From a virus: 64,000 bases of DNA. Positions 1 to 64,000 of the stretch are shown here, piece by piece. A program made the translations under genes and the position numbers. The stretch is taken from the IMG/VR virus record IMGVR_UViG_3300044950_000375, positions 1 to 64,000 of that record; one strand, 5' to 3'. The notes beneath the pieces are model-generated. The model did not search any database. It was not told where the DNA came from and was given only the letters and a program-made list of their open reading frames with translations. Positions within the stretch are counted from its first letter, which is position 1; every line of letters begins with the position of its first letter.

Positions 1-1
1 C

Positions 2-163
2 ATCATAGAAGCCGCAAGTCAACGCGGTGCATTTCGCGCCAACGAACTCACACAAGTTGGTGCAGTATATGATAAACTTTCAGCGTTCTTGCAAGCCACA
101 CAGGCTCAAGTAGACGCCGCTGAACAGCCCCCAGCAGAACCTCCAGGAGAACAAAATGCTTAA
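2..163 (+). CDS. C-terminal part of a small hypothetical phage protein (truncated by window edge)
   Basis: Frame 2 is open from the window start: IIEAASQRGAFRANELTQVGAVYDKLSAFLQATQ...GEQNA*. Its stop TAA (161-163) overlaps the start of the next gene. Confidence 0.65.
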   Translation: MIEAASQRGAFRANELTQVGAVYDKLSAFLQATQAQVDAAEQPPAEPPGEQNA

Positions 164-869
164 ACATATCGGTAGACACGGCGATCGTAAGATTGCTATT
201 GTATTTAGAGAAATACCAAATGAAGAACACATGTGCTTGGTTATCTATCCAGATGTGTTGCCCACACACATTCACAATTCAGTAATGAGTGTGCTTGAAT
301 CAGCTCCTGGTCAGCAGGCCACTAATCTTGCTGACGTATTCCATCGAAACTTATTGCCCGATGGTCGCGGTATTTTGGAAGCACTGCATCGCGAAGGTAT
401 GTTGAAAAAGATTGCTACCAATCAAGTTATCCTTACACCCACTGCTACCAGTTCAGTCAAACTGGATGAGATCAATCGCTTGGTCAAAGAAATGGAATCT
501 GGCACCGAAGCACTCAAACGCATGCAAGAGATTGACAGCAGTGCTGGCATGGTTGCTCCTGATGTCAAACGCCAAGCCACAACTGACTTTAAAAATCGTC
601 AGCAAGGCGTTCCTCCTGTTCAAGCATCTGCTAACAGTGCATTGGATGATCATGCCTTGGCTGCCAACATGCTGGTTCAAGCCAAACGCATGGAACAAGA
701 TGCACAAGGCCTAATTGCTGAAGCTGCTAGAATGAAGAAAGATGCAGAACGCATGTTTCCTGGTGTGAATCCCGGTGATGCTCGTGCTGTTACTGAATCT
801 ACTCCTACCGCACCCAAGCGCGGCCGTCCTGCCAAGTCACGGGTGACCGCCGATGCAGCAATTCAGTGA
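156..869 (+). CDS. hypothetical phage protein (coiled-coil C-terminus, basic KRGRP tail)
   Basis: 237-aa ORF with AGGAG RBS just upstream of the ATG; part of a coupled + strand operon. Confidence 0.8.
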   Translation: MLKHIGRHGDRKIAIVFREIPNEEHMCLVIYPDVLPTHIHNSVMSVLESAPGQQATNLADVFHRNLLPDGRGILEALHREGMLKKIATNQVILTPTATSSVKLDEINRLVKEMESGTEALKRMQEIDSSAGMVAPDVKRQATTDFKNRQQGVPPVQASANSALDDHALAANMLVQAKRMEQDAQGLIAEAARMKKDAERMFPGVNPGDARAVTESTPTAPKRGRPAKSRVTADAAIQ

Positions 870-1161
870 CGACTTTCTTGAACGTTGGGAACACATAATT
901 GACGAAGTCAACAAAACTGATATTCCACTCGAGTGTATCAAGAAGATTGTAGTCAAGCTCAACGGCAAGCGACAAAAGACCATCAATCTCAGTACCTTGA
1001 AAAAACAAGGACTGGATTGGGAAGAAATAGAAATCATAGTCACGCGAATACTCACAGAGTTTGGCGACGAAGTTGACAACGTTGACTTTATTGTCGACAC
1101 TGTGGCTGTGGCTGAAATGGCACAACCCGAAACTGATAAACTTCTTACCAAATTAAAATGA
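853..1161 (+). CDS. hypothetical phage protein
   Basis: 102-aa acidic ORF overlapping the upstream gene; ATGA overlap with thyX. Confidence 0.75.
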   Translation: MQQFSDDFLERWEHIIDEVNKTDIPLECIKKIVVKLNGKRQKTINLSTLKKQGLDWEEIEIIVTRILTEFGDEVDNVDFIVDTVAVAEMAQPETDKLLTKLK

Positions 1162-1823
1162 ATGTTAAACTCCTTTCCTACAGCCAACCAACTGACGAAT
1201 TTAAGAGCATGGGCCTTAACGATGCACAAGAACTCATCGCGTATTGCGCCCGTGTGTCCAATCCCTCCAACCAACTCAACACAGACACATCAGAAAAACT
1301 CATCCGGTACTTGGTCCGACACCAGCACTGGAGCCCCCTTGAAATGGTTTCGGCTTGCTTGGAAATTACAACAACAAGGGATATCGCTCGACAAATTCTG
1401 CGGCACAGGTCATTCTCCTTCCAAGAGTTCAGCCAACGCTACGCGGATCCAACAAAAGATCTCAACTTTGTACTCAGAGAAGCCAGACTACAAGACCCGA
1501 AGAATAGACAAAACAGCATAAGCACAGATGACCAGGCGTTAGAAAACGAATGGTTCCGTGCGCAACAACGAGTGATTTATGCCGCCAAAAGAGAATACGA
1601 GTGGGCTATCAAAAATGGCATTGCCAAAGAACAAGCTAGGGCCGTGCTACCAGAAGGCCTAATTGAAAGTCGCTTGTACATGAATGGCACCTTGCGATCA
1701 TGGATCCACTTTATTGAACTGCGCTCGGCCAATGGCACACAAAAAGAACATCAAGAAGTTGCTGTGGCCTGTGCCGAAGTTATCAGTAAGATCTTCCCAA
1801 TGGCTTCAGACTTAGTTGCATAA
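1158..1823 (+). CDS. thyX: FAD-dependent thymidylate synthase ThyX
   Basis: ThyX signature RHRSFSFQEFSQRY, plus HWSPLE, AKEQARAVLP and TQKEH motifs. Confidence 0.95.
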   Translation: MNVKLLSYSQPTDEFKSMGLNDAQELIAYCARVSNPSNQLNTDTSEKLIRYLVRHQHWSPLEMVSACLEITTTRDIARQILRHRSFSFQEFSQRYADPTKDLNFVLREARLQDPKNRQNSISTDDQALENEWFRAQQRVIYAAKREYEWAIKNGIAKEQARAVLPEGLIESRLYMNGTLRSWIHFIELRSANGTQKEHQEVAVACAEVISKIFPMASDLVA

Positions 1824-1844
1824 TCATAGGCATTGTGCTATACT
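1816..1844 (+). promoter_or_regulatory. sigma70-like promoter giving a probably leaderless transcript
   Basis: TTGCAT (1816-1821), 17-nt spacer, TG-n-TATACT (1839-1844). ATG follows at 1850 with no RBS. Confidence 0.6.
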
Positions 1845-1849
1845 AGCAC

Positions 1850-2176
1850 ATGGCATTCATCCAAGATCCCCCTAAACCCAAACATTGGCAACCGTACCAA
1901 GTCAAATTCATTGATGGTAAGGCAGTGGCGTTTCGTGATGTTATAGTATACACTATCCGCATGGGCGATGTTGACGATCCAGATTTGTATGTGGCTCAAC
2001 CCATATATGAATGGCAAGAAAGTGATGCTGGTAAGTTTATTATGGAACACGCTGTGGAAAAACCTTACTGGCATAGAACTAATGACATTGCCAGTTACGG
2101 ACATCGTTATGATATTGTGGCCAGACTGAGCGAACAAAATGAAACATTCTGGACACTTAAATGGGGAAACAAATGA
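1850..2176 (+). CDS. hypothetical phage protein
   Basis: 108-aa ORF directly after the promoter; ATGA overlap with the next gene. Confidence 0.75.
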   Translation: MAFIQDPPKPKHWQPYQVKFIDGKAVAFRDVIVYTIRMGDVDDPDLYVAQPIYEWQESDAGKFIMEHAVEKPYWHRTNDIASYGHRYDIVARLSEQNETFWTLKWGNK

Positions 2177-3141
2177 AAATATTAGTAACAGGAGGCATGG
2201 GCCTCATTGGGCACAATGTGGTACAACGTCTTAATCGACTGGACCATTTGGTCAGCATTGTTGACAATGCAACTAACTATGGTATTATTCCGCAGGCTGA
2301 AATTGATTACTTGATGGAAGAACGAGGGATGAAGATTGGCTGTCAGCACTTGTACAAGGCTTCGATTGAATCAGCTGACACAATTGACTATGTGATCAGA
2401 GTGCAACAACCTGAAGTGATTGTACACATGGCCAGCTTTCCCAGACAGAAAGTTGTCAATGCCAACCCTGCACACGGCGCCGATGTGATGATGCGTGGCC
2501 TGATCAACGTTCTTGAGAGTGCCAAAAGATACGGTGTTAGACGTTTTGTGTACATGTCAAGCTCAATGGTATACGGAGACTTTGCGGATCAGGTCACAGA
2601 AGATGCCCCATGCAGTCCAATTGGACAGTACGGCATTATGAAACTTGCAGGAGAATGGTTGGTAAAAGACTATGCTAGACGCACAGGAATGGAATATGTT
2701 ATTTTACGCCCCTCGGCGGTATACGGTCCACTGGATGTGGAAGATCGTGTTGTGGCAAAATTTATGCTCCGAGCCATGCGTGGTCAAGTTCTCAGTGTTA
2801 ACGGCGCATCTGAAACACTCGACTTCACCTACGTTGATGACGCAGCGGATGGCGTTGTGGCGGCTGCACTGGTACCGGGTGCTGCGAACAACACGTTTAA
2901 CATTACAAAATCTCATTCAGTTTCGCTATTACAGGCCGCAGAAATGATTGTTAAAATTGTGGGTTCCGGCACAATAGAATGCCGAGACAAGGACGCAGAC
3001 TTTCCCAGCCGGGGCGCACTAAATATCGATAAGGCCAGACAGATACTGGGCTTTGATCCCAAGGTCGATGTTGAAGAAGGATTTCAAAATTACTACCACT
3101 GGCTTGACAATTCCGTTTACTGGTCTCCGAAAACAGTATAA
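2173..3141 (+). CDS. NAD-dependent nucleotide-sugar epimerase/dehydratase (extended SDR)
   Basis: MKILVTGGMGLIG Rossmann motif, SSSMVYG, YGIMK (YxxxK), RPSAVYGP, DFTYVDD. Start placed at ATG 2173 because of the ATGA overlap. Confidence 0.92.
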   Translation: MKILVTGGMGLIGHNVVQRLNRLDHLVSIVDNATNYGIIPQAEIDYLMEERGMKIGCQHLYKASIESADTIDYVIRVQQPEVIVHMASFPRQKVVNANPAHGADVMMRGLINVLESAKRYGVRRFVYMSSSMVYGDFADQVTEDAPCSPIGQYGIMKLAGEWLVKDYARRTGMEYVILRPSAVYGPLDVEDRVVAKFMLRAMRGQVLSVNGASETLDFTYVDDAADGVVAAALVPGAANNTFNITKSHSVSLLQAAEMIVKIVGSGTIECRDKDADFPSRGALNIDKARQILGFDPKVDVEEGFQNYYHWLDNSVYWSPKTV

Positions 3142-4171
3142 CAATCTCCGCCAGGAGATCCTGGACGTAACTGATGAAGTTTTGCGTTCGGGTCAGCTGA
3201 TGGACGGCAACTATACTGCTGAGTTTGCTCATTGGATCAGCAGAAAGAACGGTGTCAAGTATGCTACCTTGTGCCACTCAGGCACACAGGCACTAGAGAT
3301 CATTGCTGAATACTTTAGAAGCAAGATCAGCATCACTCCACCCACTGTGGTCATACCTGCGCTGACCTATCCTGCCACTGCTAATGCTTGGATTCGAGCC
3401 GGCTGGAATATCTACATTTTGGACACAGACAACCATGGACAAATGGACTATAGAAAACTGCCCCAGGACCTGAGTTATCAAGCAGTGTGTCTAGTTGGAC
3501 TATATGGTCAGAGTGTTCATCAACATTGGCGCAATCATGGAGACATCATTGTGGAAGATGCCGCACAGCATTGGTTGGCCGACAACTGCCACAGACACAG
3601 CGAGTCAGCTGCAATAAGTTTTGACCCTACAAAAAACTTTGCCAACTATGGCAATGGTGGTGCTGTAGTGACCAACAGATATGAACTGCAAGAGTTTGCA
3701 AGAGATTATGTGAACAACGGCAAACATCTCCGGCACAGCGAAATAGGCACCAACAGTCGCATGAGTGAGGTGGATTGTGCGCAAATGATGATCAAAACCC
3801 GGCACTTGGCTGCATGGCAAAGTCGTAGAAGTACCATTGCTGCCTATTGGATGAACCGCTTGGAAAAGTCACCCGTACGATCATTGATTGACAAAAGCAA
3901 TTTTGACAAGCATTGTTTCCACAAGTTTGTGATTGAAGTGGATCAACGAGATATTGTGCAACGCAATCTCTCTTTGCGTAAGATTGAGACCAAGATTCAC
4001 TATGCTGAGCCTTTACAAGAACTGCCTGTGTTCCAACAATACCAAGGTCCAGACATGCTGAGTGCCAGTTATGCACTCAGCCGTAGATGTTTGAGTTTGC
4101 CTATCTACTCTGAGCTCACAGACTTAGAAGTAGAGTACATCATTGATCAGTTGTTAGACTGCGCCGCATAA
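3068..4171 (+). CDS. DegT/DnrJ/EryC1/StrS family PLP-dependent sugar aminotransferase
   Basis: SGTQAL, IVEDAAQ, SFDPTKNF (PLP Lys), GNGGAVVT, NSRMSE, LSLPIY. Start uncertain (3053 TTG, 3068 ATG or 3104 TTG). Confidence 0.92.
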   Translation: MLKKDFKITTTGLTIPFTGLRKQYNNLRQEILDVTDEVLRSGQLMDGNYTAEFAHWISRKNGVKYATLCHSGTQALEIIAEYFRSKISITPPTVVIPALTYPATANAWIRAGWNIYILDTDNHGQMDYRKLPQDLSYQAVCLVGLYGQSVHQHWRNHGDIIVEDAAQHWLADNCHRHSESAAISFDPTKNFANYGNGGAVVTNRYELQEFARDYVNNGKHLRHSEIGTNSRMSEVDCAQMMIKTRHLAAWQSRRSTIAAYWMNRLEKSPVRSLIDKSNFDKHCFHKFVIEVDQRDIVQRNLSLRKIETKIHYAEPLQELPVFQQYQGPDMLSASYALSRRCLSLPIYSELTDLEVEYIIDQLLDCAA

Positions 4172-7100
4172 ACGCATAACTAGCCAACCACGCCCAATCA
4201 TAACTCTTTCGCAGTTCTGCAAAGTCTCCATTGACTGAGTTGTAATATTCTTCAGCATCTTCTGCACCAAGTCGGCTCCATTGCGGATCTGCTTCGTCGC
4301 TGTTGATATCAAGCCATTTGTTCAAGCGGTATTCACTTTCCACATCAGGCAAAGTGGTCATCAGTTTAATTACTTCACGGAAAGCAGTGCGCCAGGCCAT
4401 CCACGGTGAGTCAGTATACCAGGCTGTGCCTGACAAGATGGGTACTACTTCGTGTGGCTGGTCTAGTGTGAAGTCCAAGCCTTGTCCTGTGTTTTCTAGT
4501 GCCAGTTGTTTATTATAAGCAATCATGGCCTGGTGTCCGTATATCAATCCGTTGAGAGGATTCTCAGCATGAAAGATATAGTGCTTGGCTTGTTGCATGC
4601 GATCCGGTTGCCAGTTCCAGTCAAATTCTTTATTGACCTGCAACTTAGCAAATACTGCAAAGAACCAAGGTGTACAACTGACCTGTGCAGCAGCATGATA
4701 AGCAGCCACACGCCCATTCACACCATCCACACGGTGCAGTCTATTTTCTAAATTACAAGTCGCACTGGCTAGATGTGCAAAGTGTCGATCAGCGTTGATT
4801 TCGCCATTGCTTATAAACACAATATCTAATGGCTTGTCTTTCAACATTCGTCGTGTTTTGTCTATGTGCGGATAGTCATACAACTGTGTCTTGATAAAGG
4901 GCACAGCCACTTTAGGCACAACCACACTGCCAGCACCTGAACTTACAGGCACAATGGTCTTGGTTTCTTGACGCCATAGTGAGACTGTGACCAAGGCTTG
5001 ATCCACATAATCTGTTGTGGTAAACAATGCCAACGGTCCAGACCAATCTGTGTTCTTGACTGCATCAACTTGGCTATCTTCGGCATGCACAATTACCGGT
5101 ATTGGCCGGCGTGGCACCTTGCGCCGGGACACATAGTTTACTGAATACCATTCTAGCAATTGTTTCTTTTCTGCTCGTTCAGCAAAGGTAGGCACATGCA
5201 TGTAGAATGTGTCCCCAAATTTTTGAGTGTCGCTGGGAAACACATGCAGCATGGTGCTTTGCCACTTCTCTGGGTGCCAGGAGAAGTCAAAGTTGCTGTA
5301 GTCACAGATACTGGAGCATACCCACACATGTTCATGTGTGCCCACAAGACTCTTGGCCAGTCGAATTAGTGTGTCGCGATAGTTATCAAAATATCTTATG
5401 CGTTTGAAAGTGTTAGGTATATTGCCAGCATTGCCATCCAAGTGATCAATCTCAACAATGGGCACAGCTTCGGCTGAGACTTCGGCTCGCATCATATCCA
5501 CATACTTGACTTCACTAGCGCCTGGCACACGATATTGAGGACCACCTGTCTTTTGGTGCTGTGTAGCAAACTGATAGATGTATGGCGGCGACCCTGGATC
5601 TGGTACCCAAGAGAAATCCATGTCTCGAATATCAACATTGTCAGGAATGTGCCATAGTGTCATGTCTGCTGGCAATTCAGCAACAGATGAATCCATGTAC
5701 TTGCGCTCGGTAGCACCTGGCATGCGATACTCCACGGTGGGCATTACTTCAGCTGAATGCCATTGGTTACCAAACACATAAATGTAAGGCGGGTCACCTG
5801 GATCTGGTACCCAAGAATAATCCATATCGCTTTCAACTACATTATACCAAGGTCGATTGGGGTTCTCAGGCAACTTGGCTTTCGGTTCGTCCATGTACTT
5901 GATGTCTGTAGCACCCGGCATGTCATATTCAACTGTGGGCATGATCTCTGCAGCATGCCATTGATTACCAAAAACATACTTGTAAGGTGGCGAACCTGGA
6001 TCTGGTTCCCATGACCAATCAAAGTCACAGGAACGATGTGTTTGAAACTTTTCTGGATTGCCACGTCGACGTGCTTTGGGCTGATCCATGTACTTGATTT
6101 CTGTGGCTGCACCAACTCGATACTGCAATGCTGGACGCTGTTCGGGCGTGAGCCATTGATTGCCAAACACATAAACATAAGGAGGATCAGTGGGGTTGGG
6201 CCTCCACGAGTAATCAAACTCTACAATATCGTCTATCAATTCAAAAGCACCGGGATTGTGTGCTACTTTGGCCGTAATGTCGTCCACATACTTGATTTCT
6301 GTTGCGCCATCCGCATGATAGGCCACAGTGGGTTCGTAAACTGCTGGGTTCCATTGGTTGCCAAACACATAGATATACGGCGGATCAAACGGATTAGGCT
6401 CCCACGAATAATCAAACTCTTCCGTGTTGATATGCACACGCCATTGATTGCCCGAGTCGGGTAAACGACATGTGCGACGATCCATGTATTTGATTTCTGT
6501 TGCACCATCCACATGATATCGCAAACTGGCTTTGAACTCTGGTGGGTTCCATTGATTACCAAACTGGTAGATATAAGGCGGGTCTTTGGGATTAGGTAAC
6601 CAAGTCCAATCCCAGGCGCTATCGTCAATGTCTTCGCAGAATTCCCAATTGCCCATGCAACTGCCTAACTCAGGTTGTGGTCCATCTACGTATTTGATTT
6701 CTGTTGCACCGGGTACTGTGTATGACACAGTGGGCATGATCTCGCCAGGCCAATGTTGATTGCCCCACACATAGATATATGGTGGGTCTCCGGGATCAGG
6801 TACCCAGCTAAAATCCCATCGTTTGATATATTCGTGCATGGTCCAATTGGTTTTGTCTTCAACTAATGTTGCTGTCATGTCCATGTACTTGCGTTCTGTT
6901 GCACCAGGCACATGATATTCCACAGTGGGCATGATCTCACTGGGCCAATGTTGATTGCCAAACACATAGACATAAGGTGGATCCAATGGATGCGGACTCC
7001 ACGACCAATTCCAACTGTTTTCGTCTATAGCATGCAACACCTGCCAGTTTTCTCTTTGAGATCGATTGGGAATGATTTCACTGTGAAAGTTCAATTGATC

Positions 7101-7346
7101 AGTAAGTTCTTTTGGAACCAAATAAGTTCCTGAATAATCGTGCCATTGGCTGGGCCAGGTGTGAATTTGTTTGGCTTGCCAGGGCTTGGGTTCAAAAAGC
7201 CAATCCCAGCCCGAGTAATCACATAAGTAATTTACCCACCAAAAGTACCTGGTGGTGCTCAATTGCCGTGCATGTTCAATACTATCAGCCTCACGCTCAT
7301 GCACAAACAAATTAGGCTTAGGCCCTGAATAAAAAATATCAAACAT
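4140..7346 (-). CDS. multi-repeat protein with degenerate GT-A-like glycosyltransferase domains
   Basis: 1068 aa with 8 tandem ~66-aa repeats. The C-terminal domain (DIVFIS...RVDGVNG...NPLNGLIYG...AWRTAFREVIKL) is paralogous to 27544-28476. Confidence 0.8.
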   Translation of the reverse strand: MFDIFYSGPKPNLFVHEREADSIEHARQLSTTRYFWWVNYLCDYSGWDWLFEPKPWQAKQIHTWPSQWHDYSGTYLVPKELTDQLNFHSEIIPNRSQRENWQVLHAIDENSWNWSWSPHPLDPPYVYVFGNQHWPSEIMPTVEYHVPGATERKYMDMTATLVEDKTNWTMHEYIKRWDFSWVPDPGDPPYIYVWGNQHWPGEIMPTVSYTVPGATEIKYVDGPQPELGSCMGNWEFCEDIDDSAWDWTWLPNPKDPPYIYQFGNQWNPPEFKASLRYHVDGATEIKYMDRRTCRLPDSGNQWRVHINTEEFDYSWEPNPFDPPYIYVFGNQWNPAVYEPTVAYHADGATEIKYVDDITAKVAHNPGAFELIDDIVEFDYSWRPNPTDPPYVYVFGNQWLTPEQRPALQYRVGAATEIKYMDQPKARRRGNPEKFQTHRSCDFDWSWEPDPGSPPYKYVFGNQWHAAEIMPTVEYDMPGATDIKYMDEPKAKLPENPNRPWYNVVESDMDYSWVPDPGDPPYIYVFGNQWHSAEVMPTVEYRMPGATERKYMDSSVAELPADMTLWHIPDNVDIRDMDFSWVPDPGSPPYIYQFATQHQKTGGPQYRVPGASEVKYVDMMRAEVSAEAVPIVEIDHLDGNAGNIPNTFKRIRYFDNYRDTLIRLAKSLVGTHEHVWVCSSICDYSNFDFSWHPEKWQSTMLHVFPSDTQKFGDTFYMHVPTFAERAEKKQLLEWYSVNYVSRRKVPRRPIPVIVHAEDSQVDAVKNTDWSGPLALFTTTDYVDQALVTVSLWRQETKTIVPVSSGAGSVVVPKVAVPFIKTQLYDYPHIDKTRRMLKDKPLDIVFISNGEINADRHFAHLASATCNLENRLHRVDGVNGRVAAYHAAAQVSCTPWFFAVFAKLQVNKEFDWNWQPDRMQQAKHYIFHAENPLNGLIYGHQAMIAYNKQLALENTGQGLDFTLDQPHEVVPILSGTAWYTDSPWMAWRTAFREVIKLMTTLPDVESEYRLNKWLDINSDEADPQWSRLGAEDAEEYYNSVNGDFAELRKSYDWAWLASYAFMRRSLTTDQ
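5470..7050 (-). repeat. 8 tandem protein-coding repeats of ~66 aa (~198 bp), consensus W..(D/N)(F/Y/W)SWxPxPxDPPYIYVFGNQW...PTVEY.VPGATEIKYMD
   Basis: Visible directly in the translation; DNA copies are diverged at synonymous positions. Boundaries approximate. Confidence 0.9.
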
Positions 7347-8457
7347 GGTTAGAATAGACGAAATTTACAACAACACCTTTTGGCCTTGGATCAAACACAA
7401 TAGGCCAGGCATTAGAATGTTCATGTGTGATCCATTTGGACGCAGTGATCCTGATAGTGTGGTAAATTATGGCAGCGATGATATACACGAACACAATTAT
7501 ATATTCTTTTTTGACCAAGAGCCAATACATTTGAACATACACACCGCCACATTTGACGAAGTGCGTAATGTCAAAAATTATGATATTCACTATCATAACC
7601 CAGATAATTTACCAATTGGTGCTATATGCACCAGTGAACGTGACAGCGACAATGTAACTGCAATATGTGCCCAGTATGGTTGGAAAAGTTACTATTACTT
7701 TTTTCACGGCTGGGCAGCACTAGATTGGTATCGTGGCTACGACAAAACATTTTTAATCAAACCCATTGAGGAACGAGCTCCTACTAAAACATTCCTGGCA
7801 CCCAATAGAATCATTGCCGGAGAACGCAGACACAGATTGGAAATGCTGTATCACATATTCAAACTGGGCATGACTGACAACCATATCTCATGTCCGGCTG
7901 TGTGTCCTGTAGAAAACATCAGCATAGTAGACGCTGCCCGGCCGTTAGTAGATCAGTATCCAGATATTCAAGATGTGTTTCGAGCACAGCAATTACCCAT
8001 CAACTTTGCTGGCGAAACTGATCATCCCATGCATTCGTGTTGGCTCAGTTTGTTTGACCAGGCTGCTGATAGTCTGTTATACTTGGTTACAGAGACTGTG
8101 GCCACAGGCCGTAGACATCACATTACAGAAAAAACATTCAAACCAATTGCCATGGGCATGCCGTTTGTGTTGGTGGCCACGCAAGGCAGTTTGGAGTATT
8201 TGCGCAGTTATGGATTTAAGACTTTTGGGCATGTATGGGACGAGTCCTATGATGCCATCCAGGATGATCGCGATAGAATCCGTGCGGTTGCGAGCTTGCT
8301 TCAAACTCTTTGTGACCTTTCCGTTGAGGAACGAATTGCACTATACCAGGATTGTCATGAGACGATTGAACACAATTGGAATCACTTTTACAATGGCGGT
8401 TTTGAAGCAATTCTTTGGGAAGAACTACAGGGTATGTTGAATGGCATTGAGCTTTAA
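7345..8457 (+). CDS. putative glycosyltransferase, GT10/GT-B-like (paralog 1)
   Basis: C-terminal motif LVTET...ITEKTFKPIAMGMPF...LRSYGFKTF..WDESYD, resembling the fucosyltransferase (F/L)EN...TEK motif. Confidence 0.6.
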   Translation: MVRIDEIYNNTFWPWIKHNRPGIRMFMCDPFGRSDPDSVVNYGSDDIHEHNYIFFFDQEPIHLNIHTATFDEVRNVKNYDIHYHNPDNLPIGAICTSERDSDNVTAICAQYGWKSYYYFFHGWAALDWYRGYDKTFLIKPIEERAPTKTFLAPNRIIAGERRHRLEMLYHIFKLGMTDNHISCPAVCPVENISIVDAARPLVDQYPDIQDVFRAQQLPINFAGETDHPMHSCWLSLFDQAADSLLYLVTETVATGRRHHITEKTFKPIAMGMPFVLVATQGSLEYLRSYGFKTFGHVWDESYDAIQDDRDRIRAVASLLQTLCDLSVEERIALYQDCHETIEHNWNHFYNGGFEAILWEELQGMLNGIEL

Positions 8458-9634
8458 TTTTGTTGTTGATCGTGTGATACACGACAAAATATATCCACAT
8501 CTTGCTACCTGGTCTGCTGAACCCTACACACCTGAGTGGCGTCAGTTTGGCAGTAAATGGCCATACACCACTCCCTTACGCATACAAGAGTATTGCAAAC
8601 TGCATGAAGTTCCGATCAACACATATTCCATTGAAGACTATCCTGCTGGCAGCTTCTATCCCGTTGCCATCGGATTCTTTGACTTTGGCATAGATTATTT
8701 TGATCTATTGCCTTCCGCTGTGTTTGCCGCAGTTGCCAGTAACCAACTAAAGATATTGTTTTTCTATCACGAAGGCGATAATCCTTATCGTATCAAACAG
8801 CGACTGGATGAACTGGTTGAGTTGCATCAGTGTTCCACCAACTGCTATGTGTTTGTGAGTTCAAACTCTACTGCTCAAAATATACCTGGCTTTGTGGCCT
8901 TTCAAGACAGTGAGCTTTGGTACTATCAACGAAATCACAGCAACCCGCCGTTGCCTATACCTCACAAACCAAGAGATAAAGATTTTACTGCATTAGCAAG
9001 AACACACAAATGGTGGCGTGCTATAGCGCTCACTGACTTGCATTCACAAGAACTGCTTGCCAACAGTTACTGGAGTTACTGCGAAACAACCCAAGCCACT
9101 GATATTGAAGACTGTCCTATTGAAGTAGACTATCTCAAGTTGAAACAAGCCACACTGGATTTTGTAGCAGGCGGTCCTTACATAAGCGACGAACTCACAC
9201 AAGACGAACGCAACGATCACAGTCTCAACTCAGAACCCAAATACTTTATGGGTTCCTACTGCAATATTGTGTTGGAAAGTCAATTTGACTATGATCAAAG
9301 CGGAGGCATATTGTTGAGTGAAAAAACATTCAAACCCATCAAACACGGACAGATGTTTTTTATAGCAGGTGGAGCAGGCAGTCTACAAGTGTTGCGTGAC
9401 ATGGGCTACAGAACATTTGATTCGGTACTAGACAACCGATATGATCGCGAACCTGATAATACCATGCGTTGGATCAAACTCAGCGAGGCCATTGCCCAAG
9501 CACATGCCCAAGGTCTAAGCACTTTGTTTGAACGGTGTAGAGCAGACATTGAATACAACCAACATTTATTCATGCAGATCAAAACTCCACGCTTAAATAC
9601 CCTTATAGAGCAAATAAATGAACAACATCGTTAA
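8441..9634 (+). CDS. putative glycosyltransferase, GT10/GT-B-like (paralog 2)
   Basis: IVLES...LSEKTFKPIKHGQMF...LRDMGYRTF..LDNRYD. Confidence 0.6.
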   Translation: MALSFNFVVDRVIHDKIYPHLATWSAEPYTPEWRQFGSKWPYTTPLRIQEYCKLHEVPINTYSIEDYPAGSFYPVAIGFFDFGIDYFDLLPSAVFAAVASNQLKILFFYHEGDNPYRIKQRLDELVELHQCSTNCYVFVSSNSTAQNIPGFVAFQDSELWYYQRNHSNPPLPIPHKPRDKDFTALARTHKWWRAIALTDLHSQELLANSYWSYCETTQATDIEDCPIEVDYLKLKQATLDFVAGGPYISDELTQDERNDHSLNSEPKYFMGSYCNIVLESQFDYDQSGGILLSEKTFKPIKHGQMFFIAGGAGSLQVLRDMGYRTFDSVLDNRYDREPDNTMRWIKLSEAIAQAHAQGLSTLFERCRADIEYNQHLFMQIKTPRLNTLIEQINEQHR

Positions 9635-10658
9635 TTCTTTCACCAGCTGGCAACCACTCGAAGAAGTTATTGTGGGTCGTGCGTATCGGCCCGACTACTT
9701 TGAGTTCTTAGATGATAGCCAAGTGCGCAATCAACTGCAACAGATCCTTGCAGAAACTGAAGAGGACCTAGACAATTTATCCAAGACTATTGAGCAGTTT
9801 GGTGCGCGAGTTCGCAGGCCGGACCTAGTGGATAAAGAACAGTTTATCATTGGTCAGATACACAGTTCAGGTGCACCACTACCTCCACTCACACCAAGAG
9901 ACTGGCAAATCACATTAGGCAACCGACTGTTGCGAGTGTTGCCCATGGACGAACTCACTAACTTGTGTGCAGAATATGCCACAGCACAACCTGGATCAGT
10001 TGTGGATCCACACGGCGGTAAATGGAATCCCAATTGCATTTTAAATGGTGCAAGTGCGTCATGCATTGTGCGTGTGGGCCGGGATGTATTTTTTGACAAC
10101 TCAGACTACTTGCGCCCAGATCAAACTCGTTGGATTGTGGACAATGTGTTGGGCCCAGAGTATCGCATACACGAAGCTGTGACAGATGGGCATGGTGATG
10201 CTGTGTTTGCTATTTTGAAACCTGGTGTGATACTGTCAAGCAAACATGATCAGAATCTAAACTTTGAACGTGACTTTCCGGGTTGGGACGTATGTAAGGT
10301 ATGGGATAGTTCAATTTGGGCTGCAATTGAAGTTGGCAAGTTCAAAGCAGAATCAACGCCTGGTGCTTGGTATGTCACAGGACAAACACCCAGTGAACAA
10401 TTTATCAACTTTGTGGACACGTATCTTTCAAAGTGGACTGGTTTTGTACAGGAAACTGTATTTGATGTCAACTGCTTGGTTCTGGACGAAAGCCATGTTA
10501 TTTTCTCGGCCTACAACAAAGATGTGTTTGACTTTTGTAGAAAGCACAAAATAGAACCTATCATCAGTGAACTGCGTCACTCATACTTTTGGGATGGTGG
10601 CATCTCATGTTGCACACAAGACATCCGTCGTCGTGGCGGATTAGAAACTTATCTTTAA
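9618..10658 (+). CDS. amidinotransferase (glycine/inosamine-phosphate amidinotransferase family)
   Basis: NSFTSWQPLEEVIVGR N-terminus, TPRD, HGD, FDVNCLVLD, and C-terminal DGGISCCTQDIRR carrying the catalytic Cys. Confidence 0.88.
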   Translation: MNNIVNSFTSWQPLEEVIVGRAYRPDYFEFLDDSQVRNQLQQILAETEEDLDNLSKTIEQFGARVRRPDLVDKEQFIIGQIHSSGAPLPPLTPRDWQITLGNRLLRVLPMDELTNLCAEYATAQPGSVVDPHGGKWNPNCILNGASASCIVRVGRDVFFDNSDYLRPDQTRWIVDNVLGPEYRIHEAVTDGHGDAVFAILKPGVILSSKHDQNLNFERDFPGWDVCKVWDSSIWAAIEVGKFKAESTPGAWYVTGQTPSEQFINFVDTYLSKWTGFVQETVFDVNCLVLDESHVIFSAYNKDVFDFCRKHKIEPIISELRHSYFWDGGISCCTQDIRRRGGLETYL

Positions 10659-11221
10659 CCCAACATTTCGTTAAACCAAATTTGCAAGGTAAAACGAGTT
10701 ATGTCTTTGGGAACATCATGATGTCTTCCGTGCATAACTTGCATGCCATGAAAGAACCAGGCAAAATTGTCCCGGTACGGCAACTGTACTAGTATCTCAC
10801 CTGCCTCATTGTAAATGGTTGTTCCTGAGTAATCGTGCGGAGTGTTAGTCAAGTACACCTGCATCATATAAGAGCCGCCTGCTTCTTTGTGTGGGCCCAA
10901 TGCACCAAACCCAGTGAGATCGGCCCATATACTGCTTACACTATGTTCTAATCTAATATTCAAGTGTTGTTCAATGGGTTGTTTGAATTCACTGCTATTG
11001 AAAAATTTCACAAGTTCGGCCCATTCGTCACCTTTTTCGTCAAATAAGTATCTAGGACGATTGCCAGTATCACGACACCAGTCTGGTTGAGGCCAATGTT
11101 CACATCCTGGTGTAAATTCTGCACACAGAGCATGCAGCTGATTTAATTGATCTGCACCAAATACCTGATCAATTAACAATACTTGACTGCCTGTTTCGGT
11201 GGTTAGTGTGTTTATGAGCAT
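10655..11221 (-). CDS. putative 2OG-Fe(II) oxygenase
   Basis: LGPHKE (HxE), MQVYL, GTTIY, distal MHG and conserved R (ITRFTLQ), consistent with a DSBH dioxygenase. Confidence 0.65.
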   Translation of the reverse strand: MLINTLTTETGSQVLLIDQVFGADQLNQLHALCAEFTPGCEHWPQPDWCRDTGNRPRYLFDEKGDEWAELVKFFNSSEFKQPIEQHLNIRLEHSVSSIWADLTGFGALGPHKEAGGSYMMQVYLTNTPHDYSGTTIYNEAGEILVQLPYRDNFAWFFHGMQVMHGRHHDVPKDITRFTLQIWFNEMLG

Positions 11222-12696
11222 ACTTTTATTCCATACAATGTTTCAAATCTATCAGCATCTGCGCGATCATTTACCATTGGTTCGCCGCGTATGTTCAAAC
11301 TTGTATTAAGCAACATAGGGCAGCCGGTCTCAGCATACCATGCTTCCAACAGCTTTCTTATACCTGATCCATCCCGGGGTACAGTTTGCACTCGACTAGT
11401 GCCATCAATGTGAATGATTGCTGGATACTGCTCCGGGAATCTACAGTGTGCAACCACTTGCATGTACCTGCTGTCACTCCAACACTTTGGCATGATAAAA
11501 TAACGATCAGCCAACTCTTGCAGTATTACCGGAGCAAATGGTCTAAACTTTTGGCGTCGTTTTATTGCATTGACTTGATCCTTTATGTCTGAACCTCTAG
11601 GATCTGCTAACAATGATCTATTGCCTAGGGCTCTGGGTCCGAATTCCGCTCGGCCAGATGCCACGCCCACAATACGATCAATGAGAAGAGCAGCCATGGC
11701 ACTGTCAACAGGATAATCACCAGGTATATCATGGCCAAGATTAGCACTAGTCCACTGAACACACCCGCCGTAAGCAAGAGCGGCGGCCCCCAGACTACTG
11801 CCAGCATCACCAGGACAAGGCATAATCCATATGTTATCAAAGTATTCACCTAACCTCCTATTGGCCAGGCAGTTTAGTGCTACCCCGCCCATGTAAACCA
11901 AGTTGTTGCTCCATCCAAAGTTTTTTGCACGAGTCATAACTTGATGTATTAGATATTCTGTAAGTTGCTGTGCTGATGCAGCAATATCTGCATTGGTTGC
12001 AAATCCCAAGAACTCCGGCTCAAGCCCTGTGTGTAAGTTTGATTTGAATCGCACTTGTTCTGGGTTGTCTACAAGTGTATCACGCATGACTTCAGTCCAT
12101 TGAGGCCTGCCCCAGCCAGCCATACCCATGGTGATGTATTCTTCGTCTAGTGGGTGTAGGCCAATGCGCTTAGTAATAGCAGAGTAGAATAAGCCAATTG
12201 AATGTGGATAACTTTGCGACCAAAGTTTTTTATATGTTGCGCGATAATTTTTATCATACATTGCTCCCCAGATTGACACTGTGTCCCATTCGCCCACAGC
12301 ATCTATCACAACCACTGTGGCTATGGGATAAGGTGACGTTTGAAAACCAGCAGCCGCATGACACAAGTGATGGTTGTAGTTTTTTATGCGTTTTCCACTA
12401 ATTCTATCGGCGCCAAGCTGTTGCTTGAGTATTTGTCTTGTGGTTACTTTGTTCCACTCAACGCCCTGCCCTGAGTACAATTGACGCAGTTGTTTCAGCC
12501 ACGGACGTTCATAGTACGCAACAGTGTCTACCTGACTCATGTCAATTTCGTCAAGCATGGCCATGGAAATATCAGCATCATTCTTTTGCTTGCTGTAGCG
12601 TTCTGAATGGCCGGCAAACACAATCTTGCCATGCTGATCTAGCAAGGTCAAGGCAGCGTCATGAAACCCTGCGGATACGCCTAGGGTGTGTTTCAT
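11212..12696 (-). CDS. carbamoyltransferase (NodU/CmcH/TobZ family)
   Basis: GFHDAA, ERYSK, HHLCHAA, GGVALNC, PGDAGSSLGAA, EFGPRALGNRS, FRPFAP, DGTSRVQTV, LNTSLNIRGEP. Confidence 0.95.
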   Translation of the reverse strand: MKHTLGVSAGFHDAALTLLDQHGKIVFAGHSERYSKQKNDADISMAMLDEIDMSQVDTVAYYERPWLKQLRQLYSGQGVEWNKVTTRQILKQQLGADRISGKRIKNYNHHLCHAAAGFQTSPYPIATVVVIDAVGEWDTVSIWGAMYDKNYRATYKKLWSQSYPHSIGLFYSAITKRIGLHPLDEEYITMGMAGWGRPQWTEVMRDTLVDNPEQVRFKSNLHTGLEPEFLGFATNADIAASAQQLTEYLIHQVMTRAKNFGWSNNLVYMGGVALNCLANRRLGEYFDNIWIMPCPGDAGSSLGAAALAYGGCVQWTSANLGHDIPGDYPVDSAMAALLIDRIVGVASGRAEFGPRALGNRSLLADPRGSDIKDQVNAIKRRQKFRPFAPVILQELADRYFIMPKCWSDSRYMQVVAHCRFPEQYPAIIHIDGTSRVQTVPRDGSGIRKLLEAWYAETGCPMLLNTSLNIRGEPMVNDRADADRFETLYGIKVCS

Positions 12697-12794
12697 TTGT
12701 AGATAAAAGGATCTCTTTTGCGTAGCTCTTTTAATTTTTTACGATAGCGGTACTCTAGCGTAATTCTGTTCCAAATACTTTTAATCCATTTCAT
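12693..12794 (-). CDS. 33-aa basic peptide translationally coupled to the carbamoyltransferase (not in ORF track)
   Basis: MKWIKSIWNRITLEYRYRKKLKELRKRDPFIYK*. It has ATGA overlaps with both neighbours and exactly fills the gap. Confidence 0.75.
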   Translation of the reverse strand: MKWIKSIWNRITLEYRYRKKLKELRKRDPFIYK

Positions 12795-13828
12795 TTCAAT
12801 CTCCTTATTTGCTGTTCACGATAGTCTGGATCGCTCCAGCGATAATTGTAGGTAGTTTCTCCCCATCCAGTGCGTATGCTCAACACATCAAGATGTTGGG
12901 CCAACTGTGCCCAAATCTTTTTATAATCTTCTGTGCCAAATGATCGCATTAGATCAACCTGTGCCACCTTTGGGTGACCAATGGTGAGACTTTTGTCCTC
13001 TGGATCAAACCCATTGTCCAGTAGCCAGGTGCGGAACTCTGCGAGCTTGGTCTTTTGCCAGTGATAAGCGCCTGGGTCACGGGCCCATTCGATATCAAAG
13101 TCGCCAGCGGCTTCAGTTTGTACACGCAGTCCTGTAGTAACCAGCTCGTTAACCCGCGAATCCCTACCTTCATCATTGAACACCTCCCAGTGATGTTTGC
13201 CAACTGCTTTATTTACACCCAAATAAACACCGCCTAGAGTTCTGTTGATGGTGTCTATACCAAATAACTCATAGTCTTCGGGCTCTAGTGCAAATCGCGG
13301 AGCATTTAACCAGCACATCAGCTGCGATGGTCTGCGCCATTCTGGTGCTTGTACTGCTTTACGCATGGATAGCACAAGGCTTTCCAATTCATGGCACAGC
13401 AAGTTTAGTTGACGTATGTGCCAGCGTGTGGCAGGATCGGCTGAATTGTAGTAATTTGAAATACCCCCTGACCATCCTTGTAGATCTTCAAAGTATCTGT
13501 GCAGTGAATTCATACGTTCATGGTTGATATCTAAGTCTGACTGTACGGTATTTTCTACTGTGTAAGCATCACAATCAATACAATAGCCAACGCCACTTCG
13601 ATTGATGTGATCAATACTAGTATTAATTTGCTCACAAAGGTATCGTGCATTTCGTTCACTTTCTGTCCAGCCCATCCAACAGTAATTCTTTTCCAGATGC
13701 AGATCAGTTCTAATGACGTCATTGAGCGCAGCCAACCATTTACGTCCCAAGCTGTTGTCATCTACATCTATATGTAGCGTTAGCAAGCTGTCCTTACCGC
13801 GTAGGTCTATTTCAATATGATCAAGCAA
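12791..13828 (-). CDS. hypothetical protein
   Basis: 345-aa ORF embedded in the minus-strand operon; no family recognised. Confidence 0.75.
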   Translation of the reverse strand: MLDHIEIDLRGKDSLLTLHIDVDDNSLGRKWLAALNDVIRTDLHLEKNYCWMGWTESERNARYLCEQINTSIDHINRSGVGYCIDCDAYTVENTVQSDLDINHERMNSLHRYFEDLQGWSGGISNYYNSADPATRWHIRQLNLLCHELESLVLSMRKAVQAPEWRRPSQLMCWLNAPRFALEPEDYELFGIDTINRTLGGVYLGVNKAVGKHHWEVFNDEGRDSRVNELVTTGLRVQTEAAGDFDIEWARDPGAYHWQKTKLAEFRTWLLDNGFDPEDKSLTIGHPKVAQVDLMRSFGTEDYKKIWAQLAQHLDVLSIRTGWGETTYNYRWSDPDYREQQIRRLK

Positions 13829-15110
13829 TTTGATCCCACCATTCTTTTATTTCTGGTCTTGCACTTAATATTTCTGCCATAGTGATCTTTTGAGTGCGTA
13901 TGCTTTCTAATTGTAACACTCTAGCCCGGCCTTTTGCAAGACCTGCGCGATATGTATCCGGCCATTGTTCTTCAAATGTAGGACGGGTTTTTAATTGTAG
14001 CAGTACATCACGCATGGCGCCAGCGGAGCGGCCTGCTAGTTCATCTATCCAAGGATCCAACAAGTGTCTAGGTAGCGCAAGTGGACTCATAATGATATCA
14101 GGTGAGAATGAGAATATCACTTTGGCTAATAATTGCACGCCAAGTTCGTTAGCTAACGCATTCATATTATCCACTTCAAACATGCCCGGCAGTGTGAGTG
14201 TAAAGTCCAGTCGCATCTGTCGAGTATTGGTAGCAATCTCTAGACCCTGACGAAAATTGTTTAAAAATATTGGATAGGAGAGACCGGTTCGGATGTATTC
14301 TCCGACGGGGCCTGTGCCGTCAAGGCTTGCGCAGATTTGCCAGTCTCGTAACCCCAACAAAATATCTTTATACAGATTCCAATCACCGTACTTAACACGG
14401 CTAAGATTAGTATTATATCTAGCGTAAACATTTTTTCCATCTCCTAGTTCAATGATGCGGCGCATGTAACGCCAATGCTGTTCGTACATGAGTGGCTCGC
14501 CGCCTACCCAGTAGATTTCTTCTACTCTGTGCTCTTCTACTGCACGACTGAATTCTTCTTCAATTTGTGTGTCTTGAAACTGTGTGATTTCTCTACGTAT
14601 ATCTGGCTGCATCCATGCATTTTTGGTATTACTCCAGTCGATCATTTGATGTTGGCGCTGTTCAGTTTCCCATGCACTACTTAACATATCTCCGCAGGTC
14701 CTGCATTTAAAATTGCATAAGTTTGAAAAACGATAGTCCCAACTTACAGGCAGCATCGAAGTACGGCCATTTAGATCAGTTTTGCCAATCACATCATCAT
14801 ATTTGTGTTGGAAAAGATGCCAAAAGTACGTGCGATAGACATCTGTGTTTAGCAGTTTATCATTGCATACTTCGCACTCTGGTAGTGTTTCACCGGCCAT
14901 CATGCGTCTGCGCACACTCTGCATGTGTGGTGAATTCCAGTGAGCTTCCAGTGTAACAGGGATATACCGTCCAGTGCCGGACCGGGTGTCTATGTATTGT
15001 TCAAAGTTCTGCGCAGGTTCTCTGCTGGCACAACACATTCTGCGTTCAGTTTGCGGACTCAAATATGTGTGAGTCCAAGGTGCCATGCATAGGGTTTCAG
15101 GCTTGTGCAT
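13821..15110 (-). CDS. radical SAM protein with N-terminal Twitch/SPASM-like module (1)
   Basis: CMAPW...MCC...CEVC, then CNFKCRTC and GGEP, YNTN, SLDG..EYIR. Confidence 0.9.
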   Translation of the reverse strand: MHKPETLCMAPWTHTYLSPQTERRMCCASREPAQNFEQYIDTRSGTGRYIPVTLEAHWNSPHMQSVRRRMMAGETLPECEVCNDKLLNTDVYRTYFWHLFQHKYDDVIGKTDLNGRTSMLPVSWDYRFSNLCNFKCRTCGDMLSSAWETEQRQHQMIDWSNTKNAWMQPDIRREITQFQDTQIEEEFSRAVEEHRVEEIYWVGGEPLMYEQHWRYMRRIIELGDGKNVYARYNTNLSRVKYGDWNLYKDILLGLRDWQICASLDGTGPVGEYIRTGLSYPIFLNNFRQGLEIATNTRQMRLDFTLTLPGMFEVDNMNALANELGVQLLAKVIFSFSPDIIMSPLALPRHLLDPWIDELAGRSAGAMRDVLLQLKTRPTFEEQWPDTYRAGLAKGRARVLQLESIRTQKITMAEILSARPEIKEWWDQIA

Positions 15111-16056
15111 TTAGTTGTTGTTCAATCCATCGGTAAGTTTCTGCAAGGCCAGTTTCTAAACTGTCTGGTGGTGCCCAATTTAATATTTGTCTAATCACAG
15201 TGTTGTCACTCACCCGACCCATTACTCCTTGTGGGCCGTTGATATTTTTAATATGCACTGGTTTGCCAACCACTGTGCTAATCAAGCGTACTAGATCATT
15301 CATGGTAATCATTCTGTCAGATCCAATATTAATAGGTTCAGTGTGTGCGCTGGCCATCAATCTATGTATGCCTTCAACACAGTCATCAATGTATAAGAAA
15401 CTGCGAGTTTGTGTGCCTGGTCCCCAAACTTCTACTGTGTCAGTTGCTTGTATGACTTTTCTGCACAGTGCAGCCGGAGCTTTTTCTTTTCCGTCATTAT
15501 AAGTGCCGTCGGGTCCAAATACATTGTGCAGCCTGGCCACACGCACATCAATGCCATAGTTTCTAGCATAACTTGCATACAGTCTTTCGCTGAATAGCTT
15601 TTCCCAACCATACTCACTGTCAGGCTCTGCAGGATACGCTGATGCTTCGTTTAGCACAGGATTGTCAGCATCCATTTGATTGCGTTTGGGGTAGATACAA
15701 GCTGAACTTGAGTAGAATATTTTGGGTATCTTTTTAAAGGTCATTTCATGCAGGATATTCAAATTGATAATGGCTGAATTGTGCATGATGTCAGCGTCAT
15801 TGTCCCCAATAAAGATATAGCCTGCACCTCCCATGTCTGCGGCCAACTGATATATTTCATCAATGTCTTTTCGAAGCAGTCGTGTGACACTGCGTTGATT
15901 GCGCAGATCAACTTGATGGAACTCATCGCAGGCGGTAATGCTAAATTCTGGAAACTTTAAATCAGCGCCAATTACATAATGACCCTGTGCTTTTAAACTG
16001 CGCACAAGATGTGTGCCAATAAATCCGCCTGCGCCACATACCAATATCTTTTTCAT
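15097..16056 (-). CDS. GDP-mannose 3,5-epimerase-like SDR
   Basis: GAGGFIG, LAADMGGAGYI, SSSACIYP, EPDSEYGWEK, KEKAPAALCRK, QTRSFLYIDDC are characteristic of GME. Confidence 0.88.
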   Translation of the reverse strand: MKKILVCGAGGFIGTHLVRSLKAQGHYVIGADLKFPEFSITACDEFHQVDLRNQRSVTRLLRKDIDEIYQLAADMGGAGYIFIGDNDADIMHNSAIINLNILHEMTFKKIPKIFYSSSACIYPKRNQMDADNPVLNEASAYPAEPDSEYGWEKLFSERLYASYARNYGIDVRVARLHNVFGPDGTYNDGKEKAPAALCRKVIQATDTVEVWGPGTQTRSFLYIDDCVEGIHRLMASAHTEPINIGSDRMITMNDLVRLISTVVGKPVHIKNINGPQGVMGRVSDNTVIRQILNWAPPDSLETGLAETYRWIEQQLNAQA

Positions 16057-16652
16057 TTTTCTATTTCCTGCTGATAGTATTCAGCAACCTGCTGATGAAG
16101 CTGACTGTCGGTAATATGATAGTACGGACGATAACATCTTGCAGTCACATGGTCCCACAAGTTGTATTCACTGCGGTATTCACTGTATTGATCAAAATAA
16201 CCTCCTGTACCGCCAAAACTTGCATGCTCAAATCCACCCTGGTCAAATCTAAATGGTCGGTTGCTCTGCACCAATTTGCGCAAGGTGTGTTCTATTGTGA
16301 TGGCATTTTGATATATAGCAAGATCTAAATCAAAAAACTCTGTGTAGTATTCTTTCAAAATTCTTAATGAATTTTGATCAAATGGTGTGGTAATTTCACT
16401 AGCAGTATGATAGCTGAATGGCACATATTCACCGGCATGCAATTTTTCGCCGCGTGTGCAACTTGTAAAATGCACAATCACAAACTCAGCCTTGTCTTGG
16501 ATGGCCTGATTCACCTGGCGTGCTATCAACAGATTGGTGCTGGTGCGACGACTGTAGTTACGCACCTCACAATGCTGGCCCAACAAGTCAGCCCACATTG
16601 GCCCATATTCTGGGTCTGGTGCACAAAAACTATCACCACATATAGCTATCAC
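16053..16652 (-). CDS. SGNH/GDSL-like hydrolase or acyltransferase
   Basis: N-terminal CGDSF block, TSTN block II-like motif, C-terminal YH.. Confidence 0.55.
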   Translation of the reverse strand: MIAICGDSFCAPDPEYGPMWADLLGQHCEVRNYSRRTSTNLLIARQVNQAIQDKAEFVIVHFTSCTRGEKLHAGEYVPFSYHTASEITTPFDQNSLRILKEYYTEFFDLDLAIYQNAITIEHTLRKLVQSNRPFRFDQGGFEHASFGGTGGYFDQYSEYRSEYNLWDHVTARCYRPYYHITDSQLHQQVAEYYQQEIEK

Positions 16653-17617
16653 AAAAACTCCTGTATTACATCAATGATTTCTGTCTTGAATTGACGATGA
16701 ATTATGCTTGTGTCAAAGTAATGATGTTTGTTGTGTTGTAGTTTCTGTTCAGTCACAGCATCAAACTTGCCTGTGCTATAATTTTTCACTGCATCAAATA
16801 CCACAGCAGTGGTTGCTGCAAGTCGTTGATTGTCATCTAAGATTTTGTCGTAATCTTCAGACCAGAGATTTGAGAACGTTTCAAACCCTTCACGCTGCAA
16901 GTATCTGCAGGTACCTTCGCTACCATAGCACACAAACGGATGATATAATGCAATGGGTTTGAAAATCTTTTCACTCACTTCTGTTCTGGAGCTGCTGGCA
17001 TTTTCTAGCAGCACAGCAGAACGCATCCAGCTTTCTACCACCACCGAAAAAGCTGTGGTGTTGTACCATTCAGGATTCATGTACAGGTGCCAAATTACTC
17101 TGGGATTGGCTTCTCCGGGATCGTCAAATGTTCGCCCACGCTCCACATAACTCCAACGAGCATGTGGCAACAAAGGCGCTAGATCTTGTGTGACACGGTC
17201 TTTGTGTTTGCGTATCTTGTTTAACAGCATGAGAAATGAATACTGCACATTGCGCTGCGGTTGATATTGATTGTATTCAAAATTTGTTACAGTTAGGGCA
17301 CTGTTGTACCACAACCAATTTCCACAGCGTAATTCCAGCATGAGTGGATCAATCAGTCTACTACCAGTATCTACATCACTGTCGTACAAATGGTCCACAA
17401 CAATGCGGAATCCTGCCTGTTGAAAATAACGATACCAAGCAGACTCTGGGTTTTTGGCACGCCAAAAAGTTGTTAAGATCACAGTGTCTGCACTATTATA
17501 ATTAACACCTGGCTGGTATTGCACTAGATCAAAGTGCTGTTGCACCAGGTGAGCAATAGCACCTTGTGTGAAATTGGGGTAGTCCTCCTCTAAATATAAC
17601 AATTTAATTTTGGTCAT
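16649..17617 (-). CDS. putative glycosyltransferase, GT10/GT-B-like (paralog 3)
   Basis: FSVVVES...VSEKIFKPIALYHPF...LQREGFETF..WSEDYD. Confidence 0.6.
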   Translation of the reverse strand: MTKIKLLYLEEDYPNFTQGAIAHLVQQHFDLVQYQPGVNYNSADTVILTTFWRAKNPESAWYRYFQQAGFRIVVDHLYDSDVDTGSRLIDPLMLELRCGNWLWYNSALTVTNFEYNQYQPQRNVQYSFLMLLNKIRKHKDRVTQDLAPLLPHARWSYVERGRTFDDPGEANPRVIWHLYMNPEWYNTTAFSVVVESWMRSAVLLENASSSRTEVSEKIFKPIALYHPFVCYGSEGTCRYLQREGFETFSNLWSEDYDKILDDNQRLAATTAVVFDAVKNYSTGKFDAVTEQKLQHNKHHYFDTSIIHRQFKTEIIDVIQEFL

Positions 17618-18824
17618 TGTGATAGTTTAAAATATCAGCCAATTCTGGTGCAACGTCACGCAAGTTTTGTTCTCGTTTGCGATCCAAGTCACGTATCTTC
17701 ATGTTGGTCATAAACCCATCAGTACTTGCACCATTATTCATAAAGTCAATAATGCGATTGAATTCTTCACGGTATTTAGATGGCACTGACGCCGAGCGCA
17801 AATGTTCTGTAATTTGCGCCTTGGCCGAGTCTGGCAGTGTGGCAATTGAAAAATACCATGCGTCATGCATGATATTCCAGTACATAAAGTCAAACCGTTG
17901 CAGTGCTATCCAGTGTGCTAGTTGGTCAATATAACGCACATTAAACACATTGACGGTACTACAGCATTGTAAACGTAGGTTGGGCAGAGAATCTTTGAGA
18001 TATTGAAAACTTGTAATGTTGTCCAGCACCACAGCCCAATCTGCATTGGTGCGTTGATATTCAAATCTTGCACCCACATCGTCAATTGAGAATGCTACTT
18101 CTACTGTTTTAAAATGTCGCCAAATTTCTGGTCCGCGTGTGGGCCATTGTGTGCCATTTGTGTTGTAGTGTATTTCAACTTGATGTGCAATACCACGATC
18201 CACAATGCCTTGCAACATATCAAAGTGTTCAGCAATCATAAATGGTTCACCACCGGTGAATTCAATGTAACGTATGTCATTTAAACAGGTGTCAATTTCT
18301 GTCCAAAATGATTGATTTTCTCTGGGCCAAGCGCCGGCACGAAGCATTTGATAGGGAAATGATTTCTTTTTGTCTTCATCAGGCGGCATATCATTGAGCT
18401 CTTCTGTGGCAAATTGGCTTGATGACCATGATCCGCATATACGGCATTTTAAATTGCAGATGTTGCCCAGTTTTAAATCCAAGAACATTAAGGGCTTGGC
18501 GTCTGCGGTCCATTCACCTGATATGCCCATGTGCTTCATTCTGTCTAGTGTGTGCATGCGTTTTGACGTGCGTCCTGACCGTTCTTCCATCCAGCATTTT
18601 CTACAGGTCTGTGGTTTCTTGCCTGCTAAAAATTCTTCACGCAGTTCAGTCATTGCCCGAGAGTTTTGTATGCTTGCAAAGTCAGCTGTGAGCAATGAAA
18701 ACTTTTCACCGTTATCATCCGTCAGTTCGTCGTCGGCTAAACAACATGGGCGCACTGTGCCAATGGGCGAAGCTTCTAGGCTAACCCAGGGCAATACGCA
18801 AAATTTATCGTGTGGTATGTTCAT
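17604..18824 (-). CDS. radical SAM protein with N-terminal Twitch/SPASM-like module (2)
   Basis: CVLPW...PCC...CRKC; CNLKCRIC; TGGEPF; YNTNGT. Confidence 0.9.
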   Translation of the reverse strand: MNIPHDKFCVLPWVSLEASPIGTVRPCCLADDELTDDNGEKFSLLTADFASIQNSRAMTELREEFLAGKKPQTCRKCWMEERSGRTSKRMHTLDRMKHMGISGEWTADAKPLMFLDLKLGNICNLKCRICGSWSSSQFATEELNDMPPDEDKKKSFPYQMLRAGAWPRENQSFWTEIDTCLNDIRYIEFTGGEPFMIAEHFDMLQGIVDRGIAHQVEIHYNTNGTQWPTRGPEIWRHFKTVEVAFSIDDVGARFEYQRTNADWAVVLDNITSFQYLKDSLPNLRLQCCSTVNVFNVRYIDQLAHWIALQRFDFMYWNIMHDAWYFSIATLPDSAKAQITEHLRSASVPSKYREEFNRIIDFMNNGASTDGFMTNMKIRDLDRKREQNLRDVAPELADILNYHNDQN

Positions 18825-20197
18825 AAGTTATATTTTTTAAATTCATCAACCAGCCAGGGAAATACTGTGGGCCAATGTGTGTTACGTCTGTGATCCATTG
18901 TATTTAAAAAATCAAACAACTCTCGTATTTGTTTTGGCTTGGGCCCACCATGTTTACTTTGTTTTGCTATGCCCACAAGATAGTGTTTGCTGGCAATCTC
19001 TTCTGGCGTTTGGGTGGGTTTTAAACTGATTGCAAGATCAAAGTCTTCACAAAATATATCTCCAAACAAATCAATAAACATGTGATCAGGACTGTTAACA
19101 GAGTTTTGATAGTGATATACTTTTCTTTTAAGATTCCATTGATTTATCTTGTGCAACAAGTCTGGTAATGTCTTTACAGTTAACGGAGTCACAGTGGAAG
19201 AAACAATCAAATTGATCCAAGATTGATCCAGCAAATATTCAAAGTTTCTTTCCCATTCTTGTAAGTTTAAGGGATATCGCACATATTCCTGTGGTGCACC
19301 CCAACAGTCCAGGCTGGCAGTAATTTCAAATTCTCTAATGCTTCCACGGTCAATCAACTTGCGAACTCGTTGCACTATCTTTTGCAGGTATGGCAATCGA
19401 GCATTTAAATTTGTAAACATTTGCAATTTAAGCTCAGGCGCTGGATACTGCTCAAATAATGTAAGGCATTGTTCTAACTCTGGCTGATACAGTGGTTCAC
19501 CGCCCAGGATGTTGAACACTGTGAGTGTATGCCCGTGCAGTTTCAACCATTCAAATAGTTTTTGTTTGTTGCTTTCGATGTTGGTGCTTTTGGCAAATGC
19601 AGGAATACCATGCCGCACATTCTCAGCGTCCCATAAACTGCTAAAATGCGGGCCGCAATAAAGACATTTTAAATTACAAGCGTTGTCAAAATACACTTCT
19701 AGTATTCTGGGAGTAACATGTACTGCCACAGGATTCTGATCCAGTTCAGGTGGTGCATGTATACCGGGAAAATCCAAGTTTGTTATTCTATCACTTTGAC
19801 CACCTGCTGCTTCAATGTCTTGACAGTAGGTGCATCCTTTTGCAGGCCATTTGCCGTCAAGCATTCTCATGCGATCATCTATTTTGGTAGCTGTGTTATG
19901 AAAATCAAAGTCAGAACCAAATTTATGCCCATTGGTTCTATGACAACTGGCAGTTTGATCAGTGGTTAAAAATATTGTACTCCAGGTCCATTTGAGTTGG
20001 CAAGCTGTGTTGCTCACAATGGGAAAACGTTTGTTAATCAATTTGGATTTGTTTTGAAAACTGACCGGAACATATCCAAATTGATTGATACATTCTGATT
20101 GAATTGATTCTGGAAGTTGTGTGAAATTTTCTTCAGACTCGCAATCCGGCCACTGTGGGTCACGTACAGCTGAATAAAACTCTTTCCATGTGCTCAT
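18821..20197 (-). CDS. radical SAM protein (3), extra N-terminal W..FY..VRD..WPDC module
   Basis: CQLKW...SCHR...CTYC; CNLKCLYC; LGGEPL. Confidence 0.9.
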   Translation of the reverse strand: MSTWKEFYSAVRDPQWPDCESEENFTQLPESIQSECINQFGYVPVSFQNKSKLINKRFPIVSNTACQLKWTWSTIFLTTDQTASCHRTNGHKFGSDFDFHNTATKIDDRMRMLDGKWPAKGCTYCQDIEAAGGQSDRITNLDFPGIHAPPELDQNPVAVHVTPRILEVYFDNACNLKCLYCGPHFSSLWDAENVRHGIPAFAKSTNIESNKQKLFEWLKLHGHTLTVFNILGGEPLYQPELEQCLTLFEQYPAPELKLQMFTNLNARLPYLQKIVQRVRKLIDRGSIREFEITASLDCWGAPQEYVRYPLNLQEWERNFEYLLDQSWINLIVSSTVTPLTVKTLPDLLHKINQWNLKRKVYHYQNSVNSPDHMFIDLFGDIFCEDFDLAISLKPTQTPEEIASKHYLVGIAKQSKHGGPKPKQIRELFDFLNTMDHRRNTHWPTVFPWLVDEFKKYNL

Positions 20198-21453
20198 TTT
20201 AATGCTGCTAATTCTGGAATTGTATCCAGGATGTTTTCCGTTCGTATAGCATCAAGTTCGTTTGTTTTGCGCCAGAATGTATCTATTAGGTGTGTGTTGT
20301 CTGTGGCATTCATAAAGGTAATAGCTGATTCAAAACCTTGTGTGGCACGATTTAAAGGGTCCTGCCCGTGAAGCCATTGGATATGACTTTGATACAGTGC
20401 TGTGAGTGAGTGTTTGTATTCAGCTGTGGCAATGTCTATTCTATAGTGTACAGGATCTTGCAGGATATTTACATTTAAATCCTGTGCGCGGATCAGACCT
20501 TTTTCCACCCAGTCACGATGGAAATTGGGCAGGTGCCAGGCATTCATTATGCTCAAGGTAGGTGAAATGTAGAAATCCACTTCAGGGCACACACGCAACA
20601 TATCACGTCTGTTCTGTTCTACTACGGCCCAGTCTGTGCCTTTTCTAATGTATTCGCCACGGCTACCCGATGCGTCTAGACTTGCACCCACTGCCACTGA
20701 TCGAAACTGTTTCCAGTATTCAAATACACTATTGCCTTTTAAATCAGTGTGTGTGAAGTTTGTGTTGTAGATCAGTCGCACATCAAAGCGTTTGCGACGG
20801 ACCAGCTCGTCTAGAATGCGGTAGTGTTCTTCCATCAACAGTGGCTCACCACCGGCAAAGTAGATTTGTTCTACATAATCCAAATGGGGCTCCAGTTGCG
20901 ACCACATGTCTGTTTCCGTGCGGCCAGCATAGTTAAGAACTGTGTTGCGAGCTTTCCAGTCACCGCCTGCTAGTTTCACTTGATCTTGATACCATTGTGA
21001 GCTAAAGATATGCCCACATGATCTACACTTTAAATTGCATAGGTTTGAAAAACGAATATCCCAGTAAGTCATTTCAAATGGATTTTCCGCCAGCTTCTTT
21101 ATGTGATGTCCATGATGTTTGTTGGCTGACTTACGGCCTGAAAAGAATCCTGACTCTTCCTGCTCATAACAGCGTGTGCAGGCGGCGTGTGGCGTTTCGC
21201 TCAACATATCTGCACGTAGTTTCTGCATGGGTGCATCCTGCCATATTTCTGCCAGTGTAGTTGTACGGCAATTGCCCACTATGCCTGGTTTCATTTCAGC
21301 ATGGCAACAGGGATATGCTTCGCCAGTGGGATAGGCGTGTAAATGAATCCAAGGATAGATGCAAAAGGTCTTGGACTCTTTTAATAAGAATTCTTCACGT
21401 TTTGTTAATTCTGTGGGTCTTACTAGATCTGTTGAGTTGTAATTATAGCTCAT
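20194..21453 (-). CDS. radical SAM protein with N-terminal Twitch/SPASM-like module (4)
   Basis: CIYPW...PCC...CTRC; CNLKCRSC; AGGEPL. Confidence 0.9.
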   Translation of the reverse strand: MSYNYNSTDLVRPTELTKREEFLLKESKTFCIYPWIHLHAYPTGEAYPCCHAEMKPGIVGNCRTTTLAEIWQDAPMQKLRADMLSETPHAACTRCYEQEESGFFSGRKSANKHHGHHIKKLAENPFEMTYWDIRFSNLCNLKCRSCGHIFSSQWYQDQVKLAGGDWKARNTVLNYAGRTETDMWSQLEPHLDYVEQIYFAGGEPLLMEEHYRILDELVRRKRFDVRLIYNTNFTHTDLKGNSVFEYWKQFRSVAVGASLDASGSRGEYIRKGTDWAVVEQNRRDMLRVCPEVDFYISPTLSIMNAWHLPNFHRDWVEKGLIRAQDLNVNILQDPVHYRIDIATAEYKHSLTALYQSHIQWLHGQDPLNRATQGFESAITFMNATDNTHLIDTFWRKTNELDAIRTENILDTIPELAALK

Positions 21454-22774
21454 TGTACCATTCTATTAAGTTGGGAAACGCAGTACCAAAGTCTTTATTT
21501 CGTCGTTGATCATATTGTGTATAAAACTGTTTAAAATCATTTAGCAGTTTGGGCATTTCAAATGCGTCTGAATGCGGAGTTTTCACTACATCTAAGTAAT
21601 CAATTAATCTTTGTAGATGATTGATCTCATGTTCGTGTAAGAATTCACTTTGGCTGTTTTGTGTGAGCCAAGTTTCTAATACTGTTTTGTAGTGTGTTTT
21701 TGATGCGTCTGGCAGTATCAGCGGGCTTTGAAATGATGGAAAGCGCAGAATATTTAATGTGAATGACACAGCATCGCGCCCGTATTCTGTTTTCCATTGC
21801 AGTATGCATTCCAGCAATTGATCCAGGCTGTCCAGGCACAGTGCGTTAATGGTACACATCACATGTATGCCGCGGAACTGTCCAGAGTCTAGCAGTCTTT
21901 TGACAGTATTAGCCCAACTGTCCCACTCGAGCCCGTCACGAATGTATTCGGCTTGCAGTCCGACTGCTTCATTTGAAGTGTACAAATCAATTGCCATGCC
22001 TTTTGTGCTTGAGAGCAAACGGTCGATGTCCACTTGTGATCCCAGGTTACTATTGATAGCCAAGCGTGTGCTACTCTTGCCTGAATTTGTTTTAAACCAG
22101 TCAATGAGCCGCCAGGTGTGAGCAGACATGAGGGGTTCTCCTCCGGTGATTCTGAGCTCTTGCAGTGTGCGATGCAGATCCGACTCCCACCACTTAAAAA
22201 ATGCATCAATGTAAGGATTGCTTTCTCCATAATCGTAAAGTTGTGCGTTAGCATGATCATGGGTAAAATGGTTGCGACCATCACTGACCAAGTTCTGGTA
22301 AGCTCCGTTGCGTCGGATGTCTTTAACCCATGTTGAACTGAAAGCTGGATTACAATAGCTACAAGCAAACTGACAAGTGCGATCAAAAGCGATCTCAAGA
22401 GTTCTAAGGTTGACGTCTTCAGTGTATGGTGTATTTCTAGCTTCATTTAGGGCCTCTATGGGATATATCTTTGATTTGTACACACGGTCACTCACAGCAT
22501 CGCGACCCATGTCTTCAATTTTCCAACAGTACTCGCAGCCAGGGGGACGCTCCCCTGCGATCATCTTGCGACGATCTTCTTTCTTTTGATCGGTATTGTG
22601 CAGCAGCCTAGAGTTGATACTGACTTTATCTTTGTCGATCAAATGGGCTGGCGGGTGATGACAACTTGTGGTCTGTCCACTTCCTAACCAAATGGTCGCG
22701 TTGTACCATTTTGCTGCACAAAAACTGGCTGAGAGAGGGTCTAATACTGTGTGTTTGAATTCTAAATCATTCAT
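21443..22774 (-). CDS. radical SAM protein (5)
   Basis: CAAKW...SCHH...CEYC; CQFACSYC; TGGEPL. Confidence 0.9.
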   Translation of the reverse strand: MNDLEFKHTVLDPLSASFCAAKWYNATIWLGSGQTTSCHHPPAHLIDKDKVSINSRLLHNTDQKKEDRRKMIAGERPPGCEYCWKIEDMGRDAVSDRVYKSKIYPIEALNEARNTPYTEDVNLRTLEIAFDRTCQFACSYCNPAFSSTWVKDIRRNGAYQNLVSDGRNHFTHDHANAQLYDYGESNPYIDAFFKWWESDLHRTLQELRITGGEPLMSAHTWRLIDWFKTNSGKSSTRLAINSNLGSQVDIDRLLSSTKGMAIDLYTSNEAVGLQAEYIRDGLEWDSWANTVKRLLDSGQFRGIHVMCTINALCLDSLDQLLECILQWKTEYGRDAVSFTLNILRFPSFQSPLILPDASKTHYKTVLETWLTQNSQSEFLHEHEINHLQRLIDYLDVVKTPHSDAFEMPKLLNDFKQFYTQYDQRRNKDFGTAFPNLIEWYNEL

Positions 22775-23829
22775 TTGTTTGAGTTGATAAATTGAAAGAA
22801 TCTCGCGGGCAACTGGTCCATGTGCTGACGAGCAAACTCTTGAAGATGCTGTTGATTGTATTTACAAATGGATTCCGCTGCCTGGACAAAAGCCCCAAGG
22901 TCTTGACTGCACAGGTCCTGGATAGTGTGGACCATGCGATCCATGCGATCTTGGTTGTTATCTAACTGATCAAATGTTTCATCAATCAAACTGTGAAACG
23001 TTTGGAACCCAAGGTCACGCAGATCACGATAGAATCCGTAATTGGCCACAGCAACAAACGGGTGGCCAATAGCAAGTGGTTTACACATTTTTTCTGAAAA
23101 CAAACTCCACGGATAGTTATAAACAGTTTCTGTAACTACTGAAAAATAAGTGTCAATATATGGCTCAGGTTTAATGTAAATTTCTCCCCATTCGTTATTG
23201 AACAATTGTGCTTTTACATACCCTGATTCCACAGCAGTGCCGTGATATCTATCAACTTCGTAATAGGCAGGCAACAATCGAATTGGCCTTAGATGATCAT
23301 CAAGATTGGTCCACAGAGCACCATCAAGCAGGCCCAATTGCTCCAGCTGATTTAGTATAGCACATCTATGCGGTCGACCGCGACCATTTAGGCACAAAAA
23401 AGAATAGGGTTTTGTGAGTTTGGAAAAGATTTCGGGTGTGCGTTTGCAGGCTTCTTTATTTTCTTCATATCTAAAAGGTTGTGTTAGAAAATGTTCAAAC
23501 AGCATGCAATTGTATTCAGGAGGCATGCGACCACCACCTATCAGTTGAATTTGGCCGCCAAGCACCAGATCTTCAACGCCATATTTTCTTAGGTGCCATA
23601 ATAAAGTTTCTGAACCTTCTGCAGGATTGGCAAATATAATTTGACATTGCTCACACATGCTTCTCACACGATGGCCGTTCAGTCGCAGTTGCTCACGACC
23701 TATCAAATACGTGGCTCCAGGCACCACAGGTAGTTTTTCAAATTCATAATACAATTCGTCAGCGTAAGGGTGCAAAAACTCAGTGAGCTCAGTGCAAGCG
23801 TCAAGATAAAACATTAACGGTGACTCCAA
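22771..23829 (-). CDS. putative glycosyltransferase, GT10/GT-B-like (paralog 4)
   Basis: FLCLNGR.RPHR; FSVVTET...FSEKMCKPLAIGHPF...LRDLGFQTF..IDETFD. Confidence 0.6.
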   Translation of the reverse strand: MESPLMFYLDACTELTEFLHPYADELYYEFEKLPVVPGATYLIGREQLRLNGHRVRSMCEQCQIIFANPAEGSETLLWHLRKYGVEDLVLGGQIQLIGGGRMPPEYNCMLFEHFLTQPFRYEENKEACKRTPEIFSKLTKPYSFLCLNGRGRPHRCAILNQLEQLGLLDGALWTNLDDHLRPIRLLPAYYEVDRYHGTAVESGYVKAQLFNNEWGEIYIKPEPYIDTYFSVVTETVYNYPWSLFSEKMCKPLAIGHPFVAVANYGFYRDLRDLGFQTFHSLIDETFDQLDNNQDRMDRMVHTIQDLCSQDLGAFVQAAESICKYNQQHLQEFARQHMDQLPARFFQFINSNK

Positions 23830-25211
23830 TATTCACATTCTGCCCACCATGACTTCATTTCGGGAAAGGTTTTTAAAAAGTCAGTGCCTCTGCGTCGATC
23901 GTGTTCCTGAAAGAATCTATAAAAGTCTGCCTTGGCTTGGGAATGATCTTTGTCCTGCCCTGCTCGCATCCACGCAATATCTCTATCCAACCGTGCTATT
24001 TCGTAGTCTTTGAATCCGTGGAATGGATCTTCGGGGGTTTCACTCTGTCGTATCATCCAGGCCCACAAGTGTTCCAGCCGGTCGGCATAGGCTTCAGGTA
24101 GGATTTGCAAGCTCTGCCAAGCAGGTTCACGCAGTACAGGTGTGTCAAACCACACACGCTGATAGGTCCGTGAGTATGTGTTACGCAAGCCCAAGATGCC
24201 AGCAAACAAGTTTTCCAAGCTGGTCACTGATAAGTTGTTCATAGTAACAATAAATGTTAAGCTATTGTAACTAGGCACTTCTGTTAGGAATTGATTTACT
24301 CTATCCCATAGCAGGTCAAAATCAAGTCCGTGGCGCATGTATTCTGCTTGTGAGCCCCATCCGTCTAAGCTCACATACTGCATGAAATGTTCGATACGCC
24401 CATCGCATAGTTGTTTCACATAGCCCAGATATTTTTGCCATGACTTTTCATCCACAGAGAAGTTTGATGTAACATTCAAATGCAGTTTGGCAGACGGATT
24501 GGCCAACACATGATCAAACACTCTATATGTGTTTTTATCTAGCAGGGGTTCCCCGCCTGTCATGCGGAAGTGTACAAGCTCGGGATACAGAGTAGGCCAC
24601 CACTCCCAGAATGCTTCTACATAAGGGTTATGCTCTCTAACCGGTATAACCCGGCGATCTCCACCAAAATGCCCAGGATCATTGTGAACACGAGCAGTAG
24701 GGTAGCCGCCCGATCGGTCCACTTCTTGTTGCCAGCTGCTAGAGAATTGCGGACTGCAATAACTGCACATGAGATTACACACATTATTAAAATTAACCTC
24801 AACGTAGCTAGGGATAACGTCATTTTCTTCTCCTGTAGAGTTCTGGATCTGTGCAAAGTCCACAGCGGCCCAGGGCTCGCCTGATCGATAGTGTCTATCA
24901 CTCAGTTTGTTTTCTGCTTCCATGTTCCAGCAGTATTCACACTCTGCGGGCTTTTCGTTCTGTAGCATCATCACACGTTGCGCTTTCTTGTGCGGTGTGT
25001 TGTGCAAGGATCCAGGATTGGCTGCAAGATTTTCCACAGGTATCTTGTGCAGTGGCGGATGGTAACAGGAGTTGTTGAGTCCTGTGGGCAAGTGCAGGCT
25101 GACCTGTTTCCATTTAGCAAGACACAGCGCAGGTCCTAGATTCTCTTTCATCTGTTCAGCAGAGTTTAAGAAACGACTTTTGTTGTCTACTGTTTCGTCG
25201 CCTTTGTTCAT
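23814..25211 (-). CDS. radical SAM protein (6)
   Basis: CLAKW...SCYH...CEYC; CNLMCSYC; TGGEPL. Confidence 0.9.
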   Translation of the reverse strand: MNKGDETVDNKSRFLNSAEQMKENLGPALCLAKWKQVSLHLPTGLNNSCYHPPLHKIPVENLAANPGSLHNTPHKKAQRVMMLQNEKPAECEYCWNMEAENKLSDRHYRSGEPWAAVDFAQIQNSTGEENDVIPSYVEVNFNNVCNLMCSYCSPQFSSSWQQEVDRSGGYPTARVHNDPGHFGGDRRVIPVREHNPYVEAFWEWWPTLYPELVHFRMTGGEPLLDKNTYRVFDHVLANPSAKLHLNVTSNFSVDEKSWQKYLGYVKQLCDGRIEHFMQYVSLDGWGSQAEYMRHGLDFDLLWDRVNQFLTEVPSYNSLTFIVTMNNLSVTSLENLFAGILGLRNTYSRTYQRVWFDTPVLREPAWQSLQILPEAYADRLEHLWAWMIRQSETPEDPFHGFKDYEIARLDRDIAWMRAGQDKDHSQAKADFYRFFQEHDRRRGTDFLKTFPEMKSWWAECEYWSHR

Positions 25212-25759
25212 ATTGTCAATAGTTGTTGTTTGTAAAGATCATCAATTGGTGCCTCAGCACCATAGTTTTCATAGCAATCCCATGCAAAATCAAACCAGAA
25301 ATTTTTAATATCCAATTCTTTGCGCATGATGTCACCAAAGGGTGTGGTATCTGTAGCAATGTCAATTAGTACATCGCAGTCCCAGTCTTGTGTTTTATAG
25401 TAGTCTTGATGCCACACAATCATGTCAAACATATGAGATACTTGTTGTTGTTGACTGCAAGGCTGCCAATGATATTTCATTTCTACTTCCCATTCTCTAC
25501 AAAGACTTGGTTTCAAATCAAATTTAATTTTTCTTATTTCGTGACCTGGCCATAATCGCTTGATGTTGGCAGTGTTTAATGTATGAGTTATTTGTATTGT
25601 ATTAACGTCAAACAATTGAGTTGTAATACAAGTATCCAATGCATATCGTATGGGCATGGAATCATTGTGCATGTGAGCACCACGTTTGCCAAAAAATCGA
25701 TTTTGCAAAAACAATTTGTAACGATGGCCTCCGCTGCCCGGATAAAATCCAACAATCAT
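25208..25759 (-). CDS. hypothetical protein, possible sulfotransferase/P-loop-like fold
   Basis: 183 aa; N-terminal beta-strand plus YPGSGGH loop; ATGA-coupled on both sides. Confidence 0.5.
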   Translation of the reverse strand: MIVGFYPGSGGHRYKLFLQNRFFGKRGAHMHNDSMPIRYALDTCITTQLFDVNTIQITHTLNTANIKRLWPGHEIRKIKFDLKPSLCREWEVEMKYHWQPCSQQQQVSHMFDMIVWHQDYYKTQDWDCDVLIDIATDTTPFGDIMRKELDIKNFWFDFAWDCYENYGAEAPIDDLYKQQLLTI

Positions 25760-26847
25760 AGATTGCCTTTGAGATCACTGTTTAACAGTTTTTGTTGAGA
25801 AATGTCTGCATAAGTTAGTGTGTTGCCGTGATTGTGTGTCCAAGCACTGTGCTCAATCAGTGCTTTATGATTCATTTGGTCTGCTGTGTAAGGCAAAGCA
25901 TATGAACTGGGATTGATTTGTGTCCATTTATTGTAGTATTCAAGGCAGGCTGGTGAATTGGCAATCAACTGTGTTTTTTGTTGCAGTGTATGAAGCTTGA
26001 TTGGTACTCCAGAAACCAGTATGCCCTGATCTTGAAGATCCTGAATAGCTATTCTACAACGAGTATAAAGATCAATATTGCTAGACATAAATTCTTTTTC
26101 TTCATTGGAGAACACATGATCAAAAGGCACCAAGCTCAGCAAAAAGTGCATGCGATTCCAATCAGTCCAGGTAATATCCCAACGATCATGCCAGGTCCGA
26201 CCTGGCATGGGTTTTTGAAAAACTCTTAGGTTCAAAATATACTGCTCAAGATCAGCAAGATCTCTTTCATATTCAAAATAACTGTTGACTTGAAAGTGAC
26301 GGTCTACCCATTCCATGTACTCCTGATACTGATTTAGATATTTTTCAATCATTTCTGCTTGCACAGTTACTGGATTGGATAAAATTTTGTTGTAGATTGT
26401 GTGTTTTTCTTCAAACGAGTAAACGTTTAGTTTTTTAGCTTCCACTGCAATGCACCAACTCATTACATGTTCAAACAAATTCTTTCGACGAGCTGCAATA
26501 ATATAAAAGTTTTCATTGAGGTATTTGTAAAACGCCAGTTGATCGTTTGTGCTGTCTTGACGCTTCTTTAGGTGATAATGTGCCAGACGACTCACAATAT
26601 CGTGATCACAGTTATCAATCATACCAGTTATGGTTTGCAAAGTTTGATGGTAGCCCCAGCCGTCTTGTTTTTTGCCTATAACTGATTGGTTGAACGTTTC
26701 GTTGTGATAACTTACTAGGCCGTTGGTCAACTCATGCAGATTAATTGTTAGTGGATTGTAGTTTTCATTGATGTTTGCATAGATTGTGATCAATCGTTGC
26801 AATAATGTTGACCCCACTCGATCCGGAGTAAGTATTAGAACATTCAT
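25756..26847 (-). CDS. sulfotransferase-like protein (Stf0-type motifs)
   Basis: ILTPDRVGSTLL resembles the 5'-PSB loop; RRKNLFEHVMSW resembles the 3'-PB motif; FEYE. Confidence 0.55.
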   Translation of the reverse strand: MNVLILTPDRVGSTLLQRLITIYANINENYNPLTINLHELTNGLVSYHNETFNQSVIGKKQDGWGYHQTLQTITGMIDNCDHDIVSRLAHYHLKKRQDSTNDQLAFYKYLNENFYIIAARRKNLFEHVMSWCIAVEAKKLNVYSFEEKHTIYNKILSNPVTVQAEMIEKYLNQYQEYMEWVDRHFQVNSYFEYERDLADLEQYILNLRVFQKPMPGRTWHDRWDITWTDWNRMHFLLSLVPFDHVFSNEEKEFMSSNIDLYTRCRIAIQDLQDQGILVSGVPIKLHTLQQKTQLIANSPACLEYYNKWTQINPSSYALPYTADQMNHKALIEHSAWTHNHGNTLTYADISQQKLLNSDLKGNL

Positions 26848-26858
26848 TAAAAATATTT

Positions 26859-27566
26859 ATGTACCTAGATTTTGTTTCTCAAAAGATCAACATTCCATTT
26901 TATGCCAATTTACAGACTGACATCCTGGGCATGGACAGCAAACAGCACTGCTTAAACGCAGAACTATTTAATGCTTGGCCCTTAATAACTTATCAATTCA
27001 ATCAAGTGGGATTTCGCACTCACAGCATTGACAAATTTGATCCTAACGCAGTTTTAGTGCTAGGCGATAGTTTTACGCTTGGCCTAGGGGTCAATAGTGC
27101 TGATCGTTTTTCAGACATCATTGAACAGCGTATAAAACATCAGGTGCTAAACTTCAGTTTAAATGGGGCAAGCAATGATTGGATTGCGCGAAAACTCCAA
27201 CAACTATTGACCGTGTTTCAACCAAGAGCTATTGTTGTACATTATACATTCAGTCATCGCAGAGAACGACCTAATTTGGATTGGTTAGACGACGAGCGCA
27301 CTGAATGTGAACCATTTTATTCATCTCAAGAAAATTTTGATAACTGGGCCGCAAACTTTAACAATATTTGTAGTATGACCAAGCATGTTGCATTAATTCA
27401 TAGCTTTATACCAAACTGGCATGATCACACTGTGAACTATTCTAATTTTGGACTCAATGTACTAACACCACAACATCAAATTGATCATGCTCGTGACGGA
27501 TTTCATTACGGGCCGCTTACACATCAACTGTTGGCTGATAAAATTACCAGCCTTCTTGCTGCCTAA
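26859..27566 (+). CDS. SGNH/GDSL hydrolase or O-acyltransferase-like protein
   Basis: VLGDSFTLG, NFSLNGASND, C-terminal DGFHYG (DxxH). Confidence 0.75.
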   Translation: MYLDFVSQKINIPFYANLQTDILGMDSKQHCLNAELFNAWPLITYQFNQVGFRTHSIDKFDPNAVLVLGDSFTLGLGVNSADRFSDIIEQRIKHQVLNFSLNGASNDWIARKLQQLLTVFQPRAIVVHYTFSHRRERPNLDWLDDERTECEPFYSSQENFDNWAANFNNICSMTKHVALIHSFIPNWHDHTVNYSNFGLNVLTPQHQIDHARDGFHYGPLTHQLLADKITSLLAA

Positions 27567-28476
27567 TAACATCAATCTCGCGGGTCATTATGCCTTGGTT
27601 GTGCCAGTTGGATCTGTAGTGCTTCTTAAAGAACTCGCTTTGTTCTGCTTCCATCACAATCATGGGCAAGCCTAACTGTGTGTTTAAATCCTCTGCCAGT
27701 CGTCCGGCCAACAGTCTAGGTTCTGACGTTTCCACAGTTCGCCACAGTTCAGCTAATGCTTCAAAGTTTTGTACTTGAGTGTGATCCCACTGTGTCAGCA
27801 TGGTCATGTATGTGCCTTGACGTGCGCCGGCAATGGCCCAGTAGCCGTGCTCTGCGTCAGCACCCACGTTGTGCCAAATGGTCAGGTGATCCAAGTTGCG
27901 TTGATGCACACGATCTTGAAACTCTGCTGTGGTGGGTTTGCGTCCACGATCCAAGCACATCTTAACACCTTCACGAAAACCTGCACGCCAAGCATGAAAT
28001 GCTGATCCATTTGGGTAGGTAGTCGAGTAGCAGTTATACATGGGCCAGTATAAGGGATCAAAACAAAATTCTACTTGTGTTTCTGCTGTGCCGTCTGTGG
28101 CTTCGTGTGTACGCATGTTCTGTACAAAATCCTTTGTCCAACTACTGAGGCCGCCGTTGCCATACATCAATCCGTTGATATGGTTACGTGCCCGCCACCG
28201 GAACACAGCACTCTCATATTCTTTGCTAGAAAAAACAAGTGTTTGATTAAAGAACGCCGGATCGGGGAGATTGTCGCCATCGATGAGAATGAATCTATCC
28301 GTACTACTCGCCCGGGCTGCCGCTTTGTGAGCCGCATCGCTCCCCAGAACACCGTCCACCCTTCGAGCCCAAGGCACCATATTCCTAATCTTGATCCAAA
28401 ATTCTTCTCGTTGTGGTTCATCGTATGTCAAGTATATGCAGTCTAAATCTGCTATGTCAATTTGATTCAAGGCCAT
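27544..28476 (-). CDS. putative GT-A fold glycosyltransferase
   Basis: DCIYLTYDEP, RVDGVLGSDAAHKAAA, FILIDGDN (DxD), NGLMYGNGG, AWRAGFREGVKM. Confidence 0.7.
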   Translation of the reverse strand: MALNQIDIADLDCIYLTYDEPQREEFWIKIRNMVPWARRVDGVLGSDAAHKAAARASSTDRFILIDGDNLPDPAFFNQTLVFSSKEYESAVFRWRARNHINGLMYGNGGLSSWTKDFVQNMRTHEATDGTAETQVEFCFDPLYWPMYNCYSTTYPNGSAFHAWRAGFREGVKMCLDRGRKPTTAEFQDRVHQRNLDHLTIWHNVGADAEHGYWAIAGARQGTYMTMLTQWDHTQVQNFEALAELWRTVETSEPRLLAGRLAEDLNTQLGLPMIVMEAEQSEFFKKHYRSNWHNQGIMTREIDVIRQQEGW

Positions 28477-28792
28477 ATGTTTGTTTGCTCCATGGTGTTC
28501 CGTGTTGAGTGACTACAACCGCAACATTTTGCGGGTGGCACTGTGTACCTGTATTGCCGGGCACAAGTTTGTCTGATGTGCGAGTAGTAATGTATTTGAG
28601 CTTGCGGTCTACCACACGCACATTGGCAGGTGCCAGACCAAATGTTTCAGCATCAATGTCGATGTAATTACCTGGCAGGTCCTCCATGCTGTAATAAACT
28701 GGTTTGCCTGCATCATTGTAATACAAACGATAGAATACTGGTAACGGCTCGGGCGCAGAATGTAAAATGTCCCAAAACTCTTCAGGTGTCAT
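28457..28792 (-). CDS. hypothetical protein
   Basis: Likely start MTPEEFW at 28792 (ATGA overlap); YRLYYNDAG motif. Confidence 0.65.
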   Translation of the reverse strand: MTPEEFWDILHSAPEPLPVFYRLYYNDAGKPVYYSMEDLPGNYIDIDAETFGLAPANVRVVDRKLKYITTRTSDKLVPGNTGTQCHPQNVAVVVTQHGTPWSKQTYGLESN

Positions 28793-29559
28793 TGATGCCA
28801 GTCCTTTACATGATAGTGAAAGGCACCCCATTGTGTTTGAGTTTGTATACGCATGGGATCCATTTCCCACACTAACTCATTGGTCCATTGCTGTGTCTTT
28901 GTGCCGGCATGTGCTTGTTTCATGTGTACAATCCGTGGGTATGTAGCAAATGGCATGGTCACTAGTTCTCTGCCAATTATGTCTGCTGCCATTGCGTACA
29001 CAAGATCAGTGCTGGGTACATCTTCGGGAAATTTAATCAGCTTTTTAAACTCTGACCAATTGGCAAATATATCACGCACCAGTACAAAGAAATCTCTGGC
29101 TGTTTCACTCAATCGCCAGTAAGTTATAGCATTGTACACATCTGGTAAATTGTTAGCATCAAACACTTTTCTATAGTGCCTGGCTGTGCTGACCTGATCC
29201 TGCCATGTTCTGCAACCCGTAGATATCACAACATCTCGATGTCTAAACATAGTCCACCAGTGATCAATCGAACTGGCAATCATCATGTCTGCTTCTAGTT
29301 TGATAGTTTCGCGATAAGGCGAATTAAAAAACACTTGCCAGTCGTTTGCATACAAGTTATCGCGATCGATGTTCTCAATCACACGATAGTAATTGTACAA
29401 GGGATCGTTGGCATGAGTCTTGTCCGTGATCAAGCAAACACTGGCATGAGGATTCCATTGTTTGATTGTTTTTGTCAATGTTCTAGCACAATCCAAGTAG
29501 TCAACTTGGGGCGTGTTCAAGGCCATGATCACATAGCCTTGTTCTTCTATGGGTTTCAA
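28789..29559 (-). CDS. GT8/GT-A-like glycosyltransferase-related protein
   Basis: SPYRETIKLEADM (ExD), STDLVYAMA, IVHMK; paralog of 29501-30346. Confidence 0.6.
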   Translation of the reverse strand: MKPIEEQGYVIMALNTPQVDYLDCARTLTKTIKQWNPHASVCLITDKTHANDPLYNYYRVIENIDRDNLYANDWQVFFNSPYRETIKLEADMMIASSIDHWWTMFRHRDVVISTGCRTWQDQVSTARHYRKVFDANNLPDVYNAITYWRLSETARDFFVLVRDIFANWSEFKKLIKFPEDVPSTDLVYAMAADIIGRELVTMPFATYPRIVHMKQAHAGTKTQQWTNELVWEMDPMRIQTQTQWGAFHYHVKDWHQ

Positions 29560-30346
29560 CTATTGCTCCTAAATCTCTTTTGCCCATGGCATGAAAGTCC
29601 AGCCCAACAATTGAGACTGTTTTACATTTACCTTGTGCATCTTGATACTCAATATTCCAGAACGTTTCGTTATCAAGCGTTAGTTTGTTTTCGGGTACTA
29701 CACTGGGCATGCCCCAGGGTATGGCATCTACTTTTAGTGTCTGGCCACTCACAATACCCAATGCTATGCTTAGTGCATAGTCGTTTCTGTATGTGGGTTG
29801 TGAGATGTGATAGAGATCTCTGTAGTGCTTCCAGTTCTCACGAATCATCTGCATGGCATCAAATATGTACTGTGCGGTGTTTGATCTGCGAAACATCATC
29901 ACAGTAGCCCAGTACATGGGAAATTGGTATGTGCCAAAAGTATTTAAAAATTCTTCCTCAGGCCTAGCAAGATTGTATGCTGATCTAAAGCACATGAAAT
30001 CTTGTGGGCTGTCAAGCACCACTTTTAAATCTTCACTATTGATCACAAAGTCAGCATCCAACACTAGAGTTTGCTCCCAAGGTGACAAGTTGTAAGCATC
30101 TACTCGGTTGCTGTTATGCCAAGGTACATGATCTTGTATATCACCAAACCAGCGTGAGTTTTCGCCCAACGGATCAGCATATATCACTTGATCAAACACA
30201 GTTTCGTTGCCGGCAGCAGGATTGTTTGTGACCACTGCTACAGGAATGTTTATGAACTGCTGGACTCGTTCAGCACAAAAGGCCGCCATGTCAAGATAGC
30301 GTGTGTGTTCAGTATCAAATGCAAAGATCAGTGCGCCAGTAGTCAT
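29501..30346 (-). CDS. GT8/GT-A-like glycosyltransferase
   Basis: LSPWEQTLVLDADF (DxD), WATVMMF, RNDYALSIA, FHAMGK. Confidence 0.65.
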   Translation of the reverse strand: MTTGALIFAFDTEHTRYLDMAAFCAERVQQFINIPVAVVTNNPAAGNETVFDQVIYADPLGENSRWFGDIQDHVPWHNSNRVDAYNLSPWEQTLVLDADFVINSEDLKVVLDSPQDFMCFRSAYNLARPEEEFLNTFGTYQFPMYWATVMMFRRSNTAQYIFDAMQMIRENWKHYRDLYHISQPTYRNDYALSIALGIVSGQTLKVDAIPWGMPSVVPENKLTLDNETFWNIEYQDAQGKCKTVSIVGLDFHAMGKRDLGAIVETHRRTRLCDHGLEHAPS

Positions 30347-30648
30347 CGTTTGGTGCTAACTTCGTTGTGTTCCAACAGCCAAGCATTCATTTGCTCTTGC
30401 CAACGTTGCATGGCCAAGCTGCGCAGTTCTTCTGGACGTATTTGTACTGGAGTTTCATACAAGTCTAACAGAACTGCATCTCCTGGCGGCACAGTAGCCA
30501 AGATGTTTAGGAGTTCAGGACCAGCACGCCACATGCCACCGCTGTGGGCAAATATCATTCGGGCTTGATATTTCTCTTGAAGTATGCGCTTGGCAGCCAC
30601 ATGGTCAAATCGAGCACGGCTGTGCGAAATTAAATCGTCAGTGTTCAT
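30343..30648 (-). CDS. small hypothetical protein, possible tail-fibre assembly/chaperone-like
   Basis: Likely start MNTDDL at 30648 directly after a promoter; lies next to fibre genes. Confidence 0.55.
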   Translation of the reverse strand: MNTDDLISHSRARFDHVAAKRILQEKYQARMIFAHSGGMWRAGPELLNILATVPPGDAVLLDLYETPVQIRPEELRSLAMQRWQEQMNAWLLEHNEVSTKR

Positions 30649-30654
30649 GTTACG

Positions 30655-30683
30655 ATTGTACAGGATGTACAGGGAAAAGTAAA
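30655..30683 (-). promoter_or_regulatory. sigma70-like promoter (probably leaderless) for the 30648->27544 GT operon
   Basis: Minus strand TTTACT, 17 nt, TACAAT, 6 nt, ATG. Confidence 0.55.
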
Positions 30684-30701
30684 GGGGCAACAGCCCTTTT
30701 T
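30675..30701 (-). terminator. probable intrinsic terminator ending the tail operon
   Basis: Minus strand AAAAAGGGC-TGTT-GCCCCTTTACTTTT, immediately after the stop codon at 30704. Confidence 0.55.
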
Positions 30702-30703
30702 GG

Positions 30704-31702
30704 TTAAGCTACTGATGCAGTTACTGTGGGTGTGCCCCAGCTAGCCGATAGGTAAGTAGTTGATGGTGGCTGAATTAAAACCATTGTGGTTGGTGCAGTT
30801 CCAAAGCCAGAATAAGGAGAACCTGTGTTTGTGCCACCTGAAATGTTTGTGCTTTGGCCTGCGCCTGTTCGAGAGGAACTATTCCAAGTTGTGGTGAAAG
30901 TCAATGTAGTGGCACCAGCATTTTTGGCCGCAGTAGTCAAAATATAGTCACCAGTATACGGACTAACGTCATCGTTCAATTGAAATATTGATGTGGCAGC
31001 AGCGCCAGCAGTTAACGAATACCACCCAGTAGTTGTTGCTAGTGTGGTTTGAGTGCCACCTGTGCCACCTGCTCTTGTGGTTCCTGTGTAACTAGTGCCA
31101 CCGATTGTTTGTGCAGCACCATTAACACGTCCGACAAATGCAAGACTGCCAACTTTTCCCACAAATGTGTTCCAGTCTGGATCATTATCTGTGCCAGTAG
31201 ACGACTTGTTATAGTATACTCGAACAATGCCGCCTGCATTCCAAAAATATCTTGCTTGATCAGCTGACGGAAAAGTTACAGTGTGGGTAAATGTAATAGT
31301 CCAGGCATTGGTGCCAGTACCAGTGCCTGATGTTTTAGATGTGGTTCCTAAAAAACTTTGATTTAATGTTCCGGCATTTGAAGCACTGCCGCGATTGGTA
31401 TTGCAATTGGTAATGTCTGTGGCCACAGCCGCCAACACACTAATAGTTTGCCCCGCGGTAGGAGCAGATCGAGAAGTAATAGTTGTGCCGGTTTGACTGC
31501 CCATAGTGGCAAGTGTGTTGACCAAACTGGCCCAGTTTGTAGCTGTCACAGTGCCGCCAGCACTCACTGTACTTAGAGCACTTTGTCCCCAGCCACTGTC
31601 GGTTGAGCCTGTGCTCCAGATGTTATTGATGTTTGGCGATCCAGTGCTTACAAACCCGTTAAAGTCTGATGCTTGAATTAATCCACCGCTTGAATATGTC
31701 AT
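30704..31702 (-). CDS. virion structural protein (T/G/S-rich fibre or tail-associated)
   Basis: 332 aa, very T/S/G-rich, ARYFWNAGG motif, located in the tail module. Confidence 0.7.
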   Translation of the reverse strand: MTYSSGGLIQASDFNGFVSTGSPNINNIWSTGSTDSGWGQSALSTVSAGGTVTATNWASLVNTLATMGSQTGTTITSRSAPTAGQTISVLAAVATDITNCNTNRGSASNAGTLNQSFLGTTSKTSGTGTGTNAWTITFTHTVTFPSADQARYFWNAGGIVRVYYNKSSTGTDNDPDWNTFVGKVGSLAFVGRVNGAAQTIGGTSYTGTTRAGGTGGTQTTLATTTGWYSLTAGAAATSIFQLNDDVSPYTGDYILTTAAKNAGATTLTFTTTWNSSSRTGAGQSTNISGGTNTGSPYSGFGTAPTTMVLIQPPSTTYLSASWGTPTVTASVA

Positions 31703-31714
31703 TGTTTGTTCCGA

Positions 31715-33496
31715 TTACTTTATAGTCACAATTGCTTCTATTGTACCTGGACCAGGGGTGAGTTTGTCAACCAGTGCTCGTCCAATTACGTTGAATGCTG
31801 TGGCTTCACCTGGTTGAGCAGCTCTGGCCATGCCTGAACCTGCTGATACCAATCTGTCACCTTTGCGCACTACTCCAATTACTTGCACCGGAACACGGCC
31901 AGTCATTGCAACTGGTGGATGCGTGTCGTCTTCTCCAGCGCCGCCATTCATTAGGTAGGCTGCTCTTGTACTTATAACGCCAAACACATTTTCGCTTAAA
32001 TCTTGTTGAGATCTTGTGATTTCAGCTGTACCGCCTAGTTCAACTACGGTACCAGGTGCCAGTTCTTCATCAGCTGCAAAACGTTCTGCAACGTCAGCAT
32101 ACAAGGCTGTGGTGGCTGTGGCAAACAATCGATTGAAATAACTAGCAGAGGATCCAATATTGCCCACAGCATTTGTGCCAGTGTGTTCGATACTTGGTGT
32201 GCTCAATCCAGTGACAATTGCTCCGGTAGTGGCCAGCACCATGACATTCCCAATGCCGCCAATTGTAAATGCAATATTGCCGCCGGATGATGTAACATTG
32301 CCTTCTGAAGTGCCGTTTTCAATTTTGGTAACACTAACAGCTGAACTCAATCCAGTAAGCTGACTACCGTTGCCCAAGAAAAATCCAGCACTGACGTTGC
32401 CTACACCAGAAACTCTGCCTGATCCGAATAGTACGTTACCACCTGTAATATTACCTGTGCCAGAAACTATTCCAGAACCAAATAGCACGTTTCCACCAGT
32501 GATGTTGCCTGTGCCACTCACAATGCCAGATCCAAATAACACATTGCCGCCAGTTATATTACCGGTTGCGCTGACCAGACCAGCAGTTCTTATGTTACCA
32601 CCTTGGACGTTTCCAGTTACTGTAGCAAGGCCAGCAGTAATAAGATTGCCGCCTGTAGCATTGCCGGTTGCTGACATTATTCCACCGGTTAAAAGATTGC
32701 CACCTGTAATATTCCCAGTAGTACTAACTGAGCCGCCGGCAGGTGGAATTACATTGCCAATAAAGTTTGGAGCAGTAATATTGCCAGTGGCACTAACTAA
32801 TCCAGTGACAAAAACGCCTGTGCTGGCCACAGTTTCAACAACACTTCCAGCAACTGCTAACGTGATGTTGGCTGGGTTGCTGATGTTGCCGCTGCTGTTG
32901 CCAATATTCCAGACTGTAAAGCCTTTGTAAATTTTAGGAAATCCCAATCCAACGTATGCACTACTATTACCAGCTGGTGTAAAGTCAGCAACTTTACTAA
33001 TAATACCAACCAAGTCACCAGCAGCATACAATCCTGTGACAACATAACCTGTGGTACCATCGCCAATGGTAAGGGGTATAGCGCCAGATTGTCCTTCGAT
33101 ACTTGAATATGCTGGACCAACCACAATAAATGTGCTAGGGGCCACTGAACAAACTTTTAACTGCTGATTTGTGGTATCATACCACAAGTCTCCTTGTACA
33201 GCAGGGCTTGGTGCTGTAGATGATGATGTGGCACCGCTAATAACTTTCCAGGTTGTTCCTGAATAAACTTTCAATAGTGTATTGGTGCTGTCCCACCATA
33301 GTTGTCCAGTAAGCGGAGCAGCAGGTGCTGTTGTGTTAGCTGAATTTTCCAACAAGTGAATAAAATTGTCGTCTAGGAACTGCCCGTACCCAGCATAATT
33401 TTTGCCGATCAACGTCATCGAACTGGCAGTGTTTACAGTACCATCTGTTATGGTAGCAAACGTTGTGCCGTTTGTTAGATTAATTGTATATGCCAT
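31715..33496 (-). CDS. tail fibre/spike protein with GNITGGN beta-repeats and C-terminal chaperone-like domain
   Basis: GQLWWD/GDLWYD motifs, repeated GNITGGN units, C-terminal YADVAERF...VAMTGRVPV..KGDRLVS (intramolecular chaperone-type). Confidence 0.8.
   Translation of the reverse strand: MAYTINLTNGTTFATITDGTVNTASSMTLIGKNYAGYGQFLDDNFIHLLENSANTTAPAAPLTGQLWWDSTNTLLKVYSGTTWKVISGATSSSTAPSPAVQGDLWYDTTNQQLKVCSVAPSTFIVVGPAYSSIEGQSGAIPLTIGDGTTGYVVTGLYAAGDLVGIISKVADFTPAGNSSAYVGLGFPKIYKGFTVWNIGNSSGNISNPANITLAVAGSVVETVASTGVFVTGLVSATGNITAPNFIGNVIPPAGGSVSTTGNITGGNLLTGGIMSATGNATGGNLITAGLATVTGNVQGGNIRTAGLVSATGNITGGNVLFGSGIVSGTGNITGGNVLFGSGIVSGTGNITGGNVLFGSGRVSGVGNVSAGFFLGNGSQLTGLSSAVSVTKIENGTSEGNVTSSGGNIAFTIGGIGNVMVLATTGAIVTGLSTPSIEHTGTNAVGNIGSSASYFNRLFATATTALYADVAERFAADEELAPGTVVELGGTAEITRSQQDLSENVFGVISTRAAYLMNGGAGEDDTHPPVAMTGRVPVQVIGVVRKGDRLVSAGSGMARAAQPGEATAFNVIGRALVDKLTPGPGTIEAIVTIK
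32390..32790 (-). repeat. 17-18-aa tandem repeats (TGNITGGNVLFGSGIVSG x3 near-identical, plus degenerate copies)
   Basis: Visible in the translation; boundaries approximate. Confidence 0.85.
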
Positions 33497-33525
33497 GTTG
33501 GTCGCCTTGTTCCTATATTTTTCTA

Positions 33526-33533
33526 TATTTATA
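33526..33533 (-). promoter_or_regulatory. T4-type late promoter TATAAATA
   Basis: Exact consensus, 30 nt upstream of the fibre gene and overlapping the upstream stop codon; a gp55-like sigma is present in the window. Confidence 0.7.
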
Positions 33534-34152
33534 CAGCATTTATGTTGCTTAGTGTCTGTATACGCAGAGTGTAATCAATCTGAATCTGACGGTTCAAGCT
33601 CTTTTGCACTGGGTGGAAAATTACATGAGTAATCAGTCGCAAATCTGTTGAGCTGCCGTTCCAAGATTTAAGGCCTAGTTCATCAAACACATATTCGCCG
33701 TTAAAATTGGTAGAATTGTCAAATGCTTGTTGTGTGGGCGGTTCGCCGTAGTCTAACAAACAGGTCACAAGAATATCTGTATAAACAGTACCTGCTGTGT
33801 GTATCACAGTCATAAAGTTTGTGTCAGGATCGCTATCTGCAGCCGAGTTATCGTCAACAACTTTGGCGTAAGTTTCATTGTACAGTCCGGCGTTTTGTCC
33901 CACAGTGTTCGGGGGCAAATATGTAATCACACCTGTAGGGTCCACAGAGCTGCCGCCGTTTCCAAATGCCATAGAATAGATAATTCCCAAACTAGACCCG
34001 TTTGCGTCCAATCTATTGCTTAGGGCTTGTGCCATAGCAATTGATATATTTTCATAGTGAATTGCGTTTTTCTTATCTACCAACACTTCACCTGTGTTGG
34101 GATCGTGTATTTTAATAAAGCCTTCAATACGGGCCAATCCTGGTTCTATCAT
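33529..34152 (-). CDS. tail/baseplate structural protein
   Basis: 207 aa; FDELGL...ITHVIFHPVQKSLNRQIQIDYTL beta-sandwich typical of fibre-attachment proteins. Confidence 0.65.
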   Translation of the reverse strand: MIEPGLARIEGFIKIHDPNTGEVLVDKKNAIHYENISIAMAQALSNRLDANGSSLGIIYSMAFGNGGSSVDPTGVITYLPPNTVGQNAGLYNETYAKVVDDNSAADSDPDTNFMTVIHTAGTVYTDILVTCLLDYGEPPTQQAFDNSTNFNGEYVFDELGLKSWNGSSTDLRLITHVIFHPVQKSLNRQIQIDYTLRIQTLSNINAV

Positions 34153-34307
34153 GCTCTGCCCTCCATATAAACTTCGCGAGTTTTTGGATCAAAAATACGC
34201 ACATGAGCTTCGACGGAAAACGATCCTTGCTCGTTGGGACGTTTAGGCTGAGGTTGTTTTTTCTCAGAATTTGCAGTTACTGGCTGTTTTGGCATAGTAG
34301 TTGACAT
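34149..34307 (-). CDS. 52-aa protein similar to the N-terminus of the downstream gene (not in ORF track)
   Basis: MSTTMPKQ...GSFSVEAHVRIFDPKTREVYMEGRA*. TAAATA lies 7 nt upstream; ATGA overlap downstream. Confidence 0.7.
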   Translation of the reverse strand: MSTTMPKQPVTANSEKKQPQPKRPNEQGSFSVEAHVRIFDPKTREVYMEGRA

Positions 34308-34325
34308 GATCGTTTATTTACCTTG

Positions 34326-37300
34326 TTATAATCCACGTAAAAACCTTGCAGCATTTGTGTCAGTGATCTGTAGTGCTTCGCCGTTGCTAGGTGTTCCGTT
34401 ACCCGGAGCATACCAAGTTACACCTCTACGCTGTAATATCACCACCTCAACACCTGCACCTGGAGCAGGCAAATCGTTGGCTGTAAGGAACTGTATTGCT
34501 AGTGGATTGTAATCGGTTACTTGGTAGTAGTTGCTGGCCAAACTGGTGCCAGCAACACCTGTTCCTGACCCTGCCCCTGTAGCTGTAAATACCACGCCCG
34601 GCAATGGATAAACATCGCTTGGCAGGCCAATAGCATGCCAGTTGGTGCTGCCAACACTAGCAATAGTGTAAGTTTGTCCTATCACAAACTGCCCAGCATA
34701 GTAACCTACTCTAGCACGGTTGCCGCCGACATATACTTCAATACTGTTGACTTCAAAAGAACTGTCACTTAAATCAAATTCAATTGTAGGAGCGTAAAAT
34801 ATTGTGGTAGATCCATCACCCGTACTGGTATCGCTTACAATATAGTTTTGAAACTCTTGAGGTTGTCTGTTACCAAGCCCCATGTCATACACTTCTGCAT
34901 TGACTGAATGACTGGTAGCGGCTGTGCCAGCAGTACCTCGTTGTAACCCAGTGATTGAATTTGTAGACAAATTTCTTTCGCGATATAGTATGCGTTCACC
35001 ATCAATTGTAACTACACCAAAAATACCATCAGTCAAGTTGGGCTCACTAAGGGCTGCGACATTTGCGACGTAGATAATGTCTGCTACAGCTGACACTGCC
35101 TGAGCTACTGTAGTTGTTGTTGAGGCAGTGATACGGAACGTAGTTTGCACTCCACGCATGTCCTGGAACAATCTAAATGCCATAGCACCTGGCACAACAC
35201 TCTCAGTAAATTCAGTTACTGCCAGCACTTGTGCCGAGCCAATAATACCACTGCCCAGTATCAAATATTGTCCTTGCACTGCATAATCCACGCCTGGATA
35301 CAATCTATTGCCATCCAATGTAACCCATAATCTGTTGGCCAATATTCCTTCACGACCTAGATTAAAATCATTAGTTGGAACAGCCACGCCTACGCTGAAG
35401 TCAAAGCTGCCTGATGTGTCATTGGCTGCATCTGGAAAACTGTATCCAGTGCTGTCATATGGCTCAATCACTGTGAGACCTGTGACTATCGGCCCCACAA
35501 AAACCAAAGTTAACGGATCTTGTTGTGATGTATCATTCCAACTGGTAATTGCAATTTGATCGCCTAAATTAAGCAACGGAGTTATTAACAATCTGTTGGG
35601 CGAGCCTATCACAACTGTGTATTGTGCAATGGTGCTAACTGATATTAAAATCTGTGCGCCATCGGCAGGTGGAGTAAAAAATACCACTTGTCGACCCGGA
35701 GTATTACTGCCATCATAATTGGTTACAGAATAATTACCTACAATAGCACCATAATTTTGTACTTGTAGGACATTGTCTACCCAAACTTGAATATCAGTGT
35801 AAGCATTGATAGCAGATTGTGGATAGCCACCACCGCGCTGTGGTAACCCAAAACTGCTGCTGGTTCCGTCACCAGTCCATTCAATACCCTCAGGTGGGTG
35901 TAGGCGTTTACCATTAACAGTGACCACTAGGTTGGCCACATTGGTTCCTTGCATGCTGTTGTCAAGATTGATACTGTTGGTCAATATATCAGACTCAGTG
36001 GCAGTATGATACTGTGTTACTGCTGTGCTCCAGCTGTATTGTGGATCTTCAACACCCATGGCAGTGATAGAAATTCCATCTCCTGGACCATATGGTGCTT
36101 CGGTACCAATAAATCGAGTCCAATCAATCTCAGTAGTTCCGACAGAGATAGACGGATTTGATGTGCAGACCCATCTTGTGGCAGCATTGGTTGATCCCGA
36201 TGTAACCAGGGTAATTGCGCTAGGAATATCTAGAGAATCAACAAAATCTGTTGCTCTGGTCAATATCCAACCAATTGTGCTATTACCAACTCTAGTAACA
36301 GTATAGATACCATTAAACGTTGCACTTTGCGTGGTATCATTGGTGTATGTGCCAGTTTCATCCTTGACAAGTATGCGATCTCCTACCAATGGAATAACGC
36401 CGTCAATTGTTAACGCAGTGTAATCATCAAATACGTTGTAATTTGTCAGTGTTGCCCCAACACCGTTTGTGCCATTGTTGTACACATAGCCATAAGTTCC
36501 AAATAACGATGTTGTGGTTGCATATTTTACATTGGCCATTGGGTACGGAAATGTAACTGTGGATTGCACAGTTGGAACAAATTCTATCCAATACAATGGA
36601 TCATCTAATAAAATTCCCGGCGGCACTGATTGCAACGCTCGATAATACAATTGATTATCTTCAACAACAGTTTGTGCTGCATAAGAATTTTCGTAAGTCC
36701 AAGGCACACTGTTAGCATAAGATGTCCAGGTAGCACCTGACACATTTGTACCATTTACAAACAATACCAGTTCATAAATTTCATCAGCATTTACAGGAAT
36801 TACTACAGAATTATTGACTTCTGTTCCGTTGTAATTTCCGCGGAACAACTGATTGCCACCACCCATTTCGTAAGCAGTAACACTGATCACATCACCATTT
36901 GTAATGCCACCGTCGGGAACGGCTGTTATAGTTTGGGCCTCCCAATCCACAACGTAGTCTACGTCTGGTGTGAGATCACTATTTGTATTTTCATTAGAAA
37001 CTTCAATGTTTACCGGATTTTGCACCAATGTGCCCCAGTATAAGGCATTGCCGTCATAAACATAATTGAATGTGCCTATAGCAAAGCCATGTCCGTCACC
37101 TGTCCAGTCTGCACCTGGACGAGTATACACACGGAAATCTAGTGTGTCGTATTCTGATCCGTTGACCAATTCTTCTGGAGCATGTCCTTCGTATGGTCCA
37201 ATAAATTCACCACCATCTACATTGATATCAGTTGGACGTAGTCCCAAAAACATATCAGTAAAGCTGCTGGCATAGGTAGCATCTATTGGTTCTGGCACAT

Positions 37301-40300
37301 CGGCAACCATGGTGCCGGTGGCAGAAGTCAAACTAAATGTCAACCCATCTGGTGCCAAGGCAACTGTAAAATGTGTTGCATCAACAATGGCATTTACATA
37401 ATAAACAGTACCAGCCACGATGCCACCAAACACCGTGCCGTAGAATCTGATTGGATCACCAAGCGACAATCTTGCTGTTTGAACACATGTGATTTCGTTG
37501 GTAGTTGCATTGGTAGCAGTACACACCAAGGTAGGACTTGCCGGAGCACTGCCCAAGAAATAGTCTCCCCAAACTTGCACACCTGGATAGCTGGTGCCAT
37601 CTACTAGCAATTGCAAATCTAATCCAAATTCGTTTACGCCCGGAACATAAAATCCCATGGTACGATTGACACCACTGAGTGTGGCTGCATCTACCAGTGT
37701 CCAATCTTCAAGATTGAAAACTGGGCCAATCACCGCACTACTGCCGTCTGCACTGTCAGCTTGCCATACACGATCATCATACCGAACCAGTGTGCCATTT
37801 TCGTATGTGCCATCTGAACTCCAGGTTAATACAGATGTTTGATATTGATAACGGTCGTATTTGAGAACTGTGCGGAAACTGCGCACAAGTCCGTTGTCCA
37901 TCTGAGGGTATGCAGCAACGCCTGTGCCATTGCCACCATCAAACGCCACAGTTGGAGTTGAGCGGTAGCCTGAACCGCCATTGATCAATGTTATAGATAC
38001 GACATTGCCTGATGAGTTTAGCACTGCTGTGGCTTCTGCTCCAGACCCAGTGTCACCTTCAGCCGGTACAATCAACACTGTAGGCGCAATGGTATAGCCT
38101 GTGCCTTGATTGGTAACTGTAATTGAATCTACATGTAGCAAATAGTTGTCAAACCATTGACTGTAAGGCCACTCTGGCCACAGAGTGCTATTAGGAGCAG
38201 TGTCACTGAGTGTGTTAAATGCCTGAGCTGTGGCATGTTCATAAGGTAACAAAATTGGGCTTACATACTGTGGTATAGTCAAATTTGTGTCATAGTATGC
38301 TGGCAAATCAAAGTCAGTTAAACTGCCTTGGAAGTTATCAATGCCATCATATGTTAGATTGAATTCACGAACTTGTACGTGGTAGGGTTTGACTTCTTGA
38401 ATATACTCACTCACAAAGTCTTGATTGTCACGGATGTAATTTTGATATGGCACCAGATCTCTAACTTTGTGTTGAACATCAATCAAACTGGTTTTAATCA
38501 ACCATTCTGGTGCTAGTAACTCGCTTAAAATAAAGTTAAACATCAAAGTAAGTGACTGATTTCTTTCAATTTTCAATTCGTCAACAAACAATTCTTCATT
38601 TATAGCTTGAATAATTTTACGTGTTTCAATCACTGGTTCTTGATCAAAATATTGTGCATCAAACACTTCAACGTCAAACCCAAATCTGCCTAGCGCATAA
38701 TCATAAATTTCAGCAGAAATTTCAATGGTACCATCTTCAAGGCCTACTCGATCCCATCCTGTATCGGTACGCAGATAGATTTCAAACTTGCCTTGTGCAT
38801 TGGCAGTGACTTTAACACTTGATCCAATGGCCACACTTAATGTTTCCAATGTAGCATAGTTTGGTACTTCGGCCACAATAATTGAACTAGAATTGTATCC
38901 TGGCTGATACCAGTTAACGTAACTCCAGTATTGTGGCGTGTTATAATTTTGCACACGACTTAACACCAATTCTCTCACTGTTGGATCATTTGTAGCTTGT
39001 ACTTCATTAATGGTCCATAATCCACGATTCAAACTATTGGTAACCACAAGATATTTGTAACCCAATGGCACAGCATATATGTCTTGAAATCCTAGTATTT
39101 CTAAGTTAGCCACTCGCAAATTCCACTCACCGCTGGTTGCACTAGGTTCGGGTTCTGCACTGTTTAACAATGCAAAACTTCTAATTTCTGTTATCGGATA
39201 CAATGCAAATACATCATTGGCACGTTGAATATAATTTTTTAACGCTAAAAATCGATCCACAAACATACTCTGGCGTGGTCGGAATTGAACACCATATTGC
39301 TGAGCGTAGTTAAGATTTGGATCTGGAACTTTATTGCCAGTTGTGTCTACTCCACAAAAACTGTCTTGTAGTTTACGATACAAATTATCACTTAAGAAAG
39401 CATCATCTTGCCCTTGTGCAATTAATTCGTATTCAGTGTGTACATTAGCCTCTGTAAGAACTTGATCAAACTCCACACTGATGATAGTATCTGCTGCCAA
39501 AATGTATTCAATTGCATTGTAGATTGCAATAGTGCTAGAGTTAATTGGCGCAACATAACTAATACCACTGGCCTTTGGTTCTTGAATATAAGATGCCACT
39601 GTGGCCACGCTAAGTGTCTTGCCTGCCTGTGATGCAGTTTCAGTTATGCCACGCACCCAGAAATAATATTCAGTAACAAATGTTCCAGACTGATTTAATC
39701 GAGTGCTTACTACATAACTAATGATGCTGTATGGTGTGCCAACTCCGGCGTAATTTGCAGGTGGTACTGCGCTAGAAATCCATTGATATACATCCACTGT
39801 ACTGCCGGGGAATACTTGTCCCCACCGACGGCTGGCATAAGTTGGATTATCCTGATTTGGATTAATAAATCTTACTGTGCTGATGTCCCACCAAACTTCT
39901 CCAACATGGGTAGTCGCCCAAGTGTCACCGCGATTGTTTACAGGACCAACATTGTAAGAAGCAGGGTCAATTGCGCTGATAAAATCTATATTCTCTTGAG
40001 CAGCACCTAATACTTTTCCTTGCAGTGGATCAAAGAAATCAAAGAATTGACTCTTGGCCGAAGAGATTCTGTCATACATGTACACACTGGTCAACAGTCG
40101 TATATCAACAACTGGTTGTTGAATAGCAATTGGCTCCCATGCAAGACGTTGTGTGGGATTTTCAAATATATAAGCAGCACCGTATTCGCTGAATGTGCTA
40201 TCTTCAAAGTCTTCGCCAGGCGCAGTGGCTACCAAAACACCAGAATTGTAACTTACTGCATAACCATATTGATCCAAATATGATACACCATCAGTTTCAA

Positions 40301-43300
40301 CTTGCTGTCCAAATATAAACTTACCCGGATTGGCTACGCTGAGGCTGTTGCTAGGCAAATAGTCATATGTATAAACTGCACCTGCCTGTACTAATGAACG
40401 AGTAACATAAGAACCGTTGACCAAGACCATAACCACTGAGCTAAAGAATATGGTAGAGTTACCATCAAACGTTGTTCCTGGTTTTTCTGTTGTGGTATTA
40501 TAATCAAACACCATAACTGAATATAGTGTGCCTTTTGGTGATCCAACCACAAGATTAAGTGCAGTGTCATTTACAGCCACTGAGTAACCAAATTGACCAA
40601 ACTCTACTGGTCGTGGGCTTGCAATAGTTTGTGTGTATTCAAAAGTCACAAATTCAAGCGCAGAAAACACTGAGCCAACTGAACCCGGTGCCACTTGTAA
40701 TTTGTTGCCTTCTGGTGCAGCATCAGTGTTGGTCACAAAAATAGTCAAGTAGCCAGTTGAGGAAACTACCGCGGTAGCATTAGGAGCACCTGAATTGGTT
40801 CCTGCTTCACCACCATTGATTGCAGCAGCAAGGCCTGCAATATTGTTGTTTGGACTAACAGGCACCACAATGTCAACATTGTTTACTCGTAATGTTTGCC
40901 CAGCAGTCAGACTAGGATTGGCAATGGTAGAAGTAATTGTGCCATAACTTCTGGCTTGGTTTACACTGCGTTCAACCACACCACCTTTCCAAACAACGCT
41001 AGAATCTTGCGGCGCACCCACATACAAACTACAGTTGTATGGACACAAATCCAAACTTTGGCCGTAGTTTGTGAATTCGGCAATTAAATTTTCTGTGATC
41101 AATTGTTGTTCAACAAACTGATTGATTTCAATTTCAATTATATCGCCCACAAACAAATCTTTGTTGATGGTAATGTTGTTGCCACTCACTGAAAATGTGT
41201 TGTCGGCACCAACAATACTGTTAGTTTGGTTGGTTAAAAATACATTGTTAACTAGAACACTAACTGGTGCTGCCACGGTCCCTAACACAGTATACGTGTT
41301 TGAACTATCGTCCTGACGAATGAACTTTTGTACATTTCTGTCAACCACATACACTGAACCTGCTTCGGTCAATGTGCTAACTGTGGCGTTAGGACAGCCA
41401 ATTATAACTTGACGTCCATCTGTAGAACACTGAACGCTTGCACCAAATCTTGCACCAGCAGCAACTGCCACTGTTGGTGTAATGGTGCCAGCCAGTTGAT
41501 AATAAAACTGCGATGTCACTATAATATCATTACTTGGGGCACTGGCAAATGTCAGGGTGGTGCCAGAGTAGGTGTAATCAATGTTAGGACGTTGTAATAC
41601 ACTATCTACACTGACTGAGAATGAATAAATGTTGTTTGCTGTGGCTGTAAACAACCATGGTGACAATGAATATGTAGTACCACTTGGACTAAATGTTTTG
41701 ACATATTTTCTTGAAATTGTAATAACATCACCAGCAGCAGGCATTGCAGTAAATGTCACAGTGGTAAAACCAGCGTCTACAGTGTAATCTGTTGTGAGCG
41801 TCAATACTGCATTGTTTTTAAGCACAGCAATTTGATTGGCATTGTTTATTTGTATAGTATCGCTGATGTCAGCAGTATTGCTAGTGCCGTTGGCAATGTA
41901 TTGTAAAACTTGATCTTGCCATTGCACTTGTCCGTATGCATACACTGTGTTCAGTCCAGGTGCACCAACGTACAACCAGCGTTCGTCAAGACTCATAGCC
42001 ACACTATAACCAAATTCACCAGCACCTGGGGTGGTGGTTGGTGTTGTTCCAGGTAATGTCAACAACTGTGGTTGAGACCAAGGACTGGTGTTGGCTGCCC
42101 CAGCTGTGGGGTCACGCCATAATACTACAGCGTATCCGTTGTTGACAGGTGATCCTGCAGGTGCTGGTCCCAAGCTGGCGCTTGCTCCGCCAACAGCAAA
42201 TGTTTGATTGCCAGCATCTACAGCATTGCCATACCCGCGCAGGCCTGTTGTGCTTAATGTAAGAACAGTGTCTTGTCCGCCAATGGGACTGATTGGCACA
42301 TACTGGTCGCTGGCATTTCTTACATACAAATAGATACCGCCCTTGGCAGTACCCAATCCAAACCCATAACGCGGACTACCAACAAACAATGCTGCTCGAT
42401 TTGTGGCTTGTGCTACAGATGCTCCGTATTGTTCTGTGGCATCAAGCAACACTGGCGCTAACACTGCTCGGTCAGTAAAAGGATTTTGTTTTTCTAATAC
42501 TTCCCATAATCCGTCACCGTTATCATCAACCCAAACTTTTGCGCCGGGTAAAAATTGTTGTGCGTAAGGCAAATCTATCACGTTGCTGGCCTGGTCTACA
42601 CGCATGGTTTCTAGGGTAAACCCAATGCCTGTGCCGTCAACCACAGTGCGATCACCTGCAAGATCCAATGCAATGTTCACAGTGGTCAAATTGGGAACAC
42701 TTAATACGGTGTAAACACCATTGACTTCTGTATCAAAAAATCTTATGATCAATTGATTGCCAGTTATCAATCCATGTTGTTTGCTGAATATAACTCTGCT
42801 GGTTCCATTAAGATTGTCACAAACGTGTTGTATAGTTCCTGGCACAGCTTCTGCACGATAAATGTTCCAGTCATAGTTGTTTACTTTGGCAACCCAGATG
42901 CTGGTTCCAACTATAATAGAATTGATGTTGGCATTGAGATTTGCAGGATCATCTAAATCAAAAACTGTGATATCAACGTCATCAATATTAACATATCCTG
43001 CACTAGGCAAAGATATATCTGTTGGCAATGTGGTTGTGGTTGGTAAAAGTGCAGGAGTGGTCAACGGGAAACTACTTTTCCATACATCGCTAAGGAAAAT
43101 TTGTTGATCAGCAGTGCTTGTTTCGTTTGGCACCACAACCTGTACCAAGCTAGGATTGCTTGATAACAATGCACGATTCAGTCTCAAATCAAAGAAACTG
43201 CGATTGGCGTTTGCACCATATACCCCACGTTGTATTGCCCAGTTTTCAAAAATTTTGTATTCAGCAACTTCTTTGTTGAACTTAGCTTGCCCAAACAAGT

Positions 43301-46300
43301 CAACACTATTTTTAGTTCCTTTGGTTCCAAGGAATTCTCTATAAATGTTAAGCTGACTAACATCATCAAGATTTAGTGCAGCCATATACTGTCTAGGTCT
43401 AAATCCTATCAAGCCATAACTTAACAAATCATTGTCACTGACTAAATTTGCTGAGTTGATATCATAACTGTTGCTAAGTTGGTCAGCTTTGTTTGCAAGA
43501 TTAGCCAATAATCCTTGTTCAATAACTGTGTAATCGCTTTGATTCCAGTCATTGTAATTGAACTTGGTGCTGGGTTGTACAATTGTGGCAGCACTCCAGT
43601 ATGCACCTTTGTATGTTACTATTTCACCTTTGGCATAAGTTTTTAAACCAGTCCATGCAGGAATGTTGTTTTGATTTAATATAAATCCCTGCGCATCAAC
43701 ACTGCCGTTCCATTCTGTAGAAGTAGTGCCAGCAATATACAATCTGCTTTGTCTAGCGCCTGTTATAGGTTCAAAAATTAAGTCGCCAAACAAACTGGCG
43801 TTATCCAACACAATCATACTTTCGAAGCTGGTATAACGCATGTCAATAAAACTCAAACTTTGATTGTTCAAAGGTTGGATAGTAAAGTTGTTGTCAACTC
43901 GCACAATATTGAGATCACGTGTGGGGAAATCTTTACGATTCTGGTCTAATATTACATGTTCCGCAGTTTGTGATGTTATGTTGTCTACTACTGCTTGTTC
44001 CTTGAACACAGACAGTCCTATAGCCAACGGATTCAAATTGATTAAGCTGCCATTGCCCCAGCCTTGTTGACTCCAGTATATGAACTCGTACACCATTTGT
44101 GACCAGGTCATCAAGTAACCATTGGTCTGATTGGTAAATTCAAAGCCTTGTGATTCTAAAAACTTTCCATAACTCAACAAGAAATTGGCCACAGCACTTT
44201 CAGTTGTGAACACAAACCCATAGGGAATTTGAGTGACAGTGTCTGTGTAATTGGCAGGTACTTGTATAGTTTTACTGGCCACACTGTATGTTTCAAATTG
44301 TCCAACTGGAATACTGGTGAATGTATTAAAATATGGTCTTGCAGTGCTGTAGCCAAATACTGCGTAGCCACCATCCACAACTTGAATCACCACAGAACTG
44401 TAAATTAATCTGTCAAATGGTTGATTTTTGTATACCAACAGTTGATAGCTTTCTGGAGGAATCTGCAACGAGGCGTTGGTTGATCTAGGACTAGATTTTT
44501 CAGTGTAAATTTTCAAGTACTGTTTGTCTGAGAATGAAGCCATTCTGTAACACAAACGTACATCTAAATTTTGCAAATCTGTTTCTAATGCCACAGTGCT
44601 GTCAGTACCTGTGAGGCGATTGTAATCCACAATCCAGTTGATGTAACTGGCTTTGCTGGTACCGTCACCATACACTTGCACGCCGTTGGCGTCTAATCTG
44701 TAACGACCATTATAAAGATACTGATCAAATTCTGTGCTATACTTGTACAAGTCTCTGTCAGCAAACAATGCAAAGAATTTTGCTGGACGAGTAAGCGCCA
44801 GCAACCGCATGGCTGCAAATGGGTAATCGCTTGAATTCCACCACGAAGCTTCTACCGGACCGCCATCACCGGGTGCCCAGCTTTTCTGCCACGTTTGTGG
44901 ATTGTATCTACCTACAACTGATTCCAATGGCGCTAACAGATTGCCTGCACTGTCAGTTGGTAGCACAGATAGCAAGCCAGGTCTTGCATAAGCTGGTAGT
45001 GTGTATGCGCCAACCGGATCTCTCACAAGCCCTAGTTCCAAATCATCCCACAAGTTCATGTTGTCAGATGTATAAGGTGCCGGGCCGTATGTTATTTCCC
45101 ACCAGTCGGGTTGAACTGAAAAACCAATCATCTCCCAAGGAGTTAGTTCTGGTTGTTGGGTATCGTAAAAATAACGATAGATACCACGCCAGGCACCTAA
45201 CAAATTTTCATTGTTAAGTTTGTTGGTTGAAGAACTATAATTGTAGGTAAATGGATTACCAGCATTGTAATTTTGCGTGGTGTAATCCAACTTGTTCCAA
45301 CCCACATAAGTCAAAAAACTAGATTCTAATATGGTATTAATTTCAGCATAACTATAACCAGTATTTCTAAACTGACCTGGCAACACATCCACAACATCCA
45401 GTGGCACAGGATTGTCATCTAACTTGATATTGTTATAAATTCTAGTTTCAAATTCTAACAACACTTCGTCACGTATATCACCAAAGATAGGTGTCTGACT
45501 GCCATCATGTCCTAGTATAACCAGTTGTTCACCTGCGCTGGTCTTGACTGTCAAAATTTCTGGCCGCCATGCAGGATACAATCCCATTTTGCTTGGAGTA
45601 TTAGGCACATAGGTGCCATAGGTAGCATTGTATTCTTGAATGGTAATTATATCACCAATGGCCAGTGTAATCAAAATCTCAATTCGTGGACCATCTGTGG
45701 CCACTGTGTATTCTAAATCTCTAGTTAAGATTTGGTCATTTACATACACATTCATACCAAGGTAGTTGGCTGATGTGTAGTTGTAAACTTGCACAGTGTC
45801 AAACACCTGCCTGGTAATATAGCTCACAGTGTAAGTTGTTGTGGTGAATACTGCGGTAGCAGGCAGCATGTCACTCCAATAGAATGGATTATTTTCTGTT
45901 CGTCCTATTGTGATTTCAGCTATCACAGTATCAAGCACTTGTGATGTAGTTTCGTATTGAATAGTCTGTCTAGTCACTGCCTCTAGCAGTTGATTTTTGT
46001 ACTTTTGATATTCTCTGCTGTTGTATTCTATTGCACCAAAAATATTGTACTGCTGAGATCTCATGAAGTATCCAGCTAGGGTCAATGGAGAACTTTGTTG
46101 TAAAATCAGTTGACCGTAAGGAATAACATTACCAAGGTCTCTAGTGTTATTTGCACCATTAATTGATCCTGAGAATGTAGTTAAATTTTGACAAATACTG
46201 TCATAGTGAGTGCGCAATGTACCTAATGTAAAACTTGGGCTGTTGGCATTCAATGGATTGTTATTGAGATTTAACGGAACTTGATAAAAAGCCACTTGGC

Positions 46301-49300
46301 TGATTTGGTCACTAAGCACTTCAACTTCAATTACATCTCCCACAACGTGTGCAGTATGTAATGTAATAGTTGTGGTATTGGCGGTAGTGGCCACTGTGTA
46401 TGTGCCTGGATCTTGGAAGATAGATCCCACAAACACTGTTACGCTAGGCACAGTTGTCACAATGTTTGACTGAACAGCAACATCCAATTGTAATGGTTGT
46501 AAATTATAAACAAATTTAAACTGCTGTCTCATTAGTGTAGGCACTACTGCTGTTTGCCAACCAATCAATCGTTCATACACAGTTCTTGATGCATATTCAT
46601 AAACAAATCCTGAACTAATTGGTGCTGTGGTGCTAACATTGTCAATCACATACACAAATGAGTCTGAGTATAAATTATTATCAAATACAATGTCTCCTAC
46701 ATTGGTCAATGAAAGATATTTGAGCACTAGTTGTAGCACTGGGTCAGCAGTTCCTGAGCCTGTGGCATAACTAAACAATTTTGTGCCTGTAAATGTTGAA
46801 CTAGGATATGTAGTTCTGTTGGCCAAACTCACTCCGTCAGCATCAAATATGTCAAACAGTGGTGCCTGTTGTACAGCAGTTTTTTGTTGTGCTTCTAACC
46901 AATTTACACCATCATACCAGTAGGTAACGCCAACTTGCGAACCACTAATGCATGTGGTAGTTTGATCAACAAGTATTTCTCCATCTGATGCTTCTACCAA
47001 ATTAATAATAGGTTGTGTAATCAATGGTGCCACAGTATCTGGTACAATAAAATTTACCACGTAAATTTTGCTTCGTACATTCTGATCTTCGTCAGCAGCA
47101 AATATCACACGACTGCCATTGACAAATGTGTAATCATTCACTGAATATCCAGTGCTGCCTTCAATGTTACTGAATGCATCAGTTTCAGTAAAATCAATTA
47201 CGTTCACTGGTTGCTTGGCATCTGTGCCCATGTTATACAATCTGATGCCACCACGGAATTGTATAATTGGCCGCTTGCCTTTACGGTCATTGTCTATTAC
47301 CACAGGCGTGTCATTGTAAGCACCTGTAGCATTGAGCACATCAATGTGGAACCATCGATTGCTACGACTCCATGCATTTAGATCTGGACTGTCTCGGTTG
47401 ATTGTGAGATAATCAACATTGTAGGCAGACGCATACTCTTCAGGAGTGATATAATTTGTTACTGGCAATAGTTCAATTGCTGTGCCTACACCACTAACAT
47501 AGTATTGCGGATTTTGACTGGTAGTTGCAACCATACTACCATTGGCCGAGGTCAACGTCACTGCTGTGCCATCTTTGGTTGTGCTTACTTTAAATTGACT
47601 GCTGCTAAACACTGTTTGAACGTAATAGGTAACACCAGTGTTTACTCCGCCGAATGCTGTGCCATTAAAAATAATTTCCTGACCTACTGCCATGCCTGCT
47701 GTGGATTCAGTGGTAATGAGATTGATACCTGCTGCGGTGTTTGTGCAAATAAATGCAGCAGACCCAGTGGCGTAGCTGGCAGGTGATACATTACCTAAAA
47801 ATTGAACTTTTAATCCATTGGTAAATGTAACACCATTTGGACTGGTGTAGTTGGTTTTTCCTAACACATCTTCGATGTATATTGTACTGCTATTGTCTTG
47901 TTCAATTAGACGGATGGTGCCAAAAATTTCTGGGTCGGTGCCATCTTGGTAATACAATGTATCCAACTTGGCTGTAAGCTGAGGCATTTCAACAATATAT
48001 CCAGTTTGGTTTTTGTACCACTGTGTGCTGGAATATTCAGTGCCATATCGTATGGTCCATTTTTCTAAATTAGCTATATTTTGAATGCTGCCTAATGATA
48101 GATAGGTAAAGGCACCCACAACAACATAACTTATACGCCATATGCTATAATAATTAGTAGAAGGATCACCCACACTGTTTGCAAATACCAATGTTCGTGT
48201 GTTGAGATCAGTGATGCCATCAATGCCACCATAGGTAGCTATAAATTGATCTAGTCTGGCTCCGTCGATATTATTGAAAAACAAATCAGTAACAAGATCA
48301 ACCGACCCAATGCTAACAAGATTGTAGAAAAAGTCTTGAGCTGTTTTTTGTGGTACGTTAAAATTAAGTGTGCCAAGATCAATACCATTGTTGGTAACAC
48401 CGTAGATGGATCTAGAAGTTACGTTTGGAGTAGTAGGATCTAATCCATTGATTCCGGGTGCTGTCTGAATCCAAAATCCTGGACCGTCACCAGGTTGGGC
48501 ATCAATCACACTGATGGTACCTCTCATGAGACTTTGAGTCTGACAAGAATAATATAGTGTATTAGGTGCGTCTTGGGGTACAGTAAAAGTCACTGTGCCT
48601 ACTACTGATCCATTACGTGTGACACCTGAGTTATACTGATCACCTGTGCCTGTTGTAGGTGCAGTTTTGATCCAGAACGGAAAGTCGCCTTGCACAAACA
48701 GGTTAAAAGTGTATGTGTTACCACGAATTAAAACAATTGGTGCATTGGGTTCGTTGTCAATGTTAAAGCTGGTAACATTAGTGCGTGTTACTTTGTAATT
48801 AACAGTTTCTTTGTTGTTTTGCGATACTTGAAAAGTGTAGTTGCCGCCACGAACTAAATTTATAGTAGGGTTGTTACCAGTTAATCCTGAAAATGTGTAA
48901 ACTCCATCAGCTCTGTCTACAACAAAATTTTGGCTCAACGCCACACCCGGTGATTGCACAGTAACTACATCAGGGCCATCTGGCACCCAGTAATACTGAC
49001 TAAAGTTTACAAACGTGTCAAAATCCATAAACGGATCAAGACTATAATAATCACTAGTATACAGTCGACTGGGTTGTGTTGATGGACTACCTTGATATAC
49101 CAGTGTATCAGTTATGCCTGGATACGTAATAGCATCTATTATTTTGTTATTGTCTGCAGGATCAACACTAATCACACCTGGCTCAAGTTGATAGTCAGCG
49201 CGAGTTTTGTCGGGCTCAATCACATACTTGTCGTTGGGATTTACACCTGGGCCAACTGTGCGGCCAATATAACCTTGAGTCTTTTTAAACTTTGGCTCTT

Positions 49301-49394
49301 GAATCAACTGATCCAAAGTAGCAGCCAAAAATTGCTTGTTGGCGTCCGTCTGAAAAATCTCAGGAAGAAAATCTACACTGCGTACTCGTGCCAT
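34326..49394 (-). CDS. giant (5022 aa) multidomain virion/baseplate protein
   Basis: Uninterrupted 15-kb ORF, TAATG-coupled to the gp6-like wedge gene; contains FG-GAP-like, CBM5/12-like, cupredoxin-like and fibre modules. Confidence 0.85.
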   Translation of the reverse strand: MARVRSVDFLPEIFQTDANKQFLAATLDQLIQEPKFKKTQGYIGRTVGPGVNPNDKYVIEPDKTRADYQLEPGVISVDPADNNKIIDAITYPGITDTLVYQGSPSTQPSRLYTSDYYSLDPFMDFDTFVNFSQYYWVPDGPDVVTVQSPGVALSQNFVVDRADGVYTFSGLTGNNPTINLVRGGNYTFQVSQNNKETVNYKVTRTNVTSFNIDNEPNAPIVLIRGNTYTFNLFVQGDFPFWIKTAPTTGTGDQYNSGVTRNGSVVGTVTFTVPQDAPNTLYYSCQTQSLMRGTISVIDAQPGDGPGFWIQTAPGINGLDPTTPNVTSRSIYGVTNNGIDLGTLNFNVPQKTAQDFFYNLVSIGSVDLVTDLFFNNIDGARLDQFIATYGGIDGITDLNTRTLVFANSVGDPSTNYYSIWRISYVVVGAFTYLSLGSIQNIANLEKWTIRYGTEYSSTQWYKNQTGYIVEMPQLTAKLDTLYYQDGTDPEIFGTIRLIEQDNSSTIYIEDVLGKTNYTSPNGVTFTNGLKVQFLGNVSPASYATGSAAFICTNTAAGINLITTESTAGMAVGQEIIFNGTAFGGVNTGVTYYVQTVFSSSQFKVSTTKDGTAVTLTSANGSMVATTSQNPQYYVSGVGTAIELLPVTNYITPEEYASAYNVDYLTINRDSPDLNAWSRSNRWFHIDVLNATGAYNDTPVVIDNDRKGKRPIIQFRGGIRLYNMGTDAKQPVNVIDFTETDAFSNIEGSTGYSVNDYTFVNGSRVIFAADEDQNVRSKIYVVNFIVPDTVAPLITQPIINLVEASDGEILVDQTTTCISGSQVGVTYWYDGVNWLEAQQKTAVQQAPLFDIFDADGVSLANRTTYPSSTFTGTKLFSYATGSGTADPVLQLVLKYLSLTNVGDIVFDNNLYSDSFVYVIDNVSTTAPISSGFVYEYASRTVYERLIGWQTAVVPTLMRQQFKFVYNLQPLQLDVAVQSNIVTTVPSVTVFVGSIFQDPGTYTVATTANTTTITLHTAHVVGDVIEVEVLSDQISQVAFYQVPLNLNNNPLNANSPSFTLGTLRTHYDSICQNLTTFSGSINGANNTRDLGNVIPYGQLILQQSSPLTLAGYFMRSQQYNIFGAIEYNSREYQKYKNQLLEAVTRQTIQYETTSQVLDTVIAEITIGRTENNPFYWSDMLPATAVFTTTTYTVSYITRQVFDTVQVYNYTSANYLGMNVYVNDQILTRDLEYTVATDGPRIEILITLAIGDIITIQEYNATYGTYVPNTPSKMGLYPAWRPEILTVKTSAGEQLVILGHDGSQTPIFGDIRDEVLLEFETRIYNNIKLDDNPVPLDVVDVLPGQFRNTGYSYAEINTILESSFLTYVGWNKLDYTTQNYNAGNPFTYNYSSSTNKLNNENLLGAWRGIYRYFYDTQQPELTPWEMIGFSVQPDWWEITYGPAPYTSDNMNLWDDLELGLVRDPVGAYTLPAYARPGLLSVLPTDSAGNLLAPLESVVGRYNPQTWQKSWAPGDGGPVEASWWNSSDYPFAAMRLLALTRPAKFFALFADRDLYKYSTEFDQYLYNGRYRLDANGVQVYGDGTSKASYINWIVDYNRLTGTDSTVALETDLQNLDVRLCYRMASFSDKQYLKIYTEKSSPRSTNASLQIPPESYQLLVYKNQPFDRLIYSSVVIQVVDGGYAVFGYSTARPYFNTFTSIPVGQFETYSVASKTIQVPANYTDTVTQIPYGFVFTTESAVANFLLSYGKFLESQGFEFTNQTNGYLMTWSQMVYEFIYWSQQGWGNGSLINLNPLAIGLSVFKEQAVVDNITSQTAEHVILDQNRKDFPTRDLNIVRVDNNFTIQPLNNQSLSFIDMRYTSFESMIVLDNASLFGDLIFEPITGARQSRLYIAGTTSTEWNGSVDAQGFILNQNNIPAWTGLKTYAKGEIVTYKGAYWSAATIVQPSTKFNYNDWNQSDYTVIEQGLLANLANKADQLSNSYDINSANLVSDNDLLSYGLIGFRPRQYMAALNLDDVSQLNIYREFLGTKGTKNSVDLFGQAKFNKEVAEYKIFENWAIQRGVYGANANRSFFDLRLNRALLSSNPSLVQVVVPNETSTADQQIFLSDVWKSSFPLTTPALLPTTTTLPTDISLPSAGYVNIDDVDITVFDLDDPANLNANINSIIVGTSIWVAKVNNYDWNIYRAEAVPGTIQHVCDNLNGTSRVIFSKQHGLITGNQLIIRFFDTEVNGVYTVLSVPNLTTVNIALDLAGDRTVVDGTGIGFTLETMRVDQASNVIDLPYAQQFLPGAKVWVDDNGDGLWEVLEKQNPFTDRAVLAPVLLDATEQYGASVAQATNRAALFVGSPRYGFGLGTAKGGIYLYVRNASDQYVPISPIGGQDTVLTLSTTGLRGYGNAVDAGNQTFAVGGASASLGPAPAGSPVNNGYAVVLWRDPTAGAANTSPWSQPQLLTLPGTTPTTTPGAGEFGYSVAMSLDERWLYVGAPGLNTVYAYGQVQWQDQVLQYIANGTSNTADISDTIQINNANQIAVLKNNAVLTLTTDYTVDAGFTTVTFTAMPAAGDVITISRKYVKTFSPSGTTYSLSPWLFTATANNIYSFSVSVDSVLQRPNIDYTYSGTTLTFASAPSNDIIVTSQFYYQLAGTITPTVAVAAGARFGASVQCSTDGRQVIIGCPNATVSTLTEAGSVYVVDRNVQKFIRQDDSSNTYTVLGTVAAPVSVLVNNVFLTNQTNSIVGADNTFSVSGNNITINKDLFVGDIIEIEINQFVEQQLITENLIAEFTNYGQSLDLCPYNCSLYVGAPQDSSVVWKGGVVERSVNQARSYGTITSTIANPSLTAGQTLRVNNVDIVVPVSPNNNIAGLAAAINGGEAGTNSGAPNATAVVSSTGYLTIFVTNTDAAPEGNKLQVAPGSVGSVFSALEFVTFEYTQTIASPRPVEFGQFGYSVAVNDTALNLVVGSPKGTLYSVMVFDYNTTTEKPGTTFDGNSTIFFSSVVMVLVNGSYVTRSLVQAGAVYTYDYLPSNSLSVANPGKFIFGQQVETDGVSYLDQYGYAVSYNSGVLVATAPGEDFEDSTFSEYGAAYIFENPTQRLAWEPIAIQQPVVDIRLLTSVYMYDRISSAKSQFFDFFDPLQGKVLGAAQENIDFISAIDPASYNVGPVNNRGDTWATTHVGEVWWDISTVRFINPNQDNPTYASRRWGQVFPGSTVDVYQWISSAVPPANYAGVGTPYSIISYVVSTRLNQSGTFVTEYYFWVRGITETASQAGKTLSVATVASYIQEPKASGISYVAPINSSTIAIYNAIEYILAADTIISVEFDQVLTEANVHTEYELIAQGQDDAFLSDNLYRKLQDSFCGVDTTGNKVPDPNLNYAQQYGVQFRPRQSMFVDRFLALKNYIQRANDVFALYPITEIRSFALLNSAEPEPSATSGEWNLRVANLEILGFQDIYAVPLGYKYLVVTNSLNRGLWTINEVQATNDPTVRELVLSRVQNYNTPQYWSYVNWYQPGYNSSSIIVAEVPNYATLETLSVAIGSSVKVTANAQGKFEIYLRTDTGWDRVGLEDGTIEISAEIYDYALGRFGFDVEVFDAQYFDQEPVIETRKIIQAINEELFVDELKIERNQSLTLMFNFILSELLAPEWLIKTSLIDVQHKVRDLVPYQNYIRDNQDFVSEYIQEVKPYHVQVREFNLTYDGIDNFQGSLTDFDLPAYYDTNLTIPQYVSPILLPYEHATAQAFNTLSDTAPNSTLWPEWPYSQWFDNYLLHVDSITVTNQGTGYTIAPTVLIVPAEGDTGSGAEATAVLNSSGNVVSITLINGGSGYRSTPTVAFDGGNGTGVAAYPQMDNGLVRSFRTVLKYDRYQYQTSVLTWSSDGTYENGTLVRYDDRVWQADSADGSSAVIGPVFNLEDWTLVDAATLSGVNRTMGFYVPGVNEFGLDLQLLVDGTSYPGVQVWGDYFLGSAPASPTLVCTATNATTNEITCVQTARLSLGDPIRFYGTVFGGIVAGTVYYVNAIVDATHFTVALAPDGLTFSLTSATGTMVADVPEPIDATYASSFTDMFLGLRPTDINVDGGEFIGPYEGHAPEELVNGSEYDTLDFRVYTRPGADWTGDGHGFAIGTFNYVYDGNALYWGTLVQNPVNIEVSNENTNSDLTPDVDYVVDWEAQTITAVPDGGITNGDVISVTAYEMGGGNQLFRGNYNGTEVNNSVVIPVNADEIYELVLFVNGTNVSGATWTSYANSVPWTYENSYAAQTVVEDNQLYYRALQSVPPGILLDDPLYWIEFVPTVQSTVTFPYPMANVKYATTTSLFGTYGYVYNNGTNGVGATLTNYNVFDDYTALTIDGVIPLVGDRILVKDETGTYTNDTTQSATFNGIYTVTRVGNSTIGWILTRATDFVDSLDIPSAITLVTSGSTNAATRWVCTSNPSISVGTTEIDWTRFIGTEAPYGPGDGISITAMGVEDPQYSWSTAVTQYHTATESDILTNSINLDNSMQGTNVANLVVTVNGKRLHPPEGIEWTGDGTSSSFGLPQRGGGYPQSAINAYTDIQVWVDNVLQVQNYGAIVGNYSVTNYDGSNTPGRQVVFFTPPADGAQILISVSTIAQYTVVIGSPNRLLITPLLNLGDQIAITSWNDTSQQDPLTLVFVGPIVTGLTVIEPYDSTGYSFPDAANDTSGSFDFSVGVAVPTNDFNLGREGILANRLWVTLDGNRLYPGVDYAVQGQYLILGSGIIGSAQVLAVTEFTESVVPGAMAFRLFQDMRGVQTTFRITASTTTTVAQAVSAVADIIYVANVAALSEPNLTDGIFGVVTIDGERILYRERNLSTNSITGLQRGTAGTAATSHSVNAEVYDMGLGNRQPQEFQNYIVSDTSTGDGSTTIFYAPTIEFDLSDSSFEVNSIEVYVGGNRARVGYYAGQFVIGQTYTIASVGSTNWHAIGLPSDVYPLPGVVFTATGAGSGTGVAGTSLASNYYQVTDYNPLAIQFLTANDLPAPGAGVEVVILQRRGVTWYAPGNGTPSNGEALQITDTNAARFLRGL

Positions 49395-52300
49395 TAAATT
49401 ACTCCGCTACCAGGTGCAGTACGCAAATTAGTACTGGTCAATGCATCAATCACAACAATATTGTCAATGGTAGCGCCGTTAACAAATATTTCACTGGGTT
49501 CTGCTCTTACTTCGTACATGTCGCCAAAGTATTTTTGTGTGTCTAGTGGTACCAATACCACTGAACTGATTATGGTTCCAAGATATCTGTGCAGGTACGC
49601 CGCCAGTTCTGAAAAATAGAATGTATCGCCAAATCCCCATTTGTCAATGCTAAAATATTCATTCATAGCTGCCAACACAGAACTTTGTATTTCGCTAGTG
49701 CTGGCTGTGGAATTTTGAGCACGAATAACTTTGATTGTGGCTTGCAATGTTGTGGCTGCTTTAGGTCCAAACAATGGTTTAAACACTACAGAATTCAAAA
49801 TAATGTTGTCACTGATCATCTTGTATTCATTAAGTCCTTGATATTCTGTACTAAGCTCATCAATGGTTGGCACGTCAGGTTCTGTAACTGTTCCGGTGGT
49901 GTCTTTAATCCAATTTTGATAAGCAGTATAGTATGACTGTGTTACAACATACAAGTCAATAATATTAGTGGTGCCAGGATCAATTCTATTGGTCAATGGT
50001 GAGTTGTGACGATATTGGAAGTACAATGCTTGTCGTCCTGTTCTAGCAATCCAATCGCCTTCTGCTGCTTGCGTGATAACTCTCACTCCGGCAGTATTAA
50101 CAGTCAATGTAAAAAATAATTCATCGGTGTAGGCATAGAAAACTTGCCCAGGTGAGTATTGAAACTTTACCAGTTCAATATTATCATACGTAGGATAGTC
50201 TGAATTGACCACTCCAGGTTCTACCAGCAAATATCGTTGCAAATTATCAAAGTCTACAGTTTGTTGCAAGAATATAAGTTTAAGGTTGGGATTAACTGTT
50301 GGTGCAACAATTTCATTGAAGAAATCTGGATTGTCTGGCACGCCATCAGAGTCAGAATCTCTATAGCTGATCAACACCTGAAAGTCATCAACATAGCCAT
50401 CAGACTGTACAGGCTGTCCAGTGATTGTGGTATAGATATCTCCAGGCAGCGGTGATGAGCTGTCTGGTTTGGTGTTTACTGCCAGCACGTTAATAAAATC
50501 TTTAATGGTGGTGCCTGTGCGGCTGTCGTAAATCTTTTGATTTCCGTAAAAAAAGAATCTTGTTTGCAGTACTGATCCAAAGTAATAAGCAAGTCCTCGA
50601 AATGTGATTGTGTATTTGTTGTCCACCGCCACAAACTGTGCCATCCAACTTGCATCTAAATTGTTTCCTGATGTGTTACCTGCATACGCTTGACTCCAAG
50701 TAGCATCAGCATCTAGATTGGTACTGGTAATAACATACCAAGTCCCGGCAGTGCCTGTAATGGCACCATTGTTATCATAGCCAAGACCAAAATTTCTGTA
50801 CAACAAAATTTGTTGTGTCATTTGTTCTCTAATAGACGGAGTCAAATCTGTAAGGAATACAGGAATAATACTGTCCACTACAGCACCTGTAGGCACAAAG
50901 TTATTGAGTGCAATAGGGCCTTGGCCATTGGTTAAATTACCAATGCCGTTATTACTGCCGTCACCTACTATGGCAAGTGGACTGGCCCAAATTTCCAAAT
51001 GGTCTTCGGGTCTAGTTGGCAGTCCTTGTTTCAATCTATTGTTTGCATCAAAGTAATACGGTTGTCCATTAATAACTGGAGGTATGAATTTAATTAAACT
51101 TTTTTGCACCACATACTTGAATGCAGTACTGCTAGAAGTTCCAACCATAACTGGTTCACCCAATGCATTTTGAAAATACCCTGTGGTTTCGTTAGCCAGT
51201 GTTGTGCTTTGATTCCAAGTGCTTAGAGCAGTAACACCAGTGTTTACAGGTATTCTTGGAAAGTTTGCATAGTAAAACTGTTTGAATGTGGTATCGATGA
51301 TAGCAGGCTGTACTTGGTTGGCAATGAGGTCAGCAATCTCATTGCGATTGATCCAACTAAACAAAATACTAGGAAGAACATTGTATTCCCACATAGCCCC
51401 GTCACTGGAAAATGTGTTGGTAGACGAATACTTGCCTGTGTTGTCCACAAGATCAAGATACCGACTAGTGCCAATACTAGCACGGTTTACTGCTTTTGAT
51501 TTGATAATAGAATTGTAAAGAGTAAACGGAAACAAGTTATAGTCTTCACCGTTGACCATGCGATTCTGTGTGTAGTATCTTGCTGGAGCACGTTGCTTGA
51601 TAGCATCAATGCTTTCACGACTTTGAGCATTGCTTACAGGTTGTGTGATACCACAAGTAAAAGTAATTGTTTGCAGATTACCATTCCGGTCAATGTAACT
51701 GATGGGCAATACTACATTCTGCATTTCGGCAGGATTGATAATGTATTGAAGGCCATTACTTGCACGAACATATGCACGGAAAATGCCCACTGGTATTTCT
51801 GAGAACACGCCATCACCAAACACCATAGTAATCTGATCATTGGTTCTGCTGGTCACAGAAAATATTGGTCTTAGTGTTGCAGTTTGTTCCGCAGCAGCTG
51901 AGTAAATGTTGTCAGTAAATGCCCACTCTCGACTGATGCTACCCACATTATCTAATTGGAATAGCCAACGATCTTCGTTGTTAACACCATCAATGTTGAT
52001 GTTTACTGTGCGATTGGCAATACGTTCAGCCAAGTTAAAATCTTGATTTTGCAATGTGCCTTGTTTGAAAAAGAAGAAAAATCCATTGTTAGCACTTTGG
52101 TATCCTAACTTATCATTACGATACAATATATTGAATGTGGCATTGGGTTTTGGACTTGGTTCATAAATGTAGTCTCGACCAGCTGTGGACGACGTTGTGG
52201 CTTCAAACGGCATGTTTACTCCATCCACTGTGGCAGTGTACGGAATTACTGGCAAGAATCCTGGCACTAAGTTAATGCCATATTCATTGGTATCTACACC

Positions 52301-52840
52301 CAAAATGGTTTGACGATTAGCAGGACGTCCAATTTTTTGACTGCTGACCAAGGACGAATTCACAATAGCATTCCACTGTTCCAACCAATCAAAGTTTGTG
52401 GGATCGGCCCAATTAACTGTGACATTGGCCAAGTTAACACCGTTGTAATCCACAACATTTTCTGTTGTGGTCACTGAGAATGCTTTGAGCAGGCCCTGGG
52501 CGGCTGTGTTACGTTTGGCTGTATAGCTAACAAGATTGGCCAATCGTGTGACTGAATCTCTGCGTTCTGCTGTGTCTAAGTAATTTTCTCTTGTGTTAAG
52601 GTCTGTGCGGAAGGCAAGTGCCTGGCCCATAAACGCAATAACATCTAATAGCGCAATATATTCAGATGACTCAATGTAGTCGTTGAATGTTTCTGGATAG
52701 TACAAACGCAGGTAATCGGTGAAACTCTTGCGTAGAGTTTCAAAGTCGTAGCTTTGAAAATCTGCTTCGCGATAGGTTTGATAGATTTGTTTCCAATCTT
52801 CTACACCAAATATCGCTGTTTGTCTAGTGGTTTTTGCCAT
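49394..52840 (-). CDS. baseplate wedge protein, T4 gp6-like
   Basis: DFQSYDFETLRK, ENYLDTAERRDSVTRLA..VSY, ESIDAIKQRAP..YTQNRMVNGEDY. Confidence 0.85.
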   Translation of the reverse strand: MAKTTRQTAIFGVEDWKQIYQTYREADFQSYDFETLRKSFTDYLRLYYPETFNDYIESSEYIALLDVIAFMGQALAFRTDLNTRENYLDTAERRDSVTRLANLVSYTAKRNTAAQGLLKAFSVTTTENVVDYNGVNLANVTVNWADPTNFDWLEQWNAIVNSSLVSSQKIGRPANRQTILGVDTNEYGINLVPGFLPVIPYTATVDGVNMPFEATTSSTAGRDYIYEPSPKPNATFNILYRNDKLGYQSANNGFFFFFKQGTLQNQDFNLAERIANRTVNINIDGVNNEDRWLFQLDNVGSISREWAFTDNIYSAAAEQTATLRPIFSVTSRTNDQITMVFGDGVFSEIPVGIFRAYVRASNGLQYIINPAEMQNVVLPISYIDRNGNLQTITFTCGITQPVSNAQSRESIDAIKQRAPARYYTQNRMVNGEDYNLFPFTLYNSIIKSKAVNRASIGTSRYLDLVDNTGKYSSTNTFSSDGAMWEYNVLPSILFSWINRNEIADLIANQVQPAIIDTTFKQFYYANFPRIPVNTGVTALSTWNQSTTLANETTGYFQNALGEPVMVGTSSSTAFKYVVQKSLIKFIPPVINGQPYYFDANNRLKQGLPTRPEDHLEIWASPLAIVGDGSNNGIGNLTNGQGPIALNNFVPTGAVVDSIIPVFLTDLTPSIREQMTQQILLYRNFGLGYDNNGAITGTAGTWYVITSTNLDADATWSQAYAGNTSGNNLDASWMAQFVAVDNKYTITFRGLAYYFGSVLQTRFFFYGNQKIYDSRTGTTIKDFINVLAVNTKPDSSSPLPGDIYTTITGQPVQSDGYVDDFQVLISYRDSDSDGVPDNPDFFNEIVAPTVNPNLKLIFLQQTVDFDNLQRYLLVEPGVVNSDYPTYDNIELVKFQYSPGQVFYAYTDELFFTLTVNTAGVRVITQAAEGDWIARTGRQALYFQYRHNSPLTNRIDPGTTNIIDLYVVTQSYYTAYQNWIKDTTGTVTEPDVPTIDELSTEYQGLNEYKMISDNIILNSVVFKPLFGPKAATTLQATIKVIRAQNSTASTSEIQSSVLAAMNEYFSIDKWGFGDTFYFSELAAYLHRYLGTIISSVVLVPLDTQKYFGDMYEVRAEPSEIFVNGATIDNIVVIDALTSTNLRTAPGSGVI

Positions 52841-52869
52841 TGCGTCTGGGCCTTGTGTTCTTTATCTGT

Positions 52870-52898
52870 TATTTATACGGATAAAAAACGGCGTAGTT
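52870..52898 (-). promoter_or_regulatory. late promoter TATAAATA with upstream AACTACGCCG element
   Basis: Minus strand AACTACGCCG-N13-TAAATA; same architecture as 61362-61390. Confidence 0.7.
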
Positions 52899-53271
52899 AT
52901 ACATAGCTAGCCGACCGGCTGACTTGATTGAAGAATACGTTTAGTATTTCAGCATTGACTCCACCTACAGTTTGAATTTCTAATTCAATCAGCATGCCAT
53001 TTTCTTGTGGGTACACATTGATGTTGCTGATGAATACTCTAGGATCGCCGCCTGCCACTCGTTGCACTTCATTAATAATACCTTGTTGAACAGCATCAAC
53101 TTGATTTTCAAACAGATAATTCCACAACACTGTGCCATACTCTGGACGGCCAGGCAGTTGACCTTGGCGAATGTTAAACGCATTCAAGAGATCGCGTTTG
53201 ACCAATTCAAAATCTACTAGCGTGAATTTTTTGTATTGATTCTGTGTGTTAAAGCCAACAAAGGTAGTCAT
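52897..53271 (-). CDS. baseplate wedge subunit, T4 gp25-like
   Basis: LVKRDLLNAFNIRQGQLPGRPEYGTVLWNYLFE...DPRV (GPW/gp25 pattern). TAAATA lies 5 nt upstream of the ATG. Confidence 0.85.
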   Translation of the reverse strand: MTTFVGFNTQNQYKKFTLVDFELVKRDLLNAFNIRQGQLPGRPEYGTVLWNYLFENQVDAVQQGIINEVQRVAGGDPRVFISNINVYPQENGMLIELEIQTVGGVNAEILNVFFNQVSRSASYV

Positions 53272-53279
53272 AGCAATAT

Positions 53280-54659
53280 TTATGCGGTGGGATTAGGCCT
53301 TGGATAGCCTATTGCAGTGAGACTTGGCAGACCACGACGTAGTCGTTCGGCATTCACCCGATCCCACACTATCTCGTCATTTCCAGTGTAAATTAAATCC
53401 TCATCTTTGGTATTGGAATAAGCACTAGATTCTATGGCTACTGGCAAAATACTAGGCACTTTGGCATTACCCACAATGCGTTTAGCGGCTGCTTCAAGTG
53501 TGTCTGTATTTACAGTATCAATAGCAGCTATAGGTGTGTACTCCTGAAGCATGGACGGGTCTATTTTAGTTTGCGCCAAATTTACAGCAAACGCACCATT
53601 AACTGCGGCAGCATCAAATTTGGATTTGATGTCAGCCGATAACCCAGGAGTATTTTTGGCCCAATTTAGTGTGTCAGGCACACTCTTTGCAGCATTGGTG
53701 GCCAGACCGCTAAGTGCTTGTGGTGTAAGTTTGTCTGTGGGAATTCCCAGTGATTTTAAGTCAGCCACACCCGAAGTCATCAATCCTTGCTGAATTTTGT
53801 TTTGAAGTCCTTCATTGCCCAGCAACCCATCGAGACTTTTTACACCATCTCTGCCAGTCCACACTGTGGGACTTTTTAACACACTGGTAAGATTACTACT
53901 GCCTTGTGCCAAAAATGTAGCAGCAGTTCCTGGTTTAACAAGACCCCATCGTTCAAGTTGACTGGCATCAAGTCCAAATTTACCTGCACCTGCTGTGTTA
54001 CTAATAGTGTCTGCACTTTGACCTACCAACTTTGACGCTTGAGCCAATGTGCTTGTTACATCGGGTAAACTCATGCTACCAAGTCCAGTTAATGCTGGTC
54101 CTTGTTTAGCAAAGTCTGCCACATTGATACCACTTGTAGGAGTTCCTTTAATCAATCCAGATATGGTACCAACTGCGGTGCTAGCCAAACTGCCTACTCG
54201 TGCAGCAGCACCAGTTAACGCACCTGTGATGGCTGATGTTGAAGGTAATGAAAATCCGGCGCCTGCGCCAGCCAATGATGCGCTGATAGCAGCAGTGCTT
54301 CCACCTGCTCCAGTAGTTAATGAATTGAATGCAGCCGCGCCACCTTGTAGTGCGCTGGCCACTTGTGTGCCTGCACCTTGCCCTAGTGCGCCTATACTGG
54401 CTGTGAGACTGTTCAGATTCGTACCTGCAGGTAATTTGCTAGATAATGATGCCAGTCCTTGTGTGAGCTGACTTTGTGCGGCTGCTAGGCCGCCAGCTGC
54501 TTGTGTGTCAGGACTTAATACATCACCAACTCTAAATCCTGTGAGGCCACCGCTGGCTGTTTGTTGATCAAACACCGCCTTTGCCTGCTCAAATGTAGCG
54601 CCAGTTGGAGCTTTAATTTCAAACTTTTGGCCGTTGAATTCAAAATTAAATGTGCTCAT
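53280..54659 (-). CDS. baseplate-associated protein, A/G/S-rich, possible lysozyme-like domain
   Basis: Located between the gp5-like and gp25-like genes; central GKFG..QLE..G.VK...WTG.DGV.S motif. Confidence 0.55.
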   Translation of the reverse strand: MSTFNFEFNGQKFEIKAPTGATFEQAKAVFDQQTASGGLTGFRVGDVLSPDTQAAGGLAAAQSQLTQGLASLSSKLPAGTNLNSLTASIGALGQGAGTQVASALQGGAAAFNSLTTGAGGSTAAISASLAGAGAGFSLPSTSAITGALTGAAARVGSLASTAVGTISGLIKGTPTSGINVADFAKQGPALTGLGSMSLPDVTSTLAQASKLVGQSADTISNTAGAGKFGLDASQLERWGLVKPGTAATFLAQGSSNLTSVLKSPTVWTGRDGVKSLDGLLGNEGLQNKIQQGLMTSGVADLKSLGIPTDKLTPQALSGLATNAAKSVPDTLNWAKNTPGLSADIKSKFDAAAVNGAFAVNLAQTKIDPSMLQEYTPIAAIDTVNTDTLEAAAKRIVGNAKVPSILPVAIESSAYSNTKDEDLIYTGNDEIVWDRVNAERLRRGLPSLTAIGYPRPNPTA

Positions 54660-56170
54660 GCTTTTCTTGTAAATTCAAATCCAGCAGGAACAGGCACAGC
54701 ACCTGGATTTGGTGGCGGTTGTCCTGCTTCTAACGGAATTTCAATATCTACACCTTTGTTGTGATAGGGATATGGCTCGTGTGTGGGTGCTCGCGTCACA
54801 ATACTGTCTAGTCCATCTGTTTTGACCGTCCATCCAGTGGCGCTACTAAATGTAGTGTCATCTAAAATAGTTGTGGTCAAGTTATTGGGCGCTGACACTG
54901 AGTCAGCTGCTGGTCCGTTGAGATCAATACCGCCTGCGGTAAATTTTAATGCACTGCCACCGTTCCAACTTCCACTAGCACTTTGTAATGCCAAACTGCC
55001 GTCGGCCTTTATACCAATGTAATTTTTGCTGTATAGTTTTAAATTTTGTTGTGCAATAGCTGTAAGGTCTGCATCAGCTTGTAATGTAATATCTTCTGCA
55101 GCCTTGGCTTTGATACTGCCGCCGGCATACATGTTGATGTCTCTATCAGCATGCAAGTTAATGTCACCACGTGTGCGCAAGTTGATTGAGTTTGTGGCAT
55201 ACACATCTAGCGTGCCTTGAGCGCCAAGTTCAAACCAGGCTAAGCCATTGGCATGAGTGATGTAAAAGAAGTCTCCGCTATCACTCATTGTGATTTGATG
55301 ACCAGCTGTGGTTCTAAATCTTATCAGTCTAGTATTGCCATCAGTATCACCGTCATCCATCACAATACTATGACCACCTACACGTCCGATAACATTGAGA
55401 TCTTGAGGTTTCAATTGTCCAGTTTGAACTTTTCGTTGTATTTCTCCCAGTTTCATGCCACCTTTATAAACCGCTGGTCCAGGCGTGCTGACACCAAACA
55501 CAGCACTGGGACTTTCTCTCTGGCTTGAACTTGATATAGGACCACGTTGTGGATCTTTAATCAAGCCTTGACGAAACATGGTTTCTGAAACTACACTTTG
55601 AATAGGTTTAGGAGCATCAAAAAATCTAGCGTTTTCTTCAAGAGCAAGATTGTTGGTGTTGATTTCAACTACTGGTAATTGTGATGCTCCTTTAAAATAC
55701 GCTGCTTGATTTTCATTTTCTGCAATCACCTGAGTGGCAACTGGTGCGGCGCCAATGGCAGGAACCATGTGTCCAATGCTCTGATCCGGTGCAGTGCCGA
55801 TATAAAACCCTTGACTGCGGTCTCCATTCACAAAAACACACAGCACTGTGATTCCTACATCTGGTGGTGTAAACCACATGCCATAGCTGTTGGAATTGCC
55901 ATCAATGTATTTTCCCACGCCCGTTGCCGCAGGGTTGTAGGGAGTTGATCCAAAGAACTGCGGCATGTAGCTTACTGTGATCCATTTTGAAGGATCATTT
56001 TCGTTGCCGTTGGAGAATGCATCAATGTAAACTTGTATGCGACCTGATCTTATTGAATCTGTGGTGTTTTTTACCACGCCATAGAATGGTCCAAACTCCG
56101 CAGGTACACCTCCGCGATCAAACTTGTAGTTTGTGGGGCGTCCTCTACTGCGTTGTACTTCTGTTGCCAT
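54656..56170 (-). CDS. baseplate hub/central spike, gp5/VgrG-like
   Basis: OB-fold DSIRSGRIQVYI...YGMWFTPPDVG.VLC.F; beta-helix region RTTAGHQITMSD...DINLHADRDINM; terminal PTHEPY. Confidence 0.8.
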   Translation of the reverse strand: MATEVQRSRGRPTNYKFDRGGVPAEFGPFYGVVKNTTDSIRSGRIQVYIDAFSNGNENDPSKWITVSYMPQFFGSTPYNPAATGVGKYIDGNSNSYGMWFTPPDVGITVLCVFVNGDRSQGFYIGTAPDQSIGHMVPAIGAAPVATQVIAENENQAAYFKGASQLPVVEINTNNLALEENARFFDAPKPIQSVVSETMFRQGLIKDPQRGPISSSSQRESPSAVFGVSTPGPAVYKGGMKLGEIQRKVQTGQLKPQDLNVIGRVGGHSIVMDDGDTDGNTRLIRFRTTAGHQITMSDSGDFFYITHANGLAWFELGAQGTLDVYATNSINLRTRGDINLHADRDINMYAGGSIKAKAAEDITLQADADLTAIAQQNLKLYSKNYIGIKADGSLALQSASGSWNGGSALKFTAGGIDLNGPAADSVSAPNNLTTTILDDTTFSSATGWTVKTDGLDSIVTRAPTHEPYPYHNKGVDIEIPLEAGQPPPNPGAVPVPAGFEFTRKA

Positions 56171-56179
56171 GTGTTATCC

Positions 56180-59017
56180 TTAAAAGTCTCTTACTATATC
56201 TTGTGGTCCAGATGGTGAGTTGCCAAGTCCATCTGCAGAAATTCTGCCGGACAGCGTACCTGGTGGTACAAATGGGTCTCCTACATTTAAATTCTCTCCG
56301 GAGCCCGATGTTGGTGGCTGTGGTGGTGGTGCAGGAACTACTGTGTCTTTTGGTCCCGGCGGCGCCGAATTTATTACATTTGGTGTGCCGCTACCCGGAC
56401 CAGCACTTAACGCTGGCACAGCTAGTGTTGTGGGTCTTCCACTTGCGCCCGCGGCAGCTGCGGATGCATTTGTATGACTAGGATTGTCAGACGTGGTTGC
56501 ATTGTCTATTCTTCTTACATCAGCTTGAGTTGCCGGTGGTGGTGCTGTCATTGCTTTATTAGAAGCATTGGGCTTCATAAAGAAATACAACTTGCCTTGT
56601 ATGTTCTGATAGAAACTACCTTTACTAAACTCACTAGTGCATTGCATAGCAGTATATACTCGGCTCTGCACTGGTTGTCGTTTGCTAGATCCAGCATACG
56701 GATCAGCTAACCCAGTATTGATATCATAGTCTTGTGGCCGCTGCCAGGCTATCTCAAACATGACTTCTCTGGCATCAAAATTAATAGTGCCGTCAGGTAA
56801 GAATGCGTTAAAATCAAATTCTTTTGCGCTGACTCCACCCGCAAAACTTCCTTGCTGTATCCAGGCAGGATCACCTACAATTTTAATATTACAATTGGCC
56901 AGACCTACTGGATCATACAAACTTTCAGCCAAATTGGCTTGTGGTTCGTTTTGTTTGCCATTATCACCAGCACTGTTTTCCGTGCTGGCTGTTTGAAAAT
57001 TGTAAAAGGGTTGATCTCTCATGCTACTGGTAAAGGCCTTGCGTTGCTGAAACGCAAGGTTGCCTTTGGTCTGATCTCCACTAATAGTCAAATTGTAGAG
57101 ATTGTTCATGGTTTCTTTGTAATCAATCACAGAGGTATTTTGACCAGTAAACCAATAGTTGTATTGTTTATGTAATCCACGAAACTTGTTGATAGGATAA
57201 TAACTGCTGTTAAAGTTCATAGGAGTGTATGTGTTGATTACAAAAGTTATCTTTTGTGCAAAGTCATTGCGTTTGTTATCATAGTCTAATTGTATTGCTT
57301 GAAAAGTAATATTGAACCACACAATGTCTTTTTTGTTAATATTGTCTTTGACTTGTAATGCATCATTTTCGTCAAAAAACAAAACATTTTGGCCTGTAAC
57401 AAATGTACTGTTTCTTATGGCAAGTTCAATGGCCTGAACCAATTGCATGCCAGCAGTGATAGCATAATTTCTACTTTTGATATCCTTGTAAATTCTCTCC
57501 ATGTCTGCTGAGTCTGGACTGGTAGTAACAGGCGGAGCTGTTCCAGACTGCTTTGCATTAGTTTTTGCCCCTGGTGGGATCAATCTAGCATTTTTAATTG
57601 CGGTTCCGCCACCGCCTGGACCAGGATTAGCAAACACAATCTCATATTGATCTGCTTTTTCATACACACCTTCGTCTACTAAGTTTTTTTGGAATTGATT
57701 CATTGCACCCATAAGGCCTTGGACAATGCTGGTTTTTTTTGTCGTGGGAGCTGCGTCAGCTTTTGGCGGTGGTGCTGCATCCTCGCCAAATTCTCCTTGC
57801 AATACAGGATTCACAAAAGTAGTAGTAGCGGTACCCGGAGTGGCTGTAGCTGCTTGAGTAGCAGAGTACACTACATCTTGCCCCAATAAGTCGCCAATGG
57901 TAGATGCAGTTAATTCAATATTGTAAGGTATGGTTCCACGACGAGTTCCAGCAGCAGATCCTTCGCCAGGCGCAAGTCCTTCAAAACTGTAGGTGACTAA
58001 TTTGCTGTCAATAGTCCAGTCGCATTTGGAAATTTTAAATGGCACAAATTTTTCAATCACTGAATTGGGATCAGACTTGTTACCGCTAATGTTAGTGACC
58101 AAATTGCCTTGCTCGTCGTATCCGTAAAATCTTATTACCATGAGATACACTACAGAAGAATAGTTGATGCCATTTTTTTGACCACTAGCAGGCATAAAGT
58201 CTTGTACTGCTTCATATAGTCTATCTAGCAAAGTAATACCGTTGTTTTCTACAACAGTAAATTTTATATTTTTGACTGAGTGTGGTGCTCTAGTACCGCC
58301 ACCTGTGAGAAAGTTTTCAATGGTAACATTGTCAATATAAAAATCCAAAGGAAAAGCTGGGTTGCGACCAGCGTCAGCATCCTTGGCACCTGGAATCTTA
58401 ACAGCCTCAACTGATCCATCAGGATATGCTTGTGGTTGTTGGGTGCCTTTTGCGCCTTGAAACCCGCCTGAATTTTGTGGAGCACCACCGCTTTGCACCA
58501 GCAACATATAACCATTCACTGTTTTTTTCTTGCTGAATACCAACTGCTTGTATTGTGCCGGTGTCATGAGATACCAACTGGCTCTATAGGTGTAGCTGGA
58601 AAAACGGTCTAAAACATTGGCTTGAGGTGTTATTACTTGATTGCTGCCATCAGTAGATATGGTTCCAGTTTGTGTTCTTTGTTGAAGTAATGCTTGATTT
58701 AACGCATCATTTTCTTCTTGACTGGCACCACCATATGATGATCCAGCATCATCACTTAAGGCTTGTTCAACATTTGTGCCTGCTCCACCTGTTGCATCAT
58801 CATACTGACCAACACCAGTACTGGTAGGAGGAATAGCTCCTTGGCCAACTCCGCCAGTGTCATCGTTGGCACTGGGGTCTTGTCTGACGCTGCCTTCAAA
58901 TCCAGTTTCATAATCCGACGTTGACTGTGTTTGTGTAAATGATCGTGTGGCTGCGTTGGTGCCTTGATCGCCGTCACCTGCATTAGTAGTAGGAGTAGTT
59001 TCTGGGAGGGTGGCCAT
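56180..59017 (-). CDS. baseplate hub protein (gp27/tail-hub-like)
   Basis: 945 aa, upstream of the gp5-like gene; NVLDRFSSYTY, IKIVGDPAWI, SEFSKGSFYQ motifs. Confidence 0.6.
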   Translation of the reverse strand: MATLPETTPTTNAGDGDQGTNAATRSFTQTQSTSDYETGFEGSVRQDPSANDDTGGVGQGAIPPTSTGVGQYDDATGGAGTNVEQALSDDAGSSYGGASQEENDALNQALLQQRTQTGTISTDGSNQVITPQANVLDRFSSYTYRASWYLMTPAQYKQLVFSKKKTVNGYMLLVQSGGAPQNSGGFQGAKGTQQPQAYPDGSVEAVKIPGAKDADAGRNPAFPLDFYIDNVTIENFLTGGGTRAPHSVKNIKFTVVENNGITLLDRLYEAVQDFMPASGQKNGINYSSVVYLMVIRFYGYDEQGNLVTNISGNKSDPNSVIEKFVPFKISKCDWTIDSKLVTYSFEGLAPGEGSAAGTRRGTIPYNIELTASTIGDLLGQDVVYSATQAATATPGTATTTFVNPVLQGEFGEDAAPPPKADAAPTTKKTSIVQGLMGAMNQFQKNLVDEGVYEKADQYEIVFANPGPGGGGTAIKNARLIPPGAKTNAKQSGTAPPVTTSPDSADMERIYKDIKSRNYAITAGMQLVQAIELAIRNSTFVTGQNVLFFDENDALQVKDNINKKDIVWFNITFQAIQLDYDNKRNDFAQKITFVINTYTPMNFNSSYYPINKFRGLHKQYNYWFTGQNTSVIDYKETMNNLYNLTISGDQTKGNLAFQQRKAFTSSMRDQPFYNFQTASTENSAGDNGKQNEPQANLAESLYDPVGLANCNIKIVGDPAWIQQGSFAGGVSAKEFDFNAFLPDGTINFDAREVMFEIAWQRPQDYDINTGLADPYAGSSKRQPVQSRVYTAMQCTSEFSKGSFYQNIQGKLYFFMKPNASNKAMTAPPPATQADVRRIDNATTSDNPSHTNASAAAAGASGRPTTLAVPALSAGPGSGTPNVINSAPPGPKDTVVPAPPPQPPTSGSGENLNVGDPFVPPGTLSGRISADGLGNSPSGPQDIVRDF

Positions 59018-59020
59018 AGG

Positions 59021-59323
59021 TTAGAACCCCAGTGTTGATCGCAATGTGGTGATCTTTGGAATGTAAATTCTAGTGTCTGCTTTGAAGTCTAGTGGAGGTG
59101 CCGTGAGTGTGTTGGGATTGCGTTGGTAAAACGTCCACCAAAGTCCAGCATCGCCATACAAGTCATACGCAAGCAAGTCTGGACGATACTGATAGGTGAC
59201 ATTTATGATCCACAGCTTGTCATCGCTTTCTTTGGGTATGGGTCTGTTGACCATCACATCCAAATAAAACTGATTGTAGCCAGTTTGAAAGTATGGACTG
59301 GTACTTGTGTAAGTTGCAGCCAT
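59021..59323 (-). CDS. baseplate wedge protein, gp53/LysM-like
   Basis: YQYRPDLLAYDLYGDAGLWWTF..RN...IYIP. Confidence 0.8.
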   Translation of the reverse strand: MAATYTSTSPYFQTGYNQFYLDVMVNRPIPKESDDKLWIINVTYQYRPDLLAYDLYGDAGLWWTFYQRNPNTLTAPPLDFKADTRIYIPKITTLRSTLGF

Positions 59324-61344
59324 TACCAGAACCCTCCGCCTGCCAGCAACGAACCATTGGCAAAAGATTTCAAACTAAATTGTTTGCTGACTTGATTGCG
59401 TGTTTGCATGGGCAATAGTGTTATTGAAATTTCCATCTTGGTCGGAACGTAAGTGCTGTTAATAGAAGTCTGATTGGTGACATTTTGATTGACCTGACTG
59501 GGACTAGGACGATTGGTTAAACTGCCGTTGCTCAATCCAGCATTGTTCAATCTGTCAAGAATAGCCACCACTGTGCCTAGCGATCCACCTATTGCAGGCC
59601 CAGATGATTGGTTTCTGCGATTTTCCATGTTCAGTCCAATGTTGTTAAATCCGTTGGCACGAATGTAATCCACATCAGTAGGCAAACTATATCCAAAAGT
59701 AGTGACCACACAAGGACTTTCGTTAAACTGATATTTTCCAAATCCACTGAGATATACCAAGGGCGGCGGGGTGCCAGCTTCGGCATCTTGGCCGTAAAAC
59801 ATTTTTGTCACAGATTTAAAAAAGTGTATCACTGCCAACAGGTACGCAGCTTCTCGAGTGTCTTGTGCAGTGAATGTGCCTTTGATAGTGATATTTTCTA
59901 CTGAACTATTTTGGTAAAAATATCCACGATAGTTGGAATGTGTGAGATCATAGTTTGCGTATTTGGCTTGATAACTGGTTTCAATTGCAGGAGTATATGG
60001 AAATACCACACCGTCAGTAGCAGCCAATGGTGCAAGTATTCCTGGTCCACCATTACCGGCAGGCACTTTGTAAAGATAATTGGCATTTGGTGCCAATCTT
60101 AATCGCACACGCCAGTCAGCTGCGGCAGGAGTATTCTGACGAGTTTGCAGTGTGCTTTGATTTTGTGCGTTATTGATCAATCCGCGTGTGACTGCGGCGT
60201 TGGCATTTACATCATCTTGATTCTGCACTACATTTGGTGTACCAAACTCAGCTTCATTCAATGCAGACAACGAAACTGGAGCAGGTGATGTAGTCGGTGG
60301 CGGCGTAAAGAGATCGGCAACACCATTTGTGTTGTCAACTGGCAGAGGAGTGGCTGACTCGGCAGCTATTTGCAAATCAGCAGCCTCTCGTGCTCTTGCA
60401 GCCGCCTCAAAGCCTGCATCTCCAGAATTGGCCAAATCAACTTCAGCAGCACGATCCAGTCTGGCATTAAAGGCAGCATCTGCATTTGCTTGTGCAATCT
60501 GTTCAGCATCACTTACATAGCCAGTATCTAAAGGAGATACCGGATTGGCCGATTCAGATGCTATACGCAAGTCAATAACTTCTTGAGCAGCTTGAGTAGC
60601 CGCCAATGCTTCGTCGCCATCAGCCGGCAACGGACTGGTGGCAGTTGCACGTATTGGGTTTGGTGTTGTTCCAAGTTGAATTTCAGTTTGTTGATTTATT
60701 GCTGGATCATCTCCAGCTGGGGCCTGCACCGGAGTGTTTATTGCGGTGGTTCCACTGGTCACAGTTTGTGTGGTAGTGGTAGTATTTGGTACTCTTATGA
60801 CCGAAGGTGTGCCTGGATCTTCAGCGGCTTGTTGTTGCAGATCCAATGCAGTTTTTTGATTCCGAAGTTCTGCTGCTTGTGCGTTTCTTGCTGCTTCTTC
60901 TTCTGGTGTCAGAAGCGGTAGGCCTTGACGTTTGCGAACAAAGTTGCTGGGATTATCTTTGTAGAACTGATTAATTTCAGCTTGTTTTGCACTTGCTTCA
61001 GCTGCGTATACTTGGCTTTCTGCTGTGGATGTTCTTGCGCCAGCAATAGTTGTAGTAGATCCGCCGCCGCTCACAGTTTCAGTGCTGGTTGTGGTATAAT
61101 TAATTGGTGTTTTGCTACCAACAGGTGCGTCAGCTTTTTCGGGATAGTCTACTTGTTTAATTACTTCTACATCTGATCTAGGGCCAGTGCCTATAACCAG
61201 TGCGCCCATTTGACCATTTGTGCCAAGGGCGTAATTACCAATGTCAGCATCTGTTATTCCAGCCTGTGCCAATGCGGCATCTTCGCTCAAGCCTTGTTGA
61301 CGAAGTTGATTAAATGTTGCTGCTTTATTTGGATCGTAGGCCAT
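59323..61344 (-). CDS. tail tube initiator / baseplate gp48-gp54-like protein with long low-complexity N-terminus
   Basis: C-terminal GVVFPYTP...THSNY...PPPLVYLSGFG...VPTKMEISITL; position at the head of the baseplate operon. Confidence 0.6.
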   Translation of the reverse strand: MAYDPNKAATFNQLRQQGLSEDAALAQAGITDADIGNYALGTNGQMGALVIGTGPRSDVEVIKQVDYPEKADAPVGSKTPINYTTTSTETVSGGGSTTTIAGARTSTAESQVYAAEASAKQAEINQFYKDNPSNFVRKRQGLPLLTPEEEAARNAQAAELRNQKTALDLQQQAAEDPGTPSVIRVPNTTTTTQTVTSGTTAINTPVQAPAGDDPAINQQTEIQLGTTPNPIRATATSPLPADGDEALAATQAAQEVIDLRIASESANPVSPLDTGYVSDAEQIAQANADAAFNARLDRAAEVDLANSGDAGFEAAARAREAADLQIAAESATPLPVDNTNGVADLFTPPPTTSPAPVSLSALNEAEFGTPNVVQNQDDVNANAAVTRGLINNAQNQSTLQTRQNTPAAADWRVRLRLAPNANYLYKVPAGNGGPGILAPLAATDGVVFPYTPAIETSYQAKYANYDLTHSNYRGYFYQNSSVENITIKGTFTAQDTREAAYLLAVIHFFKSVTKMFYGQDAEAGTPPPLVYLSGFGKYQFNESPCVVTTFGYSLPTDVDYIRANGFNNIGLNMENRRNQSSGPAIGGSLGTVVAILDRLNNAGLSNGSLTNRPSPSQVNQNVTNQTSINSTYVPTKMEISITLLPMQTRNQVSKQFSLKSFANGSLLAGGGFW

Positions 61345-61361
61345 GTCTGTTTCCTATAGCT

Positions 61362-61390
61362 TATTTACCGCTGACAAAAACGGCGCAGTT
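61362..61390 (-). promoter_or_regulatory. late promoter TAAATA with upstream AACTGCGCCG element
   Basis: Minus strand AACTGCGCCG-N13-TAAATA, upstream of the first baseplate gene. Confidence 0.65.
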
Positions 61391-61400
61391 TAACAAGAGG

Positions 61401-61428
61401 TTGACAATTGTTGTAAATATGCTACAAT
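61401..61428 (+). promoter_or_regulatory. sigma70-like promoter for the late sigma gene
   Basis: TTGACA (61401-06), 16 nt, TGn-TACAAT (61423-28); RBS TAAGGAG at 61434-40. Confidence 0.7.
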
Positions 61429-61453
61429 CCGATTAAGGAGACCTTGTCATACT

Positions 61454-62350
61454 ATGACTTTATTACCAAAAGCGGCACCTCGTGTCAATTATCTAAACAA
61501 CCGTGATATTTTGAAAGAAATACACCACAGCAAGAACACCTATTGCTGGTATCGTGATCCTGTACAGGACCATCAATTTGATTTGATCCTGCCCGGCCTG
61601 GACAAAATCAATCAACGCACTGTGGTTGAGGCAAGAAAAAATCGTGCTGATCGTATCAAACGCGAAACAGGCGAAGTAATTGATCAAAAGAAAATACCCA
61701 ACACTGACCTAGTTTTCAGGATCACCTGTTGGGATCACATCCCTAAGGCGCCTAAAAAAATTACCAAGGCCGAAGCCAAACGCAAAAAGCTAGAAGACAT
61801 TTTTGAACTAGATGATATTGCAGAAGATCCACTAGCAGACATTGTGGATGTGCCGGTGCTGGATCTAAATCATGTGCGAGTGAACTTTCCTCCGTTTGAA
61901 CAGTATAGATTGGATGAAGACAAAAAGCCTTACATTGTGGGCCGCTCACATTGGAAGGGCGATTTGGTCACAGGAGAGTTTTCCAAAGATCACGGCAACA
62001 TGACTCGCAAGTTGGCTATGATGTTTATGAAACTGTGCGAACGCTATGCCACTCGATCAAACTGGCGTGGCTACACCTACAACGAGGAAATGCGTGGACA
62101 AGCTCTTTTACAACTCAGTCAAATTGGACTGCAATTTGACGAATCTAAATCGCAAAACCCCTTTGCTTACTATACCGCTGCTATCACTAATAGCTTTACA
62201 CGGATTCTTAACATCGAAAAGAAAAATCAAAATATCAGAGATGACATCCTGGAAATGAACGGCTTGAACCCGTCATGGACTAGACAAAACTCCGGCAAAG
62301 CTGGTATGGCAGCCATGAGTGGTCCAGTGACCACCACATATGAAGAATGA
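61454..62350 (+). CDS. late-transcription sigma factor, T4 gp55-like
   Basis: NYLNNRDIL, NWRGYTYNEEM, FDESKSQNPFAYYT...NSFTRILNIEKK; lies upstream of a gp47-like gene as in T4-like phages. Confidence 0.85.
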   Translation: MTLLPKAAPRVNYLNNRDILKEIHHSKNTYCWYRDPVQDHQFDLILPGLDKINQRTVVEARKNRADRIKRETGEVIDQKKIPNTDLVFRITCWDHIPKAPKKITKAEAKRKKLEDIFELDDIAEDPLADIVDVPVLDLNHVRVNFPPFEQYRLDEDKKPYIVGRSHWKGDLVTGEFSKDHGNMTRKLAMMFMKLCERYATRSNWRGYTYNEEMRGQALLQLSQIGLQFDESKSQNPFAYYTAAITNSFTRILNIEKKNQNIRDDILEMNGLNPSWTRQNSGKAGMAAMSGPVTTTYEE

Positions 62351-63960
62351 CAGATATAGTAAAATCTTTCAAAGACAATTTGTTATCTCAGTATCAAATT
62401 GATTCGTTTGTTTTTATAGAAGATCTCGAATCTTCACCAAGCTCAACCTTGTATCAGACTTTAAAACCTCTGATACAAGAAGCGTATCAATCTCACTATA
62501 GATTTGTATTTTTTAACTTTAGACCTGTCGATATCAAAACATTAACACATGTCTATAACATCATAACATTTTTTGACATATCACCGTATTTTGTTTTGGT
62601 CATTACAAATCAATTAGCCACAAAAGAATATTTTGAAAATTTGCCAGAGCCTATCAGAGTAGATTACATTGACCAACAAATCAGTGATCATACTGAGATT
62701 GGTAGTGTGACTCCTCTGTTTAATAACAACTTCAAGATGTGTGCGTATGCTTGGAGTGGCATTCATGTCAATCCTTCGGGTACAACACAGATTTGTTGTC
62801 ATTACAACGATATCATTAAAGACAGCCAAGGCAAAGAATTTTCTATCAAAACACACAACATCAATGACATTGTCAACAGTGAGTATCTTGTTAATATCAG
62901 AAAACTGTTTAGAAATGGTATCACTCCTGTTGGTTGTAGAAAGTGTGAACAACAAGAGGCCACTGGTGGTGAAAGCAAACGAAGCCTTGCACCGTATAAG
63001 TTAAAAAATATATACGGTGATATAGATTGGGAGTCTGAAGTTAAGTTTCAATGGATCGGTGGACACTTAGGAAACTTGTGTAATCTAAAGTGTAGAATTT
63101 GTAACGAGAAATTCAGTTCGTCGATTGCTGCTGAAAAACTCAAACAGATACCTATTAGTGAAGTAAAATCACACCAAGTATATGCTACATTGAAAAACAA
63201 CAACTGGAACAAAGAAGATTCTGATTTTTGGGTGTCAGTAAGATCGTTGCCAACTCTTAAAAACTTTGAATGGCTTGGCGGAGAACCATTGCTTGTGAAT
63301 GCCAATATAAATTTTATGCAATATCTTCTAGACACAGATCAAAGTCAAGATTGCATTTTTGAATTTGTAACCAATGGCACACAATATCCTGACATTCTTG
63401 ATCAAGCTCATAAATTTAAAGAATTTTTTATAACAATCAGTATTGACAATATGGGCAAGATGTTTGAGCTTGAACGGTCGGGGGCCAATTGGCATGAAGT
63501 TGATACCAATCTTGGCAAATTTATCGCTTGTCAACAAAAAAATCCAAACGTAAAAATTGGTATCTCAATCACTGTTGGCATTCAAAATGTGTTGTATCTA
63601 CCAGAATTAATTACGTACCTCAATCACAAAAAAGTAAATCACTATTATCTGAATATGCTAACGCACCCCAGTTGGATGTCAATATTCAACCTAACACCAC
63701 AAGCAAAACAGTTGGCGTTAGCTCGATTGACCCAATCAAATTTGAACAACAAAGATATGGACAAGTTGATGTATATAATAAAAAATCTACAGAATTCCAG
63801 AATCAGCGACGGGTCAGAGTTTCGCAAAAACATGACCTTGTTGGATCAACTTCGGAATGAAAATTTTTCTGACACGCATAGAGAAATTGCTCAAGCTATG
63901 GGGTTTGAGTCATCAAACCATTGCTCAACACCTACTGAATCATATACAATTACACAATGA
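62347..63960 (+). CDS. radical SAM protein with N-terminal extension and Twitch/SPASM-like module (7)
   Basis: CAYAW...ICC...CRKC; CNLKCRIC; LGGEPL; VTNGT. Confidence 0.88.
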   Translation: MTDIVKSFKDNLLSQYQIDSFVFIEDLESSPSSTLYQTLKPLIQEAYQSHYRFVFFNFRPVDIKTLTHVYNIITFFDISPYFVLVITNQLATKEYFENLPEPIRVDYIDQQISDHTEIGSVTPLFNNNFKMCAYAWSGIHVNPSGTTQICCHYNDIIKDSQGKEFSIKTHNINDIVNSEYLVNIRKLFRNGITPVGCRKCEQQEATGGESKRSLAPYKLKNIYGDIDWESEVKFQWIGGHLGNLCNLKCRICNEKFSSSIAAEKLKQIPISEVKSHQVYATLKNNNWNKEDSDFWVSVRSLPTLKNFEWLGGEPLLVNANINFMQYLLDTDQSQDCIFEFVTNGTQYPDILDQAHKFKEFFITISIDNMGKMFELERSGANWHEVDTNLGKFIACQQKNPNVKIGISITVGIQNVLYLPELITYLNHKKVNHYYLNMLTHPSWMSIFNLTPQAKQLALARLTQSNLNNKDMDKLMYIIKNLQNSRISDGSEFRKNMTLLDQLRNENFSDTHREIAQAMGFESSNHCSTPTESYTITQ

Positions 63961-64000
63961 CTAATCTATTCCGCAAGGCCGCAATCTTCACTGACATACA
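63957..64000 (+). CDS. start of gp47/Mre11/SbcD-like recombination nuclease (truncated)
   Basis: MTNLFRKAAIFTDI(H) matches metallophosphoesterase motif I; synteny after the gp55-like gene. Confidence 0.65.
   Translation, partial: MTNLFRKAAIFTDI

Follow-up and report, generated by a model that had tools for sequence, protein, structure and literature searches.

What a phage does with ~28 kb of genes for building and tailoring sugars, placed directly after its tail-fibre and baseplate genes, is the question raised by this locus. The window, that is, the whole stretch of 64,000 nucleotides analysed here, derives from an 81.5-kb fragment of a jumbo myovirus of ~350 kb, confirmed as a phage; its habitat is lake water (freshwater). 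Where the preliminary description claimed about 25 tightly coupled genes abutting fibre and baseplate genes, we mapped 27 ORFs within positions 2161-30346, a 33-aa micro-ORF counted in, and confirmed the adjacency. Since neighbouring ORFs are spaced by -89 to +94 nt and most overlap by 4-20 nt, the tight coupling is real. The gene run is headed by a gene for a fibre-like virion protein of 593 aa with GNITGGN repeats (31715-33496, minus strand; phrog_14394 and others), followed by a Ser/Thr-rich gene and by the island, all co-directional and spaced by -89 to +13 nt down to 27544. The T4-late-type motif TATAAATA occurs at 33526-33533, 30 nt upstream of the fibre gene, and a second copy precedes a baseplate wedge gene; these are the two copies of the window, against 2.7 expected, and hence there is no enrichment. 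One consensus motif together with the gene direction suggests that the island is probably expressed late, with the tail-fibre and baseplate genes.

The reading of the island as a sugar-building and sugar-tailoring locus is supported by protein families, structures and synteny, the block being kept in related phages at 80 IMG/VR loci. Among the enzymes initially listed, two SDRs (claimed as NDP-sugar epimerases), a DegT aminotransferase, an amidinotransferase, a carbamoyltransferase and six radical SAM enzymes were confirmed by HMM or profile searches, and GT-B and GT-A glycosyltransferases by structure, whereas a 2OG oxygenase, the sulfotransferase-like proteins, one of two SGNH proteins and a third kind of glycosyltransferase stay at the level of motifs. 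The first SDR, an NDP-sugar epimerase/dehydratase (2161-3141, plus strand; PF01370, 2.6e-45, 155 bits), has dTDP-glucose 4,6-dehydratase as its best, sub-threshold NCBIfam match, and its homologs at >60% coverage occur in 9 of the 80 loci, mostly at 21-24% identity. With the DegT/DnrJ/EryC1 PLP sugar aminotransferase (3053-4171, plus strand; PF01041, 4.9e-52, 178 bits), present in 3 of the 80 loci, it forms a rare variable cassette; the PF01041 match begins at residue 32, a PseC-like match is sub-threshold, and the true start of this gene probably lies near 3140. The second SDR is GDP-fucose-synthase-like (15097-16056, minus strand; PF01370, 2e-45, 155 bits; NF047922, 4e-39, sub-threshold) and belongs to a mobile three-gene cassette with the putative SGNH and the GT-B genes at 16053 and 16649, which is also found at a second locus of one relative (G001), adjoining two further radical SAM genes. 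An amidinotransferase of the AGAT/StrB1/SxtG type (family A6; 9618-10658, plus strand) was recognised by its family profile against the PDB (AGAT 2jdx, 2.3e-19; StrB1 1bwd, 5e-14; also HsvA and SxtG), in which the catalytic Cys and His are matched: the C-terminal GGISCCTQD falls on GGFHCWTCD and GHGDAVF on the His-Asp region. Both Pfam halves of the NodU/CmcH-type carbamoyltransferase (11212-12696, minus strand; PF16861, 6e-47; PF02543, 1.6e-37) exceed their cut-offs, and this backbone gene, present in 66 of the 80 loci, is translationally coupled to the micro-ORF for a basic 33-aa peptide ending in RKRDPFIYK (12693-12794, minus strand), which tblastn finds in 70 of the 80 loci and whose C-terminal half is invariant among the commonest variants listed.

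The six radical SAM enzymes are paralogs of the N-terminal-twitch family (N_Twi_rSAM), all with CxxxCxxC and scoring 207-386 bits against NF033640 (cut-off, 170 bits). All are encoded on the minus strand, and five belong to the backbone: 13821-15110 (278 bits; CNFKCRTC), 17604-18824 (333 bits), 20194-21453 (386 bits, nearest the family consensus and 77-94% identical across the 80 loci), 21443-22774 (288 bits) and 23814-25211 (319 bits), the last being the type kept in ORF349 of Ralstonia phage RsoM2USA at 34% identity. The variable sixth copy (18821-20197; 207 bits) has close orthologs in few loci, with a median identity of 30% and a maximum of 90% (L084). Genomes carry 6-10 copies of the family, several of them apart from any glycosyltransferase gene, and copies recur next to GT-B, SGNH, SDR and carbamoyltransferase genes. 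On Bacteroidota chromosomes tandem N_Twi_rSAM genes stand alongside carbamoyltransferase and GDSL genes, and this neighbourhood ties the three to one kind of pathway; the bacterial loci, which hold 4-7 PhyH copies besides a WelO5-like halogenase, B12-rSAM and methyltransferases, have the appearance of biosynthetic clusters rich in tailoring enzymes. The chemistry of the radical SAM enzymes of the island is something that we wholly infer.

Around these enzymes lie several putative tailoring proteins. A possible Fe(II)/2OG oxygenase of 188 aa (family A10, variable cassette; 10655-11221, minus strand) has the invariant pattern HxE...H...RxT (H111, E113, H164 and R176) and no match in Pfam, NCBIfam or the PDB. 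A sulfotransferase-like candidate of 363 aa (family A9, variable cassette; 25756-26847, minus strand), with invariant TPDRVGSTLL and RRxNLFEHxMS motifs and no HMM or PDB match, lies next to a putative sulfotransferase-like protein of 183 aa with a YPGSGGHRY motif (25208-25759, minus strand). At three loci (L015, L019 and L030), a homolog of the latter and the 23814-type radical SAM enzyme share one continuous reading frame (ORFs of 642-649 aa, N-terminal part 27-33% identical, E down to 3e-18). As to the two SGNH proteins, the one at 26859-27566 (plus strand, variable cassette) has GDSF and DGFH motifs, a PF00657 match (8e-4, 20 bits) under the cut-off of 23.6, and a BLASTP match (5e-7) to a bacterial-locus ORF that itself matches GDSL, while that at 16053-16652 (minus strand, 199 aa) is a possible SGNH protein by its N-terminal ICGDSF motif and found no match in HMM searches. 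The conserved genes further include a 345-aa backbone protein (12791-13828, minus strand; 71 of 80 loci, 63 invariant columns) that matched nothing in any library searched, a 137-aa protein (28457-28870, minus strand; 70 of 80 loci), and a 115-aa protein (30343-30690, minus strand; homologous to RsoM2USA ORF354) that links the fibre genes to the island.

Glycosyltransferase-like proteins of three kinds had been claimed, and modelling of their folds upheld two of these: four GT-B proteins, and one GT-A protein with a copy devoid of DxD. The GT-B paralogs lie at 7345-8457 and 8441-9634 (plus strand), and at 16649-17617 (a cassette gene) and 22771-23829 (minus strand), the family fold being taken from the AF2 model of the last one (pLDDT 95.3), whose top 50 VIA chains are all GT-B glycosyltransferases (Z 13.7-9.9). 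Against BFVD the model matches glycosyltransferases of uncultured phages and giant viruses, including Mimivirus L138, and no entry in the top 50 of this viral structure library is described as a T4-type DNA glucosyltransferase. The backbone GT-A-fold DxD enzyme (27544-28476, minus strand; AF2 pLDDT 94.8), with a helical C-terminal half, has as its best Foldseek match the capsid-glycosylating enzyme A64R of PBCV-1 (2p6w, 1.7e-4) and also matches GT2 enzymes; its VIA Z-scores over residues 4-159 (9.2-6.7) are moderate, and the GT-A fold is common to nucleotidyltransferases too. Its family (A4; 1355 cluster representatives), in which D66 and D68 are nearly invariant, is also present in RsoM2USA. 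The copy lacking DxD is the C-terminal domain of a 1068-aa protein (4140-7346, minus strand), paralogous to 27544-28476 (BLASTP 8e-8) with a gap at the FILIDGDN position, and preceded by about eight Trp/Pro/Tyr-rich repeats of ~66 aa each. The third kind is a pair of paralogs (family A5; 28789-29559 and 29501-30346, minus strand) with homologs in RsoM2USA, which by eye only appears GT-A/GT8-like, the first having N-terminal ALIFAFNN..DY and LDADYVV motifs.

Which molecule would receive the glycan? The gene directly upstream of the island, in the same gene run, encodes a 332-aa protein with 33% Ser+Thr (30704-31702, minus strand), and all 46 of its 46 homologs contain 27-35% Ser+Thr against a background median of 11%. 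It has no PHROG match; its N-terminal part weakly resembles genes of the PA5oct group whose annotation is virion structural protein or tail pin, and weak similarity extends to RsoM2USA ORF355. This distant cultured phage carries a minimal island in unchanged order (Ser/Thr-rich homolog, small protein, two A5 proteins, GT-A, radical SAM, GT-A) beside virion genes; the module lacks the amidino- and carbamoyltransferases, retains the Ser/Thr-rich protein and adjoins ORF356, which mass spectrometry has shown to be a virion protein (PMC8504454). The protein at 30704-31702 is a candidate glycan acceptor and a putative fibre- or tail-pin-like virion protein, the evidence of proximity and composition being circumstantial.

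We favour, with a probability of about 0.5, a reading in which fibre-like virion proteins are glycosylated, and their glycans tailored, late and in the cytosol; the timing, the acceptor and the order of reactions are what we infer. Host NDP-sugars would be taken up, the phage lineage encoding no sugar nucleotidyltransferase (NTP_transferase was absent from five relatives that are 97-100% complete), and in some variants the phage SDR and DegT would convert them into amino or 6-deoxy sugars. The GT-A-fold enzymes (27544, perhaps 28789 and 29501) and the four GT-B enzymes would then build an oligosaccharide on a phage macromolecule, most likely the Ser/Thr-rich protein and possibly further fibre proteins. 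The chain may be edited by the carbamoyltransferase with its 33-aa partner peptide, by the amidinotransferase, which would convert an amine into a guanidino group, by five to six radical SAM enzymes, and by the variable SGNH-, sulfotransferase- and 2OG-like proteins.

Alternatively, the enzymes might remodel the O-antigen or capsule of the host during infection, for serotype conversion or superinfection exclusion. The island resembles the host recognition clusters of pelagimyophages. These clusters are hypervariable, lie among tail-fibre genes and contain glycosyltransferases, LPS-type sugar genes and radical SAM cassettes, and host O-chain modification is the reading favoured for them (PMC7029224); the cassette-type variability of the island also recalls O-antigen loci. 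Lipid-linked intermediates at the cytoplasmic face are the usual substrate of soluble glycosyltransferases, and those of the phage could still use such host intermediates. However, the island has no flippase, polymerase or initiating phosphoglycosyltransferase, and no TM-like segment was found in any of its proteins, which weakens the classical Und-P surface pathway. The island is placed and oriented as late structural genes are, so that it would come late for protecting the infected cell, and the structural-type Ser/Thr-rich neighbour is conserved as far as RsoM2USA; we consider host remodelling unlikely. It is quite unlikely that radical SAM enzymes act instead on the fibre protein itself, in a RiPP-like manner (epimerisation, C-methylation or cross-links) parallel to glycosylation. 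Peptides are frequent substrates of SPASM/twitch enzymes, StsB and other SPASM-maturase matches are found below threshold, several of the 6-10 copies lie away from glycosyltransferase genes, and the B12-rSAM, methyltransferases and many Fe/2OG hydroxylases of the bacterial loci recall proteusin clusters; yet neither a precursor peptide nor a RiPP-recognition element was seen, GT-B, SGNH, SDR and carbamoyltransferase genes are recurrent neighbours of the copies, and one copy carries a fused nucleotide-binding-like domain.

That the phage DNA is hypermodified with sugars and other groups, on the model of T4 glucosyl-hmC and the thymidine pathways, appears very unlikely. T4 beta-glucosyltransferase (Z 12.6), the phage HY126 glycosyltransferase (12.0) and T4 alpha-glucosyltransferase (11.8) all align with the GT-B model, and the T4 enzymes fit nearly as well (11.8-12.6) as do protein or glycan glycosyltransferases (13.7). 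ThyX lies just upstream (1158-1823), and known thymidine hypermodifications involve radical SAM and PLP enzymes. Against this, neither a ThyA-fold hydroxymethylase (PF00303) nor TGT/DpdA (PF01702) was found in the five 97-100% complete relatives, the matches of the GT-B model in the viral library are glycosyltransferases of giant viruses and uncharacterised proteins of phages, the island lies within the late structural region, and eight glycosyltransferase-like genes imply an oligosaccharide, which on DNA is not known. The same enzymes could also produce a free small molecule, aminoglycoside-like or glycosidic in another way, for use in infection, with guanidino, carbamoyl and radical-SAM-edited groups. 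A StrB1-type amidinotransferase, a TobZ/NodU-type carbamoyltransferase, DegT and twitch radical SAM enzymes form a set that echoes the logic of streptomycin, tobramycin and butirosin; the bacterial loci with their many tailoring enzymes also speak for this reading. It too seems rather improbable, as genes for a cyclitol synthase, for export or for resistance were not recognised, few of the 80 loci contain DegT and its SDR, the RsoM2USA module keeps the Ser/Thr-rich protein and dispenses with the amidino- and carbamoyltransferases, and virion genes surround the island.

Backbone genes occur in 66-80 of the 80 loci and cassette genes in 3-16, so that a conserved backbone carries swappable cassettes, each of which would combine a sugar-nucleotide enzyme, a glycosyltransferase and a tailoring enzyme. 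Under the favoured reading, glycosylation of virion proteins, cassette swapping on this backbone would give rise to glycan variants that differ from strain to strain, in a serotype-like manner.

The combination of baseplate wedge, hub and virion structural genes at 49394-61344 with a wedge protein that shares 33-34% identity with its counterparts in Sinorhizobium phage Phosso, Agrobacterium phage Atu_ph07, Salicola phage SCTP-2 and the PBECO4-group phages of E. coli has led us to consider the window, which is the first 64 kb of a linear 81.5-kb IMG/VR contig (completeness of 23% according to CheckV), as a fragment of a jumbo myovirus of ~350 kb. Its near-complete relatives measure 343-364 kb, two of them with terminal repeats, and the lineage is that of a freshwater jumbo phage, kin of Atu_ph07 and of Rak2-type phages. 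For a 7.6-kb stretch within the island (17604-25211), half or more of the sampled words were present in each of twelve lake-water metagenome runs, and none of the sequencing runs listed as matching that stretch was an RNA run. The island is abundant: searching with one radical SAM protein retrieved 232 IMG/VR loci, the best 80 at 77-94% identity and on contigs of up to 364 kb, while for another of its genes the protein clusters at 90% identity number over 8000, and up to ~8% of the coding capacity of each genome is given over to it. By megablast, the radical SAM block had no match among 50,697 phage records. When bacterial genomes were scanned with a single protein, only two phage contigs came up, both binned in a Haliscomenobacter sp. 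MAG; these clade contigs of 183 kb and 148 kb (L086 and L087; NZ_JBBAKG010000001.1 and ...03.1) each carry an island of their own, and their binning is either an artefact or, at best, a weak hint of the host.

The island (2161-30346) comprises 27 ORFs, one of only 33 aa included, with spacings of -89 to +94 nt and mostly overlapping, so that the tight coupling of about 25 genes proposed in the preliminary description holds. A flavin-dependent thymidylate synthase gene (ThyX, 1158-1823, +) lies just upstream, and on the gene map the divergent genes 4140-7346 (-) and 7345-8457 (+) share one CATG at 7344-7347 for both start codons, leaving no intergenic DNA. Most of the sugar-tailoring functions named from sequence alone were recovered by profile searches. 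The two NDP-sugar epimerases are extended SDR epimerase/dehydratases (2161-3141 and 15097-16056), the latter nearest to GDP-fucose synthase and below the equivalog cut-off, and the DegT aminotransferase is encoded at 3053-4171. The carbamoyltransferase (11212-12696) is of NodU/CmcH type, with Carbam_trans_N and Carbam_trans_C both above the Pfam cut-off (130 and 160 bits); falling far under the NodU equivalog cut-off, it is a member of the family and not a NodU ortholog. Pfam missed the amidinotransferase (9618-10658), which was found with a profile of 16 homologs: against the PDB, this profile matched human AGAT (2jdx) at 2.3e-19, in three aligned stretches corresponding to the N-terminal, middle and C-terminal parts, as well as StrB1, HsvA and SxtG, and the catalytic Cys (C-terminal GG-x-x-C) and the His-Asp region align with the AGAT type and are invariant in the 16 homologs.

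ATGA-coupled to the carbamoyltransferase gene is a basic 33-aa micro-ORF (12693-12794, -; MKWIK...RKRDPFIYK), present in 70 of the 80 related loci, and its C-terminal half does not differ among the commonest variants; though unannotated, this small gene is real. The adjoining 12791-13828, a strongly conserved gene, gave no match in PDB profile searches. The assignments of the smaller tailoring proteins were more uneven. Among the two presumed SGNH proteins, 26859-27566 has weak GDSL support (PF00657 at 20 bits for a cut-off of 23.6, GDSF and DGFH present, and a bacterial homolog that matches GDSL), while 16053-16652 shows a GDS motif only. The sulfotransferase-like 25756-26847 carries invariant, motif-like TPDRVGSTLL and RRxNLFEHxMS and had no match in Pfam, NCBIfam or PDB profiles; the sequence CATAAATA lies at 26848-26858, 8 nt upstream of its start. 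For the 2OG-oxygenase-like 10655-11221, H111, E113, H164 and R176 are invariant among three sequences only, and neither HMM nor PDB searches returned a match.

All six radical SAM enzymes (13821-15110, 17604-18824, 18821-20197, 20194-21453, 21443-22774 and 23814-25211) belong to one family, N_Twi_rSAM (NCBIfam NF033640), with scores of 207-386 bits for a curated cut-off of 170. Each carries CxxxCxxC, together with GGEP and four invariant N-terminal Cys, and the Pfam SPASM match lies N-terminal of the Radical_SAM match, that is, the twitch/SPASM-like domain comes first. A seventh copy stands outside the island at 62347-63960 (+), beside 61454-62350, with 269 bits over 62734-63894 and an N-terminal extension of ~130 aa. 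Just past the window, two more radical SAM genes (68263-69114 and 69108-70118 of the genome G000; 4263-5114 and 5108-6118 of locus L085), one with a C-terminal SPASM, adjoin Mre11/Rad50-like genes and a SegE-like GIY-YIG endonuclease gene. Complete relatives hold 6-10 copies of N_Twi_rSAM, five of them in the island, an expansion that the description of NF033640 does not mention, and we found no characterised member of the family in the literature searched. The family also occurs in 3 of 300 sampled Bacteroidota genomes (G085, G157 and G289; loci L100-L105), as 2-4 adjacent copies each. Two of the three bacterial loci were annotated; carbamoyltransferase homologs are neighbours in 2 of 3, and the surroundings further include several GDSL proteins, 4-7 PhyH-type dioxygenases, a WelO5-like (halogenase-like) enzyme, B12-radical SAM enzymes, methyltransferases, a polysaccharide deacetylase and a weak GT11 match. 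N_Twi_rSAM thus keeps company with carbamoyltransferase and SGNH proteins outside phages as well; these loci support a shared tailoring pathway, the substrate of which may be a glycan, a peptide or a metabolite.

The glycosyltransferase-like proteins had been sorted into three kinds, two of which are sustained by predicted folds. Four paralogs (7345-8457, 8441-9634, 16649-17617 and 22771-23829) have a C-terminal domain in common; none matched the PDB at the sequence level or, at E up to 10, any Pfam family, PF00852 (GT10) included. The AlphaFold2 model of 22771-23829, built on a 51-sequence alignment from related loci, reached a pLDDT of 95.3. Its best Foldseek matches were weak and were GT-B enzymes, and in an exhaustive VIA search (Z 13.7-9.9 over 240-295 aligned residues) the top 50 entries were all GT-B glycosyltransferases, so that, on the predicted structure, we regard the GT-B fold of this family as settled. 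GT10 enzymes were among the matches (FUT9 at Z 11.5, mango FUT13 at 11.6, H. pylori FucT and FUT11 at 11.2), tied with many other GT-B families, and the T4 alpha- and beta-glucosyltransferases scored 11.8-12.6. In the viral structure library BFVD, the model retrieved proteins of uncultured phages as well as glycosyltransferases of giant viruses, including Mimivirus L138, a Mimivirus 'GT family 10' protein (5e-5) and a Solivirus alpha-1,3-FucT (1e-4). A 'TEK' motif is only a lead towards GT10; a PF00852 scan of 151 Bacteroidota genomes found none, but as the controls also gave no match, this negative carries no information.

The second kind, 27544-28476, belongs to a large unannotated family (A4; 1355 representatives at 50% clustering) in which tandem fusions are frequent. 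Its AF2 model, from 64 diverse members, has a pLDDT of 94.8, and the N-terminal 156 residues are predicted to adopt the GT-A / nucleotide-diphospho-sugar transferase fold: Foldseek placed PBCV-1 A64R (2p6w), an enzyme that glycosylates the capsid, best at 1.7e-4, followed by GT2-type enzymes, with HAS, TarP, SunS and ArnC, and VIA gave Z of 9.2-6.7 over residues 4-159. The DxD formed by D66 and D68 is nearly invariant in the 64 members. Sequence profiles were less talkative: the Pfam GT2 models PF00535 and PF13641 gave only sub-threshold hits (14 family-by-member matches among the 64 members, best E 0.0018-0.03), PDB profile searches gave no match, and a homolog search started from the A4 alignment brought up close clade members only, none with a Pfam domain. 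The model suggests a glycosyltransferase, on a fold which nucleotidyltransferases share. A paralog of 27544-28476 also makes up the C-terminal part of the 1068-aa repeat protein 4140-7346, with a gap exactly at the DxD. As for the third kind, the pair of paralogs 28789-29559 and 29501-30346 (A5), the assignment stands on GT8-like motifs recognised by eye; PDB profiles gave no match, and hhalign against A4/A8 and against two small GT8 alignments from the genomes searched gave probabilities of at most 6%.

Comparison of the 80 related loci separates a backbone from exchangeable cassettes. The synteny suggested as a check on the preliminary description was found: the backbone, namely five radical SAMs, the 22771-type GT-B, 12791-13828, the carbamoyltransferase, the GT-A, the A5 pair and two small proteins, occurs gene by gene in 66-80 of the 80 loci. 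The cassettes consist of DegT and its SDR, limited to few loci; the Fcl-like SDR with 16053 and the 16649-type GT-B; the 18821-type radical SAM; 25208, 25756 and 26859; and 10655. A second mini-island is present in the complete relative G001 (L111 5568-11695; 209.6-215.7 kb), where an SDR with 73% identity to 15097-16056 is followed by a 16053-like gene, a 16649-like GT-B, a 26859-like (SGNH-like) gene and two N_Twi_rSAM. As the SDR-16053-GT-B cassette lies in the main island here and at a second locus in G001, it is mobile within the lineage. In three relatives, an in-frame fusion joins the 23814-type radical SAM to a 25208-like domain, which has the motif YPGxGGNRY (L015 5678-7606, L019 5600-7549 and L030 5611-7560; 642-649 aa); this is a Rosetta-stone link between the two genes.

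What, then, might the acceptor be? Island and virion genes form one minus-strand run of minimal spacing, from the baseplate through the 5022-aa protein, 33529-34152, the fibre-like 31715-33496, 30704-31702 and 30343-30690 into the island. The protein 30704-31702 contains 33% Ser+Thr, and all of its 46 homologs range between 27 and 35%, the median for the enzymes being 11%. Over its first 190 residues it is similar to genes of the PA5oct group whose annotation reads virion structural protein or tail pin. The 5022-aa ORF (34326-49394, -), flanked by the baseplate wedge gene and the fibre genes, has as its RsoM2USA counterpart ORF361 (2541 aa), which mass spectrometry identified as a virion protein. 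The sequence TATAAATA occurs only twice in the window, at 33526-33533 (-) and 52870-52877 (-), in each case ~30 nt upstream of a virion gene, the fibre gene and the baseplate wedge gene respectively; because this count is not above chance, the motif is only a hint of late expression.

Ralstonia phage RsoM2USA (MG752970.1), a distant but cultured phage, is the only one among 50,697 phage records with the A4 family, which it combines with a full-length match to the 23814-type radical SAM. Its genes run in the order ORF355 (the homolog of the Ser/Thr-rich protein), 354 (a small protein), 353 and 352 (the A5 pair), 351, 350 (GT-A), 349 (radical SAM) and 348 (GT-A); ORF348-355 are all annotated as hypothetical, and the identity to the island genes is 38% for GT-A and 34% for N_Twi_rSAM. 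Beside ORF355, ORF356 was found in virions by mass spectrometry (PMC8504454). The RsoM2USA module is minimal: over the 31-kb stretch compared it has one radical SAM, and homologs of the island's GT-B family, amidinotransferase and carbamoyltransferase are all absent. That the fibre-like protein and the enzymes act together is argued most strongly by the retention of this neighbourhood over such a distance.

In our opinion, the most economical reading, to which we give a probability of about 0.5, is that the island would encode a cytoplasmic, probably late, system for glycosylation and glycan editing, that its acceptor would be a fibre-like virion protein and that cassette exchange would give glycan variants. 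No hydrophobic 19-residue segment above 1.6 (Kyte-Doolittle, a crude scan) was met in the island proteins, nor were membrane components of the Und-P O-antigen/capsule pathway, and no sugar nucleotidyltransferase was found in the lineage; from these absences we infer a soluble system fed by NDP-sugars of the host. In other viruses, virus-encoded soluble glycosyltransferases act in the cytoplasm on virion proteins, with NDP-sugars from the host or tailored by the virus. Freeman et al. reportedly described in 2023 such glycosylation of the capsid and tail tube of mycobacteriophages. It is with these virion-glycosylation systems (PBCV-1 A64R, the Mimivirus fibril genes, mycobacteriophages) that the island has its soluble glycosyltransferases in common, A64R being the best match of 27544-28476 and L138 a match of the GT-B; sequence identity is only 10-15%, and those systems are not known to have the radical SAM, amidinotransferase and carbamoyltransferase partners that the island has.

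Remodelling of a host-surface glycan, which we hold to be unlikely, is the reading that Zaragoza-Solas et al. (2020) favoured, as modification of the host O-chain, for the host recognition cluster (HRC) of pelagimyophages and cyanomyophages, a hypervariable island in the structural module beside the tail fibres with glycosyltransferases, sugar-nucleotide genes and radical SAM cassettes subject to gain and loss (PMC7029224). By description, and the VrlC-gp14 boundaries aside, our island resembles the HRC in its hypervariability, its place in the structural module next to tail fibres and its glycosyltransferase and radical SAM cassettes. The HRC was described, purely from genomes, in T4-like marine phages of ~150-250 kb, whereas the present island belongs to a freshwater jumbo phage of ~350 kb; nor does that work analyse a defined backbone, an amidino-/carbamoyltransferase pair or N_Twi_rSAM, features which belong to the island. 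Modification of the phage DNA is still less probable. The T4 alpha- and beta-glucosyltransferases are likewise small, phage-encoded, single-chain GT-B enzymes of ~350 aa, but the lineage has no hydroxymethylase, and the island lies in a late and not an early location and combines four paralogs with tailoring enzymes. For the ThyA fold and TGT/DpdA, the absence of canonical DNA-hypermodification genes noticed in the window, whose own genome is 23% complete, extends to five relatives that are 97-100% complete: the ThyA fold (PF00303) was found in none of them while the same search was positive in 10 of 14 control genomes, and TGT/DpdA again in none, which takes away the pathways by which glycosylated or deazapurine DNA usually arises.

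Two further explanations concern the substrate of the tailoring enzymes, and both seem to us rather improbable. A free, aminoglycoside-like metabolite would account for the fact that aminoglycoside tailoring (StrB1, TobZ/NodU, StsC/DegT, BtrN) draws on the same superfamilies for amine formation, amidination, O-carbamoylation and radical SAM chemistry on a sugar-like scaffold; in contrast to aminoglycoside clusters, the island has no cyclitol synthase, its DegT is missing from most relatives and its setting is that of virion genes, not a resistance/export cluster. The auxiliary-cluster domain of BtrN, moreover, is C-terminal and not N-terminal. The radical SAM enzymes may also act on protein and not on sugar: a peptide is among the substrates compatible with the bacterial loci; against it, in the phages these genes keep company with SDR, carbamoyltransferase and glycosyltransferase genes. 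Within decoration of a fibre-like virion protein, one can tentatively go further and imagine N_Twi_rSAM as a new class of glycan-editing enzymes, 5-7 members of which, together with a guanidino-forming amidinotransferase and a peptide-assisted carbamoyltransferase, would build a cationic, radical-edited O-glycan on tail-fibre proteins, with swapped cassettes producing 'glyco-serotypes' that tune adsorption or evade host defences. To our knowledge, neither a radical-edited cationic protein glycan nor such enzymology has been described for any virus.

The general phenomenon is already known, since an island of glycosyltransferases and radical SAM enzymes by the tail fibres has been described genomically in marine T4-like phages (PMC7029224), and one T4-like marine genome holds 12 radical SAM genes (PMC5332604). 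No paper combining jumbo phage, radical SAM and glycosyltransferase was found in the literature searched and, as far as that search goes, what is new is the defined backbone, the N_Twi_rSAM expansion, the amidinotransferase and carbamoyltransferase with the 33-aa peptide, and a Ser/Thr-rich, fibre-like link that reaches a cultured phage. With its minimal homologous module, RsoM2USA offers a direct route to the acceptor question, and the island is a tractable way into a radical SAM family that is uncharacterised and has tandem paralogs in phages and bacteria alike, and into a possible guanidino/carbamoyl sugar; the bacterial loci, rich in tailoring enzymes, are worth a separate study. Virion glycosylation is established in chloroviruses, giant viruses and some mycobacteriophages, and is almost unexplored in phages of aquatic bacteria. 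If the fibres of these phages are indeed decorated, consequences would follow for host recognition, for the arms races between phages and hosts in lakes and for the reading of 'hypervariable islands' beside tail fibres, which the current literature interprets as host O-antigen modification.

Follow-up and report, generated by a model that had tools for sequence, protein, structure and literature searches.

A fixed row of radical SAM paralogs with an N-terminal twitch-like module in a giant T4-like lake phage, and its possible role in sugar editing

The DNA analysed here is a window of 64,000 nucleotides (positions 1 to 64,000 of IMG/VR record IMGVR_UViG_3300044950_000375) from an uncultured, giant, T4-like phage of lake water. 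Six radical SAM open reading frames are clustered on its minus strand and a seventh is located at 62347-63960, as the first-pass annotation had reported. The clustered genes belong to one tightly overlapping operon that also encodes a carbamoyltransferase and an SDR epimerase; overlaps of 4-16 nt occur between the genes from 26847 down to 12791. The island contains further sugar-handling genes, an SDR epimerase at 2161 and a DegT aminotransferase at 3053. It adjoins structural genes of the baseplate and fibre, and ThyX is positioned at its edge. The genes of the cluster and its surroundings are the following:

27544..28476, minus strand: conserved protein of unknown function, 310 aa, encoded upstream of the row, with a D-G-D motif
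23814..25211, minus strand: N_Twi_rSAM paralog, type B, 465 aa, opening the row; NF033640 score 319.2 bits
22771..23829, minus strand: member of the GT-like family (assigned by paralogy), 352 aa, variable, between the first two radical SAM genes
21443..22774, minus strand: N_Twi_rSAM paralog, type B, 443 aa; NF033640 score 287.6 bits
20194..21453, minus strand: N_Twi_rSAM paralog, type A, 419 aa; NF033640 score 385.6 bits, the highest of the seven
18821..20197, minus strand: N_Twi_rSAM paralog, type B, 458 aa, accessory copy; NF033640 score 206.9 bits
17604..18824, minus strand: N_Twi_rSAM paralog, type A, 406 aa; NF033640 score 333.4 bits
16649..17617, minus strand: member of the GT-like family (assigned by paralogy), 322 aa, variable
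15097..16056, minus strand: NAD-dependent epimerase/dehydratase (SDR), variable; Pfam Epimerase E 2e-45, GDP_Man_Dehyd E 1.2e-26
13821..15110, minus strand: N_Twi_rSAM paralog, type A, 429 aa, closing the row; NF033640 score 277.7 bits
12791..13828, minus strand: conserved protein of unknown function, 345 aa, fixed partner of the last radical SAM gene
11212..12696, minus strand: carbamoyltransferase (NodU/CmcH type), conserved end of the cassette; Pfam Carbam_trans_C E 6.3e-47, Carbam_trans_N E 1.6e-37
62347..63960, plus strand: seventh N_Twi_rSAM paralog, type A, 537 aa, outside the cluster; NF033640 score 268.8 bits

N_Twi_rSAM is the NCBIfam model NF033640, "twitch domain-containing radical SAM protein", with a curated cut-off of 170 bits. 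The earlier count of seven radical SAM enzymes in 64 kb is borne out, with all seven proteins above this cut-off and, in the profile search, covering the model from positions 1-3 to positions 388-398. The cut-off was reached by none of 14 control genomes. In an alignment of the seven proteins, the invariant cysteines C132, C136, and C139 (numbering of the 13821 protein) form the CxxxCxxC motif of the radical SAM core. Four more invariant cysteines, C8, C27, C79, and C82, precede the core in every protein, in agreement with the auxiliary module described previously. Their spacing is C-x18-C-x(36-51)-C-x2-C, and they suit one predicted auxiliary [4Fe-4S] cluster per protein. The auxiliary cluster of BtrN has four cysteine ligands. 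The 62347 protein carries an extension of about 125 residues at its N-terminus.

The Pfam SPASM model matches the N-termini of the four type A proteins over its positions 1-67 of 67. Three of the matches are over the cut-off (residues 31-96 of the 20194 protein, E 9.2e-12; residues 9-78 of 17604, E 3.5e-5; residues 132-200 of 62347, E 2.2e-4), and that to residues 8-83 of 13821 is below it (E 1.1e-3). The type B proteins give no match to Pfam SPASM and are tied to the module only through NF033640, to which they align from model position 1-3 onward. Among NCBIfam models, residues 43-102 of the 20194 protein map to positions 332-392 of 466 of StsB, and residues 41-108 to positions 246-307 of 326 of NirJ2. 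These alignments indicate that the N-terminal module is homologous to the C-terminal part of canonical enzymes. It resembles the first half of the SPASM domain and may thus be called a twitch domain by homology. A twitch domain usually has its place C-terminal to the partial TIM barrel; the module is N-terminal in all seven proteins. This placement is the defining feature of the permuted family NF033640. The "inverted" architecture, which had been contrasted with that of BtrN, anSME, and SPASM enzymes, is therefore an already catalogued one, because all seven proteins exceed the cut-off of that family. N-terminal cysteines in the SPASM/twitch megacluster are also noted in passages of the RadicalSAM.org paper. 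A literature search on NF033640 found no paper and no characterised member.

The motifs that had been used to divide the proteins into types A and B agree with their earlier description. Of the two proposed subfamilies, only type B forms a clade, which a diagnostic motif sets apart; the type A proteins are found at scattered places in the family tree. The tree also includes proteins of Bdellovibrionota and Bacteroidota, the latter being the nearest cellular relatives of the 20194 copy. The copies share 18-33% pairwise identity, and every one of them is paired with the corresponding copy of distant cassettes. In the tree, 18821 clusters with two other copies, one from elsewhere in a complete relative and one from L091, and the partner of 62347 is one of the scattered copies of a complete relative. 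The low identities, the pairing across cassettes, and the scatter of type A speak against the lineage-specific expansion proposed earlier; judged from the sequences and their tree, the copies are ancient paralogs rather than products of a recent expansion.

Eighty related phage loci were collected using the 20194 protein as query. The order 23814, 21443, 20194, 17604, 13821 is fixed in 64 of them. Orthologs were found in 77/80 loci for 23814 (dN/dS 0.071), 78/80 for 21443 (0.099), 80/80 for 20194, itself the query for these loci (0.080), 79/80 for 17604 (0.104), and 71/80 for 13821 (0.095). The median dN/dS values of the row genes, about 0.07-0.10, are rough because dS is saturated (1.4-2.2). 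The seven cluster cysteines are kept in all unique orthologs of the row (58/58 for 23814, 58/58 for 21443, 54/54 for 13821, and 57/57 and 60/60 for the other two genes). The seven genes are intact members of NF033640 and under purifying selection. The 18821 gene has an ortholog at ≥50% identity in only two of the 80 loci. The five-gene cassette is common to a widespread lineage of ~350-kb T4-like lake phages.

Fused double or triple units occur in 29 of the best 150 family representatives. The closest fusions join neighbours in the cassette order (23814+21443, 20194+17604, and 17604+13821), which counts for joint action of the enzymes. One fusion was found as four 950-aa sequences on four contigs.

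The cassette extends beyond the radical SAM genes. The 12791 gene comes immediately after the 13821 ortholog in 70/71 loci; its product has a mean column identity of 75% among 15 orthologs and is without a Pfam, PHROG, or PDB match. The carbamoyltransferase is encoded at most five genes past the 13821 ortholog in 68/71 loci. The 27544 gene lies upstream of the 23814 ortholog, at a distance of at most six genes, in 71/76 loci. Its product contains the invariant residues L64, D66, G67, D68, and N69, and its sole faint match is GT2-like (E 0.05).

The radical SAM genes had been described as interleaved with GT10-like genes. A four-member paralog family (7345-8457, 8441-9634, 16649-17617, and 22771-23829) is indeed interleaved with them, but its membership in GT10 is not supported: there is no match to the GT10 family PF00852 or any other Pfam model even at E 10, none to PDB sequences, including solved GT10 enzymes, with profiles of 4 or 18 sequences, and none to PHROG. 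No glycosyltransferase signature was thus detected in the Pfam, PDB, and PHROG searches; an Atlas lead of 0.79 is sub-threshold. The family, referred to here as GT-like, is present in 73/80 loci. A member is positioned between the first two radical SAM genes in 56/76 loci and between 17604 and 13821 in 32/78, and the individual genes vary: orthologs at ≥50% identity occur in only 6/80 loci for 22771 and 2/80 for 16649.

Since the operon contains the SDR epimerase and the carbamoyltransferase, and the DegT aminotransferase is nearby, editing of a sugar is a reasonable proposal for the function of the row. We regard it as the best of the readings, with about an even chance of being correct; all the evidence for it comes from the local context. 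The context of the phage genes favours this part of the earlier proposal, whereas cellular family members lack consistent sugar contexts. A further point against a sugar is the poor conservation of single genes: the SDR epimerase gene at 15097 has an ortholog in 8/80 loci, and the GT-like genes 16649 and 22771 have one in 2/80 and 6/80. NTP_transferase was found in none of five complete relatives. The analogy to BtrN and NeoN, which accompanied the proposal, is without sequence support: BtrN appears at E 3.1-6.3 in the profile search of PDB sequences, and a single-protein query gave no match.

The best solved sequence relative is instead 8VPO, a peptide-modifying cyclopropyl synthase, matched in the core only (E 1e-7, PDB sequences); YydG and SkfB are weaker matches. 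This points to an alternative in which the enzymes cross-link, epimerise, or in another way edit the backbone or side chains of a phage protein, such as a fibre or the 5022-aa structural protein, or of a small precursor peptide, in the manner of SPASM/twitch RiPP maturases. Weak NCBIfam matches to sactipeptide and ranthipeptide maturase models, the structural genes that adjoin the island, and the recurrent Asp/Asn beta-hydroxylase-type neighbours of family members in Bdellovibrionota loci are consistent with it. However, the PDB matches concern the generic core only, and the sugar enzyme BlsE (E 1.5e-3 in the profile search of PDB sequences) and viperin score similarly. No RRE/PqqD-type domain was detected by Pfam at E ≤0.01 in the six clustered proteins, and the operon has no room for a precursor peptide gene because its genes overlap. 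DegT aminotransferases, SDR epimerases, and carbamoyltransferases are unusual in RiPP clusters, which also counts against modification of a peptide, and we consider this explanation unlikely.

The contexts of cellular family members vary between lipid-like, oxygenase-rich, and glycosyltransferase surroundings. GT2 is the commonest named neighbour after other radical SAM proteins, but is present in only 6 of the 145 neighbours, compared to 39 for the latter. The closest truly cellular relative of 20194, from Saprospiraceae, is encoded amid five PhyH dioxygenases, a WelO5 halogenase, a UbiA prenyltransferase, a CMAS-like methyltransferase, and an ABC ATPase. A Paenibacillus member belongs to a cluster of an ACP, two ketosynthases, a ketoreductase-type SDR, and a GT2, and B12-radical SAM neighbours recur in cellular loci. 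These surroundings would fit enzymes that act on unactivated C-H bonds in acyl, isoprenoid, or glycolipid chains, so that the cassette would make a small molecule or a modified lipid and not a glycan. Such tailoring is improbable in the phage, the island of which is devoid of ACP, ketosynthase, prenyltransferase, and membrane protein genes, and the named genes of which are of sugar-nucleotide types.

None of the 28 island proteins contains a TM-like segment, which supports a soluble pathway. DNA of T4-like phages contains glucosyl-hydroxymethylcytosine, and the T4-like character of the phage, the ThyX gene, and the solubility of all the enzymes could also be explained if the island made a modified base or sugar on phage DNA. 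This seems very unlikely. The ThyA family, which includes the dCMP and dUMP hydroxymethylases, has no gene in any of the five complete relatives, Pfam and PHROG scans revealed no known DNA-glycosyltransferase signature, and the cassette is located within the structural region. Least probable of all, and close to negligible, is an aminocyclitol or aminoglycoside-like product, made by a radical SAM dehydrogenase followed by an aminotransferase and a carbamoyltransferase. The co-occurrence of DegT aminotransferase, carbamoyltransferase, and radical SAM families would suit such a route; on the other hand, the DHQ-synthase family, to which 2-deoxy-scyllo-inosose synthases belong, is not represented in any of the five complete relatives, and BtrN is not a significant relative.

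The explanation that we prefer, held with roughly balanced confidence, is that the paralogs edit one shared, probably sugar-based substrate. Each paralog would use the 5'-deoxyadenosyl radical to abstract a hydrogen atom from a different position of this soluble substrate, and the auxiliary cluster, fully ligated by cysteines, would serve as an electron conduit and not as a substrate ligand. The substrate would most likely be a glycan or an NDP-sugar intermediate, handled also by the variable GT-like family, the SDR epimerase, the DegT aminotransferase, and the carbamoyltransferase. The edit may be an oxidation, epimerisation, deoxygenation, or C-C bond formation, among which the sequence does not discriminate. 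The acceptor would be cytoplasmic; a virion fibre protein is one candidate, solely because the island adjoins the baseplate and fibre genes. A more far-reaching and tentative idea, which we think is possible but rather doubtful, is that the five row enzymes constitute a physically associated, oxygen-independent radical assembly line. Together with a new transferase family, it would build a hypermodified sugar decoration on the fibre or another cytoplasmic acceptor by at least one type of radical SAM reaction new for carbohydrates, with phage IscU and A-type carriers loading the clusters.

The complete relatives encode IscU, two A-type carriers, and 13-16 Radical_SAM matches each. The remark that so many radical SAM enzymes imply a large demand for Fe-S clusters is apt, but these relatives have IscU and A-type carriers of their own. 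The N_Twi_rSAM array offers a concrete reason for the presence of Fe-S assembly genes in such phages. NF033640 is a large family without a known reaction; in a set of 1.84 billion proteins clustered at 50% identity, it has 6,824 representatives at E ≤1e-30. Arrays are the typical arrangement of its members, in predatory bacteria as well as in the abundant giant phages of lakes and the sea. The strongly constrained, fixed row of five enzymes is a well-defined system for discovering new radical chemistry and could reveal what giant phages make with the large non-structural islands beside their fibre genes.

The seven proteins are members of NF033640 without a structural difference from the family, and the particular feature here is that five of the genes form a fixed row in a phage. 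They share the core motif and one cysteine-rich module with canonical SPASM/twitch enzymes (BtrN, anSME, MoaA, SkfB, BlsE, and the TvgB-type 8VPO), but the module precedes the barrel in the phage proteins and follows it in the canonical ones, and the sequence relation is limited to the core. BtrN, NeoN, HygY, AprD4, and DesII are sugar-editing radical SAM enzymes of antibiotic pathways, and set a precedent for radical oxidation, epimerisation, or deoxygenation beside aminotransferases and carbamoyltransferases. Unlike in those pathways, there are five to seven paralogs instead of one, no sugar cyclase, and no significant sequence relation.

The combination of many radical SAM genes with Fe-S carriers in T4-like phages has already been published: passages of Nishimura et al. 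2017 (PMC5332604) describe uncultured T4-like marine viral genomes with up to 12 radical SAM genes and an A-type carrier and/or IscU. At 183 kb, these marine genomes are smaller than those of the lake phages, and the same passages do not mention the N-terminal twitch family, a fixed gene order, or GT-like partners. The cultured Vibrio phages K566 and K567 (OZ196521.1) likewise contain an array, in which four of five radical SAM copies are clustered; two copies exceed the NF033640 cut-off and three more score 133-155 bits. Identity to the 20194 protein is only 20%, and the partner genes, all annotated as hypothetical, differ from those of the lake phages. Phages K566 and K567 nevertheless provide an experimental entry point to such arrays.

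The six clustered radical SAM open reading frames reported in the first-pass annotation, named here by their lower coordinates (13821, 17604, 18821, 20194, 21443, and 23814), are present exactly at those positions on the minus strand, and a seventh paralog occupies positions 62347-63960, outside the cluster. All seven products pass the curated cut-off of 170 bits of the NF033640 model (N_Twi_rSAM, 'twitch domain-containing radical SAM protein') with scores of 207–386 bits, and none of 14 control genomes reaches that cut-off. The identity of the paralogs to the first one is 18–26%, and all seven share seven invariant cysteines. Four of these (C8, C27, C79, and C82 of the 13821 protein) belong to a front module of about 100 residues before the core, with the spacing C-x18-C followed by CxxC 36–51 residues further on, and the remaining three form the CxxxCxxC motif of the SAM cluster.

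All 67 positions of the Pfam SPASM model align with the front module of the four type A proteins (13821, 17604, 20194, and 62347), three of which score above the cut-off. In four NCBIfam models (StsB, NirJ2, the ACGX enzyme, and a Geobacter maturase), C-terminal positions map to residues 31–108 of the 20194 protein. As judged from these alignments, the N-terminal module is homologous to the C-terminal part of canonical enzymes; together with the seven cysteines, they bear out the earlier claim of an auxiliary cysteine module ahead of the core. Because the module contains four cysteines and there is no further invariant one, it would suit a single, putative, fully ligated auxiliary [4Fe-4S] cluster, and it is classified from sequence as a twitch and not a SPASM domain. 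The cysteine spacing presumably resembles that of BtrN, which aligns with the front module at E 3.1–6.3 only.

Relatives of the 20194 protein are encoded in 232 viral contigs, from which 80 loci were retained. Some of the contigs are 342–364 kb long and 97–100% complete, and two have terminal repeats. The distribution of orthologs of the clustered genes is as follows.

Clustered radical SAM genes of the window, by lower coordinate, with the occurrence of their orthologs in the retained loci.
23814, minus strand, type B paralog, row gene: ortholog in 77/80 loci
21443, minus strand, type B paralog, row gene: ortholog in 78/80 loci
20194, minus strand, type A paralog, row gene: ortholog in 80/80 loci
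18821, minus strand, type B paralog, accessory copy: ortholog in 2/80 loci
17604, minus strand, type A paralog, row gene: ortholog in 79/80 loci
13821, minus strand, type A paralog, row gene: ortholog in 71/80 loci

The order 23814 > 21443 > 20194 > 17604 > 13821 is kept in 64 of the 80 loci, a count in which four loci seem to lack 20194 only through a greedy filter of open reading frames that dropped this gene. The seven cluster cysteines are retained in all unique orthologs, and the median dN/dS is 0.07–0.10, a rough value since dS is saturated at 1.4–2.2. The five-enzyme row is fixed and strongly constrained. Each complete relative of the phage encodes 6–10 copies above the NF033640 cut-off and has 13–16 matches to Pfam Radical_SAM.

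The row has fixed partners, namely the carbamoyltransferase gene 11212 (68/71 loci) and the 27544 protein (71/76 loci), and in 70 of the 71 loci with a 13821 ortholog the 12791 protein is encoded immediately after it. The products of 12791-13828 and 27544-28476 are very conserved and lie on either side of the radical SAM row at nearly every related locus. The latter has an invariant D-G-D motif and is 28% identical over 145 residues to the C-terminal part of a 1068-residue repeat protein (4140-7346). For the unnamed proteins of the island, neither Pfam (E ≤10) nor PHROGs suggested a function, and PDB sequences gave chance-level matches to the profiles of the 12791, 27544, and GT-like proteins.

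The genes interleaved with the row vary between loci. In the window, the GT-like genes 7345-8457, 8441-9634, 16649-17617, and 22771-23829 form one family with a common C-terminal region, and a member lies between the first two radical SAM genes in 56 of 76 loci. Orthologs of the window GT-like genes and of the epimerase with at least 50% identity were found in only 6, 2, and 8 of the 80 loci. The first-pass annotation called these genes GT10-like; the interleaved four-member family stands, but its assignment to GT10 or to glycosyltransferases is not supported. The family has no match in Pfam (E ≤10), in PHROGs, or in the PDB with a 4-sequence or an 18-sequence profile. A profile search of 5.8 billion proteins gave 2,995 relatives, and the 120 of them that were listed are close relatives, all unnamed and without a Pfam domain, with no bridge to GT10. 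In a protein atlas, GT10 clusters reach 0.78–0.79 only, under the threshold for more than a lead.

The relationships of the paralogs were analysed in a quick IQ-TREE phylogeny (LG+G4, SH-aLRT support) of 113 proteins, comprising all seven copies of the window, 16 scattered ones from complete relatives, and 90 homologs from genome contigs, retained from 170 cellular ones after clustering at 45% identity. The three type B paralogs belong to a single clade with 100% support; each of its 11 rows has CxxKW and SC[H/Y/C][H/R], and the clade takes in a Bdellovibrio isolate. Type A was rejected as a clade, as its four proteins are scattered and four label changes are needed. The 20194 copy is placed with Bacteroidota proteins, whereas 17604 and 62347 share a different large group and 13821 forms a long branch. 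Of the two subfamilies proposed earlier, type B is thus retained and type A is not. Each copy from the window is paired in the tree with a separate counterpart in L091 or L092, two marine MAG contigs that have the same cassette at 35–68% identity; their rows carried the label 'cell' in the tree, but both contigs probably come from phages and were binned into the MAGs. Because of this pairing and the scattering of type A, the window copies are ancient paralogs, and the lineage-specific expansion suggested previously, read as a recent one, was rejected.

The family is large: a profile of the seven paralogs retrieved 6,824 representatives at E ≤1e-30 among 1.84 billion. A search of PDB sequences with a single paralog gave no match. 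Relatives are encoded in 199 stretches of genome contigs, of which 80 were retained, mostly from Bdellovibrionota MAGs, where the genes likewise form arrays of two to eight. The 145 immediate neighbours scanned, from 175, include 39 other radical SAM, six GT2, and five SDR proteins, and the majority have no Pfam family; among the groups from BLAST clustering of neighbours are a GT2 one (n=10) and an Asp/Asn hydroxylase one (n=5). Among the best 150 representatives, 29 are fusions of two or three near-full N-twitch units (P0241-P0299, P0389), and in the closest ones the units are neighbours in the phage cassette order. One fusion, of 23814-like and 21443-like units and 950 residues long, recurs as four sequences, each from a different contig. 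Such fusions would fit joint action of the units, though the five others looked up are all singletons and could be gene-calling artefacts.

Single contexts differ widely, and therefore membership in NF033640 does not predict a sugar substrate. A Nereida member is accompanied by GT90 and GT2 genes. In Paenibacillus polysaccharolyticus (L099:6302-14305), the gene lies amid those for an acyl carrier protein, an SDR, two ketosynthases, and a GT2, by its gene content a lipid- or polyketide-like setting. In a Saprospiraceae MAG (L093:155-16935), the cellular protein nearest to the 20194 copy is encoded in a cluster that has two radical SAM genes and codes for five PhyH-type dioxygenases, a halogenase of the WelO5 type, a UbiA prenyltransferase, a CMAS-like methyltransferase, and an ABC ATPase; the cluster has the look of a natural-product or lipid pathway, so far uncharacterised. 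Lipid editing by the phage row is an unlikely reading, and editing of a peptide or protein is about as unlikely. Pfam detected no RRE-type domain in the six clustered enzymes.

That the row edits a sugar has, in our estimate, about an even chance. Rival readings were tested in the five complete relatives. None has a ThyA-family gene, which speaks against hydroxymethyl-pyrimidine DNA glycosylation, or a DHQ-synthase-family gene, which speaks against an aminocyclitol pathway; none has an NTP_transferase, so any NDP-sugar must come from the host. None of the 28 island proteins has a TM-like segment in a weak test by hydropathy only, which points to a soluble, cytoplasmic pathway; on the same weak test, an Und-P-linked surface glycan pathway was rejected. 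The cultured Vibrio phages K566 and K567 have a smaller array, with two copies above the cut-off and three near it, which could serve for testing the substrate readings. In the 255 kb genome of K566, four clustered N-twitch-like genes lie among hypothetical proteins (L183, OZ196521.1:161548-168284), and one match region contains a TAA.

The 81.5 kb IMG/VR record containing the window is 23% complete according to CheckV. The window is T4-like, with genes for a baseplate wedge of the gp6 type, a hub like gp5, and a late sigma factor of the gp55 type. Words of the region are present in lake-water metagenomes, with at least half of the sampled words in 15 of 24 listed runs; no RNA run was among the listed runs, and megablast gave no match to cultured phages. 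Two contigs of a Haliscomenobacter MAG, L089 and L090 (NZ_JBBAKG010000001.1 and ...003.1; 183 and 148 kb), encode 20194 orthologs that are 85% and 81% identical. Both contigs probably derive from phages of this lineage and were binned into a Bacteroidota genome, a weak hint of a Bacteroidota host that agrees with the grouping of 20194 with Bacteroidota proteins.

The sole sizeable gap upstream of the island operon (30343-30699, minus strand) contains a terminator-like hairpin (30699-30681) and a promoter-like site (30683-30655), in scans that are overall at chance level (window sigma-70, 48 vs 45.7; terminators, 16 vs 16.4). The gap also contains an unlisted open reading frame of about 100 residues, starting at 30647 on the minus strand. 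Two copies of TATAAATA are present in the window, where 2.7 are expected. The 363-residue product of 25756-26847 has no Pfam or PHROG match, and its N-terminal segment is reminiscent of the loop with which sulfotransferases bind PAPS. An open reading frame of 5022 residues (34326-49394, minus strand), located between the island and the baseplate genes, encodes a candidate acceptor or fibre protein.

All five complete relatives encode IscU (179–185 bits) and two A-type carriers (55–69 bits), and none encodes a flavodoxin or plant-type ferredoxin; the window's own fragment shows no carrier. In the three relatives compared by coordinates (G002, G004, and G005), the gene for IscU directly adjoins one for a carrier. 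In this phage lineage, outside the window, IscU is encoded next to one or two A-type carrier genes, for example at G002:C1:307616-308291 and G005:C1:259792-260775.

The paralogs belong to a catalogued, uncharacterised family, and their N-terminal-twitch architecture is not new, as it defines NF033640. The RadicalSAM.org paper mentions some extra conserved cysteines N-terminal to the barrel in the SPASM/twitch megacluster. A literature search gave no paper on the NF033640 family or its phage arrays, and PMC5332604 was the only relevant one. The interest lies in the chemistry and substrate of the fixed, strongly constrained five-enzyme row. That T4-like phages are rich in radical SAM genes has been published: that paper describes marine viral genomes of the T4-like kind that encode A-type carriers and IscU together with as many as 12 radical SAM proteins (Nishimura et al. 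2017, PMC5332604).
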